A stretch of 64,000 bases of DNA from a virus, in IMG/VR virus record IMGVR_UViG_3300009128_000008, positions 1-64,000 of that record, one strand, 5' to 3'. A model generated the notes under the pieces. That model saw only the letters and a program-made list of their open reading frames with translations, was not told the DNA's origin and ran no database searches. This document shows, one piece after another, positions 1-64,000 of the stretch. The first letter of the stretch is position 1; each line of letters begins with the position of its first letter. A program made the position numbers and the translations under genes.

Positions 1-1530
1 TGCCCCCTCTCTTGCCACCAAGGCGGCTTCAACTCTATATGTGGCTATTTTATTATTTATCTCAATTAGTTTAGAAAGCTGTCCCTCTCGCCTCTTATCT
101 CCAGCCTTCATCACCTTCATCATAGCATCTTCACCCTCTGGAAGTTTAAGATCTACGGTGGTTAAATCTCCTGCCCTCATTTTCTCTATAATGGCATAAG
201 CCTGCCTTCTGGTTTCAGCGACTTTAAAAGGGCCAGTCGTCAACATCTGAACCTGTTTAAGCATTTGAGCGGCTGCTGCCTGACTACCAGCCGCCTCTTC
301 TCTAGTAACAAGTTCGCCGCCAAACATTTTTCTCATGGCAGATTCAACTTTGCCCGCCACTTCATCTACCTTGCCCTCCGCCAGCATAATATCAATTTCG
401 AATGCTCCCTGAAGACCACCAACGCCGCCTGTCATTCCAGATAAAAATGCTTGCTGGGCTATATCCATATCTGAAATACCTTTCGTAAACCCTTTAACAA
501 TATCGGCAATAGCTCGCGGACCATATCCGCTTTCTGCCAATGCGGGTCCAAAAGATGCCATTACGTCAATTGCTCCTTGTGTGTTATCACCCAAATACAG
601 AAATTGAGCCGCTACATCCTGAGCATATTTTTTCATAATTCCCATTGGTATTTCCGTCTTTTGAGACGCAAGATGCATTTTAGAAAGTGCTTCTAGTGCG
701 CCTTTTGTGCCGGTTGTAAAATCTTTCTGCACGTCCTTCATATAATTGGTAACCTCGGCAAGCTCCAACAATGTTCCTTGCGTTACCTTTATAACAGATT
801 CTTCGGCAATTAAAGCCGGATATAACTGTTTAGTAAATGTAATCATCTTATCCATACTTCCCGGGATAGCCATAAGTTCATGCTGAAGTTTTGCCACTCG
901 CTCCGAATACAAACCAGTAGCATTACCAACTAGCTCTGCATCTTTGGCAAATTTAAGAACTTTGGTGCCAGTCATTTCATAATTATTATTTAATGATTTC
1001 ATCATTTTAGACAAGCCACCAGCGGCAGCGGCTTGTTTTAATAGGGCATTTTCCATATTTCTGCCAGCATCTCCGGCAGCAGCTATATTGGCCATAAAAT
1101 TTATAGCTTTTGCGCCAGTTTCTCCAAAAATCTTAGAAACTATTTTAGATCCTGATGCTCGTCTAATAAATTCATCCATTTGGGCAGACATTTCTTTGGC
1201 GCCATCTGCCATGCTGAAAAATCCGCCAGACATTTTAAATAATTCTTTATCAACCCCCATTGCAATTAAGGTACCAAACTTTACAGCCATCATCTCCAAT
1301 TCTGCGCTGGTGGCCCCAATACTGCCGCCAAGATTGTCCATGGCAGTTTTTATACGGCCTACATCCGCATCAGAAATACCAATATCTGTTTTATCTAACC
1401 CCTTATATAAGGTGGTGGCAAATTGATCAGCTGATTTGCGAAGCTTGTCTAAAACTTCCTTGACTTTTTTGCCCCTTTCAATTAATTTTTGTAGGGCGTC
1501 TGGAGTTGCTGCTACATCTATATCTGCCAT
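1..1530 (-). CDS. Tape measure protein, N-terminal part (runs off the window)
   Basis: Not in the ORF track. ATG at 1530 (MADIDVAATPDALQKLIERGKKVKE...); the stretches read are open and Ala/Gly-rich helical. Lies directly after the tail assembly chaperone pair. Confidence 0.8.
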   Translation of the reverse strand, partial: MADIDVAATPDALQKLIERGKKVKEVLDKLRKSADQFATTLYKGLDKTDIGISDADVGRIKTAMDNLGGSIGATSAELEMMAVKFGTLIAMGVDKELFKMSGGFFSMADGAKEMSAQMDEFIRRASGSKIVSKIFGETGAKAINFMANIAAAGDAGRNMENALLKQAAAAGGLSKMMKSLNNNYEMTGTKVLKFAKDAELVGNATGLYSERVAKLQHELMAIPGSMDKMITFTKQLYPALIAEESVIKVTQGTLLELAEVTNYMKDVQKDFTTGTKGALEALSKMHLASQKTEIPMGIMKKYAQDVAAQFLYLGDNTQGAIDVMASFGPALAESGYGPRAIADIVKGFTKGISDMDIAQQAFLSGMTGGVGGLQGAFEIDIMLAEGKVDEVAGKVESAMRKMFGGELVTREEAAGSQAAAAQMLKQVQMLTTGPFKVAETRRQAYAIIEKMRAGDLTTVDLKLPEGEDAMMKVMKAGDKRREGQLSKLIEINNKIATYRVEAALVAREGA

Positions 1531-1531
1531 A

Positions 1532-1897
1532 TTATTCTCTATTAATTACGCGGCGCCTTCTGTGCGGCCTTAAGCTATTCTGTGGTTGTTTGGCTTTCTT
1601 TTGTCGATCGGCTAGAACCATTTGTGAAGATCTCTCAAAATCAGCATCTGACACAGAAACTGAGCTTTCTTCATTCATCATTTTTTGAGCCATCTCAGGA
1701 TTTGAAAATGCACCATTAAATATTGCATAATGCTTGGCAAATTCATTCTTTTCTTCTAAATCACCGACCCAAGACTCATACATCCACAATTTCAGAAACG
1801 GGTCTATCTCATCAAACCACGGGTCGTTCGGTATTTTCTGGAATGTTTTACACACAAACCATCGAAATCTATGATCCGGCTCCTTTATGATTTTTTT
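1532..1897 (-). CDS. Tail assembly chaperone, -1 frame extension (lambda GT-like)
   Basis: The frame is open from the A7 run at 1891-1897 (…KK-IIKEPDHRFRWFVCKTFQKIPNDP…) to TAA at 1532. The track's GTG start at 1855 is probably not the real start. Confidence 0.8.
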   Translation of the reverse strand, partial: KKIIKEPDHRFRWFVCKTFQKIPNDPWFDEIDPFLKLWMYESWVGDLEEKNEFAKHYAIFNGAFSNPEMAQKMMNEESSVSVSDADFERSSQMVLADRQKKAKQPQNSLRPHRRRRVINRE

Positions 1898-2574
1898 ATT
1901 GCGTCCGCTACTTCCTTTACATCCTCTTCGGTCTTAACTGCATATTGATTTTGTGCTTTTTCGGTAATTATTTTATATTTATCATGGATATACGCCGCTA
2001 CCGAATCTGACAAAGAATCAAATAGAGCTAATCGCGCCTCCATAGAATCATCACCAATAACTTCCGCCAACAAATACCCATTAATCTGATATACTGATCT
2101 GGCTAATGTTTGTGTGCGAAGCTCAAATCCCAACTCTGCCGCCGACATCTCCTGTAAAGAAACAGTTTTTGCAATTTCTTTTATTTCTCCGGTGCTTAAC
2201 GTCCTAATTGAAAAGTTTACTCCATCTATCTCAAATTCATCAGTTACTTTGCCCAAGCCTATTAAGAATTCTACTCTTTTTTTGGCTTCAACTGTAAGGC
2301 CTCTACCAGTCTGACGCATATCTTCCAAATTGCGCCTATCTTCATTCGATAATACCTGCGGTTGTGGCTGTGATGCAAACGATCTGCCCTCTCCTGCAGC
2401 CCGAGGTGTTTCAAACCTATTTTGAGGCATTTGTTGAGGAGCCTGTCGTGGTACCCGCTGAGGAATTTGCTGATCTTGCGCGGGAGGATTACTAGCATCC
2501 TCCACAGTATATACTTCTCTTTTATTTCCTGTTTGAAACGAAGTACTTCCCAATTCACTTTCAATTTCTGTCAT
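1885..2574 (-). CDS. Tail assembly chaperone (lambda G-like)
   Basis: Between tube and tape measure; 'FSIRTLSTGE' chaperone-like motif; ends ATA AAA AAA TCA TAA (slippery site). Confidence 0.75.
   Translation of the reverse strand: MTEIESELGSTSFQTGNKREVYTVEDASNPPAQDQQIPQRVPRQAPQQMPQNRFETPRAAGEGRSFASQPQPQVLSNEDRRNLEDMRQTGRGLTVEAKKRVEFLIGLGKVTDEFEIDGVNFSIRTLSTGEIKEIAKTVSLQEMSAAELGFELRTQTLARSVYQINGYLLAEVIGDDSMEARLALFDSLSDSVAAYIHDKYKIITEKAQNQYAVKTEEDVKEVADAIKKS
1891..1897 (-). promoter_or_regulatory. Programmed -1 ribosomal frameshift heptamer A AAA AAA
   Basis: X XXY YYZ pattern in the correct phase; a -1 slip joins the two chaperone ORFs. Confidence 0.8.
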
Positions 2575-2761
2575 AATTTCTTCCTATTAATTCTTTATTT
2601 GTATATAGTTGGAGACAAACCAACACCATACGTTTATATAACAAAATATACGCAACTATTCAAATGATTGTAAAACCAATCACAGCGTATATTTCTTCCC
2701 CCACACAATTTTCAAAACGCATTGGTGGGGGAGATAACTAATAATTACAAGACTCTATCGG

Positions 2762-3382
2762 CTAATCCGTCAAAAACGCATTCAGCAAACCGGGTGCATC
2801 CAAAGCTCCACGGAAATCCCCTCTATCAGCTTCTTGCTCAAATGAATTAATATGAATGTTCTCAATATATCCGTTAGGAATTGTAGTGACCACATTATTC
2901 ATGTTTAATGTGCTATAAATGTCTTCCGCTTTCCAGGCCATATTATCTGAAATAACCCAATCGGCAGCACTATAAACATAATTGATATTTTCTATCCATA
3001 CGTTTTTTATAGTGGTTATAATTGAGTTTCCAGGATCTGAGTCGGCGAACTGATCGTGAATTTCTATATCAAAAGGGATGCGCTGAGATTTAACATGGAT
3101 ATATCCACGACTAAATGCTTCAGCTATACGCATCTTGTCAAACCTGGTACGTTTGCAAGATCCACTAATATCTGTAGATTTTGCTGGAGCACTATCTATA
3201 TGACCATCTGTTCCTACTTCATCAATCATAGTAATAGTTGGCCGAGCTTCTGTAATATTAAGCTCTTGTACAGCTCCAACAACATTTCCAGCAACTAAAA
3301 TAATAATATTAGTTGATAGATGCGTTGCCGTTCTATTGTTACCGTCTTGGTCAAATAACTGTGTATTTGTGTTTCTAGGCAT
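2762..3382 (-). CDS. Tail tube protein
   Basis: About 200 aa, beta-rich, immediately downstream of sheath; 'VGAVQELNITE…EVGTD…PFDIEIHD' tube-like pattern. Confidence 0.75.
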   Translation of the reverse strand: MPRNTNTQLFDQDGNNRTATHLSTNIIILVAGNVVGAVQELNITEARPTITMIDEVGTDGHIDSAPAKSTDISGSCKRTRFDKMRIAEAFSRGYIHVKSQRIPFDIEIHDQFADSDPGNSIITTIKNVWIENINYVYSAADWVISDNMAWKAEDIYSTLNMNNVVTTIPNGYIENIHINSFEQEADRGDFRGALDAPGLLNAFLTD

Positions 3383-3437
3383 AGTTTACCACTCTAGTCA
3401 AAAATTATTCTCTAACTTACAACTTTATATCAAAATA

Positions 3438-5897
3438 TTACAGGACACCAACACCAACCCTAATGTAAATCCAGTTTACAGGATATACGGGCTGTACTGC
3501 CACTGAAATATTCCATTGTCTCGGATCTACGCTATCTCTAACAACCCTCAGATCCGCAAATTGTGTTATAAGCTTCTGCGAAATGAAGCTCTGCATAACA
3601 CTTGTGGCTCTGGCCAGTAATGTGCCTTGGAAGGTTTCTGACTCCGGAGATCCTGGGAATCCAGCAAAAGCAGCTCTCATGCTCTTTGCAATACGATCCC
3701 TAATAAATATGATGCTTATTTCTTCTTCTTCTGGGTATCCACTCTGGGTTGTCGTCTTACCCCAAATTACGGTACCGCCTCCAATCGCTGGTTGTAACGT
3801 TGTAATACCAGCTACAGCTAAATTCTCCAATGTAATCGGCCTAAATAGCTTGTCCCTCAAAATTGTAAATCCGGCCAACACCTTATTAGTTAGAGGAATA
3901 GAAACATTGGTCACGCCAGATAAATATCCAGCTGCTGCCGCGGCCATAAAGAACCCATCAACCAATGTGTTATCAGCCCCGATTTGTACAACTATCTGAT
4001 CTGGATAGAAATATACTACACGGAATGTTCCGCCAAAGGAATTAGGAACACCATAGTTAGTAAGATCCTCGACATTTCCTGACAAAATTTCAGATATATC
4101 ATCGCCCTGAATGCCCTCAAGAATACCAATATCTTCTACAGCAGCGGGCGTGGTGCCAATTACATTAGCTGGTGTCAAGCCCTGAATTGCCCCTATAAAC
4201 AACATTCGCTCTTTCTTGTTCTTAATATTACTCATGGCCTCACAATGCAGCCTAGCAGCCTGGAAAATAGCGCTAATTGTCTGAGAGGGAAGAGGAACCA
4301 CTATATCGCACTCAATCAATTCTAGTGCTTCCAGGGCCTCTTGCCATCCAACATCGAAAAAGTCTGCATCACGTGTGTCCACAACAGTAGCTCGCAAGCT
4401 CTGTCCAAGCGTTAAAGCTAAGTCCGAAGTGAATAAGATTCGAGCACTGCTATCACTTGTATCCAACACCCTAAATTCTGCGCCGGTTTCACTCACAAAC
4501 CCGCCAGGATCGGTGATTGTTGCAACACCTTCACTGACAGATACAATGCTATAAGTTCCAGCATTAGCGGCAGGAGCTAGTATTCTTATCTCTCTGGTTG
4601 CGCTCAGGTCATCCAAATTAAACTCTACGGTTGTACTACTTATTGTAGCGGTAGTGGGGGTTACCGGAGTAATTGCTCCATCATCGCCCTCTTTTTGTAC
4701 AGAATCTTCAAGAATTACTGTATAAGCATAAGTATAACCAACGCCATACATAAAGAGCGTAGGAGCTGCCGTAATAGCCGCGTCATAAAAATCTACTTTA
4801 TTAGGCACGATTTGTGTTTCAGACCCTGTAACCGGATCCGTAACAAAGAAATTAATATTAGTATCAACATCCGGGAACACATTAATTGGCAAAGCAAATG
4901 TAAGATCATCAGGAGCAGTACCACCAGACGCCGACTGTTCTAACACATAAGAAACTCTGCGCGGAATACTTGGTGCAGCCTGGCAACAGTAAACACCAGG
5001 AGGCTGATTGGCAAATGCAATCTGACATCCTAATGTAAGCCTATTATCTGTACTTGCCGAACCATGTTTTGTAGAGATCTCATCCATGTCCGAGAAAAAC
5101 TCCGGATCATTTAAATCTATTTCAGCAATATAATTTGCTATCAATGAATCTCCAGCAATTAATGAGCCACTCTCCACTTCTATTGTAAATGCATCACCCT
5201 CTCGGAACGCAGTAGATCCCTCAGAAATCGAGAAGGTCAATATTGTGTTGGATTCGGTAACACCATTGGACTGCCAAACAACATTATTTCCATAGCCATC
5301 TAACAGAATTCCACTAACCGATCCACTAGCAATAAATTTCGCATACCCATCGATAGGATTGCCATAACCATCTCGCACAACAGATACACACCTAACTGTC
5401 CAGGTTTCAGTGGGCGCATTTAAATCAACAAGGCTAAGACCATTAATCACACCGTTTCCAACATTGGCGCCACTTGCCTCCCAATAAGAGCCGCCTTGAT
5501 CCACAAGATGAGCAGTCTGTAATTCTACGTATCCAAGGGTAATATCTAAACGATAATCATATCGATCACTAAACGACCCTCCTGCAGTAGCAAACCCCGC
5601 CTGTTCCAGACCTACTAAGGGTATCCCATTTTTGTATAATACCGTACGGTTAGCTATTACTGGGGCGTATGTAAGCAAAAAGTGCCTACCGTCGCTACCG
5701 GTGGTTGACGTATATGTGGAATTCAATCCATCGTTACCATCCCCTACCGCAGAATTAACTAATCTCTCTACCCTTTCGCCTTCACCAACAATAGCGGCAA
5801 TCCTAAGGCCGCCTGGTACTGATACGCCACGAGATACTGTTTCTACATCTATATAGGGACCAGGGAGTGCATTTGTTGAACCTGGAAAATTTGCCAT
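3438..5897 (-). CDS. Contractile tail sheath protein with inserted domains
   Basis: N-terminal 'LPGPYIDVE…IAAIVG'; C-terminal 'ISVAVQPVYPVNWIYIRV'; 'AAAAAG…PLTNK' sheath core. Confidence 0.9.
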   Translation of the reverse strand: MANFPGSTNALPGPYIDVETVSRGVSVPGGLRIAAIVGEGERVERLVNSAVGDGNDGLNSTYTSTTGSDGRHFLLTYAPVIANRTVLYKNGIPLVGLEQAGFATAGGSFSDRYDYRLDITLGYVELQTAHLVDQGGSYWEASGANVGNGVINGLSLVDLNAPTETWTVRCVSVVRDGYGNPIDGYAKFIASGSVSGILLDGYGNNVVWQSNGVTESNTILTFSISEGSTAFREGDAFTIEVESGSLIAGDSLIANYIAEIDLNDPEFFSDMDEISTKHGSASTDNRLTLGCQIAFANQPPGVYCCQAAPSIPRRVSYVLEQSASGGTAPDDLTFALPINVFPDVDTNINFFVTDPVTGSETQIVPNKVDFYDAAITAAPTLFMYGVGYTYAYTVILEDSVQKEGDDGAITPVTPTTATISSTTVEFNLDDLSATREIRILAPAANAGTYSIVSVSEGVATITDPGGFVSETGAEFRVLDTSDSSARILFTSDLALTLGQSLRATVVDTRDADFFDVGWQEALEALELIECDIVVPLPSQTISAIFQAARLHCEAMSNIKNKKERMLFIGAIQGLTPANVIGTTPAAVEDIGILEGIQGDDISEILSGNVEDLTNYGVPNSFGGTFRVVYFYPDQIVVQIGADNTLVDGFFMAAAAAGYLSGVTNVSIPLTNKVLAGFTILRDKLFRPITLENLAVAGITTLQPAIGGGTVIWGKTTTQSGYPEEEEISIIFIRDRIAKSMRAAFAGFPGSPESETFQGTLLARATSVMQSFISQKLITQFADLRVVRDSVDPRQWNISVAVQPVYPVNWIYIRVGVGVL

Positions 5898-6039
5898 GAA
5901 TTAATCCTCTTCACTAGGTTTACATGTAAACATTCAATAAAAATGTTATTTTATTGCCTACAATTATTACTTATTTATATGTTTTCTTATGCCGTGATTT
6001 ACGTTTTGTGCCTTTATAGATTTATTCCTATATTTACTA

Positions 6040-6831
6040 CTATAAAGTTGATAGCTGCTGAATAAACTCTAGCGCCGTTGTAATTCTTAGATTTGGGGCT
6101 ATTTCCGGCGGATGATCCCTTACATCCCCAAAATCTACGCATATATTAATGGCGTCCACCACAGAGTTTATCGGTATGTGGCGGTTCCATTCTGTCCGTA
6201 TATCCAGAGATATAGATTGTTTAAAAATCTTATCATTTCTGTCCTCTTCCTCACTCGGAGCATCTACCCTAGTATTTTTGATAAATACTCCGGCATGCGT
6301 CAGATCATCAAGTGACTGATCATCCACAAGAATGGACACCAATTCAACCAGTTCATCGCGCGATCTTAAGGACCGAGTCTCTACATCAATTGCTACGGTA
6401 CCCTCCCACGCTCCAGACAAAGAATAATAGCTTGGCGTGGTAATTATTGTCTCATTTCCGTACCCATCTATGTATCTAACGTGGGTGGTTTTTACCAACC
6501 CTTTATTTCGACTCATAGAAATAGGTTTTCGTGTTGTTCCAGCAGATCTGACCAAAATTGATGGATAATATCTTACATCATACCTATAATATTCTCCGAT
6601 ATAGACCCTCGTGGTAACATCATCATTTAAGCCCGCATCATTTGGTAAATTTGTATGATCTGGGGTATTTGGAAAGCCAAATTCATCTCGGGAATAGTGA
6701 TAATATGAGTCTTCTTCAAAAAAATTGCGCAACGTCTCTATCAACACCTCTTTTGGGTGTACAATCTGTGTGTTTTGAACATAATCGAACAAAGCATAAA
6801 GATCGGTTTTTGTTGAGTTCGCTGTTGCCAT
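6040..6831 (-). CDS. Tail terminator/completion-like protein
   Basis: Upstream of sheath; 'YPSILV…IDVETRS..SRDELVELV' pattern. Confidence 0.55.
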   Translation of the reverse strand: MATANSTKTDLYALFDYVQNTQIVHPKEVLIETLRNFFEEDSYYHYSRDEFGFPNTPDHTNLPNDAGLNDDVTTRVYIGEYYRYDVRYYPSILVRSAGTTRKPISMSRNKGLVKTTHVRYIDGYGNETIITTPSYYSLSGAWEGTVAIDVETRSLRSRDELVELVSILVDDQSLDDLTHAGVFIKNTRVDAPSEEEDRNDKIFKQSISLDIRTEWNRHIPINSVVDAINICVDFGDVRDHPPEIAPNLRITTALEFIQQLSTL

Positions 6832-6832
6832 A

Positions 6833-9800
6833 TTACCATCTATATGTTATATCTACCGCCTTCTGTATAGTATGATCGCCAACAGCAACAAACTTTTTAG
6901 TGTCTCCGGACGCAGCCGATTCCAGCTCCCAATACAACAGAAGTGCAATTGATTTTCCCACACCAGTCCTAAATGACGAATCTGGAGCTGTTGTGGTTAT
7001 GTCATATGTGCCAGCCGAACTAATATCTGTCGGCGCACCAGCCTGAGGAACACCAGGGCCGTTATGTGTCATAACAGCTAATATATAATCTAAAGTATCA
7101 AAATCATCACTAACAGTCATCCTGGTTTCGGCTTGCACAAAATAAGTGTTTTTAGGAAGATAACTTTCTAAATCGATATAATAATGCATGAACCTAGCAT
7201 CAGTAGTTATAGACCTGTCATAAACAATAAAGAATACTTCGCGAAACATATCAGGACTATTCCCTATTGACATAACCGCGGCGACACCGGTTATGTCCGG
7301 ATTAGATGCAGGATCGGGGGCATTGGTATCTCCAAAGAAAAATGCAAACCCATCGCCCGCGCCAATCTCAGAACTTGCCCACGTCCCTTCATGCCCGTGT
7401 ACATGTATTGTTTCTGTTTGATTTATATTTCTTTCAACTACCCAATTATCACCCCTATTTTTAATTACATCTGTATCAACCGGAGGAGCGCTTGCGGCCA
7501 CAAAATAATTATCAAAATAATTATCTACAACTAATGCATGATCAACCCATCCACCACCAGTGATATAAGCATAAATATCATTCGTGCCCCTGTAAATCTT
7601 GTTATTAGTAACAACTTTCATATCTTCAGTCGCGGGGCCAATATCATCGAGAAAAATGCCATACCCAGAAGAAGCAGTTGCGCCATCTAACACAAAATTC
7701 TTGATTATATTGTTTGTTATTAACGACGGACCTGATGCAGATATTCCATTATTATATTGGTACGTGACCCCATCAACAACATCCTGGTCTATATTGTTAC
7801 CTATTATTTCGCGTATACTCTCCTCTGTGCTCATATAATCACTAACAAAAATAGCCGAGTTTTCAGCTCTTAATACGATAGATGATCCGTACCAAAACGT
7901 ATCTTCCAAATAAGTCGTATTATATGCCCTCAATGTATTATTAGTTATTTGGACGGAAGACGCTGTAGTTGCAGCGGTTTGTTGTATCTTTGCAAAAATC
8001 CAGTTACAATTATTTTTATCTATTACAACATTACCAGAAGTATAAGCTGAGTCCCCCAGGCCAAAAATCGAATCCCCTAATGTATCTAGAGATGCAATGT
8101 AATGACACGTATTCTCGGAAATATTTAAACCATTCGTAAAATCCACACCACTCAACAAAGTTGCACTGGCCGCTTCAACTCCGGATGTTAAGAATCCGAT
8201 AACACCACAATGATTTTTGCAGATATTAACGTTCGCAGTACGCAAGCCATAACCAGTAATAACTCCCCCAACAAAATCAGTCGGGGAGATAACATATATT
8301 CCTTGGGCGAAATTACATCTATTATTTTCTATCCACGTATTATGTAAAACTGATGGCCCGCTGCCCGCCCCATCAACATTAACAAAAACAATAGCTGCCT
8401 GTATTTTTGCTGTAGCATCATCTGCGTCATTAAATTGGTTATCTGTAACTCTTACATTAGACACCCAATCGTCCCTATTTAACTCAAAATTAATAAATGG
8501 CGGCCTTTGCGATGTAACCTCAGACACAAATATACATCTCTCTATTCTCATCATATGTGACAGCCCATTTGCGCCGCTTTGTGGTTCGCGATAAATGCAG
8601 CCATTTCCAATATTTATCTTGTCATCGGGAGTATATGATCCCTCTGGGTTGTAAACAAAATTTATCCCATACAATGAAACAAAACTATCAATTATAAATC
8701 CTTGTGGAACAGTAACATTAAATACCGCGCCGTCTCCTTCAAAAACAACAGGAATAGTAAATCCAGAAAGATCTATTGTCGAATCAACATCCCACACACC
8801 TCTAACTCTAACTTTTTGTACTCCTCCTGTACTATCGTTTACACCAAATTGCCCAACATCATAGCGATTTATCCAATTTTTCAGAGCTTCTACACAGTGA
8901 AAATTACCAACAAAATCTTCGGTAGTCCAAGTTAGCGGATGGTTTGCTCCCTCATGATCTACAAATTTGCGCACATCTTCTACGTCACCCTCAGTAATAT
9001 TTACAGAACTAATATCTGCAACAATTAATGCTATTGGAGTCAGATCTTGTCGGGTATTTATCAGCTCAGTAAAAGTAACAGATGGAACATAATAAGTTTG
9101 TCCTGCTGGCGTTTCAGCAAAATATTGTGTCTTAGTTGTGGTTATTAAAATTGTTTCAAGACCATTATGCTCATTAGCACAAACAGCCCATAAAACACTT
9201 ATCGGCGGTGGGGGTGGGTATGGCGTTCCTGCTGGAAAAATCTCTGGAATAGTTGCGGACATATTATTGATCACGCTAATATGACCATTTACTAACGCCA
9301 AGCCGCCTTTAAAGAAAACCTCGGAGGTACCACTTGGGGTCGTAGCAATGTAATCCAAATCCAGACCCCTCAATACACCATTAGGATGTAAATGTCTATC
9401 GCCAGAAGTGATAAATTCAATCGCAGAGGTTGTGAAGTCTGTCTCATCTACGCTGCCAAACTGCCTTCGATCCTGGGCGCGCTCAACAATATATGTATCA
9501 GAGTCTGGGCGCCAATTAACCTCACAAGTTGCCAGGATCATTAATTCATCCTGAAGGCGCAATGATGGGAAAATCTCTATATCAACATATCTAGGAACAG
9601 CAGATCCTAAAATTGGATCTCCTGGAAATGCTGCTGTAAGATCTAAAAACACAAGATCTATATAATCATTATATGTCTCGTCATAAAAACGAGTTGGTAC
9701 GTCTTTCCTTCCGGTGGTTAATGGCCCAACGTTAAAAATTCCATCACCAAAGGGATCTCTTTGTCCAATATAGCCGTCGTACTCTCCAGACGCAACAGTA

Positions 9801-12235
9801 TAGGTATTAATATAAAATCTTATATACCTATTAAATGTTGTTGCCCCATCTCTATAAGCACGCAATTTTGGAGAGACATTTTCGATATGCCAATTACTGG
9901 TTGCTAATGCATTAGCGTATGGCGTGTCTTCTTCCTGATGGAGCATTCTCGCGCGCTCATGACTAAATGTTTTACCTTCGTCGGTAACATAAATCTCGTG
10001 CAACCTATGATAATCACCAACTGGAGCCGCATTAATAACGTGCGCGTCATTAAAGCTGATAGAATCTTCCGAAAAATAAAGCTTAACTGGTAATGGTGGC
10101 TCAGAAGAAAATCCAAATCCGCTTCCCGTCCCATGTCGACTATTATAAACAGTAATTAGGGTATATGCAGGATCGCCGGGGCACTGAATAAAAGTTACAT
10201 CTTTTATTACAAATCTGCCATAATCTAAATCATAATAAAAAGGATCACTAAATGGAATTGCCGGCTGAATTACAATAGTTTTTCCTGGCTTCAACTCTGC
10301 CGCTCTTAGATCTAAATTGACCAAATACGTCGTTTCTACTGTAAATGGAACTATCGGATTGCGATTAGAAATATACCCATCCCAATAACCATCTCCATGA
10401 ATATCCACCTGAGCATTATATGTTGGCGCAAAACGATCAAGCTTGCGACCATTAACAACATAATGACGCTCCTTGAAAGGCATAATTACCTTAGTCGGCA
10501 TTTGAGCAGACCATTGATCAGGAAATGTAGCCAAGAATGTTGGGCTGGCAATATCTATATGTGCCGCACCAAATCCAAACACATCATAATCATCACCCGC
10601 GCTCTCACCAATAACATTTTCCGTATAAATATCGGTTATTAGCGTCCCGGCATTATTGACGCCTTTAATTATGGCAAAACTGGCTCCCCCAATCGCATCA
10701 GCCAACATAATACCAAACTCACCCTCGTAAGCAAATGCAATAAAGCGATAATTATATCCAATTTCTCGCAACTTATTATTTGTCGCCTGAACAACAGTGT
10801 CTAATGTATAATCTCCGGGAGTTATGCCGGCATTTCCAGTAACATCAATTGCCGGTAAACTAATAACATGATCATTCGGATTTCCAGTTGGATATAGCTC
10901 AAGATATAAATTATAATGTTCATCATCTAATTGGCCGGCATCAAATCCCAATCCAAGCGCCATAGCTCCGCGAGGATGTCCGGCAATCACACTAGCCACA
11001 ACATCAGTAAAGGCTATTGGTGGGGCGGGGCGAGTAGCATTAGCAGAAGCAATAGCTAATACGCCAGCCGTATCAACATCATATAATGGTCTGTCAATTC
11101 TAGCATAACCATCATAGCCGTCCGCGCCATCCACATCAAATAAATTATAACCATTTAACCTAACAACCCATGTGCTGCCTGGCTCATAACGGATTGAATC
11201 AATATAATAAATCGCCTCAATTCCATTGCCATAATTTATACGAATATGATCGCCTGGTTTTGCCTGGCTGAATTGAGAATCAAATACAAAACCGGTGTTG
11301 TCTGGTTTAAATTCTACTATGTCGTCGCCAAGCGCATTATTATCAACCGGACGGTTGTTTGGCGGATGAACTAAAAATGTATTTACCGGAGTTGGCGGAA
11401 CTACCTGCTCCTTATATCCATCTGGCAAAGTAAAACTTTGAACTCTGCCAATTCGAGGCACAGCATTAGCATGTTTTGTTGCCCGATGAATACCTATATT
11501 AAATAGCTCAAAATCATCAATAGCTTGAAAGGCCTTTTGGGCGTCATTAGCTGATATTGGAATTTCGGCGAAACCACTAGTATCAACCATTATCGCTGAG
11601 GCAAAATGAGCATTAGCAATAGAAAGTTCGTGACCAACTAAAGCGGAATTAATTTCATCTAGTGCTTGTGCAGCTTGTGTCCCAGGCCTTAGCGTGCCAA
11701 ATTTATCCCTAATCCCGTTCCAAACATAGAGCGGATCCCTAGGATCACTTGGCACCGCGTTTAAGTCTATCTGACTCGCCACATGTCTAGCGGGAGAGCC
11801 ATCAGTAAGGAATTGCGCGCCAGTGATATGGGCGTTCAAATCAGAAAATGTAGTATTTGCAAATGTTATTAAAGAATTTAACAAGGCGGAATTTGCAGCA
11901 ATCAATGTATACAAATCCGATGTCGAATGGTCCAAAGTTAATTTAGACTCAACTATTCCCGCATGTATTCCAACTTGAGCATTATCAATAGGTAACGTAG
12001 CCAAACCAACAGATGCTAACGCAGAGGCCCTAATTGTACCATTTGGATTTAGAGATACGTTCAAACGATCTGCAACTGTCTCTAAACTTCCAGACGGATC
12101 GGTTCCAAGCTCGGTCTCAATAGCAAAAACCGCATCTCGTAGTTGGTTTATACTCTCCTCGCCAACTTCGCTTATATTATCATCGACACGTACAATAGTG
12201 GTGTCATCATCGATTGCAAAAGGGTAAACTGTCAT
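6833..12235 (-). CDS. Large fibre/spike protein with a parallel beta-helix C-terminal half
   Basis: N-terminal 'YPFAIDD…INQLRDAVFAIETELG' attachment-like motif, HxASxI repeats, repeated I-x-x-N strands, C-terminus YRW. Confidence 0.6.
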   Translation of the reverse strand: MTVYPFAIDDDTTIVRVDDNISEVGEESINQLRDAVFAIETELGTDPSGSLETVADRLNVSLNPNGTIRASALASVGLATLPIDNAQVGIHAGIVESKLTLDHSTSDLYTLIAANSALLNSLITFANTTFSDLNAHITGAQFLTDGSPARHVASQIDLNAVPSDPRDPLYVWNGIRDKFGTLRPGTQAAQALDEINSALVGHELSIANAHFASAIMVDTSGFAEIPISANDAQKAFQAIDDFELFNIGIHRATKHANAVPRIGRVQSFTLPDGYKEQVVPPTPVNTFLVHPPNNRPVDNNALGDDIVEFKPDNTGFVFDSQFSQAKPGDHIRINYGNGIEAIYYIDSIRYEPGSTWVVRLNGYNLFDVDGADGYDGYARIDRPLYDVDTAGVLAIASANATRPAPPIAFTDVVASVIAGHPRGAMALGLGFDAGQLDDEHYNLYLELYPTGNPNDHVISLPAIDVTGNAGITPGDYTLDTVVQATNNKLREIGYNYRFIAFAYEGEFGIMLADAIGGASFAIIKGVNNAGTLITDIYTENVIGESAGDDYDVFGFGAAHIDIASPTFLATFPDQWSAQMPTKVIMPFKERHYVVNGRKLDRFAPTYNAQVDIHGDGYWDGYISNRNPIVPFTVETTYLVNLDLRAAELKPGKTIVIQPAIPFSDPFYYDLDYGRFVIKDVTFIQCPGDPAYTLITVYNSRHGTGSGFGFSSEPPLPVKLYFSEDSISFNDAHVINAAPVGDYHRLHEIYVTDEGKTFSHERARMLHQEEDTPYANALATSNWHIENVSPKLRAYRDGATTFNRYIRFYINTYTVASGEYDGYIGQRDPFGDGIFNVGPLTTGRKDVPTRFYDETYNDYIDLVFLDLTAAFPGDPILGSAVPRYVDIEIFPSLRLQDELMILATCEVNWRPDSDTYIVERAQDRRQFGSVDETDFTTSAIEFITSGDRHLHPNGVLRGLDLDYIATTPSGTSEVFFKGGLALVNGHISVINNMSATIPEIFPAGTPYPPPPPISVLWAVCANEHNGLETILITTTKTQYFAETPAGQTYYVPSVTFTELINTRQDLTPIALIVADISSVNITEGDVEDVRKFVDHEGANHPLTWTTEDFVGNFHCVEALKNWINRYDVGQFGVNDSTGGVQKVRVRGVWDVDSTIDLSGFTIPVVFEGDGAVFNVTVPQGFIIDSFVSLYGINFVYNPEGSYTPDDKINIGNGCIYREPQSGANGLSHMMRIERCIFVSEVTSQRPPFINFELNRDDWVSNVRVTDNQFNDADDATAKIQAAIVFVNVDGAGSGPSVLHNTWIENNRCNFAQGIYVISPTDFVGGVITGYGLRTANVNICKNHCGVIGFLTSGVEAASATLLSGVDFTNGLNISENTCHYIASLDTLGDSIFGLGDSAYTSGNVVIDKNNCNWIFAKIQQTAATTASSVQITNNTLRAYNTTYLEDTFWYGSSIVLRAENSAIFVSDYMSTEESIREIIGNNIDQDVVDGVTYQYNNGISASGPSLITNNIIKNFVLDGATASSGYGIFLDDIGPATEDMKVVTNNKIYRGTNDIYAYITGGGWVDHALVVDNYFDNYFVAASAPPVDTDVIKNRGDNWVVERNINQTETIHVHGHEGTWASSEIGAGDGFAFFFGDTNAPDPASNPDITGVAAVMSIGNSPDMFREVFFIVYDRSITTDARFMHYYIDLESYLPKNTYFVQAETRMTVSDDFDTLDYILAVMTHNGPGVPQAGAPTDISSAGTYDITTTAPDSSFRTGVGKSIALLLYWELESAASGDTKKFVAVGDHTIQKAVDITYRW

Positions 12236-12280
12236 TTGTGTAACCTTTTAAAATTATTCAAGATTTTCAAACTGTCTTTA

Positions 12281-12646
12281 TTATTTGGTGTATGGGCCTG
12301 ATGTATTATTCTTCCCTATCTTCTTCATTATATTTTGCTTAACTAGTCTATAAGTCAAACCGCTTATTAGGCCGCAAAATATACCAAAAAACACATGCGC
12401 CGTAGTACTTGTAAATAACTCGGGATAAGGATAACTAGAAATCAGCCATCCCGCCGTTCCACCAAACACCATCGGCATGAGCGGCAACAAAAGCTCTTCC
12501 CATACCTTATTTAGCTTCGTGTCTTTTTTGTTTAATTTCGGAAAGATAAGGCTCAATCCCTTTCTAACAAGCCATACCACGCCAAAAATAACTAAACAAA
12601 ATACAATTATAGATAGAGATTGTTCTATCAGATCCATCGCTAACAC
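12281..12646 (-). CDS. Small membrane protein with three hydrophobic helices (holin-like)
   Basis: Three hydrophobic segments and a basic C-terminus. Confidence 0.45.
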   Translation of the reverse strand: MLAMDLIEQSLSIIVFCLVIFGVVWLVRKGLSLIFPKLNKKDTKLNKVWEELLLPLMPMVFGGTAGWLISSYPYPELFTSTTAHVFFGIFCGLISGLTYRLVKQNIMKKIGKNNTSGPYTK

Positions 12647-12704
12647 CCTTATTTTTATTACAAAATTACCTGGTCAAATAAATATGGAATTATGCCGTTA
12701 AATC

Positions 12705-15700
12705 TTACCATCTATAATGTACTCGCAGAACTTTTACCTCAATAGAACATGTGCTTCCATGCGATAAACTACCTAACATACGAAACATAGCTCTATGACC
12801 ATTTCCCACAAGAAAGTCATTATTTGGAGGCGTCATATATAATGTTTCTGTGCCAGTGCCAGAAAATGACACATTATCAGAGTCGCCGGCTGCACTGTCA
12901 TGATTTAATACGCCAATAAAATTAGAAGCTGCCGGAACATTAACAGCACGCAAGTCTAACTCTACATGGACTATACGCACTCCATGTGGAATCACCGACT
13001 CAAACTGAAGCAACCATTTAGGATACCTGGTAGCACTTCCTCCAGCTCCATATGCAATGGTAATTTCTTGCATATGAGTGCCGGTTGCCCCAACATACGA
13101 ATCAGCAAAGTCTCCCCACACGATCTCGCCAAACATAATAATCGGATCTGGCCCCATACCCCAAGTACCACAACAACTTGGCGTAACCTGCACAATGGTG
13201 GTCATATTTTTGTTGCGCTCAAGAACCCACTTATTATCGGGTATAGTGTTATCCCATATCAGAGTTTGTGTAACACCATCCCATGTGAAATCCGAGAACG
13301 CATTATCGACCATCATCCCGCGACCAGATGTAGCGCTCAAATAAATAAACGGACCTGGTAATGGATTTGCATCACCAGTGGCCGGATCTCTCCTCGAAAA
13401 GATATTATCATTAACCAAGGCTTCGCTATATGGCGCATCAGTAGATGGCACATTATCAATATATAAAACACCACCAAATCCTGCCCACCCCATAGGGGGA
13501 ACAATACTGTACATAGATAGATTGTTACCATGGATTTGCATGGCCGAACTCTTACACCAAACACATGTTGTATCGTCTCCAGGATTTACAGGAGGAACAT
13601 AATTAATAATATCAACTATATTTCCTTCAATAACAACTTTACGTATGGTGTCAGTATTATCTGAAGAAAAAGCATCGTAATTATTCACATAAATACCAGT
13701 CATACTTGTCCACGGAGGAATTCCTATCTCATAAGATATTCCGTAAACCCTATTATCGCAAATATTCACCTGATACCCAGGGGCATACACATTTATCATA
13801 CCAAGCTGAGTATACCATGCTCCGTCTGCATTATAATGAAATGCTGGAAATGGTTCGCCTTCTATCCTCTGACTTAGTGTATTTCCATGAATTTTTACTA
13901 AAGGATCTGTTGCAGTATAGGGGTTTAGAAAAGAAACGTCAATATCGATATCAATTAAGATGTGAGTGATATCTACTGCATTACGGGCTGCTTGGAAATC
14001 AGAATCAGATATTATAATATTTCCCTTGTTGGTAGGATCTGACGAGGCATCTACTGAGACCTGTAATGGCAATCCTCCCCCCATAAATTTACAATCACTC
14101 AATTTAAATGATTGTTCCGGAAATGCCAACAATACTGGTAGTGCATATGGAACCCCTAAAACCTCAAACGTAGAATGTGGGCCATGAATCACACAATTTT
14201 CTACCGTTATATCGCGGGACTCTATTAGTATAAATGCATCAAAATCGCCACTAGACAATAATGGGGCTGCAACCGGACCAACGGCTTGAAATCCCTCATC
14301 AGCAATTATGATACAATCTCGCAATGTAACTTTAGCATCGTCCTTCTTAATCCAAAAATAATTATCATCACCAGTAGCCGGAGACAATGCTGTTATAGTC
14401 TCACCAGTCAAATCCATCACACACTTATCCACCAAAATATTCGGGCGTTTTTGCGGACCAGATTGATAATTAATTACCGTATTATCACCAATACCACAGG
14501 CGTATCCATTACCCTCAAATATACAATTTTCTAAGGTGGTAGAATTCACCGCCGGTAACAACACGCTAAGATTGTCTGCAAAAGTTCCATCTTGCTGAAA
14601 ATTACAGTCTTTAACTAAAACATTCTCTGCACCCGTAGCAACATTTGTAATTCCGTTAATATATAAAGCGGTATTTTCAAATATACAGTCTTCTACATGA
14701 ATCGCATGTCTCCTTTCAAGATTCACCCATAATGAATGAAAAGTTGCGGTAGATTCGCTCTGTATATTAATATGTTTTATTGAGTTTGCAATCTCAAAAT
14801 ATCTATTACCCAAAGGATCGGTGGTTACATCGGCAATATTTAGATTAAAAATTGGATATACATTACGCAACTTATTTCCAACAAAATTGTAATCTCTTCC
14901 GCCAGACTGTATGGTAATATCATATGTGCCGGGATTTACCACCACCGTTAGGGGGTATTGAAAGTCTGCAGACAGAATTAAATCTATCGCGTCATCACCA
15001 ATAAAATCTCCACTGGCCCTAGTTGTCCCCCCTTCTGCTTTTCCGGCTATTACATACCACGGATTATGTACGTTAGACCCCCAATTATTACCGGTCATTG
15101 TGGTTTTTAGAGATATGCCTAAGGTCAGATCTACCATAAATAACAGCGGAGTTTCAAAAGTGCCGACAGGACTGGGGGAACCAGTATTTCCAACAATCAC
15201 AATATCAACATCGTCTCCCCCAACACCAACCGTATCCACCAGAAAACAAATCCAAACTGTAGATGGATCGGGATTATTATCTTGTCCAACAACAAAATTA
15301 TTAGTAAGAGTTGCATTACATAAGCTCATCGCAACAAAGCAATTTAAAGAACCACTCGTTGGCGCGGCCTCCTCCCCAAATACTCTTGCCCTGCATTTAT
15401 CGATTACTAAATGATCGGCATCTCCATTGCCAGGATCAAATCTTACAGCAATTTGAAAACCGTCAAAAAAACATCTTTTCAATGTTAAATGAGTCGGTTC
15501 CGTACTTGCATCAACATACCCAATTGCTCGTTGCGTTTTCAGCCTGCCAGTAACCGGGCCATTATTAACCCTTCCAATAAATTTAACATGCTCACAAGTA
15601 AAATTGGACCCTCGCTCACACAATATCATGGGGTTTAGCGGCATTGTAGCAATTGGCTCGCCAGCTACTTGAACGTTACGATCTAAATTATCGCCTATAA

Positions 15701-16283
15701 TTAAGTTATAAAATCTTGTTGAATCTAATGGCGCTCCTGCCTCTAAATCTAATTCTGTAGGTGTGCCGCCATCACCGCCAATAGTTGTGCTAAGAGCTGT
15801 GGTTGAAATCCTAAACATAGGAATCTGATTTGTCTCCCCAACAATTATGGTGCCGGCTATCTCTCCCATAATAGAAACACCAGCAGGAACAATAATTGTA
15901 TTAACAACCGTATATTTACCCGCCAATATTAAAACAATACCGCCATCTGTCAATCTAGTATCATTAAAGGCCGCTTGCATAGCATGTTCAAATGTAGGTA
16001 AACCAGGCTCGCCAATATTATATGATCCCTGGGCATTTCCGCTTAAATCCCCAACACTTACAAAGCCTGACCCACCAGAGGCTATACCAACAGCCAACGC
16101 TTCTAAGGTTTCTTGCACAGTATCATCATGCGGATATAGAATTAATGGAGGATTCATATCGGTCTGATCAGCGGTATGCCTCCAATCGCCTCCAGTATGA
16201 TGCGCAATGAAATCTTGTTTATGGGTTGCCATTTGGCCGCCCTGCTGAACCCTGTTTGACCCTATAAATCTTCTAATAGCCAT
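12705..16283 (-). CDS. Beta-helix (pectin-lyase-like) spike/fibre protein, C-terminal paralogue of 6833..12235
   Basis: 'GGIVLILAGKY…TIIVPAGVSIMGE' beta-helix cap, CxF/N ladders, shared 'W(V)xERNxNxT' and terminal YRW. Confidence 0.65.
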   Translation of the reverse strand: MAIRRFIGSNRVQQGGQMATHKQDFIAHHTGGDWRHTADQTDMNPPLILYPHDDTVQETLEALAVGIASGGSGFVSVGDLSGNAQGSYNIGEPGLPTFEHAMQAAFNDTRLTDGGIVLILAGKYTVVNTIIVPAGVSIMGEIAGTIIVGETNQIPMFRISTTALSTTIGGDGGTPTELDLEAGAPLDSTRFYNLIIGDNLDRNVQVAGEPIATMPLNPMILCERGSNFTCEHVKFIGRVNNGPVTGRLKTQRAIGYVDASTEPTHLTLKRCFFDGFQIAVRFDPGNGDADHLVIDKCRARVFGEEAAPTSGSLNCFVAMSLCNATLTNNFVVGQDNNPDPSTVWICFLVDTVGVGGDDVDIVIVGNTGSPSPVGTFETPLLFMVDLTLGISLKTTMTGNNWGSNVHNPWYVIAGKAEGGTTRASGDFIGDDAIDLILSADFQYPLTVVVNPGTYDITIQSGGRDYNFVGNKLRNVYPIFNLNIADVTTDPLGNRYFEIANSIKHINIQSESTATFHSLWVNLERRHAIHVEDCIFENTALYINGITNVATGAENVLVKDCNFQQDGTFADNLSVLLPAVNSTTLENCIFEGNGYACGIGDNTVINYQSGPQKRPNILVDKCVMDLTGETITALSPATGDDNYFWIKKDDAKVTLRDCIIIADEGFQAVGPVAAPLLSSGDFDAFILIESRDITVENCVIHGPHSTFEVLGVPYALPVLLAFPEQSFKLSDCKFMGGGLPLQVSVDASSDPTNKGNIIISDSDFQAARNAVDITHILIDIDIDVSFLNPYTATDPLVKIHGNTLSQRIEGEPFPAFHYNADGAWYTQLGMINVYAPGYQVNICDNRVYGISYEIGIPPWTSMTGIYVNNYDAFSSDNTDTIRKVVIEGNIVDIINYVPPVNPGDDTTCVWCKSSAMQIHGNNLSMYSIVPPMGWAGFGGVLYIDNVPSTDAPYSEALVNDNIFSRRDPATGDANPLPGPFIYLSATSGRGMMVDNAFSDFTWDGVTQTLIWDNTIPDNKWVLERNKNMTTIVQVTPSCCGTWGMGPDPIIMFGEIVWGDFADSYVGATGTHMQEITIAYGAGGSATRYPKWLLQFESVIPHGVRIVHVELDLRAVNVPAASNFIGVLNHDSAAGDSDNVSFSGTGTETLYMTPPNNDFLVGNGHRAMFRMLGSLSHGSTCSIEVKVLRVHYRW

Positions 16284-16451
16284 TTTTCACCTAAAGTTGA
16301 TATACCACACTACAATGACAAAATATTATGCGAATTTTATTAATAAACTTACGGAAATGTCGAGGGACACATGACATAATGATTCATTGTATGCATAATT
16401 AAATATATGTATGAGCCAAGCAACATATCAGCTAAATTATAATAGGAACTA

Positions 16452-17456
16452 ATGAGAAACTCTAAGGACAAAATAAATATAGACAAAAACTTACTAGAAA
16501 AGTTATACAAAAAATATAAATCTTGCAGAAAAATTGCTAAAAAACTTGGAACAAGTAAAAATACAATAAGAAGGCGTCTTCATAAATACAAAATTAAAAT
16601 TAATAAACAGCCAGACTACTCAAGCTTATTTTCGAAATCAGAATTAGCTGCCTTATATAAAAAATACAAAACTATAAAAGCTGTTTCTAAACATATAGGA
16701 TGCTCGCACAACACTGTAAAAAAACTATTACAACAATATGATATCAATTATAATACTAGTGCTAGAAAAGATTTTTTTAATGAGCGTTTCTTTTCTAAAC
16801 ATACAAGCGCCAATCGCCAAGACAGAATAAAAACATTATACTGGCTAGGTTTTATTGCCGCCGATGGATGCGTCTTAAAAAACCGAAATATGTTATCAAT
16901 AAACCTATCTACAAAAGACCAAACACAACTAGAACAACTAAAGCTGGATATTAATTCCACAGCAAAGCTTTATACCTTCGAAAATAAGCAAAGTAAATAT
17001 AATTCTAAATGGAATAATTCAAGAGTATGCTCAATTCATTTGCAATCAGAAATATTAATAAATGATCTAAATGCTTTCGGAATAACTAACAATAAAACAC
17101 ACAGTTTAAATTTTCCTAATATAATCTTAAACCACCCAGAAATATATGCATTTTGTCTGGGATATTTTGATGGGGATGGGTGCGCATACATAACAAGAAA
17201 AGGGCAATTATTTTTTGACTTGTGTGGTACCGAAAGTTTTCTTAATACATTTAAAAAAATTATAATAGATAATTGCAGCATGCCCGAAAAACAATCTAAT
17301 AAATTACAACACGGAACAAACATTTATCATCTTAGATTTAACGGTAATAATGTCTGCTCCAAAATTTTTAGATGGATGTATCAAGGGGTAATCCATAATA
17401 ACGATTTTTGTATGGCGCGGAAATACAAAATCATAAAACCATACTTAACTCTTTAA
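16452..17456 (+). CDS. Free-standing HTH + LAGLIDADG homing endonuclease
   Basis: 'YWLGFIAADG' and 'FCLGYFDGDG' motifs, two N-terminal HTH repeats, AT-rich, opposite strand to its neighbours. Confidence 0.85.
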   Translation: MRNSKDKINIDKNLLEKLYKKYKSCRKIAKKLGTSKNTIRRRLHKYKIKINKQPDYSSLFSKSELAALYKKYKTIKAVSKHIGCSHNTVKKLLQQYDINYNTSARKDFFNERFFSKHTSANRQDRIKTLYWLGFIAADGCVLKNRNMLSINLSTKDQTQLEQLKLDINSTAKLYTFENKQSKYNSKWNNSRVCSIHLQSEILINDLNAFGITNNKTHSLNFPNIILNHPEIYAFCLGYFDGDGCAYITRKGQLFFDLCGTESFLNTFKKIIIDNCSMPEKQSNKLQHGTNIYHLRFNGNNVCSKIFRWMYQGVIHNNDFCMARKYKIIKPYLTL

Positions 17457-19069
17457 GGTAAAATAATTGTGTGCGTATGACCCAAAACAGGAGTTACTAC
17501 CCCCGCAATAATTTCATGTGAATGATCAGCAGAAATACTCGATGTCTGTGTTATTTGTGCAATATTTGTGATATTTTCACTTATCCTCACCGAATGTAAA
17601 TGCGGTATAGTGCTTGTTCCAGGGCCTCTCAACATACCAATCGAAGTAGAAAGATCTTGTGGCATTGTAGCAGTATTATCAGCCAACTTAATTTGGTAAA
17701 TAGGATCTGTACGGCGAACTCTCTCAGCACTAAACTTCTGAGCACCACTAAATCCCTCAAATATCTTATTTCTAGTTACATTAAGAATTTCATATGCATA
17801 CTGCCTCATACCATCTTCATCATATCGCACCAAAACATCACGGTCTTTAACTGACGGAACCACTAACGTCCAACAATTAGGAATAAATTTTGACTCTAGA
17901 CCAGCCCGATCCAGTAGCAAATCGTCCTCAGCAGGCTCGAATCTCACAAAAATCCTGCCATCACTTCTGCGTGGATTAAAATACTGCTCATACCCCATAG
18001 TAAATCCAGTGCCATAACATAATGGACATCTGGCCTCTGGATATTCAGCGGTAGGAAGGAAACAAGAACATCTAATCCCTGTATGTACTCTGCGCAATAA
18101 CATACAACTTTCACCAGTGCTCTCCAACATCATTTCTTCCCTAGCATGGCTCTGCTCGTTTATAGGAATTCCGCGCAATTGCCGACCAACGCCCAAATAT
18201 CCGTCAGCACAATATAGCTCTCCACCAATATAAGTACCAATACAAGTTCCACTAACTAACATAGATAAATCAGTTCTATGCCACCCAGCATAATCATACG
18301 GCCTAAAATCTGTTTGAGTTGCATCATTGGCCGACATATCAGTAGTTAAAATGTCAGTGTCTACAACCCTATAACCATCTGTAAGTGTGTAGGCATAATT
18401 CGGATATGTAAAATTAGCGGCTTCCATTGCCACGACTTGATTTTCTTCCTCAAAACCTATAAAAAATCTAATAATTGGACTTTGTATCCGAACACCATCA
18501 TATCCATCTACATTATGCATTCTGGCCGTTGTCTCATAATAGCCACGATAATCAGGATCACTAAGTAACAATGAGCTATTAGGAATATCTACAGAATCAT
18601 ACCTAATTAATTCCATCCCAATCTGAACAACACCAAATGCGGGGAATAAATTGATGTCAGATATTGGTATAATTAAATCGGTCTCAGTAATATTGCTTAA
18701 TAAAAGAGCCTCCGGATAAACTCTAAGATTATATCCGTCATAAGCTTCTGGTAACAATGTGGGGTTATATACGTTTAAGTCATACTCAAAAGCTCTTACG
18801 GCGAAATAATACATCTCACCAGGAGTTAGGTCTCTAATTTCGGTTCCCCAGTACCCATCTTCAACATAGACAAGTCTTACACCATCAGAAAACACATTAT
18901 CTCTAACTGTTGAATAATAAATATTATATGCCACATTAAAGCCATACGTGCTCTCAAAAGCACGTTGCCATTGAATAGCTATTCTATACCCATCTCCTCT
19001 AGACACAGCTTCTTGTATGCCTGGCCCAGAGTGTGGTACATAAATTGGATGTCTAAGTATACACGCCAT
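17453..19069 (-). CDS. Neck/head-closure-like virion protein with FN3-like N-terminus and Zn finger
   Basis: 'YNIYY…LTPGEMYYFAVRA' FN3-like; 'RCSC…RCPLCYGTGF'; His-rich C-terminus (HLH, HSH, HTH). Confidence 0.55.
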   Translation of the reverse strand: MACILRHPIYVPHSGPGIQEAVSRGDGYRIAIQWQRAFESTYGFNVAYNIYYSTVRDNVFSDGVRLVYVEDGYWGTEIRDLTPGEMYYFAVRAFEYDLNVYNPTLLPEAYDGYNLRVYPEALLLSNITETDLIIPISDINLFPAFGVVQIGMELIRYDSVDIPNSSLLLSDPDYRGYYETTARMHNVDGYDGVRIQSPIIRFFIGFEEENQVVAMEAANFTYPNYAYTLTDGYRVVDTDILTTDMSANDATQTDFRPYDYAGWHRTDLSMLVSGTCIGTYIGGELYCADGYLGVGRQLRGIPINEQSHAREEMMLESTGESCMLLRRVHTGIRCSCFLPTAEYPEARCPLCYGTGFTMGYEQYFNPRRSDGRIFVRFEPAEDDLLLDRAGLESKFIPNCWTLVVPSVKDRDVLVRYDEDGMRQYAYEILNVTRNKIFEGFSGAQKFSAERVRRTDPIYQIKLADNTATMPQDLSTSIGMLRGPGTSTIPHLHSVRISENITNIAQITQTSSISADHSHEIIAGVVTPVLGHTHTIILP

Positions 19070-19141
19070 TATATCGATATGTCAAAATAGCAGCATAAAT
19101 AAAGTTATATTATCTGGCTTTTAGGATTCTTTTTCTAATTT

Positions 19142-19648
19142 TTAATCCTCATCAAACTTACCCATCAATTCTTTAAATCGTTTTTTTCTCTCCTTTTGTG
19201 GAATCTCGTGGTGGTCTAATACCTTATCTACATATTCTTCGGCCTCATCATCCCCTTTAATATCAGATATATATTTGGTCTGATTTTGAAACCCCTCCTG
19301 CTCAAATTCGTTATCTAAATAGTGTTCTCCGGGTTCACTATGGGTCGGTCCGTCTCCAAAACACTGCTGAAATACGTGAGTTAATTCATGTATCATATAA
19401 TGATCGTCATTACTAAAATCATTATCATCTAAAAGCTTGTAATTAAAATAAATAACACCATGTTCAGTTCTTGCCGAAACCTCAAGGTCTGAAAAACACA
19501 TAGGAATCAGATATATTACACCCGGATCAACTTCATACTCTTCGCATAAATCTAGGTAAACGTCGTTGTCTATGATGCGATCTCTAGATGCATCAATTAA
19601 CTTGAGAAGCTCTTTATGCGGCTTTTTTTGAAGCTCATTCGGCGGCAT
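19142..19648 (-). CDS. HExxH zinc metallopeptidase-like protein
   Basis: 'MIHELTHVFQ' with downstream 'EFEQEG'. Confidence 0.55.
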   Translation of the reverse strand: MPPNELQKKPHKELLKLIDASRDRIIDNDVYLDLCEEYEVDPGVIYLIPMCFSDLEVSARTEHGVIYFNYKLLDDNDFSNDDHYMIHELTHVFQQCFGDGPTHSEPGEHYLDNEFEQEGFQNQTKYISDIKGDDEAEEYVDKVLDHHEIPQKERKKRFKELMGKFDED

Positions 19649-19662
19649 AATACACCCTTGTT

Positions 19663-19995
19663 TTAATGGCTTTCTTCGTAATCGGTAACAAATTTTAGAA
19701 GGGCATAATAATCCAGATCTTCCAGCTCAGGACGGTCAGACACATCCTCCTGTACCGGCAATTCTGTTAGATGATCCATTGCAATTTCTGTAGCAACTTC
19801 TTTATCATCGGTGTGCTCCATCTCTATTTCTGCGCCTTCTTCTAATGCCTCCTGCTCAAAATCATCAGGAGTATGCTCATCAGCTTCACCGCCCATTAGA
19901 ATATCCTTCCATTCACCGTCCACCCAGGCGCCAAGCTTAATTTTGCGCAATTTTTTCTCAAACAAATCGGCTACTTTAGATATTTTCCCCATCAT
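19663..19995 (-). CDS. DUF5661-like protein
   Basis: 'GAEIEMEHT…EIAMDHL…DYY' signature. Confidence 0.65.
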   Translation of the reverse strand: MMGKISKVADLFEKKLRKIKLGAWVDGEWKDILMGGEADEHTPDDFEQEALEEGAEIEMEHTDDKEVATEIAMDHLTELPVQEDVSDRPELEDLDYYALLKFVTDYEESH

Positions 19996-20019
19996 GTCTG
20001 TATGTCATAATATTCACAA

Positions 20020-21141
20020 TCATTTACAATAACGCTTAAATATAAATACTCCAAATAATATAAACAGAGTTAAGAAAAATAAATCAGATAATCCGGTGTG
20101 TTCGCGAGTGCAGCTAGTATCACAATTACAACCGTCCGTGGGTTCCAATACCAGATGCTTTTCTACACCAGAATCCACCACGCTAGCATCAGGGCAAGTA
20201 GGACATGGCTTTGTACCAGCATCACACTCTTCCTCAGGCTCCTCGGGCTCTGGTGTGTCCTCTTTCATCTCCACATACGCCTCTTGAATCCAGTCCAAAT
20301 AAGAACCAGGAATAGTATACACAGCGCCATGACCACATTCAGGAATAGTAGGCGCCCTAGACGTTACACCAGACACAAATATATTATTACCATAAGTAAC
20401 ATAAGCAGGACCACCAGAATCTCCATAACAGGCATTTCCAGCGTCAGGATTGCTTATCTCATCCTCGCCCAAAATCATTTCATACTCGCCACGCCAAGTC
20501 ACAGGCACATCAGCTGCATATAACTCATCTCCCGTAACGCCTTTCTCATGTTGTCCGTAACCGGCAATAGTTACAATATCACTCACTTTTAATACATCAT
20601 CATAATTTTCCGGAGGTAATACTGGGACAAAAACTATGTTAACAGGAGATGGAGAATTATCAACTAATAACAATGCGATATCATCATAATTTTCACCGGC
20701 CGTACCAGGATCAATGCCTGAATCTATAGGTTCTGTTGTTATGTCCTCCGGAAACCAATCATAATAATAAGAGCCTGGATGAATTGACTTGGCTAAAACT
20801 GGAAAAAAACATCCTATATCTCCTTCCCCAGGTTTTTCATACCCATACGCTATCATCATATCACTTGGATGATAACCAACACAATGGGCCGCAGTTAATA
20901 CAAGATCTGGTTTTATTAATGTTCCCGTACAGTTAGGCGTCTTGCTCGAACCAACCATTAACGCCACAATAGAAGGGTATTCAGAATGATTAGCTGGCGC
21001 GCCGTTTATGATTGGCAGCTGATTATAGGACTCGTTTTCTGAATCAACTCCGGGATTATATCCACAGCCCAAACAAAATAACAAAGTAACTAATAAACAT
21101 AAAAACTTCTTATACATTCTTTCTCCCACACAGCTCATCAC
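20020..21141 (-). CDS. Trypsin-like (S1) serine protease, lipoprotein with C-terminal membrane anchor
   Basis: 'LTAAHC', 'DIAL', 'CYGDSGGP' catalytic triad; lipobox-like 'CLGC'; GCxC + hydrophobic helix + basic tail. Likely start MYKK. Confidence 0.92.
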   Translation of the reverse strand: MMSCVGERMYKKFLCLLVTLLFCLGCGYNPGVDSENESYNQLPIINGAPANHSEYPSIVALMVGSSKTPNCTGTLIKPDLVLTAAHCVGYHPSDMMIAYGYEKPGEGDIGCFFPVLAKSIHPGSYYYDWFPEDITTEPIDSGIDPGTAGENYDDIALLLVDNSPSPVNIVFVPVLPPENYDDVLKVSDIVTIAGYGQHEKGVTGDELYAADVPVTWRGEYEMILGEDEISNPDAGNACYGDSGGPAYVTYGNNIFVSGVTSRAPTIPECGHGAVYTIPGSYLDWIQEAYVEMKEDTPEPEEPEEECDAGTKPCPTCPDASVVDSGVEKHLVLEPTDGCNCDTSCTREHTGLSDLFFLTLFILFGVFIFKRYCK

Positions 21142-21400
21142 AAAATTCTCTTCTTTTATCGGCGCTCATAATTAATTCTCTAAGATCTTCCTTCTCCTCG
21201 CCATCCATACAATCAAAACAACGCTTTAGATCTATTAAATCAATATACCAACGCTTCTCGGCCTCAAAGCACATAAAGCCAATCCTACGTTTAAACGGAT
21301 CATCTGATGGAACTATATTAGCATTTTCGACACTCTTTACATGATCTTGCATCGAACACACCAGATCTTCCCAATTATCATATACGCTGTCTTCGGACAT
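21110..21400 (-). CDS. Hypothetical protein
   Basis: ORF with upstream GAGGG, fills the gap between genes. Confidence 0.55.
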   Translation of the reverse strand: MSEDSVYDNWEDLVCSMQDHVKSVENANIVPSDDPFKRRIGFMCFEAEKRWYIDLIDLKRCFDCMDGEEKEDLRELIMSADKRREFCDELCGRKNV

Positions 21401-21407
21401 AATTCCC

Positions 21408-23138
21408 TCACGATAAATATTGGTTTATGTTATAAATCTCTACTGTATTTGTATATATCAATCTATAAGAGTTTTTGTTCTTGCGTCGTCGTATATTTTT
21501 AATTTTTGTACCACATTTATTATGAAAAATATTAGATAGTTGCCCCAAAAACATATCACTACCATTAATTTCCATATATCTCTCTGATCTACTAGACTTC
21601 GCGTCTAATCTTCCACGAATAAAATCACTTAAAAATTTGTGCGATAAAATATTACCCGGCATTTGATAATCCATATTTTTATCTGAGTTTATACCAAATC
21701 TAGTATTAAGATCCTGCACTATTTGATCAGATGATATTGATATTCTGAAAGCATTACGCATCTTATTTATTGGGGCGCTTGTCATACCGGATTGCACAAA
21801 ATTTTCCAACTCAGACTTATTTTTTGAAGTTAAAATTATAGTACTCCCATCAATCGTAGACTTTCCCAATATCCTACCAGCAAAATAAAATTGTTTCCTG
21901 CTCTCATTATCAATAGAGAAAAAATTATGATCATGCTTGTTAGACTCAGTAGAACGTTTTTCTATGCCATACTGATGAATATATTTGCGAACAGTCTCAA
22001 ACGAACATCCTAATTCTTCCGCCACCTTTTCCATTGATTGATACTTATTATACAATTGCCGAAGCTTTGATTCATCTAAATTTAACTCACGCTTAATTAA
22101 CTCTACACCACAATCTAATAATAATTGCTTTGTAGTTTTTTGTCTCTTCTGTATAATTTGGGCAATCTTTTGAATTGATTGATGCTCCTGATATAATTTT
22201 GCCAAATTTTCTTTATCTAAACTGATGTGACAAGAAGTCATCCATTTATGTGCTGCTTTGCGAAATTGCTTTAATTCCCGCTCCTTTTTTCGTTTTTCTT
22301 CTAATTTTAGCTTTTTAGAATATCTGGTTATAATTTGTTGTGCTATCTCGCGTTTTCTATCCAAACATACTGTGGCATCCTTATATAGAAAATTACATAT
22401 CTTGGCAGTAACATCGTTTCCCCCATATTCTAATACTCCAATCCCGCTATTTACGCGAATATCTTTGTTTCGTTTCGGTAAGGCACATTGCGTTTCTAAT
22501 ATCATACGGAAAACCTCTAAAAATTTAGTGGTACCTCGTAAGCTAAAAAATAATTGCCTCTCTGTTCTACCGCCATATATCTTAGAATAATATAGACTTC
22601 CATCTCCATCAAAATATCCTCGCATAAAATGACGAACTAATTTATGATCTATCAACCATTCCGGAAAAGTATATATGTGAGACTTACGCGGAACTATATT
22701 AAAACGCTTAAGATCTGAGCACAACCGATCAGATGTTATTCGCAACTCACAGCTAGGATAGTCCTTATGATAGCTACCTATAGGGTTTTGTGCTGCCAAA
22801 GCCTTTTTAATTTTAATTAAATGTTGATGATCTTTTTCAGATAACCCAATAAACAAAATATTTGAAGCTCTTTGGTCTAATACGCAACCATCGGCGGCGA
22901 TAAACCCCGCCCAATAAAAAGATTGTTCATTATTTATAGAGAAAAAATCATGATTACAATTATATCTTATTTGTGGCTTAACATATAGACCACATTCCAA
23001 CATATAACTTTTGACTGTACCTCCGGCACAACCCATCTCACGCCCAACAGCTTTGCAAGATCCTAAGCGGCTATATGCTTCTGCCAACTTGTCCTTTGTT
23101 AGTTTATTTTGTAATGTATTATCTTTTCCTCGTGCCAT
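21408..23138 (-). CDS. Tandem HTH-LAGLIDADG endonuclease, second module degenerate
   Basis: 'YWAGFIAADG' and 'FMRGYFDGDG', then a repeat reading 'YFAGRILGKS' and 'FIRGRLDAKS'; GGAGG RBS. Confidence 0.82.
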   Translation of the reverse strand: MARGKDNTLQNKLTKDKLAEAYSRLGSCKAVGREMGCAGGTVKSYMLECGLYVKPQIRYNCNHDFFSINNEQSFYWAGFIAADGCVLDQRASNILFIGLSEKDHQHLIKIKKALAAQNPIGSYHKDYPSCELRITSDRLCSDLKRFNIVPRKSHIYTFPEWLIDHKLVRHFMRGYFDGDGSLYYSKIYGGRTERQLFFSLRGTTKFLEVFRMILETQCALPKRNKDIRVNSGIGVLEYGGNDVTAKICNFLYKDATVCLDRKREIAQQIITRYSKKLKLEEKRKKERELKQFRKAAHKWMTSCHISLDKENLAKLYQEHQSIQKIAQIIQKRQKTTKQLLLDCGVELIKRELNLDESKLRQLYNKYQSMEKVAEELGCSFETVRKYIHQYGIEKRSTESNKHDHNFFSIDNESRKQFYFAGRILGKSTIDGSTIILTSKNKSELENFVQSGMTSAPINKMRNAFRISISSDQIVQDLNTRFGINSDKNMDYQMPGNILSHKFLSDFIRGRLDAKSSRSERYMEINGSDMFLGQLSNIFHNKCGTKIKNIRRRKNKNSYRLIYTNTVEIYNINQYLS

Positions 23139-23242
23139 TTTGTCCTCCTGTATATGTATATAACACAGGAAATAACAAATTTAGCGTGCTCGAAGAAAAA
23201 GATACAAGAAACCCTCCAAAATCACCTAAGTGCTTGATATCA

Positions 23243-24145
23243 TTAAATAATTTGCCTTGCTCTCAGGTGCCTAAGCCTTGCCAGAGCAGGATGTCTAGCC
23301 GTGCTTATCGTCAAAGTGCCCAAGCCAATCGGTCCTGGTTTCATGTTGAACTTAATCAATTTAACTTTTTCAAAATGATTAGCCAACTCAGCAGCCCATT
23401 CAGTTTGCATTAAGTCAGACACGCCGGGAGGAGTAAATTGAATCCCCTGATCATTAATCTGGAACTCTCTACCTCTCTCCAATAACGCCTTGCTAGATAG
23501 AGCCATTAATGTTGCGCCTTGAACAATTACATCATGGAATTGAGCAATAATTTCCGTATCTTCAAATGTAAAAAAAGTAAAATGCGGAATCTCATTAAAC
23601 AGGCTTAATGAGTTGGCGATAAAAGAGACTAACGAGTCTATATTGTAAATATCACAATCTACATATACGTCATTTCCCCATTGGTCTGTAGACTTTACCT
23701 TGCCTCTACTATCCAGTCTGGCTCGTAATGTTTTAATTAGAAGGTTTATATTATGTATAGCAATTTGGCTATAATTGAACCCAGGATCATCTCCTAAATG
23801 CTCATAACCGTCAGTATTTACGGCTGGCATTTGTGTGTTCTGAACCACAAAATTAAATGATCCTGAGACACGATACCCATTCATAACACCATCCCAGATA
23901 TCATTCCAAACGCCCAAAGCGGCATTAAAACCTACGGCGAAATCATATCCATATAATCCGGTGCTAACTCTATATACACCGGCATTTGTAGGTCCAATAA
24001 CTACATTACCACTAGGCTCTTCAATAGTAACGGTAGGAAGAGCATCCAAATCTGCAGGGTTACCATCAGCGCCACGAAATAAAGCGCGCAATTGTACGGT
24101 TTCAGTGTGCCCTACAGTTTGTCCTCTAGACCTCAATACTACCAT
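23243..24145 (-). CDS. Head-tail adaptor/neck protein with Ig-like N-terminal domain
   Basis: Beta-rich N-terminus then helical adaptor-like domain ('LRARLD…SLSLFNEIP…INDQG'); position between capsid and tail genes. Confidence 0.55.
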   Translation of the reverse strand: MVVLRSRGQTVGHTETVQLRALFRGADGNPADLDALPTVTIEEPSGNVVIGPTNAGVYRVSTGLYGYDFAVGFNAALGVWNDIWDGVMNGYRVSGSFNFVVQNTQMPAVNTDGYEHLGDDPGFNYSQIAIHNINLLIKTLRARLDSRGKVKSTDQWGNDVYVDCDIYNIDSLVSFIANSLSLFNEIPHFTFFTFEDTEIIAQFHDVIVQGATLMALSSKALLERGREFQINDQGIQFTPPGVSDLMQTEWAAELANHFEKVKLIKFNMKPGPIGLGTLTISTARHPALARLRHLRARQII

Positions 24146-24161
24146 GATATACCTCAGTTAA

Positions 24162-24175
24162 ATGTCAAAATATTA
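24162..24175 (-). promoter_or_regulatory. Candidate phage late-promoter motif TAATATTTTGACAT (best copy)
   Basis: Related 14-mers at 3427, 16315, 19079, 20002, 24580, 26720 and 58296, all upstream of minus-strand genes. Confidence 0.55.
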
Positions 24176-24213
24176 CGATAAACTTCGGGTATATAATATG
24201 AAATATGAAATAA

Positions 24214-24573
24214 TTAAGATGGGTACACCGCCAAATTACCTAAGGGCAATGAAACATTAATTAAATACGTATCATAAAAATTAGCCACTCCAGTATGAGG
24301 ATCTGGCACTGGACCCTGGTACACAACTCTCAATATATACGTTCCCAAATTAGTAGTACTACTAGGAACAACAAAAGAACCACGATATGTTCCAACAGAA
24401 ATTCTAGTAAGTGGAACAGGGTAGCCACCTACTGCAGCTCCAGTTGGATCTATCACTGATTCAATAAATGGCATATAGCCATCTACAAGATTTCCCCAAA
24501 GCCCTTGAGACAACACATTTGCGGAAAATGAAATCGTTTGTCCTGGGTTCGCATTAATATTAACTGTACTCAT
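24214..24573 (-). CDS. Small Ig-like structural protein
   Basis: 'ISVGTYRGSF…GTYILRV' beta-sandwich, similar to the N-terminal domain of 23243..24145 (VSTGLYGYDF…GVWND). Confidence 0.5.
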   Translation of the reverse strand: MSTVNINANPGQTISFSANVLSQGLWGNLVDGYMPFIESVIDPTGAAVGGYPVPLTRISVGTYRGSFVVPSSTTNLGTYILRVVYQGPVPDPHTGVANFYDTYLINVSLPLGNLAVYPS

Positions 24574-24598
24574 ATCAACATGCCAAATTATGCAAAAT

Positions 24599-24958
24599 CT
24601 ATTCTAATTTCTCTTTAAACAACTCAGACATTTCTTCCGCGTATTTCTCGTCGGAAAATACAATCTCTTCATACTGCGGCATATCAACTTTGGCAGGAGC
24701 TTTTCGTCTCATTTGCATAGGTTGATTTGCTTTATGCTTCCTGGGGTTGCCCGGAAAATTTGGCTCCTCATAACTTACTTTAATTAAACCGTTTTTCTTG
24801 CATAAAGATCCGGTTTTTTTAGACTTTTCCAACCTATCGACGGAATAAGAGAAGTGTTTTTTATCAAGTAAATTATAATATCTACCCGCCGGAATAGTTA
24901 AATTTAGGTCCGACAAACAAACATTCTTCTTTGAAATATTGATTACCCAGAATTCCAT
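24599..24958 (-). CDS. Hypothetical protein
   Basis: Translationally coupled ORF (stop/start overlap at 24958). Confidence 0.55.
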   Translation of the reverse strand: MEFWVINISKKNVCLSDLNLTIPAGRYYNLLDKKHFSYSVDRLEKSKKTGSLCKKNGLIKVSYEEPNFPGNPRKHKANQPMQMRRKAPAKVDMPQYEEIVFSDEKYAEEMSELFKEKLE

Positions 24959-25218
24959 TATTCTATTACTTTTACATCGATTGCCTTATCATCTCCAGAG
25001 TTGTTTTTACCAATAGAAAATGATACTCTCTGTCCTGCCTTTAGAATTTTAAATCCCGTCATATTTATATCACTATAATGACAAAACATATCTTTTTGCT
25101 TTACTTTATCTTTTTCCCAATTAAGGAATCCAAACCCCATCTTGGAATCAAACCAATCTACTACGCCCTCAAAAACTTCCTTGTCTTCGCTCATATCTTT
25201 CTCCTTACAAATGTACAA
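24958..25218 (-). CDS. Cold-shock domain protein
   Basis: 'GVVDWFDSKMGFGFL…DMFCHYSDI…GFKILKAGQRVSF' RNP1/RNP2 motifs; probable start MSEDK. Confidence 0.92.
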   Translation of the reverse strand: MYICKEKDMSEDKEVFEGVVDWFDSKMGFGFLNWEKDKVKQKDMFCHYSDINMTGFKILKAGQRVSFSIGKNNSGDDKAIDVKVIE

Positions 25219-25235
25219 ATATGCAAACTTATGCG

Positions 25236-25535
25236 CTATTTAGGATCTTGTTCTTTGCCTACATCTTCTGGCGGAATAACAGCCTCACCATTAATTGTAA
25301 GGCCTCCATAACAATCAAATAATTTATATAGCTCAGCAATCGCGACCTTACCCATATGTTCACGCTCAACCTCATTAGTACAATTTTGTATCAATTTATC
25401 ATACTTATCCAATAGTCTTACAACATCAGTATAACAGCCAAAATTCCTTGCCTGATTTAGTAATGCTCGGCGGAACTCTACCTCAGATACAACTTTTCCC
25501 TCTGGTTTAAATTTATTACTCATTGTCTTCCTCAT
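25236..25535 (-). CDS. Hypothetical protein
   Basis: ORF in operon context. Confidence 0.55.
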   Translation of the reverse strand: MRKTMSNKFKPEGKVVSEVEFRRALLNQARNFGCYTDVVRLLDKYDKLIQNCTNEVEREHMGKVAIAELYKLFDCYGGLTINGEAVIPPEDVGKEQDPK

Positions 25536-25857
25536 CTTTTACAAATGTAACTCTAGATTGTTTGGGTTTATGTGTAAAATACGGCTCATCTATATCAATA
25601 TTCTTTTTGCCGTCTAATTCATAAACTAACGTTCTAGCATATGGTAATTGTGTACTTGGGTATAGACCGATTATTTTTAGACGATTAGTATTATGTAGTA
25701 AATAATGATGGTTAGAACATAAAATTGCCGTATTAAAATTATGATTACTAGTTCCGATTTCAGTGCGGCCTATTATATGATGCTTGTGGAGCATGGCAGG
25801 ATCTGACACGCTACAGCCATCTATCTCACATACTATTTTTTTCAATTTCTTCTTCAT
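25516..25857 (-). CDS. Small HNH-like zinc-binding protein
   Basis: 'CEIDGC…HKHHI…N…ILCSNHH'. Confidence 0.65.
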   Translation of the reverse strand: MKKKLKKIVCEIDGCSVSDPAMLHKHHIIGRTEIGTSNHNFNTAILCSNHHYLLHNTNRLKIIGLYPSTQLPYARTLVYELDGKKNIDIDEPYFTHKPKQSRVTFVKDEEDNE

Positions 25858-26713
25858 ACATGTCCAATATATCTTTTGCCCACTTTACCAAATCTTCCGG
25901 CGTTTGTCCCGGAGGATGGCGAGAGACCCATATTTCCAAGTTTTCAGGCCTATTATCATGACGAATGCCATTTTTATGATGAACATATTCAAATTTTCTT
26001 AATGGCCTGCCTATTTTTTCACTCATAACAAATCTATGTTCTAAAATTCTACCTCCAACCTGGGCATTAGGATGATCTGGCTTATAAACTAATCTATATC
26101 CATATTCATTTATACTTCCGGCGCCATTTTCTGCAATTAACATTTTTAACGGATCTTTAAATTTTAAAAATCTAGTATAATGTTTACTACAATAACCTTT
26201 AGATCTTACTTTGCCAAAACACCTATATACACTACATATATCAGATACTTTATGTAACTCTAAATTCTCAAGCCTATTATCTAATTTGTCGCCATTTTTA
26301 TGGATAACTTTCTCATCTTTATTTATTGGCCTATTTATATTTTCACTCATTATATATACGTGCTCTTGTATCCTGCCATTTTTAAAAGAGTTTGGATGAT
26401 TTGGTTTATAAATATATCTTATATTTCCATCCACATACCCTGAGCCATTTTTATTAAATAATGTAAAGTTAGGATCTCCATGCTTTTTATAGCGATAATA
26501 ATGTTTTTGACAATATCCTAACGCACAATGTATTTTGTTACATCCGTCCAAAGAACATAATCTTATTTTTTTTGTTGTCTTTTTTCTATTTTTATAATTA
26601 GGCTTTTTAACAATTAATGGATCTCCATGTTTTTTATATCTTACAGAATGTTTATTGCAATAACCATATCTGCGCTGTTTTTCATCACACCCTTCAACAT
26701 TACACTTTTTCAT
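25826..26713 (-). CDS. HNH homing endonuclease with duplicated HNH domain and three Cys/His repeats
   Basis: 'EH..M…VIHKNGDKLDNRLENL' and 'EHR…VHHKNGIRHDNRPENL'; three 'C…C…GYCxKH' repeats. Confidence 0.88.
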   Translation of the reverse strand: MKKCNVEGCDEKQRRYGYCNKHSVRYKKHGDPLIVKKPNYKNRKKTTKKIRLCSLDGCNKIHCALGYCQKHYYRYKKHGDPNFTLFNKNGSGYVDGNIRYIYKPNHPNSFKNGRIQEHVYIMSENINRPINKDEKVIHKNGDKLDNRLENLELHKVSDICSVYRCFGKVRSKGYCSKHYTRFLKFKDPLKMLIAENGAGSINEYGYRLVYKPDHPNAQVGGRILEHRFVMSEKIGRPLRKFEYVHHKNGIRHDNRPENLEIWVSRHPPGQTPEDLVKWAKDILDMYEEEIEKNSM

Positions 26714-26776
26714 ATTAAAATGTCACAATATTACCACATATTACTGTTTATACATTACATGGTAATTTTAAACTTA

Positions 26777-27850
26777 TTATACCATCTTTCTTAATTGGTT
26801 TATAAAACATTCCGCATCTAATTTATTATACTCGCCCCACTGACTTACCCGGATATAATCTTGACCATCACTAGGACGATTTAAAGCCTGCATCAAAGGG
26901 GAGCCACCAGTATATAATGATCCGCAGGCACTCCCAAGCCCAATATGTACTCCAGAATTTCCTAATAAATTCAATATCCTAAAAGCATCACCAGTTTTGG
27001 GCGTCTTGGCAAATGTTGTATTTGGACATCTATCAGCCTTCTCTCCAATTATCTCAAAACCCATATTACTCAGTTCTGGCTCTATAACGTCCCTAAAAGA
27101 AATCATATTATCTCTACGTTCATCTAATGTATTTATCGCGTGCTCCAATGCCACCGCTGTAGCAGCTATTCCACCAACATTCGGTGTGCCTGGAGTATCC
27201 ATTACATATCTCGACCCGGTGCCATATTCTTTCCAGCAATCAGTGTTTTTTAAATAAATCCACCCCACACCAGAAGGGCCTCCAAATTTATGAGCGCCAA
27301 AAACCGCAATATCAACATCTAAATCAGATACATTAACAGATATTTTCCCTAAAGATTGAGACATATCAGAGAATAAATATTTTTTATTAAACTTGCCGAT
27401 ATCTTGTATGGTGCCTATTTCATTTTGCATGTGGATACAAATAATATTATCTTGCCTTTTATACGAAACCTGGCCATCAGAATTTACTGGTATTTTCTGG
27501 ATTTGTTTGCCAAATATATCCTCGGCAGCAGTATAAACAGCTGGATGTTCTATTTGAGATAGCCAAATATCATCAATAAACCCAGTTAGTTCGACCAGTA
27601 ATAATAAACCCCACTCACACGCAGAAGTACATCCACTAGTAAATATTATTTGACTAGATTTTTGCGCTCCAATTAATTTCGCAATCTTTCCGCGAGCTTC
27701 TTCTATAGCGCTGGCAGCCGCTCGACCTAACTTAGATGGAGATAGCGGATGTCCATGACCAGCAACAGAATCATTGAATTTACAATAAAAATCTATTACG
27801 CCCTGGCTCATAGGTAGATGAGCATTAGCATCTAAAAATAGTTCTTTCAT
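26777..27850 (-). CDS. iscS: Class I cysteine desulfurase (IscS/NifS-like)
   Basis: 'FLDANA', 'IIFTSGCT', 'IEHPAV', 'NEIGTIQ', 'DMSQSLGK', PLP lysine in 'AHKFGGP', catalytic 'GSAC'. Confidence 0.9.
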   Translation of the reverse strand: MKELFLDANAHLPMSQGVIDFYCKFNDSVAGHGHPLSPSKLGRAAASAIEEARGKIAKLIGAQKSSQIIFTSGCTSACEWGLLLLVELTGFIDDIWLSQIEHPAVYTAAEDIFGKQIQKIPVNSDGQVSYKRQDNIICIHMQNEIGTIQDIGKFNKKYLFSDMSQSLGKISVNVSDLDVDIAVFGAHKFGGPSGVGWIYLKNTDCWKEYGTGSRYVMDTPGTPNVGGIAATAVALEHAINTLDERRDNMISFRDVIEPELSNMGFEIIGEKADRCPNTTFAKTPKTGDAFRILNLLGNSGVHIGLGSACGSLYTGGSPLMQALNRPSDGQDYIRVSQWGEYNKLDAECFINQLRKMV

Positions 27851-27898
27851 GCTATATATATATAACGATAATATTTGTTTTTTTACACAATCACACTA

Positions 27899-28204
27899 TT
27901 ACATAGCAGCCCAGGCTTCAACTCTAATCTGCTGACCTGGATTTGCCGTTCTAAACCAAATATAGCTCACTCGCCGATTATTAAAAAATAATGCGGATGT
28001 GTCTGTACCAGGCATTAAATCGCCATGAAGAGTGCGCCCATTAAAACTATACTCTACCCTTTGAGTACCTTCGTTAATTAAAGAAAAGGAAGACAATCCA
28101 CGGAAATTAAACTCAATTTGTGAATTAGCTGGAAAAGCTGCCGGAGTAACATTTACTCTCCTAAAAAAATTAAAATCTTTTCCTTGTGTTATTGGTGCTG
28201 CCAT
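27899..28204 (-). CDS. Small beta-sandwich protein, possibly a capsid accessory
   Basis: All-beta pattern, directly downstream of the major capsid gene. Confidence 0.5.
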   Translation of the reverse strand: MAAPITQGKDFNFFRRVNVTPAAFPANSQIEFNFRGLSSFSLINEGTQRVEYSFNGRTLHGDLMPGTDTSALFFNNRRVSYIWFRTANPGQQIRVEAWAAM

Positions 28205-28272
28205 AATTACCCCTATACCTGTTGTAAATTCACTTCACTATTATGTTTTTTTATTATAAGTGAAACCTAAAT

Positions 28273-28309
28273 AAAACAAAAAAGCCCGCATAATAATTTA
28301 TACGGGCTT
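28273..28309 (-). terminator. Rho-independent terminator after the major capsid gene
   Basis: aagcccg…cgggctt stem followed by a U-tract on the minus strand. Confidence 0.75.
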
Positions 28310-28346
28310 AAATTTAAGTCAGTAGACTATTTTGTAGTAATCTAGC

Positions 28347-29357
28347 TTATGCGCCAATTACAGTGCTCTTGTTACCAGCAGATACGCCGCGAGGATTGAC
28401 AATACCAAGACCAATGATCTCGGAAACAACCCAGCCCAACTTAAGCTGCTTGGGTTCATCAGCAGGAAGAACCTCAATATCCTGTCGAACGGGCATTACG
28501 CCTACGAACTCAGGATCGGCACAAGCAAATACTGTACCAGCAGGAACGATCTTGGAAACCATAAGATCGGCGCCCCAAATATGAGCATGCAGACCAGTCT
28601 GTAGAATCTCACGATGGGTCACAGGATCAATATCACCAACACCAACAGCACCACCACCGGACGACCAATTAAGGATGTCGGTGAATTCGTTGATATTCAT
28701 GAAGAACTTGGTCGTAACAAGGTCCCAACGGTCAACTTGCTGCTTTAGCTCGACAAGGTCGCGCCTTAGCATACCACCGTCAGCAATGTCTTGTAGGGTG
28801 TTCTCAGCCTGAGCAGCAGCATTAAGAGCCGCAAAACCATTAGCATCTTCTTGTGCCATGATTTCTTGACGGGCCTTCTGCACTGCACGGTCAATAACGT
28901 TAAATCTTCGCCTCTTAACCTCAGCAATACGAACTGTTGGATTTGAGTAAATCTCAAACTCAGGAACAGTTACACGATCGCCAAATACGCGACTCTCTGG
29001 GCCAGTACCATTGCTAGAAATAACAACAGCAGCCACATCGATATCACGATCATAAACAGGGAGTGCACCCTGAGGTAGCGGATCAACAACTAGCGCCCTA
29101 CGAAAGATACCTTGATAGTCAAGATTCCTACGAATTGGATTAGCCATAGCTTGAGCCAAAGCGATTTTGCCGTCATGACTCATAATAGCACGGGAAATTA
29201 GCTCATCACGTGCATCATCTGTCAGGCCTGGCTGACCACTTAGAGCTAGATTTGAAGGTGTGTTATCTTCAATAATTGAAGCGTACTTAGTTAGGGTAGT
29301 AAGTGCATCCTTAAGACTGGAAGCATTAATTTCTCCCTGGGTATTAAACATATTCAT
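28347..29357 (-). CDS. Major capsid protein (HK97 fold)
   Basis: 'ALAQAMANPIRRNLDY…VDPLPQGALPVYD…VPEFEI…AQED…IWGADL' pattern; AGGAG RBS; terminator downstream; follows a decoration-like gene. Confidence 0.85.
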   Translation of the reverse strand: MNMFNTQGEINASSLKDALTTLTKYASIIEDNTPSNLALSGQPGLTDDARDELISRAIMSHDGKIALAQAMANPIRRNLDYQGIFRRALVVDPLPQGALPVYDRDIDVAAVVISSNGTGPESRVFGDRVTVPEFEIYSNPTVRIAEVKRRRFNVIDRAVQKARQEIMAQEDANGFAALNAAAQAENTLQDIADGGMLRRDLVELKQQVDRWDLVTTKFFMNINEFTDILNWSSGGGAVGVGDIDPVTHREILQTGLHAHIWGADLMVSKIVPAGTVFACADPEFVGVMPVRQDIEVLPADEPKQLKLGWVVSEIIGLGIVNPRGVSAGNKSTVIGA

Positions 29358-29418
29358 AGTATATATACTCCTACGAGGTTAAAAGGCTACTCGCTAAGCC
29401 AGTAACCGTGATTAAAAC

Positions 29419-29456
29419 TTGAACAATCGGGCGCCCGATCACGGGCGCCCATTCAA
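29419..29456 (-). promoter_or_regulatory. GC-rich stem-loop between the decoration and capsid genes
   Basis: gggcgcccg-atca-cgggcgccc flanked by ttgaa…ttcaa. Confidence 0.55.
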
Positions 29457-29467
29457 CTTAGGTTAGA

Positions 29468-30142
29468 TTATAGTTCAGGATGGAAATGAATCACAGCCTC
29501 AGTGAACAGCATCTGAGCAGCAGCAGCACCAGGCGGAGAGTTCAACGCAGAGGTTAGATACCGTGGGGTAGTAACCAAGCTTCCATTAGTCTGGAACTCA
29601 ACAAACCTAGCAACAACGACCGCCTCAAAAGCAGCGCCAACAGTGGGTGTCAATAGACCAGTGGCAGTAGCATATAGAGCATCATTACCAACAAGAGTGC
29701 CATTACCAGGTACAAGACCTGTTCCTGCAGTCTCATCGACAGCGTCTAATGTTACAGCGTATAGACCAGGCTTATCCCAAAGGGTTACCTTACCACTACC
29801 AGTAGCAGTGTGCGGGCCTAACTGAGCACCAGTATTGACTACTTGACCAGCAATTCCGCCAACGACCTGACCAAACAAAGTACCATAATTTGTGGTCCCA
29901 TCATCCGTTAGGAATAGAGGACGAACACCAGCGGTAAGATTGGTAGTAACAGCAGGACGAACCTGATTTACTACGCCAACATAGCCATCACCAATATCGG
30001 AAGTTGCAAGATCCACATTTGCAGCGGTGCTTACATAACCGAATTGAGCTACCTCACCACCAAGAATGGTTAGATAATCATTGTCGTAACCGTCGAACTG
30101 ACCAAGCGGCTGGATTCCGGGTTGTAAAATTCTAAGAGCCAT
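29468..30142 (-). CDS. Capsid decoration/cement protein
   Basis: Immediately upstream of the capsid gene; Gly/Thr/Val-rich; 'GSGKVTLW…LYATATGLLT' beta-tulip-like pattern. Confidence 0.65.
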   Translation of the reverse strand: MALRILQPGIQPLGQFDGYDNDYLTILGGEVAQFGYVSTAANVDLATSDIGDGYVGVVNQVRPAVTTNLTAGVRPLFLTDDGTTNYGTLFGQVVGGIAGQVVNTGAQLGPHTATGSGKVTLWDKPGLYAVTLDAVDETAGTGLVPGNGTLVGNDALYATATGLLTPTVGAAFEAVVVARFVEFQTNGSLVTTPRYLTSALNSPPGAAAAQMLFTEAVIHFHPEL

Positions 30143-30315
30143 TTTTTATCCTTTTGAGCACGATTAGTTGGTGTGCTCCTATTAAAGTCTTACATCTTTC
30201 GGTCTTACTTACAATAATAGTCATTGGACAATTATTCACATTTATATATATTTATTAGTATAATGATCTAAAAAATCTACTTTTATTTTTTTTTTATTTA
30301 TCGAATTTTCGATAT

Positions 30316-30942
30316 CTATATCGAATTAGCGATAATTTGTAATTTTTCTTTCCTGGAAGCTTCTTTTTTACTAGATTTATATTTGGCGATCAGGCTTAGA
30401 GCGCTTTCCAAATCACCAGGGTTTGTTAAGAATTTTTTGCTAGAACTGATAATGGCGCCGGACATTTTGCCACTTACCTCACTAACTAGAATAGATTCGA
30501 CAGCCTTGGCAGCGCTATATAATTGCGGGTTCATCTTGCCGTCTATAGGACCACCATATGGAGCGCCAATAAGAGGATGAGAAGCGCCTAAAAAAGATTG
30601 CCAAGATTTAATTAAATTAGACGCGCTTGTGTCTTTTTTCTCATCTTTTTTCTTTTTATCGTCTGTTTCCTCGGGCTTCTCATCAACATCTGGTTTTTCT
30701 TCCGCCTCAAGCTCCTCCACCTTCTTTTTTACTTCATCAAGTTTCTTCTTTCTTTCTGGTGGTAGGATATATCTCAAATATGAAAAACTTTCCTCATCAT
30801 CTAGCGATTGTAAATCAAGCGGACTTGTGCTGGCTATAAAAGGCTCACGAGGACGAGAAAAATTCCTCTCGTCCGACATAACTACCGGCTTAAAATAGGA
30901 TCCATACTCCCAGCTGGATGGCATGTCTATTAATCCGCTCAT
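30316..30942 (-). CDS. Probable head protein with a PG_binding_1-like motif
   Basis: 'LIKSWQSFL…YGGPIDGKMNPQLYSAA'. Confidence 0.5.
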   Translation of the reverse strand: MSGLIDMPSSWEYGSYFKPVVMSDERNFSRPREPFIASTSPLDLQSLDDEESFSYLRYILPPERKKKLDEVKKKVEELEAEEKPDVDEKPEETDDKKKKDEKKDTSASNLIKSWQSFLGASHPLIGAPYGGPIDGKMNPQLYSAAKAVESILVSEVSGKMSGAIISSSKKFLTNPGDLESALSLIAKYKSSKKEASRKEKLQIIANSI

Positions 30943-30954
30943 GTATTTGATTAC

Positions 30955-32160
30955 CTATACATACCGAAGATATGTGCGCTCTTTCTTTTTCTTTCCTTCT
31001 GTTGGGAAGCGCACATAAACTCCCTCTTCTTTTTCTTTAGTAACTTTTGGCGTCTTGCCCTCTAATGCGCTTTCTTGCCTCTTTAATACTTTATACGAGG
31101 CTTTAATATCGGTCATCACATCTTCTTCATTGTTAAAATACTTAATCAACTCCTCGTGACTACTAATTTGCTTGGAATTTTCAGCTATAGCCTCATTTAA
31201 TGCCTCAAGAGCGTCTGTCACGTCTTCAACATCACTCTGTACAATAAACTCTTTAACTTTACGAAGCATCCTGTATATAGAGGTTTCCTTCGATCTATAT
31301 TGTGTTTCCCTGAGCTGTATTAATTTAATAAATTTTGGAATAATCCTGCTAACATGCCGCGCTAATTTCTTATACGCCCTAAGCATTTTTACAGCATCTT
31401 GTTTGTATAATACCCTTGCCTGTATTGCAGCATTACGAACATCCGCCGAAGTAACCCCCTCATCATCATCAACCTCGGGACCAGATCGAATCTTAATGGA
31501 CTTTACAGCTTCTGCAGCATCACGTAGCCTTGTTATACTGTTAACTAGCGGACGAAGATCGGGTTCCATTTGAGGATAATCATCAACCAACATATCTGAG
31601 ATTTCTTCTAGAGCAATTATGGCATTTTGTTCAACGCCTTGTACCAATGTTGTGTTAGAGAAAAGCTTTGTAAGACCTCCAACAGCAAACACAACACCAG
31701 CAACAATTCCCGCTATTGCTAATGGTGGCAAAGCTTCTTTAACCAATCTGCCAGAACAAGAATCAGCCAATGTCATTAAGTTTTCATTCTTGGTGCGATC
31801 TAGCATAAATGCACCCTTAACAAGTTCATCTACTAATTCTTTTTGCGCTTTTACATATCTGTGTTGAGTAAGCTTTCCATCATTAGGCTTTAAAGCAATA
31901 TATGCCATCATGTCATGACGCTCTTTTAAATTCTCCACTAATGCATTGAAGCGATCATATGACGGAGCTACTACTACGGGTTCTGGATGAGCTTTGTCCA
32001 ATATATCATCATCCTTTCCGTTTGGTTGTACACCATAAAGAGCTTCCACGGCAGAAAGATCCCGAGATTCATAACTGGGATTTGTTTCCTCTGCAGCTTC
32101 CTTTACTAATCCCTTCTCCTTAGCAATCTTGGTATATTCATCAAAAATTTCGCTATTCAT
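30955..32160 (-). CDS. Probable internal virion (ejection) protein with a hydrophobic helix
   Basis: Two LVKEA sites, AHP motif, 'LPPLAIAGIVAGVVFAVGGL' followed by coiled coil. Confidence 0.5.
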   Translation of the reverse strand: MNSEIFDEYTKIAKEKGLVKEAAEETNPSYESRDLSAVEALYGVQPNGKDDDILDKAHPEPVVVAPSYDRFNALVENLKERHDMMAYIALKPNDGKLTQHRYVKAQKELVDELVKGAFMLDRTKNENLMTLADSCSGRLVKEALPPLAIAGIVAGVVFAVGGLTKLFSNTTLVQGVEQNAIIALEEISDMLVDDYPQMEPDLRPLVNSITRLRDAAEAVKSIKIRSGPEVDDDEGVTSADVRNAAIQARVLYKQDAVKMLRAYKKLARHVSRIIPKFIKLIQLRETQYRSKETSIYRMLRKVKEFIVQSDVEDVTDALEALNEAIAENSKQISSHEELIKYFNNEEDVMTDIKASYKVLKRQESALEGKTPKVTKEKEEGVYVRFPTEGKKKKERTYLRYV

Positions 32161-33385
32161 TTTTACCCTCTGCAGATTTTTTATTCCTTATGGCTCTGCG
32201 TGCCGGTCCAGAAAACTTATCTACTATTTTTCTTATTCTTGTCTTTGGCGCATCAGCTGGACGATAATGTTTCGGTGGAATTACCAGTCTATTCGGCATT
32301 GCACTAGAATAATTCCTTTCGAAATCCCTAACTACACGCCGAAATGATGGGGACGACATTATAATATCATCATATCCCACCAAATCACGATATATATCTG
32401 TCGCCCAAACTAGCAACATATTCTCTACTGAGCCGCCCACTAATGGAACAACCCAATAACTACCACTAGAAACTGTCCCAGGTGCCGCCTTAGGAGTTGT
32501 TGTGGTCCTCCTTGTGGGTGTCCTTGCAGTTGCTGGAGCGGTATATGAAGCCGGCACAATAGTTTCTGTCGTTTCTCGTCTTGCGCTAGGTGTCTCCGGT
32601 TGCTCCTTTTTCCCTTTATCGCGGCCCATCAACCCTCTTAAAGCGCCTGCGCCAGCTATTAACCCGGCACCAATTAAAGCAGTTTTAAGAGTCCATAATA
32701 ACAGTCCGCCTCCAAACCACTTTAACAGACTGGCACCACGTGGTCTTTTAAATAAATTGCCAAATATTCGACCAATTACACCAACGTTTCCACCAAATCC
32801 CTTTCTCTTCGGAAATAAACCGGGAATATCTGGTGTTTGTTTGCGGCGACCAAAAAGAGCAAAAGACACTAATGGTGATGGATCGTCCAAGCTATCTAAC
32901 GAATCCTCGTCACAATATTTTCGCAGACCATAAAACATATCATTGCAAGCGGAACTACTTAATGCGCCAGCCTCAGATTGAATTACAGACTGCCCAATTG
33001 AAGATACCTCGGCGCTACTAATAGGTTTGCCACTTTCAATTTTGGGCTTTAACTTATCAACCATTTTGCCCAACAGCGCACCAAGATTAAACCCAAAAAT
33101 CGAATCTAATAGCAATGAAACAATACCTAAAACAGGATTTATTCTAAATAATACAGTGGGAACTAGAAAATTAAGTACAGTCCCAGCAGTTCCACCGCCA
33201 CTTTCACCAACCTTTTCAGCAAAATGATTCTTAATAGACGATGCTATCCCGCCTAATCCTAGTTCACCGAAAATACCAGCACCTTTAATGATCTCGGCAT
33301 CAGCTCTGGCCAATTTCTCAACCAAAATGGTATCTGCAATATACTGTAAATCATCTTTTCTTTGTATATTATTCATAGTATACAA
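32153..33385 (-). CDS. Probable internal virion (ejection) protein with several hydrophobic helices
   Basis: Gly-rich hydrophobic segments following 'IIKGA'. Confidence 0.5.
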   Translation of the reverse strand: MYTMNNIQRKDDLQYIADTILVEKLARADAEIIKGAGIFGELGLGGIASSIKNHFAEKVGESGGGTAGTVLNFLVPTVLFRINPVLGIVSLLLDSIFGFNLGALLGKMVDKLKPKIESGKPISSAEVSSIGQSVIQSEAGALSSSACNDMFYGLRKYCDEDSLDSLDDPSPLVSFALFGRRKQTPDIPGLFPKRKGFGGNVGVIGRIFGNLFKRPRGASLLKWFGGGLLLWTLKTALIGAGLIAGAGALRGLMGRDKGKKEQPETPSARRETTETIVPASYTAPATARTPTRRTTTTPKAAPGTVSSGSYWVVPLVGGSVENMLLVWATDIYRDLVGYDDIIMSSPSFRRVVRDFERNYSSAMPNRLVIPPKHYRPADAPKTRIRKIVDKFSGPARRAIRNKKSAEGKNE

Positions 33386-33394
33386 ATGCCTTAG

Positions 33395-36300
33395 TTATCT
33401 TCCGCCGCCTTTTTGATATATATCAGTTTTTACTTCCTGATACCTTTGCGCAATCATATCCAACCATTCGTTATAATACCAATACACACCAGGTTTTCCA
33501 CCTTCGCCTTGTAGAATTCTCTTGCGTAAAGATCTTGGTACCATTCGTTCAAATTCAGTTTTAATTCTACGCAACTCTTCATACAATAAATCACAGAACT
33601 TCAAAAACTGGGCTGACGCAGTTTGTCCAGACCAATCTTGAGCCATCGCCTCCACCTCTCTAATGTTGCGAAGTAGTACCGGTCGTTTTAATTTTTTGCC
33701 CTTCTTTTCTGTGGCTACATAATAATCACCACCAGGACCACGCTCAACCTCCAATTTATACCCTAACTCTCGCGCTGCTCGTTCGCGCGCCCTAGGAGTA
33801 GCCCTTGCCCTTCCAATAATTTTTGAAACTAACTGTGGTCCCTCAGCGCCTACCCAGTCACCTAATGACAATATTGTCCTCTGATTTGTAGGAATGCGTG
33901 GCCACCATTCAGTATCATTTAGATCTAATGTTTTCCAAATAGGAGATCTGTTTGGATCAAAATCGGGTCCTATACGTACATCACGCCCAACAATATCTCG
34001 GCCGCCTACTCCTCGGTCTCTGCCAGTTCCACGGCCGGCGGGTACCCTGGCTCCACCAGGTCTTCCGGCGCCTCCAGGGCCAACTCCAGCTCCAGGAGCG
34101 GGTCGGGCAGAAATTATTAATATAACACTATTTCTCTGATCTGCCTTTGGGGCTTGCTCCGCCACAACGGTCGTCAGCTCGCCAAATAAAGCTGGAATCA
34201 TCCCAGAAAGTATGCGAGCATTTTTTTGATATGTTGCCGCATCAACCTTATCCGCTCCACCTGGCAACAGACTCTTAACCGTCTCTATAAAAGATTCTAA
34301 TCTAGTTGGCTCTGCCATATACGCTGCTTCGAGCTGTTTATTCAAAAGGGCCAGAGCAAACATCCACTGATTAGATGTCAGACCAACCCCGGTAGGAGCA
34401 ACATATGGCTCATCCTTCATATAAAGCCACTGACCATATGCATATACAAATCTGAATCCTTGAGGCTTCGCTGGCCATATGCTAGTGCGAGTGACTGGGT
34501 TAATTCCTTTACGCTTCTCCTCTGGAGATTGTTCCAAACCCGGCTCGGCCCGCTGCTGCTCCTTAGTAATAGGAGTACGCGTTTCCCTCTTTCCAGCTTC
34601 ATCACCATATTGGCGAATTACCCTTGTAACCAATCTTTCCTCATCCAGCTTATGGGCGGCCATCCAGCGCTTTACAATTCCGTGCTTCTCTAAATATAAT
34701 TGCAGCGCAGATAAAGAAGCCAGATCTTGATTCGTAATTTTAACGTTAGGAGGTCCTTGAAGTTTAGACAGATCAACAACAACAGATATCAGCTGTGTTT
34801 TCCCTACATACTTCTTGCTCACAGCATAATTGACCGACTTATCCATAGCCTCTACAATCTTTTTGTTTGTAGGCGCGTACATCTTGGCAGATCTTACATC
34901 ATGTAAATACCCGCGGCCAGCAGGGCCGGGAGTAATAGTGCCTGATATTGTTGATGCTTTTGCCGCTGTTAATACATCATTCCATTTGCGCCTAAAAGAC
35001 TCTATTTGCTCTAGTGCAAATGCTGTTTTCTTTCCCCACTTACCATCTGCTGGGCTTGTGCTTCTTGGCCCGGATGTTCCCATCTGAGACACAGCGGAAA
35101 ACACACGATCTATCTCTGGTTTAGTAATTTTAACTTGCGCCAACACTCTCTGAGTATCGCCTTTGTTCAATGTATCTTTAAGTTTAAGCATGGAAGTTTG
35201 CATTTCCATTACCTTGTTAACTATAGGGATCTGAGCGGCACTAGGAGTTTTACCACTGGGTCCGCGAGGCCTAGGAGAGCCTGATGGAGGGGCATCAAGA
35301 GGAGCTGGTACTGGTGGAACAGGATTTGCCTGCTTAACAATATCATCTAAAGCTGAATTAGCTCTGCGACGACGTGTTGGTGGTTTTGTTCCCTCATTCC
35401 ACTGTTTGGACCACGACAACACATCTTCTTGACTCATGCCGGCAAACTCAGGCCCCAAAGCGGAGATTGTATCAAAAAATTTCTTACTCTGATTTCCAGC
35501 TTTCACGGCAGCCATATAATTTATAGTTGCTTTATAATTAGTTAGTGTTGTTTCATAGTTTTTGGTACCTTCTTCATATCTGTCCAACAATCCTCTTAAC
35601 CTAACTGCCGCCGAACTTAAATTATTATAAGTTTCGCGTGATATATCTATATAATAAGGCTTATCTGATGCCAAGTGTATATATGGTGTAAACTTTCTTA
35701 TGGCAGCCGTAATCTTTGTAATTGCTTGCGCTATCATAGGGCCATATTTTACATAGCCCCACTCAAACCCCAAAAACTTTGCCAATCGATCAATCCGCCT
35801 TGTCCACCTTCCACCAACTTTAAACGTTGTTTCAAGTTTCTTTTTAACAGCCTGCAATAATGAAATCACAGCAGCAACAGATGCAGCAAATTCCTTCTTA
35901 CCACTAGTGTTTATTTCTGGCGATTCAGAAATGGGGCCCATAGCGCTTGTAAACTTGGCGGCAATCTTTTTTAACTTGGCACTTGTCTTTTCATTTAATT
36001 CCTCACACGGCTTCCAAAATTTAGCATTAAACTCAGCAACCAAATAGTTGTAAATAGCAAGTGCAGCCGCATTTACTTGTTTTGTGTCAAGTCTAAACCA
36101 GGAATATAAATTATCCTCAGATTTTTCAGCGTCTCCTGGTAAAGGCGCCCAAACAGATTGGGCGTTATCTGCCCAAATATCATGGGCAGTATTTGGCGGA
36201 GAAACTAACGACCACGAAACATCGCCCTTCTGTCGAATTTTTAGAATGCTGGGCCCTAATACATCGCCGGGACCCCATTTGGTACCCCTCTTCTTTCCTG

Positions 36301-37189
36301 AACCAGGTTGAGATCCCCAAAAGAATTTAGATTGGCCAGTTTCATTTCCTATTGCAGCTAAGTGTTCGTAATTTCCTTTTAATTTATTAGCAATGCGCCG
36401 CGGACCTTGAGAAGGATGAAAGTCTCCTACAATATACTTATTATAAAGCGCCACATATTTGTTTAAATCTTCAGGAGACTGGCCGGTAGCTTTTGCAAAA
36501 CTATCGCGCGCTTTTTGATCTTTCAATAAGGCTCTAGCATTCAATGTCCATATGGGCCAATTTAAACCTAAGGCGGAGAGAGCCCCAAAAACTAAGGGGC
36601 CAATCTCAGCATACGTATCTTCCAACTCGCCTGCAACAGAATCCATATCAACCGGTCCTGTTGGCATTTTTGGTGGTTCTTCTTTTTTAGGCTCCACCGA
36701 CATTTTCGGCTTGTCCGAAGGTAGGCGCCACTCTTTAGGCAGATTAGGGTAATCAGCAGTTTTCTCTAAATCCACGCCCAAAGCCACAGCGGCAGATCGT
36801 ATAGCATCATCAATTACCTCAGCATATTTACCAGTTGGTTTTTTATTTACAATGTCTAAAATCTTCTTATGAGCACTCTCTTCAGTCTCAACAACACCAT
36901 ATCCGCCCTGTGATGGAGCAACCTCAACATCACCATCAGGATGAGCGCTTTCTAACACATCCTCGCCATCTTCATCTATAGCGCGATACAAATGAGTTTC
37001 GGCCATTTTGAAAGTATGGATTTTGTCTTCAAGAGATTCAGCCTCTTTTTCAAAACCTTTCTCCCTCATTGCATTGGCCAAACGCACCATATCCGCAAAC
37101 AAATCTTCAGTTGGCTCATACGATACACTATCTGATGCCTTTTTAACAACTTCCTTCAACTCTGCTTCTTTAATCATGTTTTTTTCCAT
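33395..37189 (-). CDS. Large probable internal virion protein
   Basis: Multiple KxA sites, AHP motif, PG-binding-like 'ADGKWGKKTAFAL'. Confidence 0.5.
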   Translation of the reverse strand: MEKNMIKEAELKEVVKKASDSVSYEPTEDLFADMVRLANAMREKGFEKEAESLEDKIHTFKMAETHLYRAIDEDGEDVLESAHPDGDVEVAPSQGGYGVVETEESAHKKILDIVNKKPTGKYAEVIDDAIRSAAVALGVDLEKTADYPNLPKEWRLPSDKPKMSVEPKKEEPPKMPTGPVDMDSVAGELEDTYAEIGPLVFGALSALGLNWPIWTLNARALLKDQKARDSFAKATGQSPEDLNKYVALYNKYIVGDFHPSQGPRRIANKLKGNYEHLAAIGNETGQSKFFWGSQPGSGKKRGTKWGPGDVLGPSILKIRQKGDVSWSLVSPPNTAHDIWADNAQSVWAPLPGDAEKSEDNLYSWFRLDTKQVNAAALAIYNYLVAEFNAKFWKPCEELNEKTSAKLKKIAAKFTSAMGPISESPEINTSGKKEFAASVAAVISLLQAVKKKLETTFKVGGRWTRRIDRLAKFLGFEWGYVKYGPMIAQAITKITAAIRKFTPYIHLASDKPYYIDISRETYNNLSSAAVRLRGLLDRYEEGTKNYETTLTNYKATINYMAAVKAGNQSKKFFDTISALGPEFAGMSQEDVLSWSKQWNEGTKPPTRRRRANSALDDIVKQANPVPPVPAPLDAPPSGSPRPRGPSGKTPSAAQIPIVNKVMEMQTSMLKLKDTLNKGDTQRVLAQVKITKPEIDRVFSAVSQMGTSGPRSTSPADGKWGKKTAFALEQIESFRRKWNDVLTAAKASTISGTITPGPAGRGYLHDVRSAKMYAPTNKKIVEAMDKSVNYAVSKKYVGKTQLISVVVDLSKLQGPPNVKITNQDLASLSALQLYLEKHGIVKRWMAAHKLDEERLVTRVIRQYGDEAGKRETRTPITKEQQRAEPGLEQSPEEKRKGINPVTRTSIWPAKPQGFRFVYAYGQWLYMKDEPYVAPTGVGLTSNQWMFALALLNKQLEAAYMAEPTRLESFIETVKSLLPGGADKVDAATYQKNARILSGMIPALFGELTTVVAEQAPKADQRNSVILIISARPAPGAGVGPGGAGRPGGARVPAGRGTGRDRGVGGRDIVGRDVRIGPDFDPNRSPIWKTLDLNDTEWWPRIPTNQRTILSLGDWVGAEGPQLVSKIIGRARATPRARERAARELGYKLEVERGPGGDYYVATEKKGKKLKRPVLLRNIREVEAMAQDWSGQTASAQFLKFCDLLYEELRRIKTEFERMVPRSLRKRILQGEGGKPGVYWYYNEWLDMIAQRYQEVKTDIYQKGGGR

Positions 37190-37233
37190 TGCCGTTTTTT
37201 AAAGCTTTGGGTTGCTATTTATTGCTATTATGA

Positions 37234-37536
37234 TTATTCCTGATCCTCGTCCAGATCAAGTAACATCACGCCATCCACAAAAATAGGATTAACCTTCTCC
37301 CTATAACTAGTATCTGTGGCAAACTTCTCTTGCAAAGCCTTAAAAGCCACTCTCAATTTTGGATCACTCTTCACACGCCGTTCAAACTCATCCAAATCAC
37401 CCAATACATCATTAATATTCGGGGCTTCTGCTTTCTTCTGCTGCTTCTCTAGAGCCTCTCTTTTTAGCTCATTTTTAACATACTCCCTAAAGATTTCGGA
37501 TGACATTGCTGCAGTCCAATCCATAATATTCTCCAT
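37234..37536 (-). CDS. Hypothetical head-region protein
   Basis: Shares 'SEIFxEY' with the N-terminus of 30955..32160. Confidence 0.55.
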   Translation of the reverse strand: MENIMDWTAAMSSEIFREYVKNELKREALEKQQKKAEAPNINDVLGDLDEFERRVKSDPKLRVAFKALQEKFATDTSYREKVNPIFVDGVMLLDLDEDQE

Positions 37537-37652
37537 AATCTACATACAGGTATACTGGTCTATAATAATATTAAGTTATGCGCTCATTATTTATAAATGC
37601 GCGCTTTATTTAGAGAAAAACTAGCCTATTCCCTTATTATCTACATGCTGAT

Positions 37653-38345
37653 TTATAGCCACAAACACTCTATGCTGGAATGAACACTACTAGGCGGAGC
37701 CGTTACAAGAGCGATAGCTGGATAGTCCGTGCTGATCTGTCTTGTAGTTAATAGGCCGCTCTCATTCACAAAAAGAGGAGCATTTAATGGATATCTTTGG
37801 TTGCTTTCAAATTGGTCCGTTTGAAAAATCATCCTCATAAACCACACTGTCATTCTAGAACTAGCTAATGTAGAATCATCGCCAGGAACATTTGGAACCT
37901 GATAAGTATAATTAACTACTGTTCTTATGGCGTCCATAGTAGAGCCACCTGTTTGACTAAAATTTAGCTCCGTTCCAGCCAAAAATGTTACTACTCCATT
38001 TCGCGGTATAAGCTCAACATCTACCGGATTGGACATAAACGAAACCGCCATAACATTTGGATTTCTAAGCTCAACTTTAACGTCCACCGGAGTAACCAAT
38101 CTACCATGAGACATAACTCCTTGAGCCGGAGCTATAACCACCTCATCTATTGCGACCGATGAAAATGCATTCTTTTTAATATCATCAATTACACCAATTG
38201 GAGCAGATCCATCGCTAGTGCCACAAACTACCTGATTACCATGTAAGGTAAGCTGTGCAATCATTCCCGGTTCAAATTCTGCGCTGGGGTCTACTGGAAA
38301 GGAAAAAGGCAAGGCATTTCCAGCCTGTACAATCCTAAGTGTCAT
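37653..38345 (-). CDS. Second decoration/cement-like protein (paralogue of 29468..30142)
   Basis: MTLRIVQAG vs MALRILQPG; ASSRMTVW vs GSGKVTLW; LFVNESGLLT vs LYATATGLLT; GAGGTG RBS. Confidence 0.6.
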   Translation of the reverse strand: MTLRIVQAGNALPFSFPVDPSAEFEPGMIAQLTLHGNQVVCGTSDGSAPIGVIDDIKKNAFSSVAIDEVVIAPAQGVMSHGRLVTPVDVKVELRNPNVMAVSFMSNPVDVELIPRNGVVTFLAGTELNFSQTGGSTMDAIRTVVNYTYQVPNVPGDDSTLASSRMTVWFMRMIFQTDQFESNQRYPLNAPLFVNESGLLTTRQISTDYPAIALVTAPPSSVHSSIECLWL

Positions 38346-38406
38346 CTTATCACCTCTTAAATATTTGGAGTTATTCTCTCATATATATAACAGAATACAG
38401 CAAGAG

Positions 38407-38444
38407 AAAAAGAAAAAGCCGGCCATTAAAAAAATAGCCGGCTT
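38407..38444 (-). terminator. Rho-independent terminator
   Basis: aagccggc…gccggctt stem followed by a U-tract on the minus strand. Confidence 0.7.
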
Positions 38445-38463
38445 AAGCTAATATATTTATTAT

Positions 38464-38811
38464 TTACTCAATTTCTTCTTCTTGTGTAAACCTTTTGTCG
38501 TCTTCGTCATAAGTGTTATCTACATCATCTACATTAAATACCCAGCCTTTATTCTTTAAATTTTCAAGCATCTTTTCGCTGGTCAATCCCTCAGTAGCCG
38601 GGTCATCAAGCTTTTTAGAAACCATTAAAATTAACTGTGCTTCTTTTTTTAAGTTGTTCTCATTTAGTATATTAGCAGCTTTATTAAGATAAGATAGTAT
38701 TTTGTATTTAGTATTATTTTTACTATGAGCTTCTTTTTTATTTTGAAGCTTAATTAATTCGCTTTCAAGATCGGAAAGGAATTCATTTTCTGACTGCTTA
38801 TTAAAAAACAT
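38464..38811 (-). CDS. Small head-region protein (helical-hairpin family)
   Basis: 'YLNKAANILNENNLKKEA'. Confidence 0.55.
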   Translation of the reverse strand: MFFNKQSENEFLSDLESELIKLQNKKEAHSKNNTKYKILSYLNKAANILNENNLKKEAQLILMVSKKLDDPATEGLTSEKMLENLKNKGWVFNVDDVDNTYDEDDKRFTQEEEIE

Positions 38812-39083
38812 TATTTATCCATTTTCGAGGATAATATTTCCATTACATTTGTAATAGCTTCTGATGCCATACTCTTATTTTCTATCCGTCCTAATAAATC
38901 AGCCGCCTTATTCAAATATTCCATGGCAAACAGAACGGCATAATGGTCCATTACTTCTTGTGGGACATTGGCTGGAGCATCTTCTTCCTCCAATCCAACC
39001 ACTGATTCAGTTTCTGGTTCGTCCTCAGTCTGTCCTAAAATTTCAGCCATTTCTTTGGCTATATCATATTCTTCTTCCGGCAT
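38811..39083 (-). CDS. Small acidic head-region protein (helical-hairpin family)
   Basis: 'YLNKAADLL'. Confidence 0.55.
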   Translation of the reverse strand: MPEEEYDIAKEMAEILGQTEDEPETESVVGLEEEDAPANVPQEVMDHYAVLFAMEYLNKAADLLGRIENKSMASEAITNVMEILSSKMDK

Positions 39084-39989
39084 TTATTTTTCATCCTCAA
39101 ATGATGATTCTGTTGATGGTTGTGCTGATGATTTTGTCACAAATTTTTCTCTAAACTTTTCTAACCATTTTCGCGCTTCTTGTTGGGCGCGTTCTTTCTT
39201 AAATTCTTTTTCGAACTCGGCTTCTTCCTCTGCTTCAAGCTGTTCCTGGTATTCTTGTTCTTCTGCTTCTTCCGCTTCTTCTTGTTCCAACATCTGAGTG
39301 AGATCTTGAACCAATTTATCTAACTCCTCTTCTTCTGGATCAAATTCGCGCTCTATTTCTTCTGTAGTTTCCTCTACCTCAACATCAACATCAGGATCAT
39401 CGGGATCGTCACCCTCATAAGACTCAAATAAGCTACCCGGTTCATCTTCTGCTAAAAATTTATCTAATTCTCTTTCGGCATCTTGTGCTTCGCCAATATC
39501 ATAAACATCAACCATATACTCTGCTAAATCTTCAGTTGGCGTATCACCCTCCGGTTCAAAAGCATATTCTTCTGGTTTTACCCCGACTCCCCTAAGAAGA
39601 TCTTCGAACTTGCTTTTCCTTTCGCCTCTTTCAACGCTTTTGAGCTGCTCCAATAATTCCTGCTCTGTTTCTTCCGGCATTATATCTGGCAAACCAGCCA
39701 ATCCCGGGTCATCCTCAGCGGCCTCAGCCAACATACCTTGAACACCATTTAGCACCAACGCAGATGCCTTTTCTAAACCAATATTATCCAAATCTGAAGA
39801 TACACTAATAAATAATTCGGCTAGCTTACTTACAGCAGCTGCAAATTTTTCCTCTACACTGCACTCATCTGGAACAAGGGGGTCCTCACTCTCTTCCGCT
39901 TTTTTATAAAACATCTGAGTATGTGAGTCACTAGCAATTATTTTGCTCATCTCAGAGGCAACTGCTTCACTAACGCTATATTTTGACAT
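39084..39989 (-). CDS. Acidic head-region protein (scaffold/core-like)
   Basis: 'SSDLDNIGLEKASALVL'; very Glu-rich. Confidence 0.55.
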   Translation of the reverse strand: MSKYSVSEAVASEMSKIIASDSHTQMFYKKAEESEDPLVPDECSVEEKFAAAVSKLAELFISVSSDLDNIGLEKASALVLNGVQGMLAEAAEDDPGLAGLPDIMPEETEQELLEQLKSVERGERKSKFEDLLRGVGVKPEEYAFEPEGDTPTEDLAEYMVDVYDIGEAQDAERELDKFLAEDEPGSLFESYEGDDPDDPDVDVEVEETTEEIEREFDPEEEELDKLVQDLTQMLEQEEAEEAEEQEYQEQLEAEEEAEFEKEFKKERAQQEARKWLEKFREKFVTKSSAQPSTESSFEDEK

Positions 39990-39997
39990 AATTATCC

Positions 39998-40315
39998 CTA
40001 TTCTTGCGCTTTGTCGCTCTCTGACACAACAATATCGGCTTTCTCTTCTTCCACAGGTCGCTCAATACTCATTATGTCTTTGGCGGCCAATAGTACATTA
40101 GCAGCGCTCTTCGGCAGTCCTATGCTATCTAAAATTTCGGATGCCTCTATTAATTTAGTACAGGCATCCGTTAATATCTCTTCCTTAGTTTTCTCTTTGG
40201 CAGCGGCTTTCTTTACTTTGGGCTGTTCAAAAATTTTATTGTAATTCTCATCACTTAATATATCGATCATAGACTGGGCTAACATATCGCCCACATTTTT
40301 ATCGTTTGAACTCAT
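39998..40315 (-). CDS. Small head-region protein (helical-hairpin family)
   Basis: 'ASEILDSIGLPKSAANVL'. Confidence 0.55.
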   Translation of the reverse strand: MSSNDKNVGDMLAQSMIDILSDENYNKIFEQPKVKKAAAKEKTKEEILTDACTKLIEASEILDSIGLPKSAANVLLAAKDIMSIERPVEEEKADIVVSESDKAQE

Positions 40316-40337
40316 TGAATCCCCATTGATACGGCAA

Positions 40338-40359
40338 GGGGCAAGTAAAAACTTGCCCC
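40338..40359 (-). terminator. Stem-loop after the protease/scaffold gene (weak terminator or stabiliser)
   Basis: ggggcaagt-aaaa-acttgcccc perfect stem, poor U-tract. Confidence 0.5.
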
Positions 40360-40391
40360 AGTTAATATTATATTTTTGGGTTTGTTTTCAA

Positions 40392-43300
40392 TTATACTTT
40401 TCTGCCAGCCCAAATCTTATTAAGCTCTGTCTGAAGATCAGATGCAGCCGCTTCAGGCTCGGGTAGTGTAATTGAATCGCCGGTGCCCATCATACCAACT
40501 TGCGGTATGGAGGCTTGCTTTTTCATAGGAGTCTGTGTAGATACCCATCGCTTCATGCTATTAAATGCCTCGTCATTAAAGCTCATAAGCTCTTTGACTT
40601 GCTCATTTACAGCAGTACGAACTAGCATTCCACGGTCTACCATGTCATGTGCTAATTCATAAGCTCTGGCAATCTTTACCTTGTATGATTCCTGTTTTTC
40701 CGCAAGCTTCTGGGACTCATGCTCCTTCGTAAGCTCAGATGCAAATTGAGAACATTCAGCATCTCCCTCGCCATAATACTGTTTCCAGTAACTAACAGCC
40801 TCGGCATCCAAACCATGAGCAACCAGTCCGTCAAAATCCTTCTCAGGATCAATCTTGCCGGCGGTTACCATCTGCTGAATCTCTTCGGCCATCTTACGGA
40901 CTCTAGGAGGCGCCGTGGCAACATCCATTACCTTGTCATGAGCCTCTTCTAATGTCTCAACCTTGCCTAATTCACCAGTAGGTGCAACATCCAGTTGGGT
41001 TGTGACACCACCGCCGGGATGTGCTTCATCTAATACATTAGAAAATGTCAATCCTTGTTGTGCCATTTTTGATAATTCCTCTCTATATGCTACGCGCCCT
41101 TCCTTTGTTGTTAGGTCAAACTTTTCACTTGCGCCAGTCATTTTTGCCAAATCATCTGGAGTGGGACCCTCTACCTTTAAACTGCCATCTGGACCAAGCG
41201 TCGCTGCAGTTGCTGCATTGTCATCATCATCTGCTCCAAAGCCCTTGCCTACCATTGGATATACTTCTTTTGGTTTATATTCAAGTTTTGCCGGGCGTTC
41301 TGGCGTTGGTCCAACATCGATTCCGCCCAATGGATATGCGGTTGTGCTCTCAACTGGCTCAGCTGGCGCAGCTTCATCCTCTTCAAGCGCCCCATAAAAT
41401 TCAGCCGAACCCGGAGCATTTACTGGCGCTTCTAATTCAGCATCAACTTCCTTCTCAATTTCTTTAAGAAACTCTGGCGAAGGCGTAATTACATCTTCCT
41501 CTAACACCACATCAGCATCGGCAACATCAACATCGGCAGCATCAGCTGTGTCAGCAGCATCAGCAGCATCAGCAGCATCAGCAGTAGCGCATTCACACTT
41601 ATCATCGCCACACTCTTCGCAGGCGTCTTCAGCTTTCTTCTTCAGCTGCTCTTTTGTCTGCTTAGATTTCTTGGTTAGCATTTCTGCTCCTCGGGCGTAC
41701 TTGACAAATGCTTCCATCAGCTTATAACAATCGGCAATAGTTGATTTGGCATCATCGCAAGCGTCCTTGACCAAAGTGTTTACAGAGCTAGCGTCTTTCT
41801 CGTCTAGCTTCTTCTCATTCTTGTAAATATGCTCGGCCAAACGCAACTCTTCAATATGCTCTGCCATATCAGCGCCGACCTTCTTCATACCTACAACCAG
41901 AGACTTTCCTAGTTTCTTATGCATTTTAACCATCGCGCCAACAGGTGGTAATGCTCCTTCACCAGGACCTTCACCTTCAGCCTCGACTTCTTCTGCTATT
42001 CCGCCAAACTCATCTAGCTCTTCACCCTCTTCTAACAGGGCTTCAACAGCTTCCCGGACATCAGAAACGTTATTTTCTAGTTCGTTAAGAAGACCTGGCA
42101 GCTCTTCCTTGGGATCGCCAGTTCCGCCTTCATCAGGAACAGGTTCTCCTTCAGGCTCAAGTGCTTCAGGAGCTGCGCCTAATTCCTCAGGTGCAACAGG
42201 CTCTTCTGCAGTAGCAGGTGCTGGTGGTGCAGGCGGTGGAGTTAATTGTGCACTCTTTAGCATTGCATCTGCTTTCTCAAACCCTTCAGACCTCAACACG
42301 TCCAAAATTTTACGGCCATATTTTTCAGTTGCCACAAAATCGTAAAAAGCTTCTACTTTGCCGTCAGTGATCTCTTGGACAGTTGAGCTGAGAATAAGCT
42401 TGTCATCAGCATATACCTGCCAACGACTATTTGCCGGATCCTCAGTTCCGTCTGATTTGGCCGCCTTAATAAATTTGGCGGTCAATTTGGCTCGAAGAAG
42501 CATCTTTTTACGAGCCTCATCGTCACCATATAGTCCTTCCACATCACCAACATCAGGAAAAGGAGCCTCTCCTACCATCTGCTTATCTTCCTTATCGCGG
42601 GTAGTTTGATAGTCCTCTTTAGGATACGTTGGCTTTCCTGGGGTGGGTTCATTACCCTCTCCACCACCTTGGAAGTAGGCCTTGCGAGTCTTAAGCGCTT
42701 CTTTGGCTTTTTCCACCGCAGCCTGACGACGCATTGCCCGCTCTTCTTCCTCAGCTAAACGTTGCAATCGCTTTTTGCGCTCTACTTCAGATTCGCCAGC
42801 ACTGTCAGGTCCGGGAGCCATCCCGTCGACAGGACCAGTATCCATCTGACCCACCATCTGTTTATCCTCATTATCACGGGTGCCCTGATAATCTTCTTTG
42901 GGATACTTTGGTGCGCCAGGTGTAGGCTCATTTACTCCACCACCACCTTGAAAATAAGCTTTCTTTTCAGTCATTTTACCCTCGTTTTGATTTTGTGACA
43001 ACAAACTATCTACGTCATTTTGTAATTTGTTTAAACTTGTATGAATGCCATTAACGACACTAGCAAACTTTCCTAATTCTACATCTGTTGAGGCGTCTTT
43101 TTCTTCTTTCGTCTCTATTGGCGCCTCGCAAACATCATCAGCTTCTTGTTTTTCTTGCGACATCTCTTCACCTTCTTCGGCTTCTTCCACTGTTTCCGCC
43201 TTTTGTTCAAGTGCCTCAAGCTTTTCACAAGCTCGCTCTAAATCTTTTTTAATTTCAGCTACTGCTTCAGGATCAACTAATTCGTTCATATCGGCCAACT

Positions 43301-44093
43301 TTGAAATAAGTTCTTCTTTGGAATCTACATACTGCGCAATACTGTGTGCTGCAGCAACTATATGTCTAATTTTTGCCTTACCATCCGCTCCGCTTACCAC
43401 TATTGATAATTCGATTGGGTTAAGATCGCAATTTATTTCCCCATAACAACTCTTCTGTCTCATATGGGGGCAAAAATCATTTTCTGTTCGCGCTACTTTG
43501 CCACATTCGGAACAAATTGCTCGTCCAACAGCAGTTCCCATAGAAACTGATGTAGCATAGCCAGTTGAAACTTTTCTAGCCAAATCTGGATAGTTTACCT
43601 TGTCAAGAGCACATAAGGCAATAATTCTTTTCTTGGGATAATCATAATAAGTATCAACAATAACACCACGGACCATATCCACAGAACTTGATTTATGATC
43701 CAGACAAAGCGGTCGTCCTATCCATTTCTTATAAGCCTTAAGTAATTCCTCTTCTGGAAATATATCATTATTAGAATTCTTATATGGCTGCATATTAGGA
43801 TCTGAACAAACCCACTTCCATGAATCGCCCTTCTTTTCCCAATGGGCGTTTATCTCTTCGCCATTAGCATCTTTCTTAATAGTTCCGTCGTCATTTAGCA
43901 ATACAGATTCGGCCGCATGCATCATAATGGCGGAAAAATATAAAAAGTCTTTCGCCCTAGGAGCGATCACTTTTAAATCGGCCGCAATCTTCTCGAACCT
44001 CTCCAAAATAGCAGGATTAGACATAACGCTTTCCTGCGATTGAATCGCGTCCGGTGTGATAGTAACGGCTTCTCCTAATTTGATTATAGTCAT
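40392..44093 (-). CDS. Prohead protease fused to an acidic coiled-coil scaffold
   Basis: 'NSNNDIF', 'LCLDH', 'SVSMG', CxxC/'FCPH' insert and 'ELSIVVSGAD' match HK97/S78-type prohead proteases; long acidic C-terminal region. Confidence 0.8.
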   Translation of the reverse strand: MTIIKLGEAVTITPDAIQSQESVMSNPAILERFEKIAADLKVIAPRAKDFLYFSAIMMHAAESVLLNDDGTIKKDANGEEINAHWEKKGDSWKWVCSDPNMQPYKNSNNDIFPEEELLKAYKKWIGRPLCLDHKSSSVDMVRGVIVDTYYDYPKKRIIALCALDKVNYPDLARKVSTGYATSVSMGTAVGRAICSECGKVARTENDFCPHMRQKSCYGEINCDLNPIELSIVVSGADGKAKIRHIVAAAHSIAQYVDSKEELISKLADMNELVDPEAVAEIKKDLERACEKLEALEQKAETVEEAEEGEEMSQEKQEADDVCEAPIETKEEKDASTDVELGKFASVVNGIHTSLNKLQNDVDSLLSQNQNEGKMTEKKAYFQGGGGVNEPTPGAPKYPKEDYQGTRDNEDKQMVGQMDTGPVDGMAPGPDSAGESEVERKKRLQRLAEEEERAMRRQAAVEKAKEALKTRKAYFQGGGEGNEPTPGKPTYPKEDYQTTRDKEDKQMVGEAPFPDVGDVEGLYGDDEARKKMLLRAKLTAKFIKAAKSDGTEDPANSRWQVYADDKLILSSTVQEITDGKVEAFYDFVATEKYGRKILDVLRSEGFEKADAMLKSAQLTPPPAPPAPATAEEPVAPEELGAAPEALEPEGEPVPDEGGTGDPKEELPGLLNELENNVSDVREAVEALLEEGEELDEFGGIAEEVEAEGEGPGEGALPPVGAMVKMHKKLGKSLVVGMKKVGADMAEHIEELRLAEHIYKNEKKLDEKDASSVNTLVKDACDDAKSTIADCYKLMEAFVKYARGAEMLTKKSKQTKEQLKKKAEDACEECGDDKCECATADAADAADAADTADAADVDVADADVVLEEDVITPSPEFLKEIEKEVDAELEAPVNAPGSAEFYGALEEDEAAPAEPVESTTAYPLGGIDVGPTPERPAKLEYKPKEVYPMVGKGFGADDDDNAATAATLGPDGSLKVEGPTPDDLAKMTGASEKFDLTTKEGRVAYREELSKMAQQGLTFSNVLDEAHPGGGVTTQLDVAPTGELGKVETLEEAHDKVMDVATAPPRVRKMAEEIQQMVTAGKIDPEKDFDGLVAHGLDAEAVSYWKQYYGEGDAECSQFASELTKEHESQKLAEKQESYKVKIARAYELAHDMVDRGMLVRTAVNEQVKELMSFNDEAFNSMKRWVSTQTPMKKQASIPQVGMMGTGDSITLPEPEAAASDLQTELNKIWAGRKV
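41510..41585 (-). repeat. Low-complexity (Ala-Asp-Ala)n coding repeat
   Basis: gcagcatca tandem units encoding ADAADAADAADTADAAD. Confidence 0.7.
42570..42965 (-). repeat. Two copies of a ~40-aa module in the scaffold
   Basis: KKAYFQGGGGVNEPTPGAPKYPKEDYQGTRDNEDKQMVG vs RKAYFQGGGEGNEPTPGKPTYPKEDYQTTRDKEDKQMVG. Confidence 0.85.
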
Positions 44094-44106
44094 ACTAGTG
44101 CCCTGA

Positions 44107-44271
44107 TTATTTATCAGATTCTTTATTTAATTTGATTTTATTACCATCTTTGTTAATATTTTTAGCATCTTGCTTGGCCTTCTTGAGAGCCTTTTTGGTC
44201 TCCTTATCGTCTAGCTCTTCATCGTCGTCCAATATATGCAAAATCTTTACCTGACCACGTTTAATAATCAT
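44107..44271 (-). CDS. Small 54-aa protein missed by the ORF track
   Basis: MIIKRGQVKILHILDDDEELDDKETKKALKKAKQDAKNINKDGNKIKLNKESDK*; fills the gap; GGGG upstream; N-terminus resembles MTIIKLG of the next gene. Confidence 0.65.
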   Translation of the reverse strand: MIIKRGQVKILHILDDDEELDDKETKKALKKAKQDAKNINKDGNKIKLNKESDK

Positions 44272-44275
44272 ATAA

Positions 44276-45010
44276 TTATTCCCCTATATGCATTGTTCTA
44301 ACAAAGTCAGGATAAGTTATTTTTTGAGCATCACTTGGATTTAGTGCCTGAGTATCTTTCTCGGGCTCCGCCATATTGCCATTACCAACACCTTCTATCA
44401 CATTTTGTCTTTCTGTAAATAGCCTTACGATTAATGGTATCTTATCCTTTATTTTAGAACTTAACTCATCTCCTGCAGACTCTACCCAGTTTGTTGCAAG
44501 AATATTCGCATCTATATGCTCTATTATCCTATCTTTTATTAAATTTTCTGCTTGTTCGGATTGCTTTTTTATATTATCTATTGCCGAAATAACCTGCTCT
44601 CTAAAATCAGGAGCACGATAATCTTTTAATACTTTCAGAAATATATTAACTTGTTCTTCCACTTCCTGTATGCTATCAATAAAAGAATTAATTAATTCTT
44701 GTATTTTTGAGTCCGGGGTGAAATAATTTAATTCTTTTACAGCTAAAAAGGCTCGTCTTATTACTTTGTTGTAATTTTCCTTTACCTTCTGTTTATATCT
44801 GTTAATGACGCCCCTTCTTTCTATAACAGCTTCCGTCGAAATATTATCGAATTTCTTAAAAGGATCATACATAATATCCAAATGCTCTTCGGCATTATCT
44901 AAAGCACCGAGAACCTTCTTAAATCTTTCGGACGCACGGATAGCGATTTCCTTTTCAGCTTCGGGAACATCAAATGCCATTTCGATACTACTTGCTATTT
45001 TTTCTAACAC
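44276..45010 (-). CDS. Helical-bundle head-region protein
   Basis: GTG start with GAG upstream; begins 'MLEKIA'. Confidence 0.55.
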   Translation of the reverse strand: MLEKIASSIEMAFDVPEAEKEIAIRASERFKKVLGALDNAEEHLDIMYDPFKKFDNISTEAVIERRGVINRYKQKVKENYNKVIRRAFLAVKELNYFTPDSKIQELINSFIDSIQEVEEQVNIFLKVLKDYRAPDFREQVISAIDNIKKQSEQAENLIKDRIIEHIDANILATNWVESAGDELSSKIKDKIPLIVRLFTERQNVIEGVGNGNMAEPEKDTQALNPSDAQKITYPDFVRTMHIGE

Positions 45011-45083
45011 GATTATACTCTTTTTAGATATAAAACTCTTACATAAAAATATTTTACTATTAGTAGCGATATATGCCTAGATA

Positions 45084-45842
45084 CTAATATAAACTCACAA
45101 AGCCTTGATTTTCGACAGGGCCCACACCTCTAATGCCAGAATAATTATCATATTGACCAACTAACGGCACTTCTTCTAGATCTATCCCATATTCCCGCAA
45201 CAAATCCTGCAAACGCATCTTACGGAGCCCCATTCTCCTTCTTTTTCGATTAGCAAATGGAAATTGCGCCGATGGCCTGTTTACATCAGTCTTCGGAGCC
45301 CATGATTGTTGAGGCATAAATGCGGGAGGAACATTACCCATATTGAACCAATCACGCTCAAGACTTACTATGTCTTCATCGGTTACGTCATTTGCGTCTG
45401 TTTTATGACGCTTAATGAATAATGTATAAAACGCCTTAGTACTAGGGTCCAAATCTTTGCCAAAATCTATTTGCTTTGCCTCTTCTAATGCTTTGTCTAC
45501 ATCCCAATTATCATGTTTTATACGATACAGGGCTGCAGCAGTACCGGTTCTATCCTTTCCATGTAAACAGTGGATATAAGACGGTTTATTGTCGGTCAAT
45601 AAATCAACTATATTGTCGGAAAGGTAATTAAATAAATGTATTGTCTCTGGTCCCTGTAAAGGAATGATGATATGTTCGATACCAAGCTCCTTAACTATCG
45701 GGGATATTTTATTACCAACCTTTTCATCAAGGCTAATTATACGCTTTATCCCAAAAATATTAGATAATATTTGCAGATCTTTCCCACTAGGAGCGCCGCC
45801 CCTATAAATACCATCATCTATTTCTGAAAAACGCTCCGGCAT
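45084..45842 (-). CDS. Protein tyrosine/dual-specificity phosphatase (Siw14/DSP-like) with C-terminal extension
   Basis: 'IYRGGAP', P-loop 'HCLHGKDRTG'. Confidence 0.88.
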   Translation of the reverse strand: MPERFSEIDDGIYRGGAPSGKDLQILSNIFGIKRIISLDEKVGNKISPIVKELGIEHIIIPLQGPETIHLFNYLSDNIVDLLTDNKPSYIHCLHGKDRTGTAAALYRIKHDNWDVDKALEEAKQIDFGKDLDPSTKAFYTLFIKRHKTDANDVTDEDIVSLERDWFNMGNVPPAFMPQQSWAPKTDVNRPSAQFPFANRKRRRMGLRKMRLQDLLREYGIDLEEVPLVGQYDNYSGIRGVGPVENQGFVSLY

Positions 45843-46580
45843 TTAATACAAAAACCTTCCTACGTTGTTTAAAACCTGTCTTATAAACTCTGGATTCTGT
45901 CCGCTTAAAATATTCTTGATAAAAGCAATCGATTGTCCCATTGCGGCTGATATCGGAGTCTGTTTTGAGGCCACTTCATGTTCATTTATAGCTAATATTT
46001 TGCCCCGAAGATTTGTTATAGAATCAGTTTTACCAGCATCTGTCATTCGCTTCATGATAAACTTCACAACGCTGGCTATGCTTTTGCCTGCCATCATCGG
46101 ATCTCCCATCTCAATGACGGACTGGGCCATTTTAACAATCCGCGCATTAACAATAGAAGCCTCTTTATCAGAAAAATCATAATCTACAGATTGTATTGTC
46201 TGGAGCAACGCCGCTTCTTCCGGATAATCAATATCTTCATGCACCGCGTCATCAAATGCGGACTTAAATTCCGACATAAAATCTTTAACCTTATCAGGAG
46301 CATTCTTATTTAGCCGCCTCATTAGTTCGGAATAGGTCAGTCTTGTGTTCTTTTTGTTATCAGACTCTTTGATAACGCCATATAAATCATTTAAGGCTTT
46401 CTTTCTCTTCTTTTTCTTCTTTTTCCTCTTATTTTTCATATGTTTAAACATTTCGACCTGAGCAAGGCGCTCCTCAGCAGCGGCACGAGTATCATATGTG
46501 CCTAAATTTCTGTCGGATCTAGAAAGCACTCTCCACTTTCCGCCCGGCAGTTTTTTTATATATGACCTTTTAACAATCAC
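45843..46580 (-). CDS. Head-region protein with poly-Lys tract
   Basis: 'RNLGTYDTRAAAEERLAQVEMFKH' module, KRKKKKKKRKKA, KEA/KMA sites. Confidence 0.55.
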   Translation of the reverse strand: MIVKRSYIKKLPGGKWRVLSRSDRNLGTYDTRAAAEERLAQVEMFKHMKNKRKKKKKKRKKALNDLYGVIKESDNKKNTRLTYSELMRRLNKNAPDKVKDFMSEFKSAFDDAVHEDIDYPEEAALLQTIQSVDYDFSDKEASIVNARIVKMAQSVIEMGDPMMAGKSIASVVKFIMKRMTDAGKTDSITNLRGKILAINEHEVASKQTPISAAMGQSIAFIKNILSGQNPEFIRQVLNNVGRFLY

Positions 46581-46915
46581 CTATGACGCCTCACAGTTCG
46601 TTCTTCATCCCAGTATACATCCTTCATTCTTAGTCCGCCATTTACCGGAACAATTGACACAATAGACCAACAATTAAGAAATACATGGTTCGATTTTCCT
46701 GTCCCTTTATCATAACACTCTACAACCAAGCAATCACCCATTAAATCTATTATCCTACCACGCACCACACTCTTTTGGTCCATATCACAATCACTGAACT
46801 TAAATGTAGTATGCGCATCGCCACAATACACTTCCACCATCTCATCTTGGAGGTAATGCATTATTGCCGCGCCATAAGAGCTTATTTCTACTACTGGAGA
46901 TTTTGCTTTAGCCAT
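46577..46915 (-). CDS. Small beta-barrel protein (Sm/SH3-like pattern)
   Basis: 'VEVYC…VRGRIIDLMGDCLVV…VFLNCWSIVSI'. Confidence 0.4.
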   Translation of the reverse strand: MAKAKSPVVEISSYGAAIMHYLQDEMVEVYCGDAHTTFKFSDCDMDQKSVVRGRIIDLMGDCLVVECYDKGTGKSNHVFLNCWSIVSIVPVNGGLRMKDVYWDEERTVRRHR

Positions 46916-48939
46916 TACATTATCCTATTCAGCGTAAATGCCCGTCTAGACCTATTCAATTGGTCAAAACTTGTTTCCGCACACTTAGAAATTAACCCCG
47001 GAACCACTGTTGAGGTAATTTTTATTTTCTTATCACAATCTGTAATTATGCTTAATCCGTCCGAAACACAATCACACAATGCTTGCACGGCATCTACTAC
47101 AATTGTTTCGCTACCTAATACAGAACACTGCAGTTCTACCGTATTATCACTCGCTGAACTGTGAATAGAAACCTTGGCATCAGCAATTTTCATTAACAAA
47201 TCAGAAGCTACTCTAGCAAACTCCACCTTATTGAAAAATGATTCGGTTTCCGCCTCTATTTTAATTAGAACATCTGTGGTGGGAAGCTCTCTATTTAATA
47301 TGCTATTTTTCACTATACTCTCCAACGGACCATTAGCCTCTCTGAACAAAGACTTTATAAATGACACAACCTCACCCCATATACCCTTTTCTGTAGTCTT
47401 ATCCTCTTGTGGAACTAATTTTGCTGTGGATTTTCCTGTTTTTACATCTTTTAGTTCTTCTGGCGAATACTGATCATGCCACTCTTTAACGGCTGGTTTT
47501 CTTCCTGGGGGCGGTGCTGGTTGCGATACAATTCCCGATAATTGAGGTAATATTTTCTTAACAAAAGTATTATATAATGAAGTAACCTCACCAGAATATC
47601 CCTTGATATTTGCGGTAAAATACTTATTCAAACCTAATACTACTGTAGCGCTCGTGGGATCGCCCGCTTCCATCCATTCCAAAGCCTTATCATAACGGCC
47701 ACCAATCAGCCTCCAATATCCCTCCGCACCATCTTCCGGGGTATCATAAGCTCTCCATTCTGCGCCTGTATGAGCATATTGTTTTCCGGAGCCGGTAAAG
47801 TCCGTTGTAGACATCACATAATAAGGCTTTCCAGACTTAATCCATGCTGGGAACGCCTTAATATTACCAACATTATTACAAGGCAATTTAATTGGATTGC
47901 GCCCGCTCTCTAAAACAACTTGCGCCCACGCTACACCTAAAGTCTCGGCTGTTGGATCTTTTCCAAATGCCCTTCTATATCCCTCTCTTAAAACATTAGC
48001 AAAACCAACCTCGCTCAAATGAGTCATCTTACGCGGGACTCGCTCTGCTAATTTGATAAGCTCGTCTTTTCTATTAGCATATACATTCATTATCTTCTGT
48101 AGCCGCAATTTATCTCGCGGTCTAACAGAAGTTCTTTGATCCATCACCCATACTCTTGCTTGGAAAGAAAATTGTGAGCCCGGCATTGCAAATCTATCCG
48201 TCATAACCTGAATAATAGTTTCTCCGGCAGCAATATTGGGAGCCCTCTTATGCGGCTTTCTAACATCAGCCGTCATTAGAGTTCCATTAGCAATAGCTTC
48301 TTTTAGATTTTCGGCCAATAGTGCAATATTCTGGTCCGAAAACATTGCATCCATATATTCCGGCGACAAATCTGTAAGACCTTCTATCCGAGTAAAAAGC
48401 TCATCTGCCAATCTTTTCAATGGAGATCCTTCCGATAAGCCTCCCACTTCTATATCGGCCGCTGTCAATCCGCTATACCAAGAAAAATCTTTAAGCTTCT
48501 TTCCATAACTCTTTTGAAGCTCGATATCATAACTCTCGGGCATTACCTTTTTTATTTTATCAAGAAATCCGGGCTCTTCCATTTCTTTAAAAGTATAATA
48601 CCAAACTTTATTCGCATCGCCCTCTACTTTATGAATTTCTGTCCAGAGCTGTTTTGTAAGATCTTTAACTTCTTCTAATGCTTCTCCGTATGCATTTACC
48701 TCGCCATCTCTAATAATCTCAGATAAGTTATTGATCTTTATTTCTAATTCTTCAACTATCTTACCTGTATATTCGGTTTCTTTATTTAATTTAGCAACTT
48801 CGGCTCTGTAGTCTGAGTCTGTTATTCTGCGTAAAAAATTCTTAAATCTGCGCAAAATTCCAGCGACTTTGACAACTTTTTTGTTATCAACGGCCTGTAA
48901 TTCAATAGCAATTTTCCTTATCTCATCAGTATTATGCAT
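46915..48939 (-). CDS. Multidomain protein with a GH73/FlgJ-like peptidoglycan hydrolase domain
   Basis: 'AQVVLESG', 'NNVGNIKA', 'WRAYDTPEDG…Y', 'RY', 'YFTA' (YxT motif). Confidence 0.72.
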   Translation of the reverse strand: MHNTDEIRKIAIELQAVDNKKVVKVAGILRRFKNFLRRITDSDYRAEVAKLNKETEYTGKIVEELEIKINNLSEIIRDGEVNAYGEALEEVKDLTKQLWTEIHKVEGDANKVWYYTFKEMEEPGFLDKIKKVMPESYDIELQKSYGKKLKDFSWYSGLTAADIEVGGLSEGSPLKRLADELFTRIEGLTDLSPEYMDAMFSDQNIALLAENLKEAIANGTLMTADVRKPHKRAPNIAAGETIIQVMTDRFAMPGSQFSFQARVWVMDQRTSVRPRDKLRLQKIMNVYANRKDELIKLAERVPRKMTHLSEVGFANVLREGYRRAFGKDPTAETLGVAWAQVVLESGRNPIKLPCNNVGNIKAFPAWIKSGKPYYVMSTTDFTGSGKQYAHTGAEWRAYDTPEDGAEGYWRLIGGRYDKALEWMEAGDPTSATVVLGLNKYFTANIKGYSGEVTSLYNTFVKKILPQLSGIVSQPAPPPGRKPAVKEWHDQYSPEELKDVKTGKSTAKLVPQEDKTTEKGIWGEVVSFIKSLFREANGPLESIVKNSILNRELPTTDVLIKIEAETESFFNKVEFARVASDLLMKIADAKVSIHSSASDNTVELQCSVLGSETIVVDAVQALCDCVSDGLSIITDCDKKIKITSTVVPGLISKCAETSFDQLNRSRRAFTLNRIM

Positions 48940-51031
48940 CCAAAATACCTTCAGCTATAGCTATAAATTTTAAGCTATCTTCTGGGCGTTTGTCTTCTAT
49001 ATATTCAGAATACTTTAACAACATTGAGGCGATTAGTTTTGGATTATTAGATTTTGCGGCCTTTACCAACAATTTAACAAACTCCTTATTCTCAGCATTT
49101 GTGGCAGGCTCAAATTCTATAACATCAGCGCCGCCTTCCTGCTGATAATGTTTCCATCCAGGAGAATGTTTTGTTCCTTTTTGCTCCTTGATTTTAACTC
49201 GACCTGGCGGCGGTGCCTCCGGCTCTCGATATTTAGGAGGAAATTCTGGAGAGACTTGGGTTCTTGGCACTCCCTCTTCCTCGGGAGCAGGCAATGGTTC
49301 AAACACCGTCCCTGGCTCAGACTCTATTCCTGGATCAGACTCTACTTCTGTCTCTGATGCAGCAGGTATTTCTGGCGCCGGAGTGGTTGGAGCTGATTCC
49401 CCAACAGTCTCTGGAGCCCATGACGACTCTGGAACTGTTTTTGGTGCATCCTCTTCCCCTAATCCAGTTTGATCTATCATAGTTAGTGCCATCTGCTCTA
49501 ATTGCTTTGCCCAATTATATACTTCTTGTGGCGTAATATTTTGAGCCGATTTTGTTATTTGATCTACTAGTCTTTTTTGGGTCTCTACCTTAACTTCAGG
49601 GGGCGGTGGTGCTTCATAAGGCACTGTGAGTTCTTGAGACCTCTGTGTTCTTTGAATGGGTTCTGTTTCAGGTTCAGATCTTGGTGGTCGCGGGATATCT
49701 ACCTTAGCTGGAACTACTGGCGTCTCGCTAACCGGCTTTGGATGTTCAACTCTAACTGGCTGTCTCGGGCCCCTTTTCTTATACTGTTGAATAAGTCGTT
49801 TAAGCTCAGCAGAAGGCATCGCCCTATATTTAGAATAAGATTCTGCTTGTTCTGGTGCCGGGGGAAGCGGTACCGTTTCATCTTCTCTAGGATATTCCTC
49901 TGGTATTTTTTCTGTTTGTGGCCACCGCCCCTTATACGGATCGTCAGATGGCCCTTCAGACGGTAATGGAGGTGGCCTAGGAATTCGCCTTGTATAACCC
50001 TTGGGAACCGGCTCTTCTTCTCCAGCTAACTCGCCTGCCGGCATTTCACCTGGCGCAACCTCTCCTGAAGGCTCTATTAACTCAACATCTTCTTCGCCCA
50101 CTTCTATCACTTCAGATTTCGGCGCCTCACCTTCCCCTGGAGCTGTCACTTCCTGTTGCGCCTCTTCCTCTGCTCTTTGCTCTTCTTTTTGAGCTTCGCG
50201 TCGAGCCTCTAATATGGGCACGGCTCTTGCTTGTATATGCTTCGCAAAGACATTGGCATATTTGGTACTAAATTTTGCTTGTTCCTCAGAAATCTTTTTA
50301 ATGGTGTCCGTATAAGTAACAAGATCACCTTTCGCTACAGCCGCACTAAGTGTCTTGAGGTGAGCTTTAATCTTTTTTGCGGTCGAGTCTGCCAAAGAAA
50401 TTAATGATTTGACAGCTATTTTGTATTTTCTATCTATAGGAGGTATAACTCTTTTTTCAACAAGGCCTTTAGTAAGTTTGTCAGTGATATAATCGAGAAT
50501 GCCCGCCGTAGACACTTTGTCAGATGCTTTTATCTGCTGTAACATCTCCATTATCTCTTCGTCATCCTTGCCCATAGCCTTTATAGCTGCCAACAAGTTC
50601 AATAATTCCTGATCATCTTTGGTAGGCCCCTTTACTGCCGCCAATAATTCTTCATCCGTGCCAGTACCAAAATCCCCCAAATATTGTTTGCCAAAATCTC
50701 TAACGGCTTGCTGGTGATGAGGCTGAACTCGTTGACCACTCATTACAATGGCTCTAAGTCTAAGATTAAGCTGCGCCAGTAATACAGCAAGATTAGCTGG
50801 GCGCTTATATTCTGCTTTCATGCTTTTAACAATAGAACTTATTTCGGTCGCCCACCGTTCCACATCATCATGTATTTTTTCTAATTGTTCAATCTTTTCG
50901 GCATAAGCTTCGTCGCCTCTTTCAGCCAACATTCGCCCCCAACCACCTGGCGTAAGAACTTTTCGCATCCAAATGCCAGGCCGCGCCGCAGTAATAATAA
51001 TAATCTCTTCATTTGTATAGTTTTGCATCAT
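48932..51031 (-). CDS. Head-region protein with a long Pro/Glu-rich disordered segment
   Basis: Composition; directly downstream of portal. Confidence 0.55.
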   Translation of the reverse strand: MMQNYTNEEIIIITAARPGIWMRKVLTPGGWGRMLAERGDEAYAEKIEQLEKIHDDVERWATEISSIVKSMKAEYKRPANLAVLLAQLNLRLRAIVMSGQRVQPHHQQAVRDFGKQYLGDFGTGTDEELLAAVKGPTKDDQELLNLLAAIKAMGKDDEEIMEMLQQIKASDKVSTAGILDYITDKLTKGLVEKRVIPPIDRKYKIAVKSLISLADSTAKKIKAHLKTLSAAVAKGDLVTYTDTIKKISEEQAKFSTKYANVFAKHIQARAVPILEARREAQKEEQRAEEEAQQEVTAPGEGEAPKSEVIEVGEEDVELIEPSGEVAPGEMPAGELAGEEEPVPKGYTRRIPRPPPLPSEGPSDDPYKGRWPQTEKIPEEYPREDETVPLPPAPEQAESYSKYRAMPSAELKRLIQQYKKRGPRQPVRVEHPKPVSETPVVPAKVDIPRPPRSEPETEPIQRTQRSQELTVPYEAPPPPEVKVETQKRLVDQITKSAQNITPQEVYNWAKQLEQMALTMIDQTGLGEEDAPKTVPESSWAPETVGESAPTTPAPEIPAASETEVESDPGIESEPGTVFEPLPAPEEEGVPRTQVSPEFPPKYREPEAPPPGRVKIKEQKGTKHSPGWKHYQQEGGADVIEFEPATNAENKEFVKLLVKAAKSNNPKLIASMLLKYSEYIEDKRPEDSLKFIAIAEGILDA

Positions 51032-51113
51032 AAACCCTCAAAAAGACACACCAACACCACTAATCAATATAATATAATAATATGCCTGTCAAACATCAAA
51101 TTATATTGTATGA

Positions 51114-52973
51114 TTAAATTGCCGGAACCTCTCCTCCGCCACCTTCTGCAGCAGCCGCGGGAGCCTCAGCGGCCTCACCACCGCCCCCTTCCATTGGAGG
51201 CATTTCAGGAGGGGCGCCTAAATCTGGAGGTGCTCCTGGGGGCATACCGGGCAATCCCATATCGCCCATTCCAGCTTCTTCACCGCCAACACCCTCTCCA
51301 CCAGCAGCTTCACCAGGTAATGGTTGTTCCGCGGGCTCTTGAATCTCATCATCAGGGCCTAAAGAGCGCAATTCATTAAGATCCATCTTGGCCATAATCT
51401 CACTTTCCTTCGCCATAATCTGTTCTTCGATGGATTCTTCTTTAATTCTCCTAACTTCATCCTCCCAATCCAAGCCCATGGATCTATAGAGAGTCTGTAG
51501 TGATGCTTTCTTTGTCTCACCCTGCACTACTAATTGAGATAAAGCTTGAATGTAGTCAGTTGTGTCAAACAATGACATATGATTCCACTCGACCTCGGGA
51601 ACAATCAAGACTTTTTCGCCATCGGTATATTCATAAAAATCATTAATCTTAGAAATCGGAGCAAAAATCTTTCTTCGCAACCAAGCAGACAACATATTTC
51701 TAAATTGCATGTAACGCTGACGCAAAACATCAAGGGTCACACCACCATTAGCATAAGTAACATCCGCTCCGCCGTCCATTAATACCTGAGGAACCAACAG
51801 CCCGATATAAATTTCTTTCATTAACTGTGTAACATCATTAGCAATATCTATAATTGCGCCTTGAGCACCAATACGTTCTACAACAACTTGTTCATGACAG
51901 AAAATCTTAAAATCTTTATCATATTGTGCGCTCTCCCAAAGCTCACGCCATGCCTCTAGATCTGCCGGAGATGGTTTATAACTTTCTCCGCCCACCTTAA
52001 TTAAAGTAACGGGATTTATTAAATTATAAGCCTGAGCAAACTTAGACTCTCTTAATAGGTCAAACAACATTAACTGGCGGAAACACGATACCACCAATCC
52101 AGTTCCCCTAATTTCGTAAGGACTAATCTTCCTGGCTAAATGAGAAGCGTAAAAATTACTTAACGGAATATTCTCGCCACGCTTCACATGCTCTATAATA
52201 CTTTGATCTAATCGTTTCCTTTGCTGAACATCCGCCGGCCGATTAGAAGTTACAATTCTTTTGAGATTCTCATCAGGACGCAAACTAATAATGGGCTCTC
52301 CAGCTACAACAGAATGCTTAACAACGATATAATCTGGGTTTTGTATAATCAGTCTATCCCATTTTCCAGCATTTTCATCAATTTCCGCATAAACAAATGC
52401 CTCGCCAAGAGTCCAATATTCTTGAGCAAGTTGGGTACACACATTCATAAGATCGATCTCTTCCGCCATATTAGCGAAAAAATCCTCAATCTTTTTATTT
52501 TTACATCTAATATTTAGTTTAGAAATTGGATATGTTGAATGTAATGATATAGCATTTTGTACAATAGGATTTAAAGCAAAAAACGCTCTACACCAAGCGT
52601 TAATTGTTGCCCTATCTCGCGGCAAGTTTAGATTACTAGTTAGCCAAAGAGGGCTATAGATCTCCGGAACCTGACGGACAGCTCCACCAGGACCGCGAAA
52701 ACTATTAGTACCAGCGGCCCCACCAGCTCCTAAAGAAGAAGTCTGTGCATATTTTCTAAAAGAAGAAGATACAGCATGGCTCGCCTCAGTTGTTCCAAAT
52801 CTACCTGGAATTTGATACTGACCAGAACTACCCTCTTCTCGATACTGACCGCTAGCAACCTCATCATCTAAAACCGTCCTTCTATAAGGGGTAACAGACG
52901 TTGCCATTTTGCGGGTAGCTACAGGCGCAACTGACCTTCTACGCATAAATCTTTCGGAATTTGTTTCTACCAT
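51114..52973 (-). CDS. Portal protein
   Basis: 'NPIVQNAI', 'YWTLGEAF', 'QNPDYI', 'YEIRGTGL', 'GLLVP…GG…YAN'; acidic Gly/Pro tail; near terminase. Confidence 0.85.
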   Translation of the reverse strand: MVETNSERFMRRRSVAPVATRKMATSVTPYRRTVLDDEVASGQYREEGSSGQYQIPGRFGTTEASHAVSSSFRKYAQTSSLGAGGAAGTNSFRGPGGAVRQVPEIYSPLWLTSNLNLPRDRATINAWCRAFFALNPIVQNAISLHSTYPISKLNIRCKNKKIEDFFANMAEEIDLMNVCTQLAQEYWTLGEAFVYAEIDENAGKWDRLIIQNPDYIVVKHSVVAGEPIISLRPDENLKRIVTSNRPADVQQRKRLDQSIIEHVKRGENIPLSNFYASHLARKISPYEIRGTGLVVSCFRQLMLFDLLRESKFAQAYNLINPVTLIKVGGESYKPSPADLEAWRELWESAQYDKDFKIFCHEQVVVERIGAQGAIIDIANDVTQLMKEIYIGLLVPQVLMDGGADVTYANGGVTLDVLRQRYMQFRNMLSAWLRRKIFAPISKINDFYEYTDGEKVLIVPEVEWNHMSLFDTTDYIQALSQLVVQGETKKASLQTLYRSMGLDWEDEVRRIKEESIEEQIMAKESEIMAKMDLNELRSLGPDDEIQEPAEQPLPGEAAGGEGVGGEEAGMGDMGLPGMPPGAPPDLGAPPEMPPMEGGGGEAAEAPAAAAEGGGGEVPAI

Positions 52974-53231
52974 TTCGTTCCTATATATTTTAAAACCTTA
53001 CCTAAAGACCTAAATATTGATATTGATTATCATAACTTGGCCTGTTCGCACCGTAAAATGTAGGCATTAAAACTCGACATGTATTAATTAAAATGCATGT
53101 ATGTAGAGTGTTTTATATCGATATTGGATAAACTATGACAAATAATTTTCTAAAACAAAACATTACATAAGCTATATAACACAAGCAGAAGGAGTTAAAA
53201 CAACAAAACCCTACAAAGATAGACGCAAAAT

Positions 53232-54563
53232 ATGAAATATACATATGTACTAGATACCTCTGTAATAATTTATGACCCCTATTGTGTAGAAAAATTTCCA
53301 GATTCAAATATAATACTCCAAGTGTTCGTTCTAAACGAATTGGATAAAATTAAAAAGATGTCAAGTGATGCTGGGAAAAATGCTCGCACATTTATTCGTC
53401 TGTTAGATGAAATATGCGGCAACGGCAAATTACATAAAGGCGTAAAGCTACAGAACAAATCAATTATTAAAGTAGACACAACACAGCATGATGTGTCTAA
53501 ATTTGGAGACACCGGATACGTAGACAATCAAATACTATCTTGCGCAAATTCTCTGTCTAAAAAACTCAGAGGAACCAGGGTTGTATTGATTAGCAAGGAT
53601 ATTAATCTTCGCGTACGGGCTCAATCTTTTAATATTGCAGCCGAAGATTATGAAAAAGACGGAATAAAAATTAGAAAAAGAAACGACAGATTATATTCTG
53701 GCGTGGTTACAATAGAAAGCCCTGTATTAAGCGGAGAATTGTGTAATGAAAAATTTCTAGAGTGTAAAAAACACCCAGAACTAAAAAACATATTACCAAA
53801 TGAATGCGTACACTTTGCCGACAAGTACGGAAATGGAAACACTCTTGGAAGAAGATCTGGTGGTGATATTAATATTGTTCGAGATAATGACCTTTGGACA
53901 ATAAATACCAGAAATAAAGAACAAGCATTCGCGGCCGATCTCCTATTAGATCCCGATATTTCGCTTGTATCATTAATAGGAAAAGCAGGCACAGGAAAAA
54001 CTTTGCTCTCAATAGCCGCGGGATTAGAATTATTAATAAATCAAAAAATATATAATAAATTTATAATATATCGACCAATGCAAGCAGTTGGTAACGAGTT
54101 GGGATATCTACCGGGTAATATGGAAGAAAAGCTTGAGCCTTGGATGGAAGCTATTAAAGACAGCTTGGATTATTTAACATCATTCAAAAAGAAAAGGCGA
54201 GGCAAAAAAGCGGCCATTAAAGATAATTGGCGAGATAATCTTGGACAATATTCTGATAGTATCTTTTTGGAGCCAATAACTTACATTCGGGGTAGAAGTA
54301 TTCCAAATGCCTATATGATGATAGATGAAGCTCAGAATTTGTCTAAGAGCGAAATCAAAACCGTCCTTACCCGCGTTGGTCCTGGTACAAAAATAGTGCT
54401 TACAGGAGATATTGAGCAAACAGATGGACCGCACCTAGATGCCATAAATAATGGATTAACTCATGTTGCATCTGCCTTTAGAAGCTCAACATTATCCGGA
54501 CATATAACGCTAATAAAGGGTGAGAGAAGCAAGCTGGCAACTGAAGCCTCAAATATTTTATAA
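53232..54563 (+). CDS. phoH: PIN-PhoH (PhoH2/YlaK-like) protein
   Basis: PIN 'VLDTSV…ELD…DNQI…SKDINLR'; 'GKAGTGKT', 'LGYLPG', 'RGRS', 'IDEAQN', 'GDIEQ', 'ERS'. Confidence 0.93.
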   Translation: MKYTYVLDTSVIIYDPYCVEKFPDSNIILQVFVLNELDKIKKMSSDAGKNARTFIRLLDEICGNGKLHKGVKLQNKSIIKVDTTQHDVSKFGDTGYVDNQILSCANSLSKKLRGTRVVLISKDINLRVRAQSFNIAAEDYEKDGIKIRKRNDRLYSGVVTIESPVLSGELCNEKFLECKKHPELKNILPNECVHFADKYGNGNTLGRRSGGDINIVRDNDLWTINTRNKEQAFAADLLLDPDISLVSLIGKAGTGKTLLSIAAGLELLINQKIYNKFIIYRPMQAVGNELGYLPGNMEEKLEPWMEAIKDSLDYLTSFKKKRRGKKAAIKDNWRDNLGQYSDSIFLEPITYIRGRSIPNAYMMIDEAQNLSKSEIKTVLTRVGPGTKIVLTGDIEQTDGPHLDAINNGLTHVASAFRSSTLSGHITLIKGERSKLATEASNIL

Positions 54564-56492
54564 TTATCTGTTCCGATTTAACGGGTTCATAAATGGTAAA
54601 TATCCACCGACGGCAGGAATTCCAGTTGGTGCCGACGGATCATTGTCCTGATCGTCTGGATGTATAATTTTAAAACCACCACTAATATCGAATTTATAAG
54701 CAAGATAAGCATTCAATAACGCCATAAATCCATCATTAGGCGTAGACCCTTTTACATATCTAATATTAATATTGCCGCCACGATCCATTGTTGGTTTAAC
54801 CTCCATGGACGAGCAATGCTGTACCAACCAGCCAATCTGCTCATAACTGCCATATGGAAATCTAATCTGTCCCTTCTTCATCATAGAAAATAGTTCTTCA
54901 ATATAAAAATCTCTTTCAAAAATAATTTCTTTTGGATATACATCGTCAGAAAACTTTACATGATGCTTTATTTTTCCTCCAGCACGACTAGCTAAGAACC
55001 TATCGCCATACTCTCTCTGCAAATTAGCGGTGAGATCATTAGCATAACCAATATCACCAATTGCCTGTGTTACACTATATTGTCGCAACAACTGATCCAC
55101 TATTGCTTTTTTATACTCTGGATCATTTTTTTTCAACAATAAAGCAAAATCAACAGACAATAGATCTGGGCCCTCAAGAGTAAGAACTACTGCTGAACTA
55201 TATGATTGTCCTTGCTGTCTTTTCTCTCTATCACCTATAACCATCTGGCCAGCATCTATTTTTTGTCCCCAGTCCAGCCCTAAATATACACGCTTGCTTT
55301 CCTCTAACAAAATAGTCTTTCTAAATTTCCTGCCCATATCCGCACAAAGCTCGTGAATTTCGTCGGCGGTAATTGGAGAGGCATCACCAGTAAAGAACTC
55401 TCCCAAAACTTCTGTTTGATATAAGCGCTCAGTATTAGTTGGATGATTCTCCGGTTTTTCAGAGATAATTTTGCTCCTAGGAAAATGCGGCATATACAGC
55501 TGATTCAAATGATAACCGACAAAATCTGCATCTTTATCAGCATTAACCGCCACCCATTTTCCTCGCTCAGCAGCCGGACGCTTATCTTGCTCATGGCCGC
55601 AATGAATACATTTTACTATAAATCCATGACTAGGATGATCTGGTGGCAAATCATCCTCTATCCAAATCTCTTCCCAATCAGACGACTCGGGGGTATACAA
55701 TGGAAAATGCTCACCACACTTTTCACATCCTAAGTAATAATATTGCTGAGTTGAAGATAGCCAAATCTTATGAAAATCTGAGCCCTTTGCTTTTGGGGTT
55801 CCAAAATATACCTGAATCCCCTCACCAACCGCTCCATATTTAGCTTGTGACAAACACTTGACAGCATTAGACAGGGCTACTCCTGGAATATCCTGGACCT
55901 CATCAAAAAACATGGCATCAACTGTACGACCACGAATCCTATCTCCGGTTAACCCTACCGAATCTACCAATATATGATTTCCATACTCAAATTGTTTGTA
56001 CTGCAAGGAATCGTTTGAAGATGCAGAACGGTCTAATCTCGCCTCTATATAAGATTTGGGTTTTGCGGTTTTTATCTGGCTGCTGTCGGAAGGTACAGCC
56101 ATCTTAATCATAGTATTCAGTTTGGTTTTAGTATAAATATACCCCAAATCTAATAACGGAAAACAATGCATTACACGCATTGGCGCCCTATTATTAGTGC
56201 CAAATAAGCCCGAGCACATAAAGAATAACTCCAATGCGCCTGCCATGGTAGTCGCGCCAATCTGTCGTCCCTTAGTAATAACTACAGGTTTCGAGTCTGA
56301 TTCTAATGCTTTTATCCCAATATATCTATAGACATCCGCTAATGGCTTATAACCATTGCCATGCAAACTAAACTGGTCGCCGTCTAATGTTAAATATCTC
56401 TCGCAAAAACCACACGGATCTATAGATAAGACACCATCGCGCATCTTGGCAAACAGATCCTGCCCGTCTTTAATTTCACTTAAACTATCCAT
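54564..56492 (-). CDS. terL: Terminase large subunit (lambda GpA-like, Zn ribbon)
   Basis: Walker A 'KGRQIGATT', Walker B 'FFDEVQD', 'GTP', CxxC pairs, nuclease 'GLDWG…D'. Confidence 0.9.
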   Translation of the reverse strand: MDSLSEIKDGQDLFAKMRDGVLSIDPCGFCERYLTLDGDQFSLHGNGYKPLADVYRYIGIKALESDSKPVVITKGRQIGATTMAGALELFFMCSGLFGTNNRAPMRVMHCFPLLDLGYIYTKTKLNTMIKMAVPSDSSQIKTAKPKSYIEARLDRSASSNDSLQYKQFEYGNHILVDSVGLTGDRIRGRTVDAMFFDEVQDIPGVALSNAVKCLSQAKYGAVGEGIQVYFGTPKAKGSDFHKIWLSSTQQYYYLGCEKCGEHFPLYTPESSDWEEIWIEDDLPPDHPSHGFIVKCIHCGHEQDKRPAAERGKWVAVNADKDADFVGYHLNQLYMPHFPRSKIISEKPENHPTNTERLYQTEVLGEFFTGDASPITADEIHELCADMGRKFRKTILLEESKRVYLGLDWGQKIDAGQMVIGDREKRQQGQSYSSAVVLTLEGPDLLSVDFALLLKKNDPEYKKAIVDQLLRQYSVTQAIGDIGYANDLTANLQREYGDRFLASRAGGKIKHHVKFSDDVYPKEIIFERDFYIEELFSMMKKGQIRFPYGSYEQIGWLVQHCSSMEVKPTMDRGGNINIRYVKGSTPNDGFMALLNAYLAYKFDISGGFKIIHPDDQDNDPSAPTGIPAVGGYLPFMNPLNRNR

Positions 56493-56502
56493 AAATTATA
56501 TA

Positions 56503-57147
56503 TTAGGTGTTTGGCATAAATGGAGCGAAGAAATCACTATTATCTTCGTCTGACTCCATATCATCAACGCCAACACCTCGCCCGATATTAGACTCATTAG
56601 CATTATCGGACGGATTCAACTTAATCTCCTCTGTAATCAGATTATTAATATAAATGGCAACTTTATCGCTGTCAAACTGATCTGGAGAAATATACTTCTT
56701 AAACACACCAGCGGCATCACTTTGAACAGCAGGAACTGATATTTGTCCCCTATGCGTTTTTATATAATTTTTAATAAATGTTTTAATTTCATCTTGCACA
56801 CTTGCCGGAACATCTGCGTCAAACACATCTTCTTCTTGCTGTGCGGTTTTTTGGGCTCCCTCATCGCCTGACGAAACTCTTTTAAGATATTCAGTTAGCC
56901 CAACTCTATCTTGCAACTCTTTAACGGCGCTCTCTACAGTAGCATGATGAGGTTTATTTCTAACAACATAATTAATTTGGTCATATAATGATTGCTGACT
57001 GCGCTTTCTTCCAACGTCTACAGCAGATTCATTCCCTTTTTCTTTTGCTGCTAAATTATCTGCAAAGCTATCTAGCCAACTAACACGCTCACTGGACGCT
57101 CTTTCATGTGCGTCACCCCTATTAAATTTGAAATTACCCCTGCTCAT
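56503..57147 (-). CDS. Hypothetical protein upstream of terminase
   Basis: ORF in operon; contains 'QKTAQ'. Confidence 0.55.
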   Translation of the reverse strand: MSRGNFKFNRGDAHERASSERVSWLDSFADNLAAKEKGNESAVDVGRKRSQQSLYDQINYVVRNKPHHATVESAVKELQDRVGLTEYLKRVSSGDEGAQKTAQQEEDVFDADVPASVQDEIKTFIKNYIKTHRGQISVPAVQSDAAGVFKKYISPDQFDSDKVAIYINNLITEEIKLNPSDNANESNIGRGVGVDDMESDEDNSDFFAPFMPNT

Positions 57148-57343
57148 TATTTTTACCTTCTAATTGTGTTAGCTTATTTTTCGTTGCAATCAATTCTTCC
57201 GCTAAAAACATACGATTCTGTACTTCCCACCTCAAAAGCACCAGCAAATCATCTCGCGATAATATTCCCAGAAAATCTAAATAATCTGACAAAATTGCTT
57301 CAGATTTTGCCGTGTTTTTTAGCACTTCGTTTGCTTCCCTCAT
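57134..57343 (-). CDS. Small hypothetical protein
   Basis: Fills the gap; AGGA upstream. Confidence 0.45.
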   Translation of the reverse strand: MREANEVLKNTAKSEAILSDYLDFLGILSRDDLLVLLRWEVQNRMFLAEELIATKNKLTQLEGKNNEQG

Positions 57344-57351
57344 ATGATTCC

Positions 57352-58287
57352 TTAGCCGGGATAATTGGCCATATAGTCCAGATTATCCACAGAAGTTGTA
57401 TCAATCTCAGCATCAAGCGGATATCCTCGCGGCCTTCTCATTGCATAACCCATATCGGCCAATAGCTGAATTAATTCCGCCTCTTCTCGCTTGGTAAACT
57501 CATACTCCTTGGCTAATTTCTGAAAACAGTCCTCAATATCTTTGCCGGCAGAAACCATGGAGTTAATACATGTTCGGGCCATGGAAGCAATAAACAATGG
57601 AACAACAACTGTAAACTTAGCCGCCTTTGCCGCCTCTTTAACTAAGGCTTCCTCGTCGCTTGACTCTTTCTTCTTTTTCTTTTTCTTTGAATACCTGGTT
57701 TCCATCAGTTTGTCATAGCGCTTATCAAGCCGCTTTATCCCATCGTGGATAGATTCCCTAGCCTTCTCTAAATCACTAATAGGCAAAACACCATCTAAAT
57801 CAGTTTTAACAGCATTAGAAATTTCTCTATCAAGCCTGTGCAGATATGCTATAGCTCTCTCTATTCCGGTAGTATCTTTTCCAGTATGCTTTGGGATACC
57901 AACCATCTTTGCATTGAGCCACTCGATAAAATCTCCCAGGGACCACTTCCAAGGATCCGTCTCAACAACAATATCGTCTTCTGGAGCCTCCACTAAAATT
58001 TCTGCGGGCTCTTCTAATTCTGCCTGCTCCTCACCGCCCGGAACTAGCGGAAGAACAAAAGAGAATCCCTCGCCTACAGGTTCGTCTTCATCTATTTGTA
58101 GGGCTACTCGTCCCTCGCCGGAAAGAAAATCATCTGCCAAATAATTTTCATCCATCATTCCTTCTACCTGGCCTTCTTCGGCGGCTGGGGGAATTACCTC
58201 ACCAACTCCAAGCGGTCCGACCTCCACACTAAATTCCGTAACAGGAACGTTTGCGCTTTTAATATTATCAGCTGATTTCATTGTCAT
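57352..58287 (-). CDS. Hypothetical protein (acidic N-terminus, poly-Lys, LVKEA)
   Basis: ATG at 58287 preferred over the track's TTG at 58302, which overlaps the promoter-like motif. Confidence 0.55.
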   Translation of the reverse strand: MTMKSADNIKSANVPVTEFSVEVGPLGVGEVIPPAAEEGQVEGMMDENYLADDFLSGEGRVALQIDEDEPVGEGFSFVLPLVPGGEEQAELEEPAEILVEAPEDDIVVETDPWKWSLGDFIEWLNAKMVGIPKHTGKDTTGIERAIAYLHRLDREISNAVKTDLDGVLPISDLEKARESIHDGIKRLDKRYDKLMETRYSKKKKKKKESSDEEALVKEAAKAAKFTVVVPLFIASMARTCINSMVSAGKDIEDCFQKLAKEYEFTKREEAELIQLLADMGYAMRRPRGYPLDAEIDTTSVDNLDYMANYPG

Positions 58288-58352
58288 CCTTAAAAATGTC
58301 AAAAAGATACAAGTTTTCTATTATATTAGTTTTTATTAGCAGATTGCGATGT

Positions 58353-59303
58353 TTAATACAGTAAAGAATGAACTGGCTTTCCATCAATTAAGCACCCCGA
58401 TAATAACCACTCCCTATATGATTTATAACCCTTTGCGCCAGATTCTTTCGCAATCTTAAGCACATATTTATTTGTTAAGACTTTTCCATATGTATCTTGC
58501 CACCAAATCCCCAGCGGAGATGTCTCAAATAAAATAGATCCTGGATGGCAAAACTTTTCCGCATGACCAGATGCCGTTTTGTCTAACTTATTATTTGCAT
58601 CATAATATAATATTCCACATTTTGAATCTTCCATCCCATTGGGGGATTTTGGTGAACAAAATGCTAAATAATTAAAAAATTCTGCGTATTCTGCATTCTT
58701 AAATGGGCCATAATAATGCATATCGCCTTTAATTTCATGGGGATGCCGTACATATACTCCGCTCTGGCCCGCATTACCAACTACGTAATGCCTCCATGAA
58801 GTTTCCGAAATTTTCTTTACCATATTTTTACTCTCATTACATTGACCCGGAGACTCCAATGAATACATTCCATAATACATTCCGCGATCAATTGAATTAT
58901 CTGTATAATACCCTAATGGAAAACTATATAGGCCATCTATGCCGATACCAGAAAAATGTCTATAATAATATGGAGACCCAAGTAAAGAGCCTTTTTCTTC
59001 AGTGCCAGAAACATTTGTGTCCCAATTGCACTCTACAACATCTCTTCCCTCAAATAATTTACCAGCATATCTACAACGCTTGCAGGGATTCTTCCACAAA
59101 AACAAATGGTTATTGGCCATTGCTACTTCAGTTAACTCTTCTTCTGTAGCATCCTTGCCCAATATAGCTAGCGGAGCCATCCTTCTCACTACATTACCGG
59201 CACTATTACAAGCTTCCGGAACTGTCAGACCAAACGGACAAGGCTCCGACTCATTAGATCTTATAACGGCTTTCTTTATAATATTTTGATTTTTTTTCGA
59301 CAT
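58353..59303 (-). CDS. Cys-rich hypothetical protein
   Basis: Probable start MSKKNQNIIKKA; CPFG…C…CxxC…C cluster. Confidence 0.55.
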   Translation of the reverse strand: MSKKNQNIIKKAVIRSNESEPCPFGLTVPEACNSAGNVVRRMAPLAILGKDATEEELTEVAMANNHLFLWKNPCKRCRYAGKLFEGRDVVECNWDTNVSGTEEKGSLLGSPYYYRHFSGIGIDGLYSFPLGYYTDNSIDRGMYYGMYSLESPGQCNESKNMVKKISETSWRHYVVGNAGQSGVYVRHPHEIKGDMHYYGPFKNAEYAEFFNYLAFCSPKSPNGMEDSKCGILYYDANNKLDKTASGHAEKFCHPGSILFETSPLGIWWQDTYGKVLTNKYVLKIAKESGAKGYKSYREWLLSGCLIDGKPVHSLLY

Positions 59304-59316
59304 TTTATTAATACCG

Positions 59317-61929
59317 TTAACTCGGCTCGCTGTGGAAGCTGTATTTCCTAGAAAAACCAGTACCATTTTCTAACGCATCAATAATATACATTATTCTTTC
59401 CATTTGTTTTCTCTTGAAATCATACAGGGCCTTTCTGCGACGCACTTTTATGGCTTCCGGATAATCTTCAGGAAAAGAAAACTTATCTCCAAGAACAGGC
59501 TTCCAGTTTCTCACTACGTCCAATTGCTTCTTAAAATACGGAATAAATTGACGACCCTGCGCTCCCAGCCTAGCTATTGGCCAGCCCAAATCATGTATAG
59601 TTAAAGTTTTGTCTATATCTCCTCTTGAGAGAGGCCGTCTATCAAATAATAAAGATTGTATTTCTTGAACTTGATCTTCTTCCTCGGCTTTAGCTCCCTT
59701 CGGTAACACTCTAAAACTTGGTAATAAACCCTCATAAAACTTTTGAACCGCAGGAGTGTCCGCCTTTGACATAGCAAATTTATGCACTATGTGTTTGGTT
59801 ATATTGTTTTTGATCTTGTCGGGTATCTTCTCATCATTAGATACGGCATTCCCAAAATCAATTATTTGTTTTGCCAGCTCATCAGGCACTTGATCAAATG
59901 CCTCCAACACATCTATCCTATCAGTAACATTACCAACTGCATGCCAACCATCTTTGCGTATCTTATCAATATTTTCCAGCGATATACCTTTCTGTAATTC
60001 GCTTAATAATGTTTGCTTTACCCTTTCTTTCTTATCGCCGTCTGGCAGGGATTTATAAAGCTCTACGGTTAGATCTATATCGCTTTTAATTGGAAGGGGC
60101 GTTACATCACCTTCTAAATTTATAATATCCTCAGCTATTTCCGGGAATCTAGAGGAAAACCTTGATACAAATCGTTTTTTTAGATCGGGGTCATGAAGTA
60201 AACTCTCATCAAATAATATATCTCTAAGTGTTAAAACAACTTCCGGAGAATATGTCCCACTTGGCGCATCAATAATTTTGCCCGCAATAGCTCTTCGTAT
60301 CATCTTGGTATTATCGTCCCTATCTTTTTCAACTTTAAAGCGCTTAAAATCATCATCTAAATATTCTTTGTGTTGAGAGTGTTTTCTGTACTCCCCACTT
60401 TCGATGTTTTCCTCTATCTGTTCCTGCGATAACCCTTCATATTGCGCCTCACTTTCATATTCTCTTTGGGCCTGTGACTCTAGATCCCACATCATATCCA
60501 TCATCCAAGATGAATTATTCATAATATCAGCATACCTTATGGCCTCAGCCTCATCATCAAAATATTTCTCCGTTGGCCAATCGCCATAATAACCAGGAAG
60601 AAAAGCCTCTCCACCATACTCATCCTCTCCATATCCAATTAATTCTTCGTCATCCCTCATAACATCTGTCACAACCCAATAATCATAAATAGCTCCCTCT
60701 ACTTCCTGTGGAGTCTTCAACCACGCCAATAATTCCTCATCACTATTAATATCTTCAACATCAGGAGTTACCACCATATTGCCAGAAAATGTATCTGACC
60801 ATTGACCACCTTCCAACTTATACACTCCCATTGGGGCTTTTTGCTTGCTATTTATCCACCCTTTCACTACTTCAGCAAATTTGGCTACATCATCGCCATA
60901 CATTGTGTCCTCTTGCTGTGCGAAAGATTTGCCAGCGATATTCGTAAATCTTCGAATCCTAATCCTGGATATAGGGTTCTTAATATCCCGATCATTCGCT
61001 TTTATTAAATACGCAATAAGGCCGCCCTCAGCAACATCACAAAACACATCTTGATGATGAGTGCCTGTGCCTAATGTCATACAAGACACCCAACTTCTGC
61101 CGGTAGACATCTGAGCTATATCATGCGGGTTTTGAGAAATTACAACAAAATATTTGGCATCTTGGCCTGTTGATCTGGTTCTGGCTGGAGAATTAACAAA
61201 AGAATTGATTACATCTGTCCAGTATTGCTCTTGTTTTTCAGCTTTGATTTTAACCTCAAGATATTTAGGATCAAGCTCATCACCGTTTTCCTGATTAAGC
61301 TGTTCTAACTCTCGATACAATTCTTTTAACTCTCTGTTTTTGGCTGAATTTAAAAGTTTACCAATCCTATATTTATTCTTTCCACTCATACAGGTGCCAG
61401 ACACAAAATCTATTTCCTGACACTTTTCTGGAAACTTTTCTTTAAGCACATTAACAACATCCTGTTCCTCTCCTCCGCTTACGGTAGTTGGAGGGCCCAT
61501 TTCAAACGGAATATAAACTCTGTCCTGTCCACCAAACCAATCATTAAATGGTCGCGGATTATTTTGCGCTTTTTGCTCTATAATATCAAACCACTTTTCC
61601 TCATATTCCGAGGCCAATTTTAAAATATAATCTGAAATACAAGTTAAAGATTTAGAGGCAAGCCTTATTATTCCAAAAGAATCTATGATGCCGGCTAAAG
61701 CTTTTTTACGCTTTTTGCGCATCCGTTTTCTAGACTTTTCAATAAAATCTTTTACACTCTTATACTTATCCATCCTGCCAAAATAAAGACCGGTACCAGG
61801 ACTTACCTCTGTTTCTCCTTCTTCAGGGCCGCCATAATCATAATTGCGCCAAAAGGGAGAGGGCCAAGGTCTAATATCTTTATCTACTCGCTTTTTTCGC
61901 TTTTTATTTTTTTTCTTTTCCTTCGCCAT
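59317..61929 (-). CDS. Large hypothetical protein with basic N-terminus
   Basis: 'ISQNPHDIAQMSTGRSWVSCM' core following RLA/KLA sites. Confidence 0.55.
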   Translation of the reverse strand: MAKEKKKNKKRKKRVDKDIRPWPSPFWRNYDYGGPEEGETEVSPGTGLYFGRMDKYKSVKDFIEKSRKRMRKKRKKALAGIIDSFGIIRLASKSLTCISDYILKLASEYEEKWFDIIEQKAQNNPRPFNDWFGGQDRVYIPFEMGPPTTVSGGEEQDVVNVLKEKFPEKCQEIDFVSGTCMSGKNKYRIGKLLNSAKNRELKELYRELEQLNQENGDELDPKYLEVKIKAEKQEQYWTDVINSFVNSPARTRSTGQDAKYFVVISQNPHDIAQMSTGRSWVSCMTLGTGTHHQDVFCDVAEGGLIAYLIKANDRDIKNPISRIRIRRFTNIAGKSFAQQEDTMYGDDVAKFAEVVKGWINSKQKAPMGVYKLEGGQWSDTFSGNMVVTPDVEDINSDEELLAWLKTPQEVEGAIYDYWVVTDVMRDDEELIGYGEDEYGGEAFLPGYYGDWPTEKYFDDEAEAIRYADIMNNSSWMMDMMWDLESQAQREYESEAQYEGLSQEQIEENIESGEYRKHSQHKEYLDDDFKRFKVEKDRDDNTKMIRRAIAGKIIDAPSGTYSPEVVLTLRDILFDESLLHDPDLKKRFVSRFSSRFPEIAEDIINLEGDVTPLPIKSDIDLTVELYKSLPDGDKKERVKQTLLSELQKGISLENIDKIRKDGWHAVGNVTDRIDVLEAFDQVPDELAKQIIDFGNAVSNDEKIPDKIKNNITKHIVHKFAMSKADTPAVQKFYEGLLPSFRVLPKGAKAEEEDQVQEIQSLLFDRRPLSRGDIDKTLTIHDLGWPIARLGAQGRQFIPYFKKQLDVVRNWKPVLGDKFSFPEDYPEAIKVRRRKALYDFKRKQMERIMYIIDALENGTGFSRKYSFHSEPS

Positions 61930-61941
61930 AACAGACTCTAA

Positions 61942-62700
61942 TTAAGTTCGTAACAGCCTAGACGGCACATATGAAGCAAGATCTTTAACTAATGGTATCT
62001 CTCCCCATATATCCAAAAGATCTAATAGTTCTATGGTTCTTTCTTTATCATATTTTAATGCCTTGCTTAATTTATCAGCAAAATACTTTTGTTTTATATT
62101 GGCAACGGCCCCTTTATTATTTTTTACCCAGTTTACTATTCCCGAATCTAAACTGAACCCTAACTTTGCGGCCAGATATATCGCTCTAACTATTCTATTA
62201 TTATCATACGCTAACGTTTGTTCTGGAGCCAAGCATGTTCTTATGACTTTACGCCCAATATCATCTATTGCTAAGCCTGTTGGATCTAAAATTCTCTTCA
62301 AATCCATGGACATCAACGCTGTGTTGCATGTAAAGTCTCGACTATACAGCTCTTTTTGCATTTCTGTTGGGTGTTGTATATTAGCTTTTTCTAATAAATG
62401 CGTTATACCAGGAATTCTAAAATTACTAGAAAAATCCAAGCGCAAACCTCCAGACAAACTAATATTAGTATGGCCATCTGGCATAACTTTATAAGACATT
62501 ATCGGCGACTTTAATCTCGTCGCAACTTCTCTGGACAAATAATGTATGCCAGCATCTCCTGTAGTAATATCTACATCGTTAAATTCATTAGGATTACCCA
62601 ATATTCTATCCCTAGGCAAACCTCCCACAATAAATGGCTCAGAAATGCCTTTCGCTTTGGCTAAATCCTTTATGAAAATTAACAGTTTAGATAACTTCAT
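61942..62700 (-). CDS. Class II nucleotidyltransferase (CCA-adding/poly(A) polymerase head domain), short and divergent
   Basis: 'FIVGGLPRD', 'DVD', 'RDFTCN', 'DNNRIVRA'. Confidence 0.85.
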   Translation of the reverse strand: MKLSKLLIFIKDLAKAKGISEPFIVGGLPRDRILGNPNEFNDVDITTGDAGIHYLSREVATRLKSPIMSYKVMPDGHTNISLSGGLRLDFSSNFRIPGITHLLEKANIQHPTEMQKELYSRDFTCNTALMSMDLKRILDPTGLAIDDIGRKVIRTCLAPEQTLAYDNNRIVRAIYLAAKLGFSLDSGIVNWVKNNKGAVANIKQKYFADKLSKALKYDKERTIELLDLLDIWGEIPLVKDLASYVPSRLLRT

Positions 62701-62704
62701 GTTA

Positions 62705-64000
62705 TTATCTTATAGGCGCTGGAGGAACCGGTGCAGCTGGTGCAGCTGGTGCGGCTGGCGCTACTCTTGCTGGAGGGGCCTTTTCAACAGTTACGGGGGC
62801 GCCCAACTCTTCCATTTCAATTGGAACGGCGGGAGGGCTTTCTTCTACTTCAGCTTCTTCTCGCCTTTGCTTGCGTTTTTCCTTTAACTCTTCTTCTTTT
62901 TCCTCAGCCCTTTCTAGATTCTCTTTAACCGCCTCTAACGTATCAGAGGTTCTCTCTGCGTCACCCTCTGTAGTTACCAGATCTAATTCTTCTTCTGGCT
63001 GCAACGATCCTCTAAGTCTAGATAAAATCTCCTCTATTCTAGTAGTCATATACTGATTAGACTCTAGAGCAGATTTTTGCGCCTCTCCCAAAGCCGGAAA
63101 ATACGACGCAATTCCCAATCTATCCATCATCAAATCAATTATGCTCAGCTGTCTTGGTATCTCTCTGTTCTTAAGTATATTGGAAATAACTTCCAACCTA
63201 GCAACAACATCTGCCGTGGTAACACTGTCCAAATCAACATCTAGATCGGTTACTTTCTTTGTCGGAACATCATCGCCAACCTCTATCTCAGGAACAACAT
63301 CCTCCGCCATTGGCATATCCGGAGTTACAACAACATCCTCTGGTGTTGGGGGTGTTTCTTCTGGAAGCGGAGCTGGCACAGGAGCTGGTGGCGGAGCCTG
63401 AGCCACAACAGTAATTTCCGCCTGGTCATCTTCTGCCTCGTCTGAATCATCTACTTTCTTTGCCTCTTCTTCCGTCTCTTCCGGAATATCGTAATTTAGA
63501 AGCTGAACAAACTCTTTCATAGCATCCTCATCTTCATCACCCGCTCCCGCCATAGGATCTACAGTTAATGCCTGGGCCCACTTTTTGATACACTTACCGG
63601 TCTTGGGGAAACCATCACTAATTAATATATTGCCCTTCCTAATAATTAAATCTTCAAAAATAGACGACGCAGCGAAACGTGCAGGAGCAGTTTGTACCTG
63701 TATTTTTAGATCTTGCACCGCTCTTAACAGTGGCACTATACCGCCATCCAATCCTTCCCTCATTGCTTCCTGCACCCCAGGATCGGAAATTAAACGTTCT
63801 GCGGAATTCAACCTACCAAGAATGGCCTCTATCTTCTTTAATACATCCTCTCGTCTCTGCTCTGCCTCTGCCCGCTCTTTTGCCTGCCGTCTTTCCTCTC
63901 GCTCTTCTTCACGCCTCTTTTTCTCCTCAGCTCTCTCGGCTGGATTAAGTTCAACAAACTGACTTACATCCGAAGCCGATGGCGATGGAGGCAATTTAGC
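62705..64000 (-). CDS. Acidic/Pro-rich hypothetical protein, 5' end outside the window
   Basis: Frame stays open to the window edge upstream of the track's TTG. Confidence 0.55.
   Translation of the reverse strand, partial: AKLPPSPSASDVSQFVELNPAERAEEKKRREEEREERRQAKERAEAEQRREDVLKKIEAILGRLNSAERLISDPGVQEAMREGLDGGIVPLLRAVQDLKIQVQTAPARFAASSIFEDLIIRKGNILISDGFPKTGKCIKKWAQALTVDPMAGAGDEDEDAMKEFVQLLNYDIPEETEEEAKKVDDSDEAEDDQAEITVVAQAPPPAPVPAPLPEETPPTPEDVVVTPDMPMAEDVVPEIEVGDDVPTKKVTDLDVDLDSVTTADVVARLEVISNILKNREIPRQLSIIDLMMDRLGIASYFPALGEAQKSALESNQYMTTRIEEILSRLRGSLQPEEELDLVTTEGDAERTSDTLEAVKENLERAEEKEEELKEKRKQRREEAEVEESPPAVPIEMEELGAPVTVEKAPPARVAPAAPAAPAAPVPPAPIR

What the first reader, a model, noticed from the sequence alone, without database searches (positions are those of the whole stretch)
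3438..30142. Asp-Gly-Tyr (DGY) tripeptide repeated across unrelated exterior virion proteins: candidate surface modification or docking code
Seen: by hand I count about 20 DGY in seven non-homologous proteins. Sheath has 3 (RDGYGNPIDGYA, LDGYGN), tail terminator 1, the 1800-aa fibre 6 (e.g. DGADGYDGYA, GDGYWDGYI), the 538-aa neck protein 6, adaptor 1, the 119-aa Ig protein 1 and the decoration protein 2. A rough composition estimate predicts about 1 in these ~4000 residues. Codons vary (GAT GGG TAT, GAT GGT TAT, GAC GGC TAT, GAT GGA TAT, GAT GGG TAC), so selection acts on the peptide and this is not a DNA repeat. I saw none in the internal-head proteins, portal, terminase or major capsid. Inference: DGY is a recognition sequon on solvent-exposed loops. 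It could serve Tyr glycosylation, phosphorylation or cross-linking, metal binding, or docking of a small accessory protein over the virion. I know of no described phage system like this.
Basis: partly seen in the sequence, partly recalled or inferred. Interest (0 to 1): 0.85.

Follow-up and report, generated by a model that had tools for sequence, protein, structure and literature searches.

The report
DGY tag on huge-phage tail proteins
The sheath, fibre and neighbouring virion proteins of this uncultured huge phage and its relatives carry the tripeptide Asp-Gly-Tyr about ten times more often than chance, which looks like an undescribed surface mark, possibly a sugar-attachment site, though no modification has been shown.

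Summary
The window has 20 DGY, all in seven proteins within 3438-30142. Composition predicts 3.6 for all 53 ORFs, and 0 of 20,000 shuffles reached 20. DGY is the most enriched of all 8000 tripeptides.

The contig is about 20% of a roughly 400-kb uncultured huge phage. In 80 related loci DGY occurs 1154 times against 89 expected.

All three residues matter: NGY and DGF are not enriched. Some sites are fixed; the three sheath sites are kept in 98-117 of 120 homologues. Others arise at new positions more often than any other tripeptide, preferentially in lineage-specific insertions, and sometimes in tandem runs. One lineage (L070) has lost DGY in several proteins at once while keeping the turn-forming residues.

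Together this points to a factor acting in trans. The best candidate is one orthologous GT-B glycosyltransferase, found 44-53 kb downstream of the 538-aa gene in 14 of 14 large relatives. It would lie beyond the end of this contig.

A purely structural turn idiom and direct ligand binding remain live rivals. This scan has already noted the same DGY enrichment on other DNA (63 notes, at least 38 genomes). I found no paper describing it.

The parts
3438..5897 (-). Tail sheath, 819 aa, with 3 DGY at residues 176, 183 and 200 (codons at 5364-5372, 5343-5351, 5292-5300). All three lie in the N-terminal non-core part, in D-x-x-G-N hairpin-like contexts.
   Evidence: PHROG tail sheath phrog_279, E 1.1e-11, over residues 517-817. 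Sites and coordinates. The sites are kept in 98, 116 and 117 of 120 homologues.
6040..6831 (-). 263-aa protein of no known family, with 1 DGY at residue 122 (6460-6468), in the context IDGYGNETI.
   Evidence: No Pfam or PHROG family. The site is kept in 24 of 28 homologues.
6833..12235 (-). 1800-aa fibre-like protein with 6 DGY at residues 272, 372, 375, 615, 619 and 820 (codons at 11414-11422, 11114-11122, 11105-11113, 10385-10393, 10373-10381, 9770-9778).
   Evidence: No family and no solved relative. In 60 homologues, site 272 is kept in 50 of 59, 615 in 49 of 60, 820 in 28 of 60, 372 in 19 of 60 and 619 in 13 of 60. A further 65 sporadic columns also carry DGY.
17453..19069 (-). 538-aa protein with an N-terminal FN3 domain, a Cys cluster and three C-terminal HxH motifs. 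It has 6 DGY at residues 26, 71, 111, 188, 231 and 289 (codons at 18986-18994, 18851-18859, 18731-18739, 18500-18508, 18371-18379, 18197-18205).
   Evidence: A profile of 40 homologues matches neogenin FN3 domains in the PDB at E 8e-5. DGY 26-28 aligns to the turn before strand B. Sites are kept in 33, 13, 1, 34, 39 and 38 of 40 homologues. The family mean is 4.7 DGY against 0.16 expected.
23243..24145 (-). 300-aa protein with a weak MG2/Ig-like N-terminus and 1 DGY at residue 112 (23804-23812).
   Evidence: The Pfam MG2 hit (E 0.005) is below the curated cut-off; phrog_33358 has unknown function. The site is kept in 54 of 59 homologues.
24214..24573 (-). 119-aa protein of no known family, with 1 DGY at residue 31 (24475-24483).
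   Evidence: No family. Its family of 44 members averages 2.09 DGY against 0.05 expected. There is a weak local similarity to sheath residues 154-191 (E 0.01).
29468..30142 (-). 224-aa protein encoded just upstream of the major head protein gene, with 2 DGY at residues 17 and 52 (30086-30094, 29981-29989).
   Evidence: No family. Only one homologue was found in the 80 loci, and it also has DGY (family 82).
12705..16283 (-). 1192-aa protein with no DGY in this window, although its homologues average 2.1.
   Evidence: Family 16: 18 members, mean 2.11 DGY against 0.25 expected, 83% with at least one.
28347..29357 (-). Major head protein, 336 aa, with no DGY. It serves as a contrast.
   Evidence: phrog_2522 major head protein, E 3.7e-76; 0 DGY.

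Best explanation
DGY is a short linear mark on a fixed set of virion proteins (sheath, long fibres and neighbouring proteins) in a clade of uncultured huge phages of roughly 400 kb. It sits mostly at turn or loop positions and is kept because something acting in trans reads it.

The most plausible reader is a phage glycosyltransferase. One orthologous GT-B enzyme is encoded at the distal end of the tail module in every large relative examined. In some genomes it is followed by a variable set of further glycosyltransferases. The proposed mechanism is that this conserved enzyme puts a first sugar on the Tyr of DGY on folded or assembled tail proteins, and the variable enzymes extend it. The exposed tail would then be coated with glycan.

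Shown: the enrichment, its residue-exactness, repeated gain, preference for insertions, joint loss in one lineage, and the conserved position of the enzyme gene. Inferred: that the sites are exposed, that the enzyme acts on protein, that Tyr is the acceptor, and that any modification exists at all.
For: Enrichment:
- Window: 20 observed against 3.6 expected, 0 of 20,000 shuffles reaching 20.
- 80 related loci: 1154 against 89.5.
- Near-complete relative G005: 49 against 4.5 over 112 kb. DGY is absent from the ORF after the sheath gene and from the 1679-aa ORF.

Residue-exactness: in the DGY-bearing families DGY is 17.4x expectation, DGF 1.1x, DGT 1.8x, and NGY is not among the eight most enriched xGY tripeptides, the eighth being 1.0x.

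Repeated gain: DGY occupies 126 sporadic alignment columns against 51 expected occurrences. That ratio of 2.47 ranks 1st of 3006 tripeptides; the median is 0.54 and the next best 1.34.

Loops: 51 of 186 sporadic DGY (27%) lie in columns filled in fewer than 30% of homologues, against 6.0% for other tripeptides. This ranks 1st of 757. In the window, 9 of 20 sites have a Gly within two residues after the Tyr.

Tandem runs in G005: five DGY in 27 residues, and three at a spacing of six residues.

Joint loss: locus L070 has 2 DGY against 0.67 expected, the lowest ratio of the 80 loci.
- Its 538-aa homologue has 1 DGY. The 233 family members have 1 DGY (1 member), 2 (1), 3 (26), 4 (80), 5 (92), 6 (30), 7 (2) and 8 (1).
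- At the conserved sites it reads NGT, NGF, DGT and DDE. The 300-aa homologue reads DGF, and two further families have none.
- It keeps 8 of 15 DGY residues but 181 of 242 other consensus columns. The family medians are 93% and 78%.

Candidate reader: a Glycos_transf_1-like ORF of 364-379 aa, 40-68% identical between genomes, lies 44-53 kb downstream of the 538-aa gene on the same strand in 14 of 14 large relatives. G005 has at least eight glycosyltransferase genes at 126-139 kb, directly after the tail module.
Against: - No modification has been observed.
- The window's contig holds no glycosyltransferase. It is only about 20% complete and ends about 17 kb downstream of the 538-aa gene.
- The conserved enzyme is only a remote GT4-type relative. 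Its best solved matches are BshA-type enzymes at E about 1e-3, and every NCBIfam hit is far below its cut-off. Nothing shows that it acts on protein, and no Tyr-specific phage glycosyltransferase is known to me.
- GT2 genes are absent from 2 of 5 complete relatives that are still DGY-rich.
- In G013 the conserved enzyme gene is split over two frames, yet its locus L063 has 21 DGY against 1.2 expected.
- Co-occurrence has no negative control, because every genome tested has both features.
- Many sites are strictly position-conserved, and their substitutions (D to N/S/T; Y to T/F/V/I) fit an ordinary turn followed by a strand.
- T4 neck, tail and fibre proteins show a mild excess without any such system: 6 against 2.25.
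- The joint loss rests on a single lineage.
Confidence: 0.4

Rival explanations
1. DGY is a structural idiom only. It would be an Asx-type turn (Asp), a left-handed Gly and a Tyr that starts or caps the next strand. This clade's beta-rich tail proteins would use it as a preferred way to build hairpins, and it would be inherited and reinvented because it folds well. Nothing reads it.
For: - The conserved sites are position-fixed over 40-80% identity.
- Replacements at those sites are turn- and strand-compatible: D to N (57), T (32), S (31); G to A (58); Y to T (39), F (37), V (33), I (29).
- DGY 26-28 of the 538-aa protein aligns to the turn before strand B of an FN3 domain.
- The sheath sites sit in D-x-x-G-N contexts, which I recall as typical of Ig-like hairpins.
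- T4 neck, tail and fibre proteins show 6 against 2.25.
Against: - A turn preference should also favour NGY, DGF, DGT and DGV. These stand at 1.8x or below, against 17.4x for DGY.
- Tandem runs such as five DGY in 27 residues cannot all be hairpins.
- Sporadic gains concentrate in lineage-specific insertions.
- L070 replaced DGY with NGT, NGF and DGF in several proteins at once while keeping other conserved columns at the family's usual rate. These variants therefore fold, yet they are rare elsewhere.
- The more distant phages LE2-3 and G, which share the sheath, show no excess: 4 against 3.2 and 3 against 2.2.
Confidence: 0.25
2. DGY is a direct ligand-binding microsite. Exposed Asp and Tyr pairs on loop tips would bind a host-surface or environmental polymer (sugar stacking on Tyr, hydrogen bonds to Asp) or a metal ion such as Ca2+ or Fe3+. 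Many weak contacts along the tail and fibres would add up.
For: - The motif lies on fibres, sheath and distal tail proteins and forms tandem runs.
- Some copies sit inside dockerin- or EF-hand-like loops (DVDGDGY, DGYGDVNGDG) in the 976-aa protein of G005.
- The window's fibre has DVDGADGYDGY.
- Joint loss in one lineage could follow a change of host or habitat.
- The 538-aa protein also has Cys and HxH metal-type motifs.
Against: - Most sites lack the upstream Asp residues of a DxDxDG loop. Asp is not among the five most enriched residues at -2 and is only 1.3x at -4.
- Three contiguous residues in different folds are unlikely to form equivalent binding pockets.
- Pfam finds no lectin, cell-wall-binding or calcium-binding family in the seven proteins.
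- Three fixed sites on the sheath, which is not expected to touch the host before contraction, fit poorly.
Confidence: 0.15
3. DGY is a docking point for another phage protein. This could be a small accessory or decoration protein, or the long fibres lying along the sheath, which would zip onto DGY loops during assembly.
For: - The motif is restricted to a fixed set of virion proteins encoded together.
- Conserved small ORFs of unknown function lie among them, for example 12281-12646 and 19142-19648.
- Joint loss in one lineage fits a lost partner.
Against: - No candidate partner has been identified.
- Sporadic gain at many new positions and inside variable insertions is unlike a fixed protein-protein interface.
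- Tandem runs are also atypical of such an interface.
Confidence: 0.07

Closest known systems
Three-residue protein glycosylation sequons, such as the Bacteroidota general O-glycosylation motif D-(S/T)-(A/I/L/V/M/T) and Campylobacter PglB D/E-x-N-x-S/T (recalled, not read here)
   Same: A very short, residue-exact linear motif beginning with Asp. It is scattered over many unrelated surface proteins and is gained freely in loops.
   Different: The acceptor there is Ser, Thr or Asn, transfer is periplasmic from a lipid carrier, and the modification is proven. Here the candidate acceptor is Tyr, the candidate enzyme is a cytoplasmic GT-B, and nothing is proven.
Virion glycosylation by phage- or virus-encoded glycosyltransferases: mycobacteriophages (Freeman et al. 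2023, recalled) and chlorovirus PBCV-1 capsid protein (recalled). The abstract of PMC11256854, seen in a search listing, infers capsid glycosylation from two phage glycosyltransferase genes.
   Same: The virus carries its own glycosyltransferases next to structural genes, and outer virion proteins are the proposed targets.
   Different: Those systems have no DGY-type motif that I know of. Their targets are capsid and tail-tube proteins, and the sugars were detected. Here the motif is the evidence and the sugars are hypothetical.
Tyrosine O-glycosylation of bacterial S-layer proteins (Paenibacillus alvei, Thermoanaerobacter). I read passages of the review PMC2943079.
   Same: It shows that stable sugar-Tyr linkages exist on prokaryotic surface lattices, with two to four sites per protein.
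   Different: Transfer there is thought to occur during secretion, by an oligosaccharyltransferase. The passages I read give no DGY-like consensus. The primary paper PMC4397588 is not held.
Asx-Gly beta-turns (type I' turns and type I turns with a G1 bulge) and DxDxDG calcium loops (established structural knowledge, recalled)
   Same: Asp-Gly is a classic turn, and the residue after Gly often starts a strand. A few DGY copies lie in DxDGDGY loops.
   Different: Neither explains the exclusive preference for Asp over Asn and for Tyr over Phe, Thr or Val, the tandem runs, or the joint loss in one lineage.

Membership tests
Protein glycosylation sequon system | A short linear motif over-represented on the target proteins | tested here: met
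   20 against 3.6 in the window, 1154 against 89.5 in 80 loci, and first of all tripeptides.
Protein glycosylation sequon system | A cognate glycosyltransferase encoded by the same genome | tested here: inconclusive
   There is none in the window's contig, which is only about 20% complete. One orthologous GT-B gene is present at a fixed distance in 14 of 14 large relatives. Its substrate is unknown.
Protein glycosylation sequon system | A covalent glycan on the acceptor residue | not testable with these tools
   This needs mass spectrometry of virions or of co-expressed proteins.
Protein glycosylation sequon system | The acceptor residue is Asn, Ser or Thr, as in the described sequons | tested here: not met
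   The motif holds none of these. Tyr is the only hydroxyl residue, and Y to T or S changes are minor variants.
DxDxDG / EF-hand-like calcium loop | Asp or Asn at positions -4 and -2 relative to the Asp of D-G | tested here: not met
   Over 975 distinct site contexts, Asp is 1.3x at -4 and is not among the five most enriched residues at -2, where Cys, Asn, Tyr, Gly and His lead. In the window only the fibre site 372 (DVDGADGY) comes near.
Generic Asx-Gly beta-hairpin turn | Turn-compatible residues are interchangeable (N for D; T, V, I or F for Y) | tested here: not met
   Substitutions of that kind do occur at conserved sites. However, DGF is 1.1x, DGT 1.8x and NGY no more than 1.0x, against 17.4x for DGY.
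Cell-wall-binding / YG repeats (Pfam CW_binding_1) | Repeats of about 20 residues that match the family profile | tested here: not met
   There is no such Pfam match in the seven proteins at E up to 0.01.
DNA-level repeat or site | One sequence, in any frame and on both strands | tested here: not met
   Nine codon triplets are used at 20 sites. There are 21 in-frame occurrences, 5 out of frame on the coding strand and 2 on the other strand.

The most novel reading that the evidence does not exclude
DGY is the sequon of a new phage-encoded protein tyrosine O-glycosylation system. A GT-B enzyme conserved at the end of the tail module of a whole clade of ~400-kb phages starts a glycan on the Tyr of DGY on outer tail proteins. 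Lineage-variable glycosyltransferase clusters extend it, giving these phages a sugar-coated tail.
Probability: 0.3. Interest if true: 0.85.

Novelty: new variant of a known kind. Interest (0 to 1): 0.7.

Why it matters
If DGY is read by an enzyme, it would be the first sequence-defined modification code on phage tails and a rare case of tyrosine-directed glycosylation. It would be found in a large, globally distributed clade of huge phages that nobody has cultured.

It would give a direct handle for predicting which virion surfaces are exposed, from sequence alone. It would also assign a function to the glycosyltransferase clusters that many huge phages carry, and would allow a search for similar codes in other viruses.

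If instead it is a structural or binding idiom, it is still an unusually sharp, clade-specific sequence signature. That could be used to recognise the virion proteins of this clade in metagenomes.

Tried and rejected
Explanations rejected
- Chance. Rejected by the within-protein shuffles, by the ranking against all 8000 tripeptides and by the dipeptide-conditioned expectation.
- DNA repeat or DNA site. Rejected by the codon variety and frame specificity.
- One homologous domain spread over the seven proteins. BLASTP among them gives only weak local hits (E 0.01, 0.038 and 0.87). I did not run profile-profile comparisons.
- Calcium-loop explanation for all sites. Rejected by the flanking-residue profile.
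- A general property of myovirus tails. Eggerthella phage LE2-3 has 4 against 3.2, phage G 3 against 2.2, and T4 neck/tail/fibre proteins 6 against 2.25. There is thus at most a 2-3x background.
- GT2 enzymes as the universal reader. They are absent from 2 of 5 complete relatives, and PF13641 from 3 of 5.
- The trypsin-like ORF 20020-21141 as reader. It has a lipoprotein-type signal and a C-terminal membrane helix and is not in any conserved family of the 80 loci.
- The PTP-like ORF 45084-45842. It is conserved in G005, but I found nothing that links it to DGY.

Searches that found nothing
- Solved structures for the fibre, the sheath and the 300-aa protein. The 300-aa protein gave only matches above E 0.04.
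- GenBank phages for the 538-aa protein. The sheath matched only LE2-3 and G, at about 26% identity.
- ESM Atlas for the 538-aa protein: unnamed viral clusters only, and the Atlas's own model has pLDDT 0.50.
- Literature: 'DGY motif' with 'phage' gave 0 papers. 'DGY' with 'tail fiber' gave 0 papers. A five-term search on over-represented tripeptides in phage structural proteins gave 3 irrelevant papers.
- Close relatives of the DGY-poor L070 lineage. IMG/VR holds only the contig itself. The protein collection holds only one further 99% copy, on an 8.6-kb contig. I therefore could not test whether that lineage lacks the enzyme.

Not tried
- Complex prediction, because I claim no specific pair.
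- Sequencing-run tools.
- Supplementary files of papers.

Full report
WHAT IS THERE

The window is almost wholly transcribed from the minus strand. I took 53 non-overlapping ORFs (20,396 aa). DGY occurs 20 times, and every copy lies in seven proteins between 3438 and 30142:
- sheath, 3 copies
- 263-aa protein, 1
- 1800-aa protein, 6
- 538-aa protein, 6
- 300-aa protein, 1
- 119-aa protein, 1
- 224-aa protein, 2

The 30 ORFs from 30316 to 63994 have none, and the major head protein (28347-29357; phrog_2522) has none. The rest of the 84,695-bp contig adds one more copy.

IS IT MORE THAN CHANCE?

- Each protein's own composition predicts 3.58 in all, and about 1.1 in the seven proteins.
- The Poisson probability is 1.7e-9. 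DGY is the most enriched of all 8000 tripeptides, four orders of magnitude ahead of the next.
- Of 20,000 within-protein shuffles none reached 20; the maximum was 14.
- Given the observed DG and GY counts, 7.4 are still expected. After D-G, Tyr follows in 20 of 105 cases.
- Nine codon triplets encode the 20 sites.
- The DNA pattern GAYGGNTAY is frame-specific: 21 in-frame occurrences, 5 out of frame on the coding strand and 2 on the other strand.

The signal is therefore in the peptide.

WHAT THE GENOME IS

The contig is a virus record that CheckV rates about 20% complete. Similar 78-88-kb contigs are rated 15-21% complete, and syntenic relatives of 394-481 kb are rated 92-100% complete. The window therefore comes from a fragment of an uncultured huge phage of about 400 kb.

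The 538-aa protein has no match in GenBank phages. The sheath matches only Eggerthella phage LE2-3 and Bacillus phage G, at about 26% identity.

- The sheath matches a PHROG family.
- A profile of the 538-aa family matches FN3 domains in the PDB.

The other names have no family support.

THE PHENOMENON IS CLADE-WIDE

Eighty IMG/VR loci around homologues of the 538-aa protein hold 1154 DGY against 89.5 expected. Among their unique proteins DGY is the top tripeptide, at 12.75x.

The excess lies in particular families:

| Family | Mean DGY per protein | Expected |
|---|---|---|
| 538-aa | 4.39 | 0.17 |
| Fibre | 5.03 | 0.37 |
| 119-aa | 2.09 | 0.05 |
| 1192-aa (the window's copy has none) | 2.11 | 0.25 |
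| 300-aa | 0.97 | 0.05 |
| 263-aa | 0.79 | 0.06 |

Thirteen other conserved families carry almost none (mean 0.03 or less).

In the near-complete relative G005, 112 kb of the structural region hold 49 DGY against 4.5 expected. These include distal tail proteins that lie beyond the end of my contig. The ORF after the sheath gene and a 1679-aa ORF hold none.

CONTROLS

- LE2-3: 4 against 3.2.
- Phage G: 3 against 2.2.
- T4 neck, tail and fibre proteins: 6 against 2.25.

A mild general excess in tail proteins may exist. The ten-fold excess is specific to this clade.

ANATOMY OF THE SITES

Some sites are fixed.
- The three sheath sites are kept in 98, 116 and 117 of 120 homologues.
- Four of the six sites in the 538-aa protein are kept in 33-39 of 40 homologues.
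- Fibre sites 272 and 615 are kept in 50 of 59 and 49 of 60.

At fixed sites the replacements are D to N/T/S, G to A, and Y to T/F/V/I/N/S. These suit a turn followed by a strand. DGY 26-28 of the 538-aa protein aligns to the turn before strand B of FN3.

Beyond the tripeptide there is no extended consensus. Gly is twice as frequent as background just after the Tyr, and 9 of the window's 20 sites have a Gly within two residues after it.

FOUR RESULTS AGAINST A MERE TURN PREFERENCE

1. Exactness. In the DGY-bearing families DGY is 17.4x expectation. DGF is 1.1x, DGT 1.8x, DGV 1.3x, and NGY no more than 1.0x.
2. Repeated gain. Counting only alignment columns where a tripeptide occurs in at most 10% of sequences, DGY has 126 such columns against 51 expected occurrences. 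That ratio of 2.47 ranks first of 3006 tripeptides; the median is 0.54 and the next best 1.34.
3. Insertions. 27% of these sporadic DGY lie in columns filled in fewer than 30% of homologues, against 6.0% for other tripeptides. This ranks first of 757.
4. Tandem runs. G005 has five DGY in 27 residues of a 2225-aa protein, and three at six-residue spacing in a 976-aa protein.

A NATURAL EXPERIMENT

Locus L070 has 2 DGY against 0.67 expected, the lowest ratio of the 80 loci. The next lowest is 12 against 1.76.
- Its 538-aa homologue has one DGY, whereas 231 of 233 family members have three or more.
- At the fixed sites it reads NGT, NGF, DGT and DDE.
- Its 300-aa homologue reads DGF.
- Its copies of two further families have none.
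- It keeps 8 of 15 DGY residues but 181 of 242 other consensus columns. The family medians are 93% and 78%.

The direct comparison within L070 is only weakly significant (Fisher P 0.08). Against the family's usual 93% retention, the loss is strong (binomial 3e-5).

The loss is therefore specific to DGY, spans several proteins, and preserves the turn. That is what a lost shared reader or ligand would produce. It is a single lineage, and its contigs are too short to show what else it lost.

CANDIDATE READER

The window's fragment holds no glycosyltransferase. G005 has at least eight glycosyltransferase genes at 126-139 kb, directly after the tail module. They comprise four GT2, one Glycos_transf_1, one GT10, one GT11 and one Glyco_trans_1_2.

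GT2 genes are missing from 2 of 5 complete relatives. One Glycos_transf_1-like ORF, however, is present in all 5 and in 9 of 9 further large relatives (a tenth, L037, was not held).
- It always lies on the strand of the 538-aa gene, 44-53 kb downstream.
- The five copies I extracted are 364-379 aa long and 40-68% identical over their full length. This is about as conserved as the structural proteins.
- In G013 it is split over two frames, although that genome's locus is still DGY-rich.
- Its nearest solved relatives are BshA-type GT4 enzymes, at E about 1e-3.

Nothing shows what its substrate is. A conserved enzyme with variable neighbours would suit a conserved first sugar with variable extensions, but that is inference.

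READING

I put about 0.6 on a cause acting in trans:
- 0.40 that it is an enzyme, most likely this glycosyltransferase acting on Tyr
- 0.15 that DGY binds a ligand directly
- 0.07 that it docks another protein

I put 0.25 on a purely structural idiom.

PRIOR WORK

This scan has noted the same enrichment before on other DNA: 63 notes in at least 38 genomes. Earlier agents also favoured a glycosylation sequon. My enrichment, specificity, gain, insertion and joint-loss tests were run here independently.

I found no paper on a DGY motif in phages. I recall the work on mycobacteriophage and chlorovirus virion glycosylation but did not read it. For tyrosine-linked S-layer glycans I read passages of PMC2943079.

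Noticed in passing
window 26777-27850 (-): A NifS/IscS-like cysteine desulfurase sits inside the structural gene block, just downstream of the major head protein gene. Pfam Aminotran_5 matches at E 1e-38 and NCBIfam NifS at E 4.5e-43, the latter below the equivalog cut-off. It has AHK and GSAC motifs. It is conserved in 16 of the related loci (family 17).
   Followed up: partly
window 20020-21141 (-): A trypsin-family serine protease with an intact TAAHC / DIAL / GDSGGP triad lies among the neck and tail genes. It has a lipoprotein-type signal at the N-terminus and a C-terminal membrane helix. It is not in any conserved family of the 80 loci, so it is probably an accessory gene.
   Followed up: partly
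window 45084-45842 (-): A protein-tyrosine/dual-specificity phosphatase-like ORF lies in the head-gene region. It has an HCxxGxxRT loop and matches Pfam Y_phosphatase2 at E 4.7e-11. It is 57% identical to an ORF in the near-complete relative G005. I found no link to DGY.
   Followed up: partly
G000 62,705-84,572 (beyond the window; exact ORFs not assigned): The contig encodes a trigger factor (Trigger_N, FKBP_C, Trigger_C) and a full DnaJ (J domain, CxxCxGxG, C-terminal domain). It also encodes DNA polymerase III alpha, RecA, primase, RuvC and a PD-(D/E)XK nuclease. A phage-borne trigger factor is unusual.
   Followed up: no
window 16452-17456 (+), 21408-23138 (-), 25826-26713 (-): Homing-endonuclease-type genes (phrog_4645 and HNH families) interrupt the structural module. 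One of them is the only plus-strand gene of the region.
   Followed up: no
window 17453-19069 (-): The 538-aa protein combines an FN3 domain, invariant Cys pairs (C334, C336, C348, C351) and three C-terminal HxH motifs. From memory, HxH motifs bind iron in trimeric phage fibre tips and spikes. More than 640 homologues exist in metagenomes and none in GenBank phages.
   Followed up: partly
L070 (IMGVR_UViG_3300033069_001814), whole locus: This is the only DGY-poor member of the clade found. DGY is replaced by NGT, NGF, DGT or DGF in several proteins at once.
   Followed up: partly
G005:C1:116967-119897 and 110267-116944: The 976-aa distal tail protein holds dockerin- or EF-hand-like loops (DVNGDGIIDLADV, DVDGDGYVTSSDV) and 9 DGY. 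The 2225-aa protein has five DGY within 27 residues.
   Followed up: partly
window 24214-24573 versus 3438-5897: There is a weak local similarity (36% over 39 aa, E 0.01) between the start of the 119-aa protein and sheath residues 154-191. It covers the DGY sites of both, so they may share a small Ig-like domain.
   Followed up: no
window 1-1530 (-): The first ORF runs off the contig start, so the tail module is cut here. By synteny with G005, the baseplate and distal fibre genes and the conserved glycosyltransferase would lie beyond this end.
   Followed up: partly
G013:C1:165175-166292 (-): The conserved GT-B gene is split over two overlapping frames (293 and 109 aa) in this 92%-complete relative. 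The cause could be a frameshift, an assembly error or a pseudogene.
   Followed up: no
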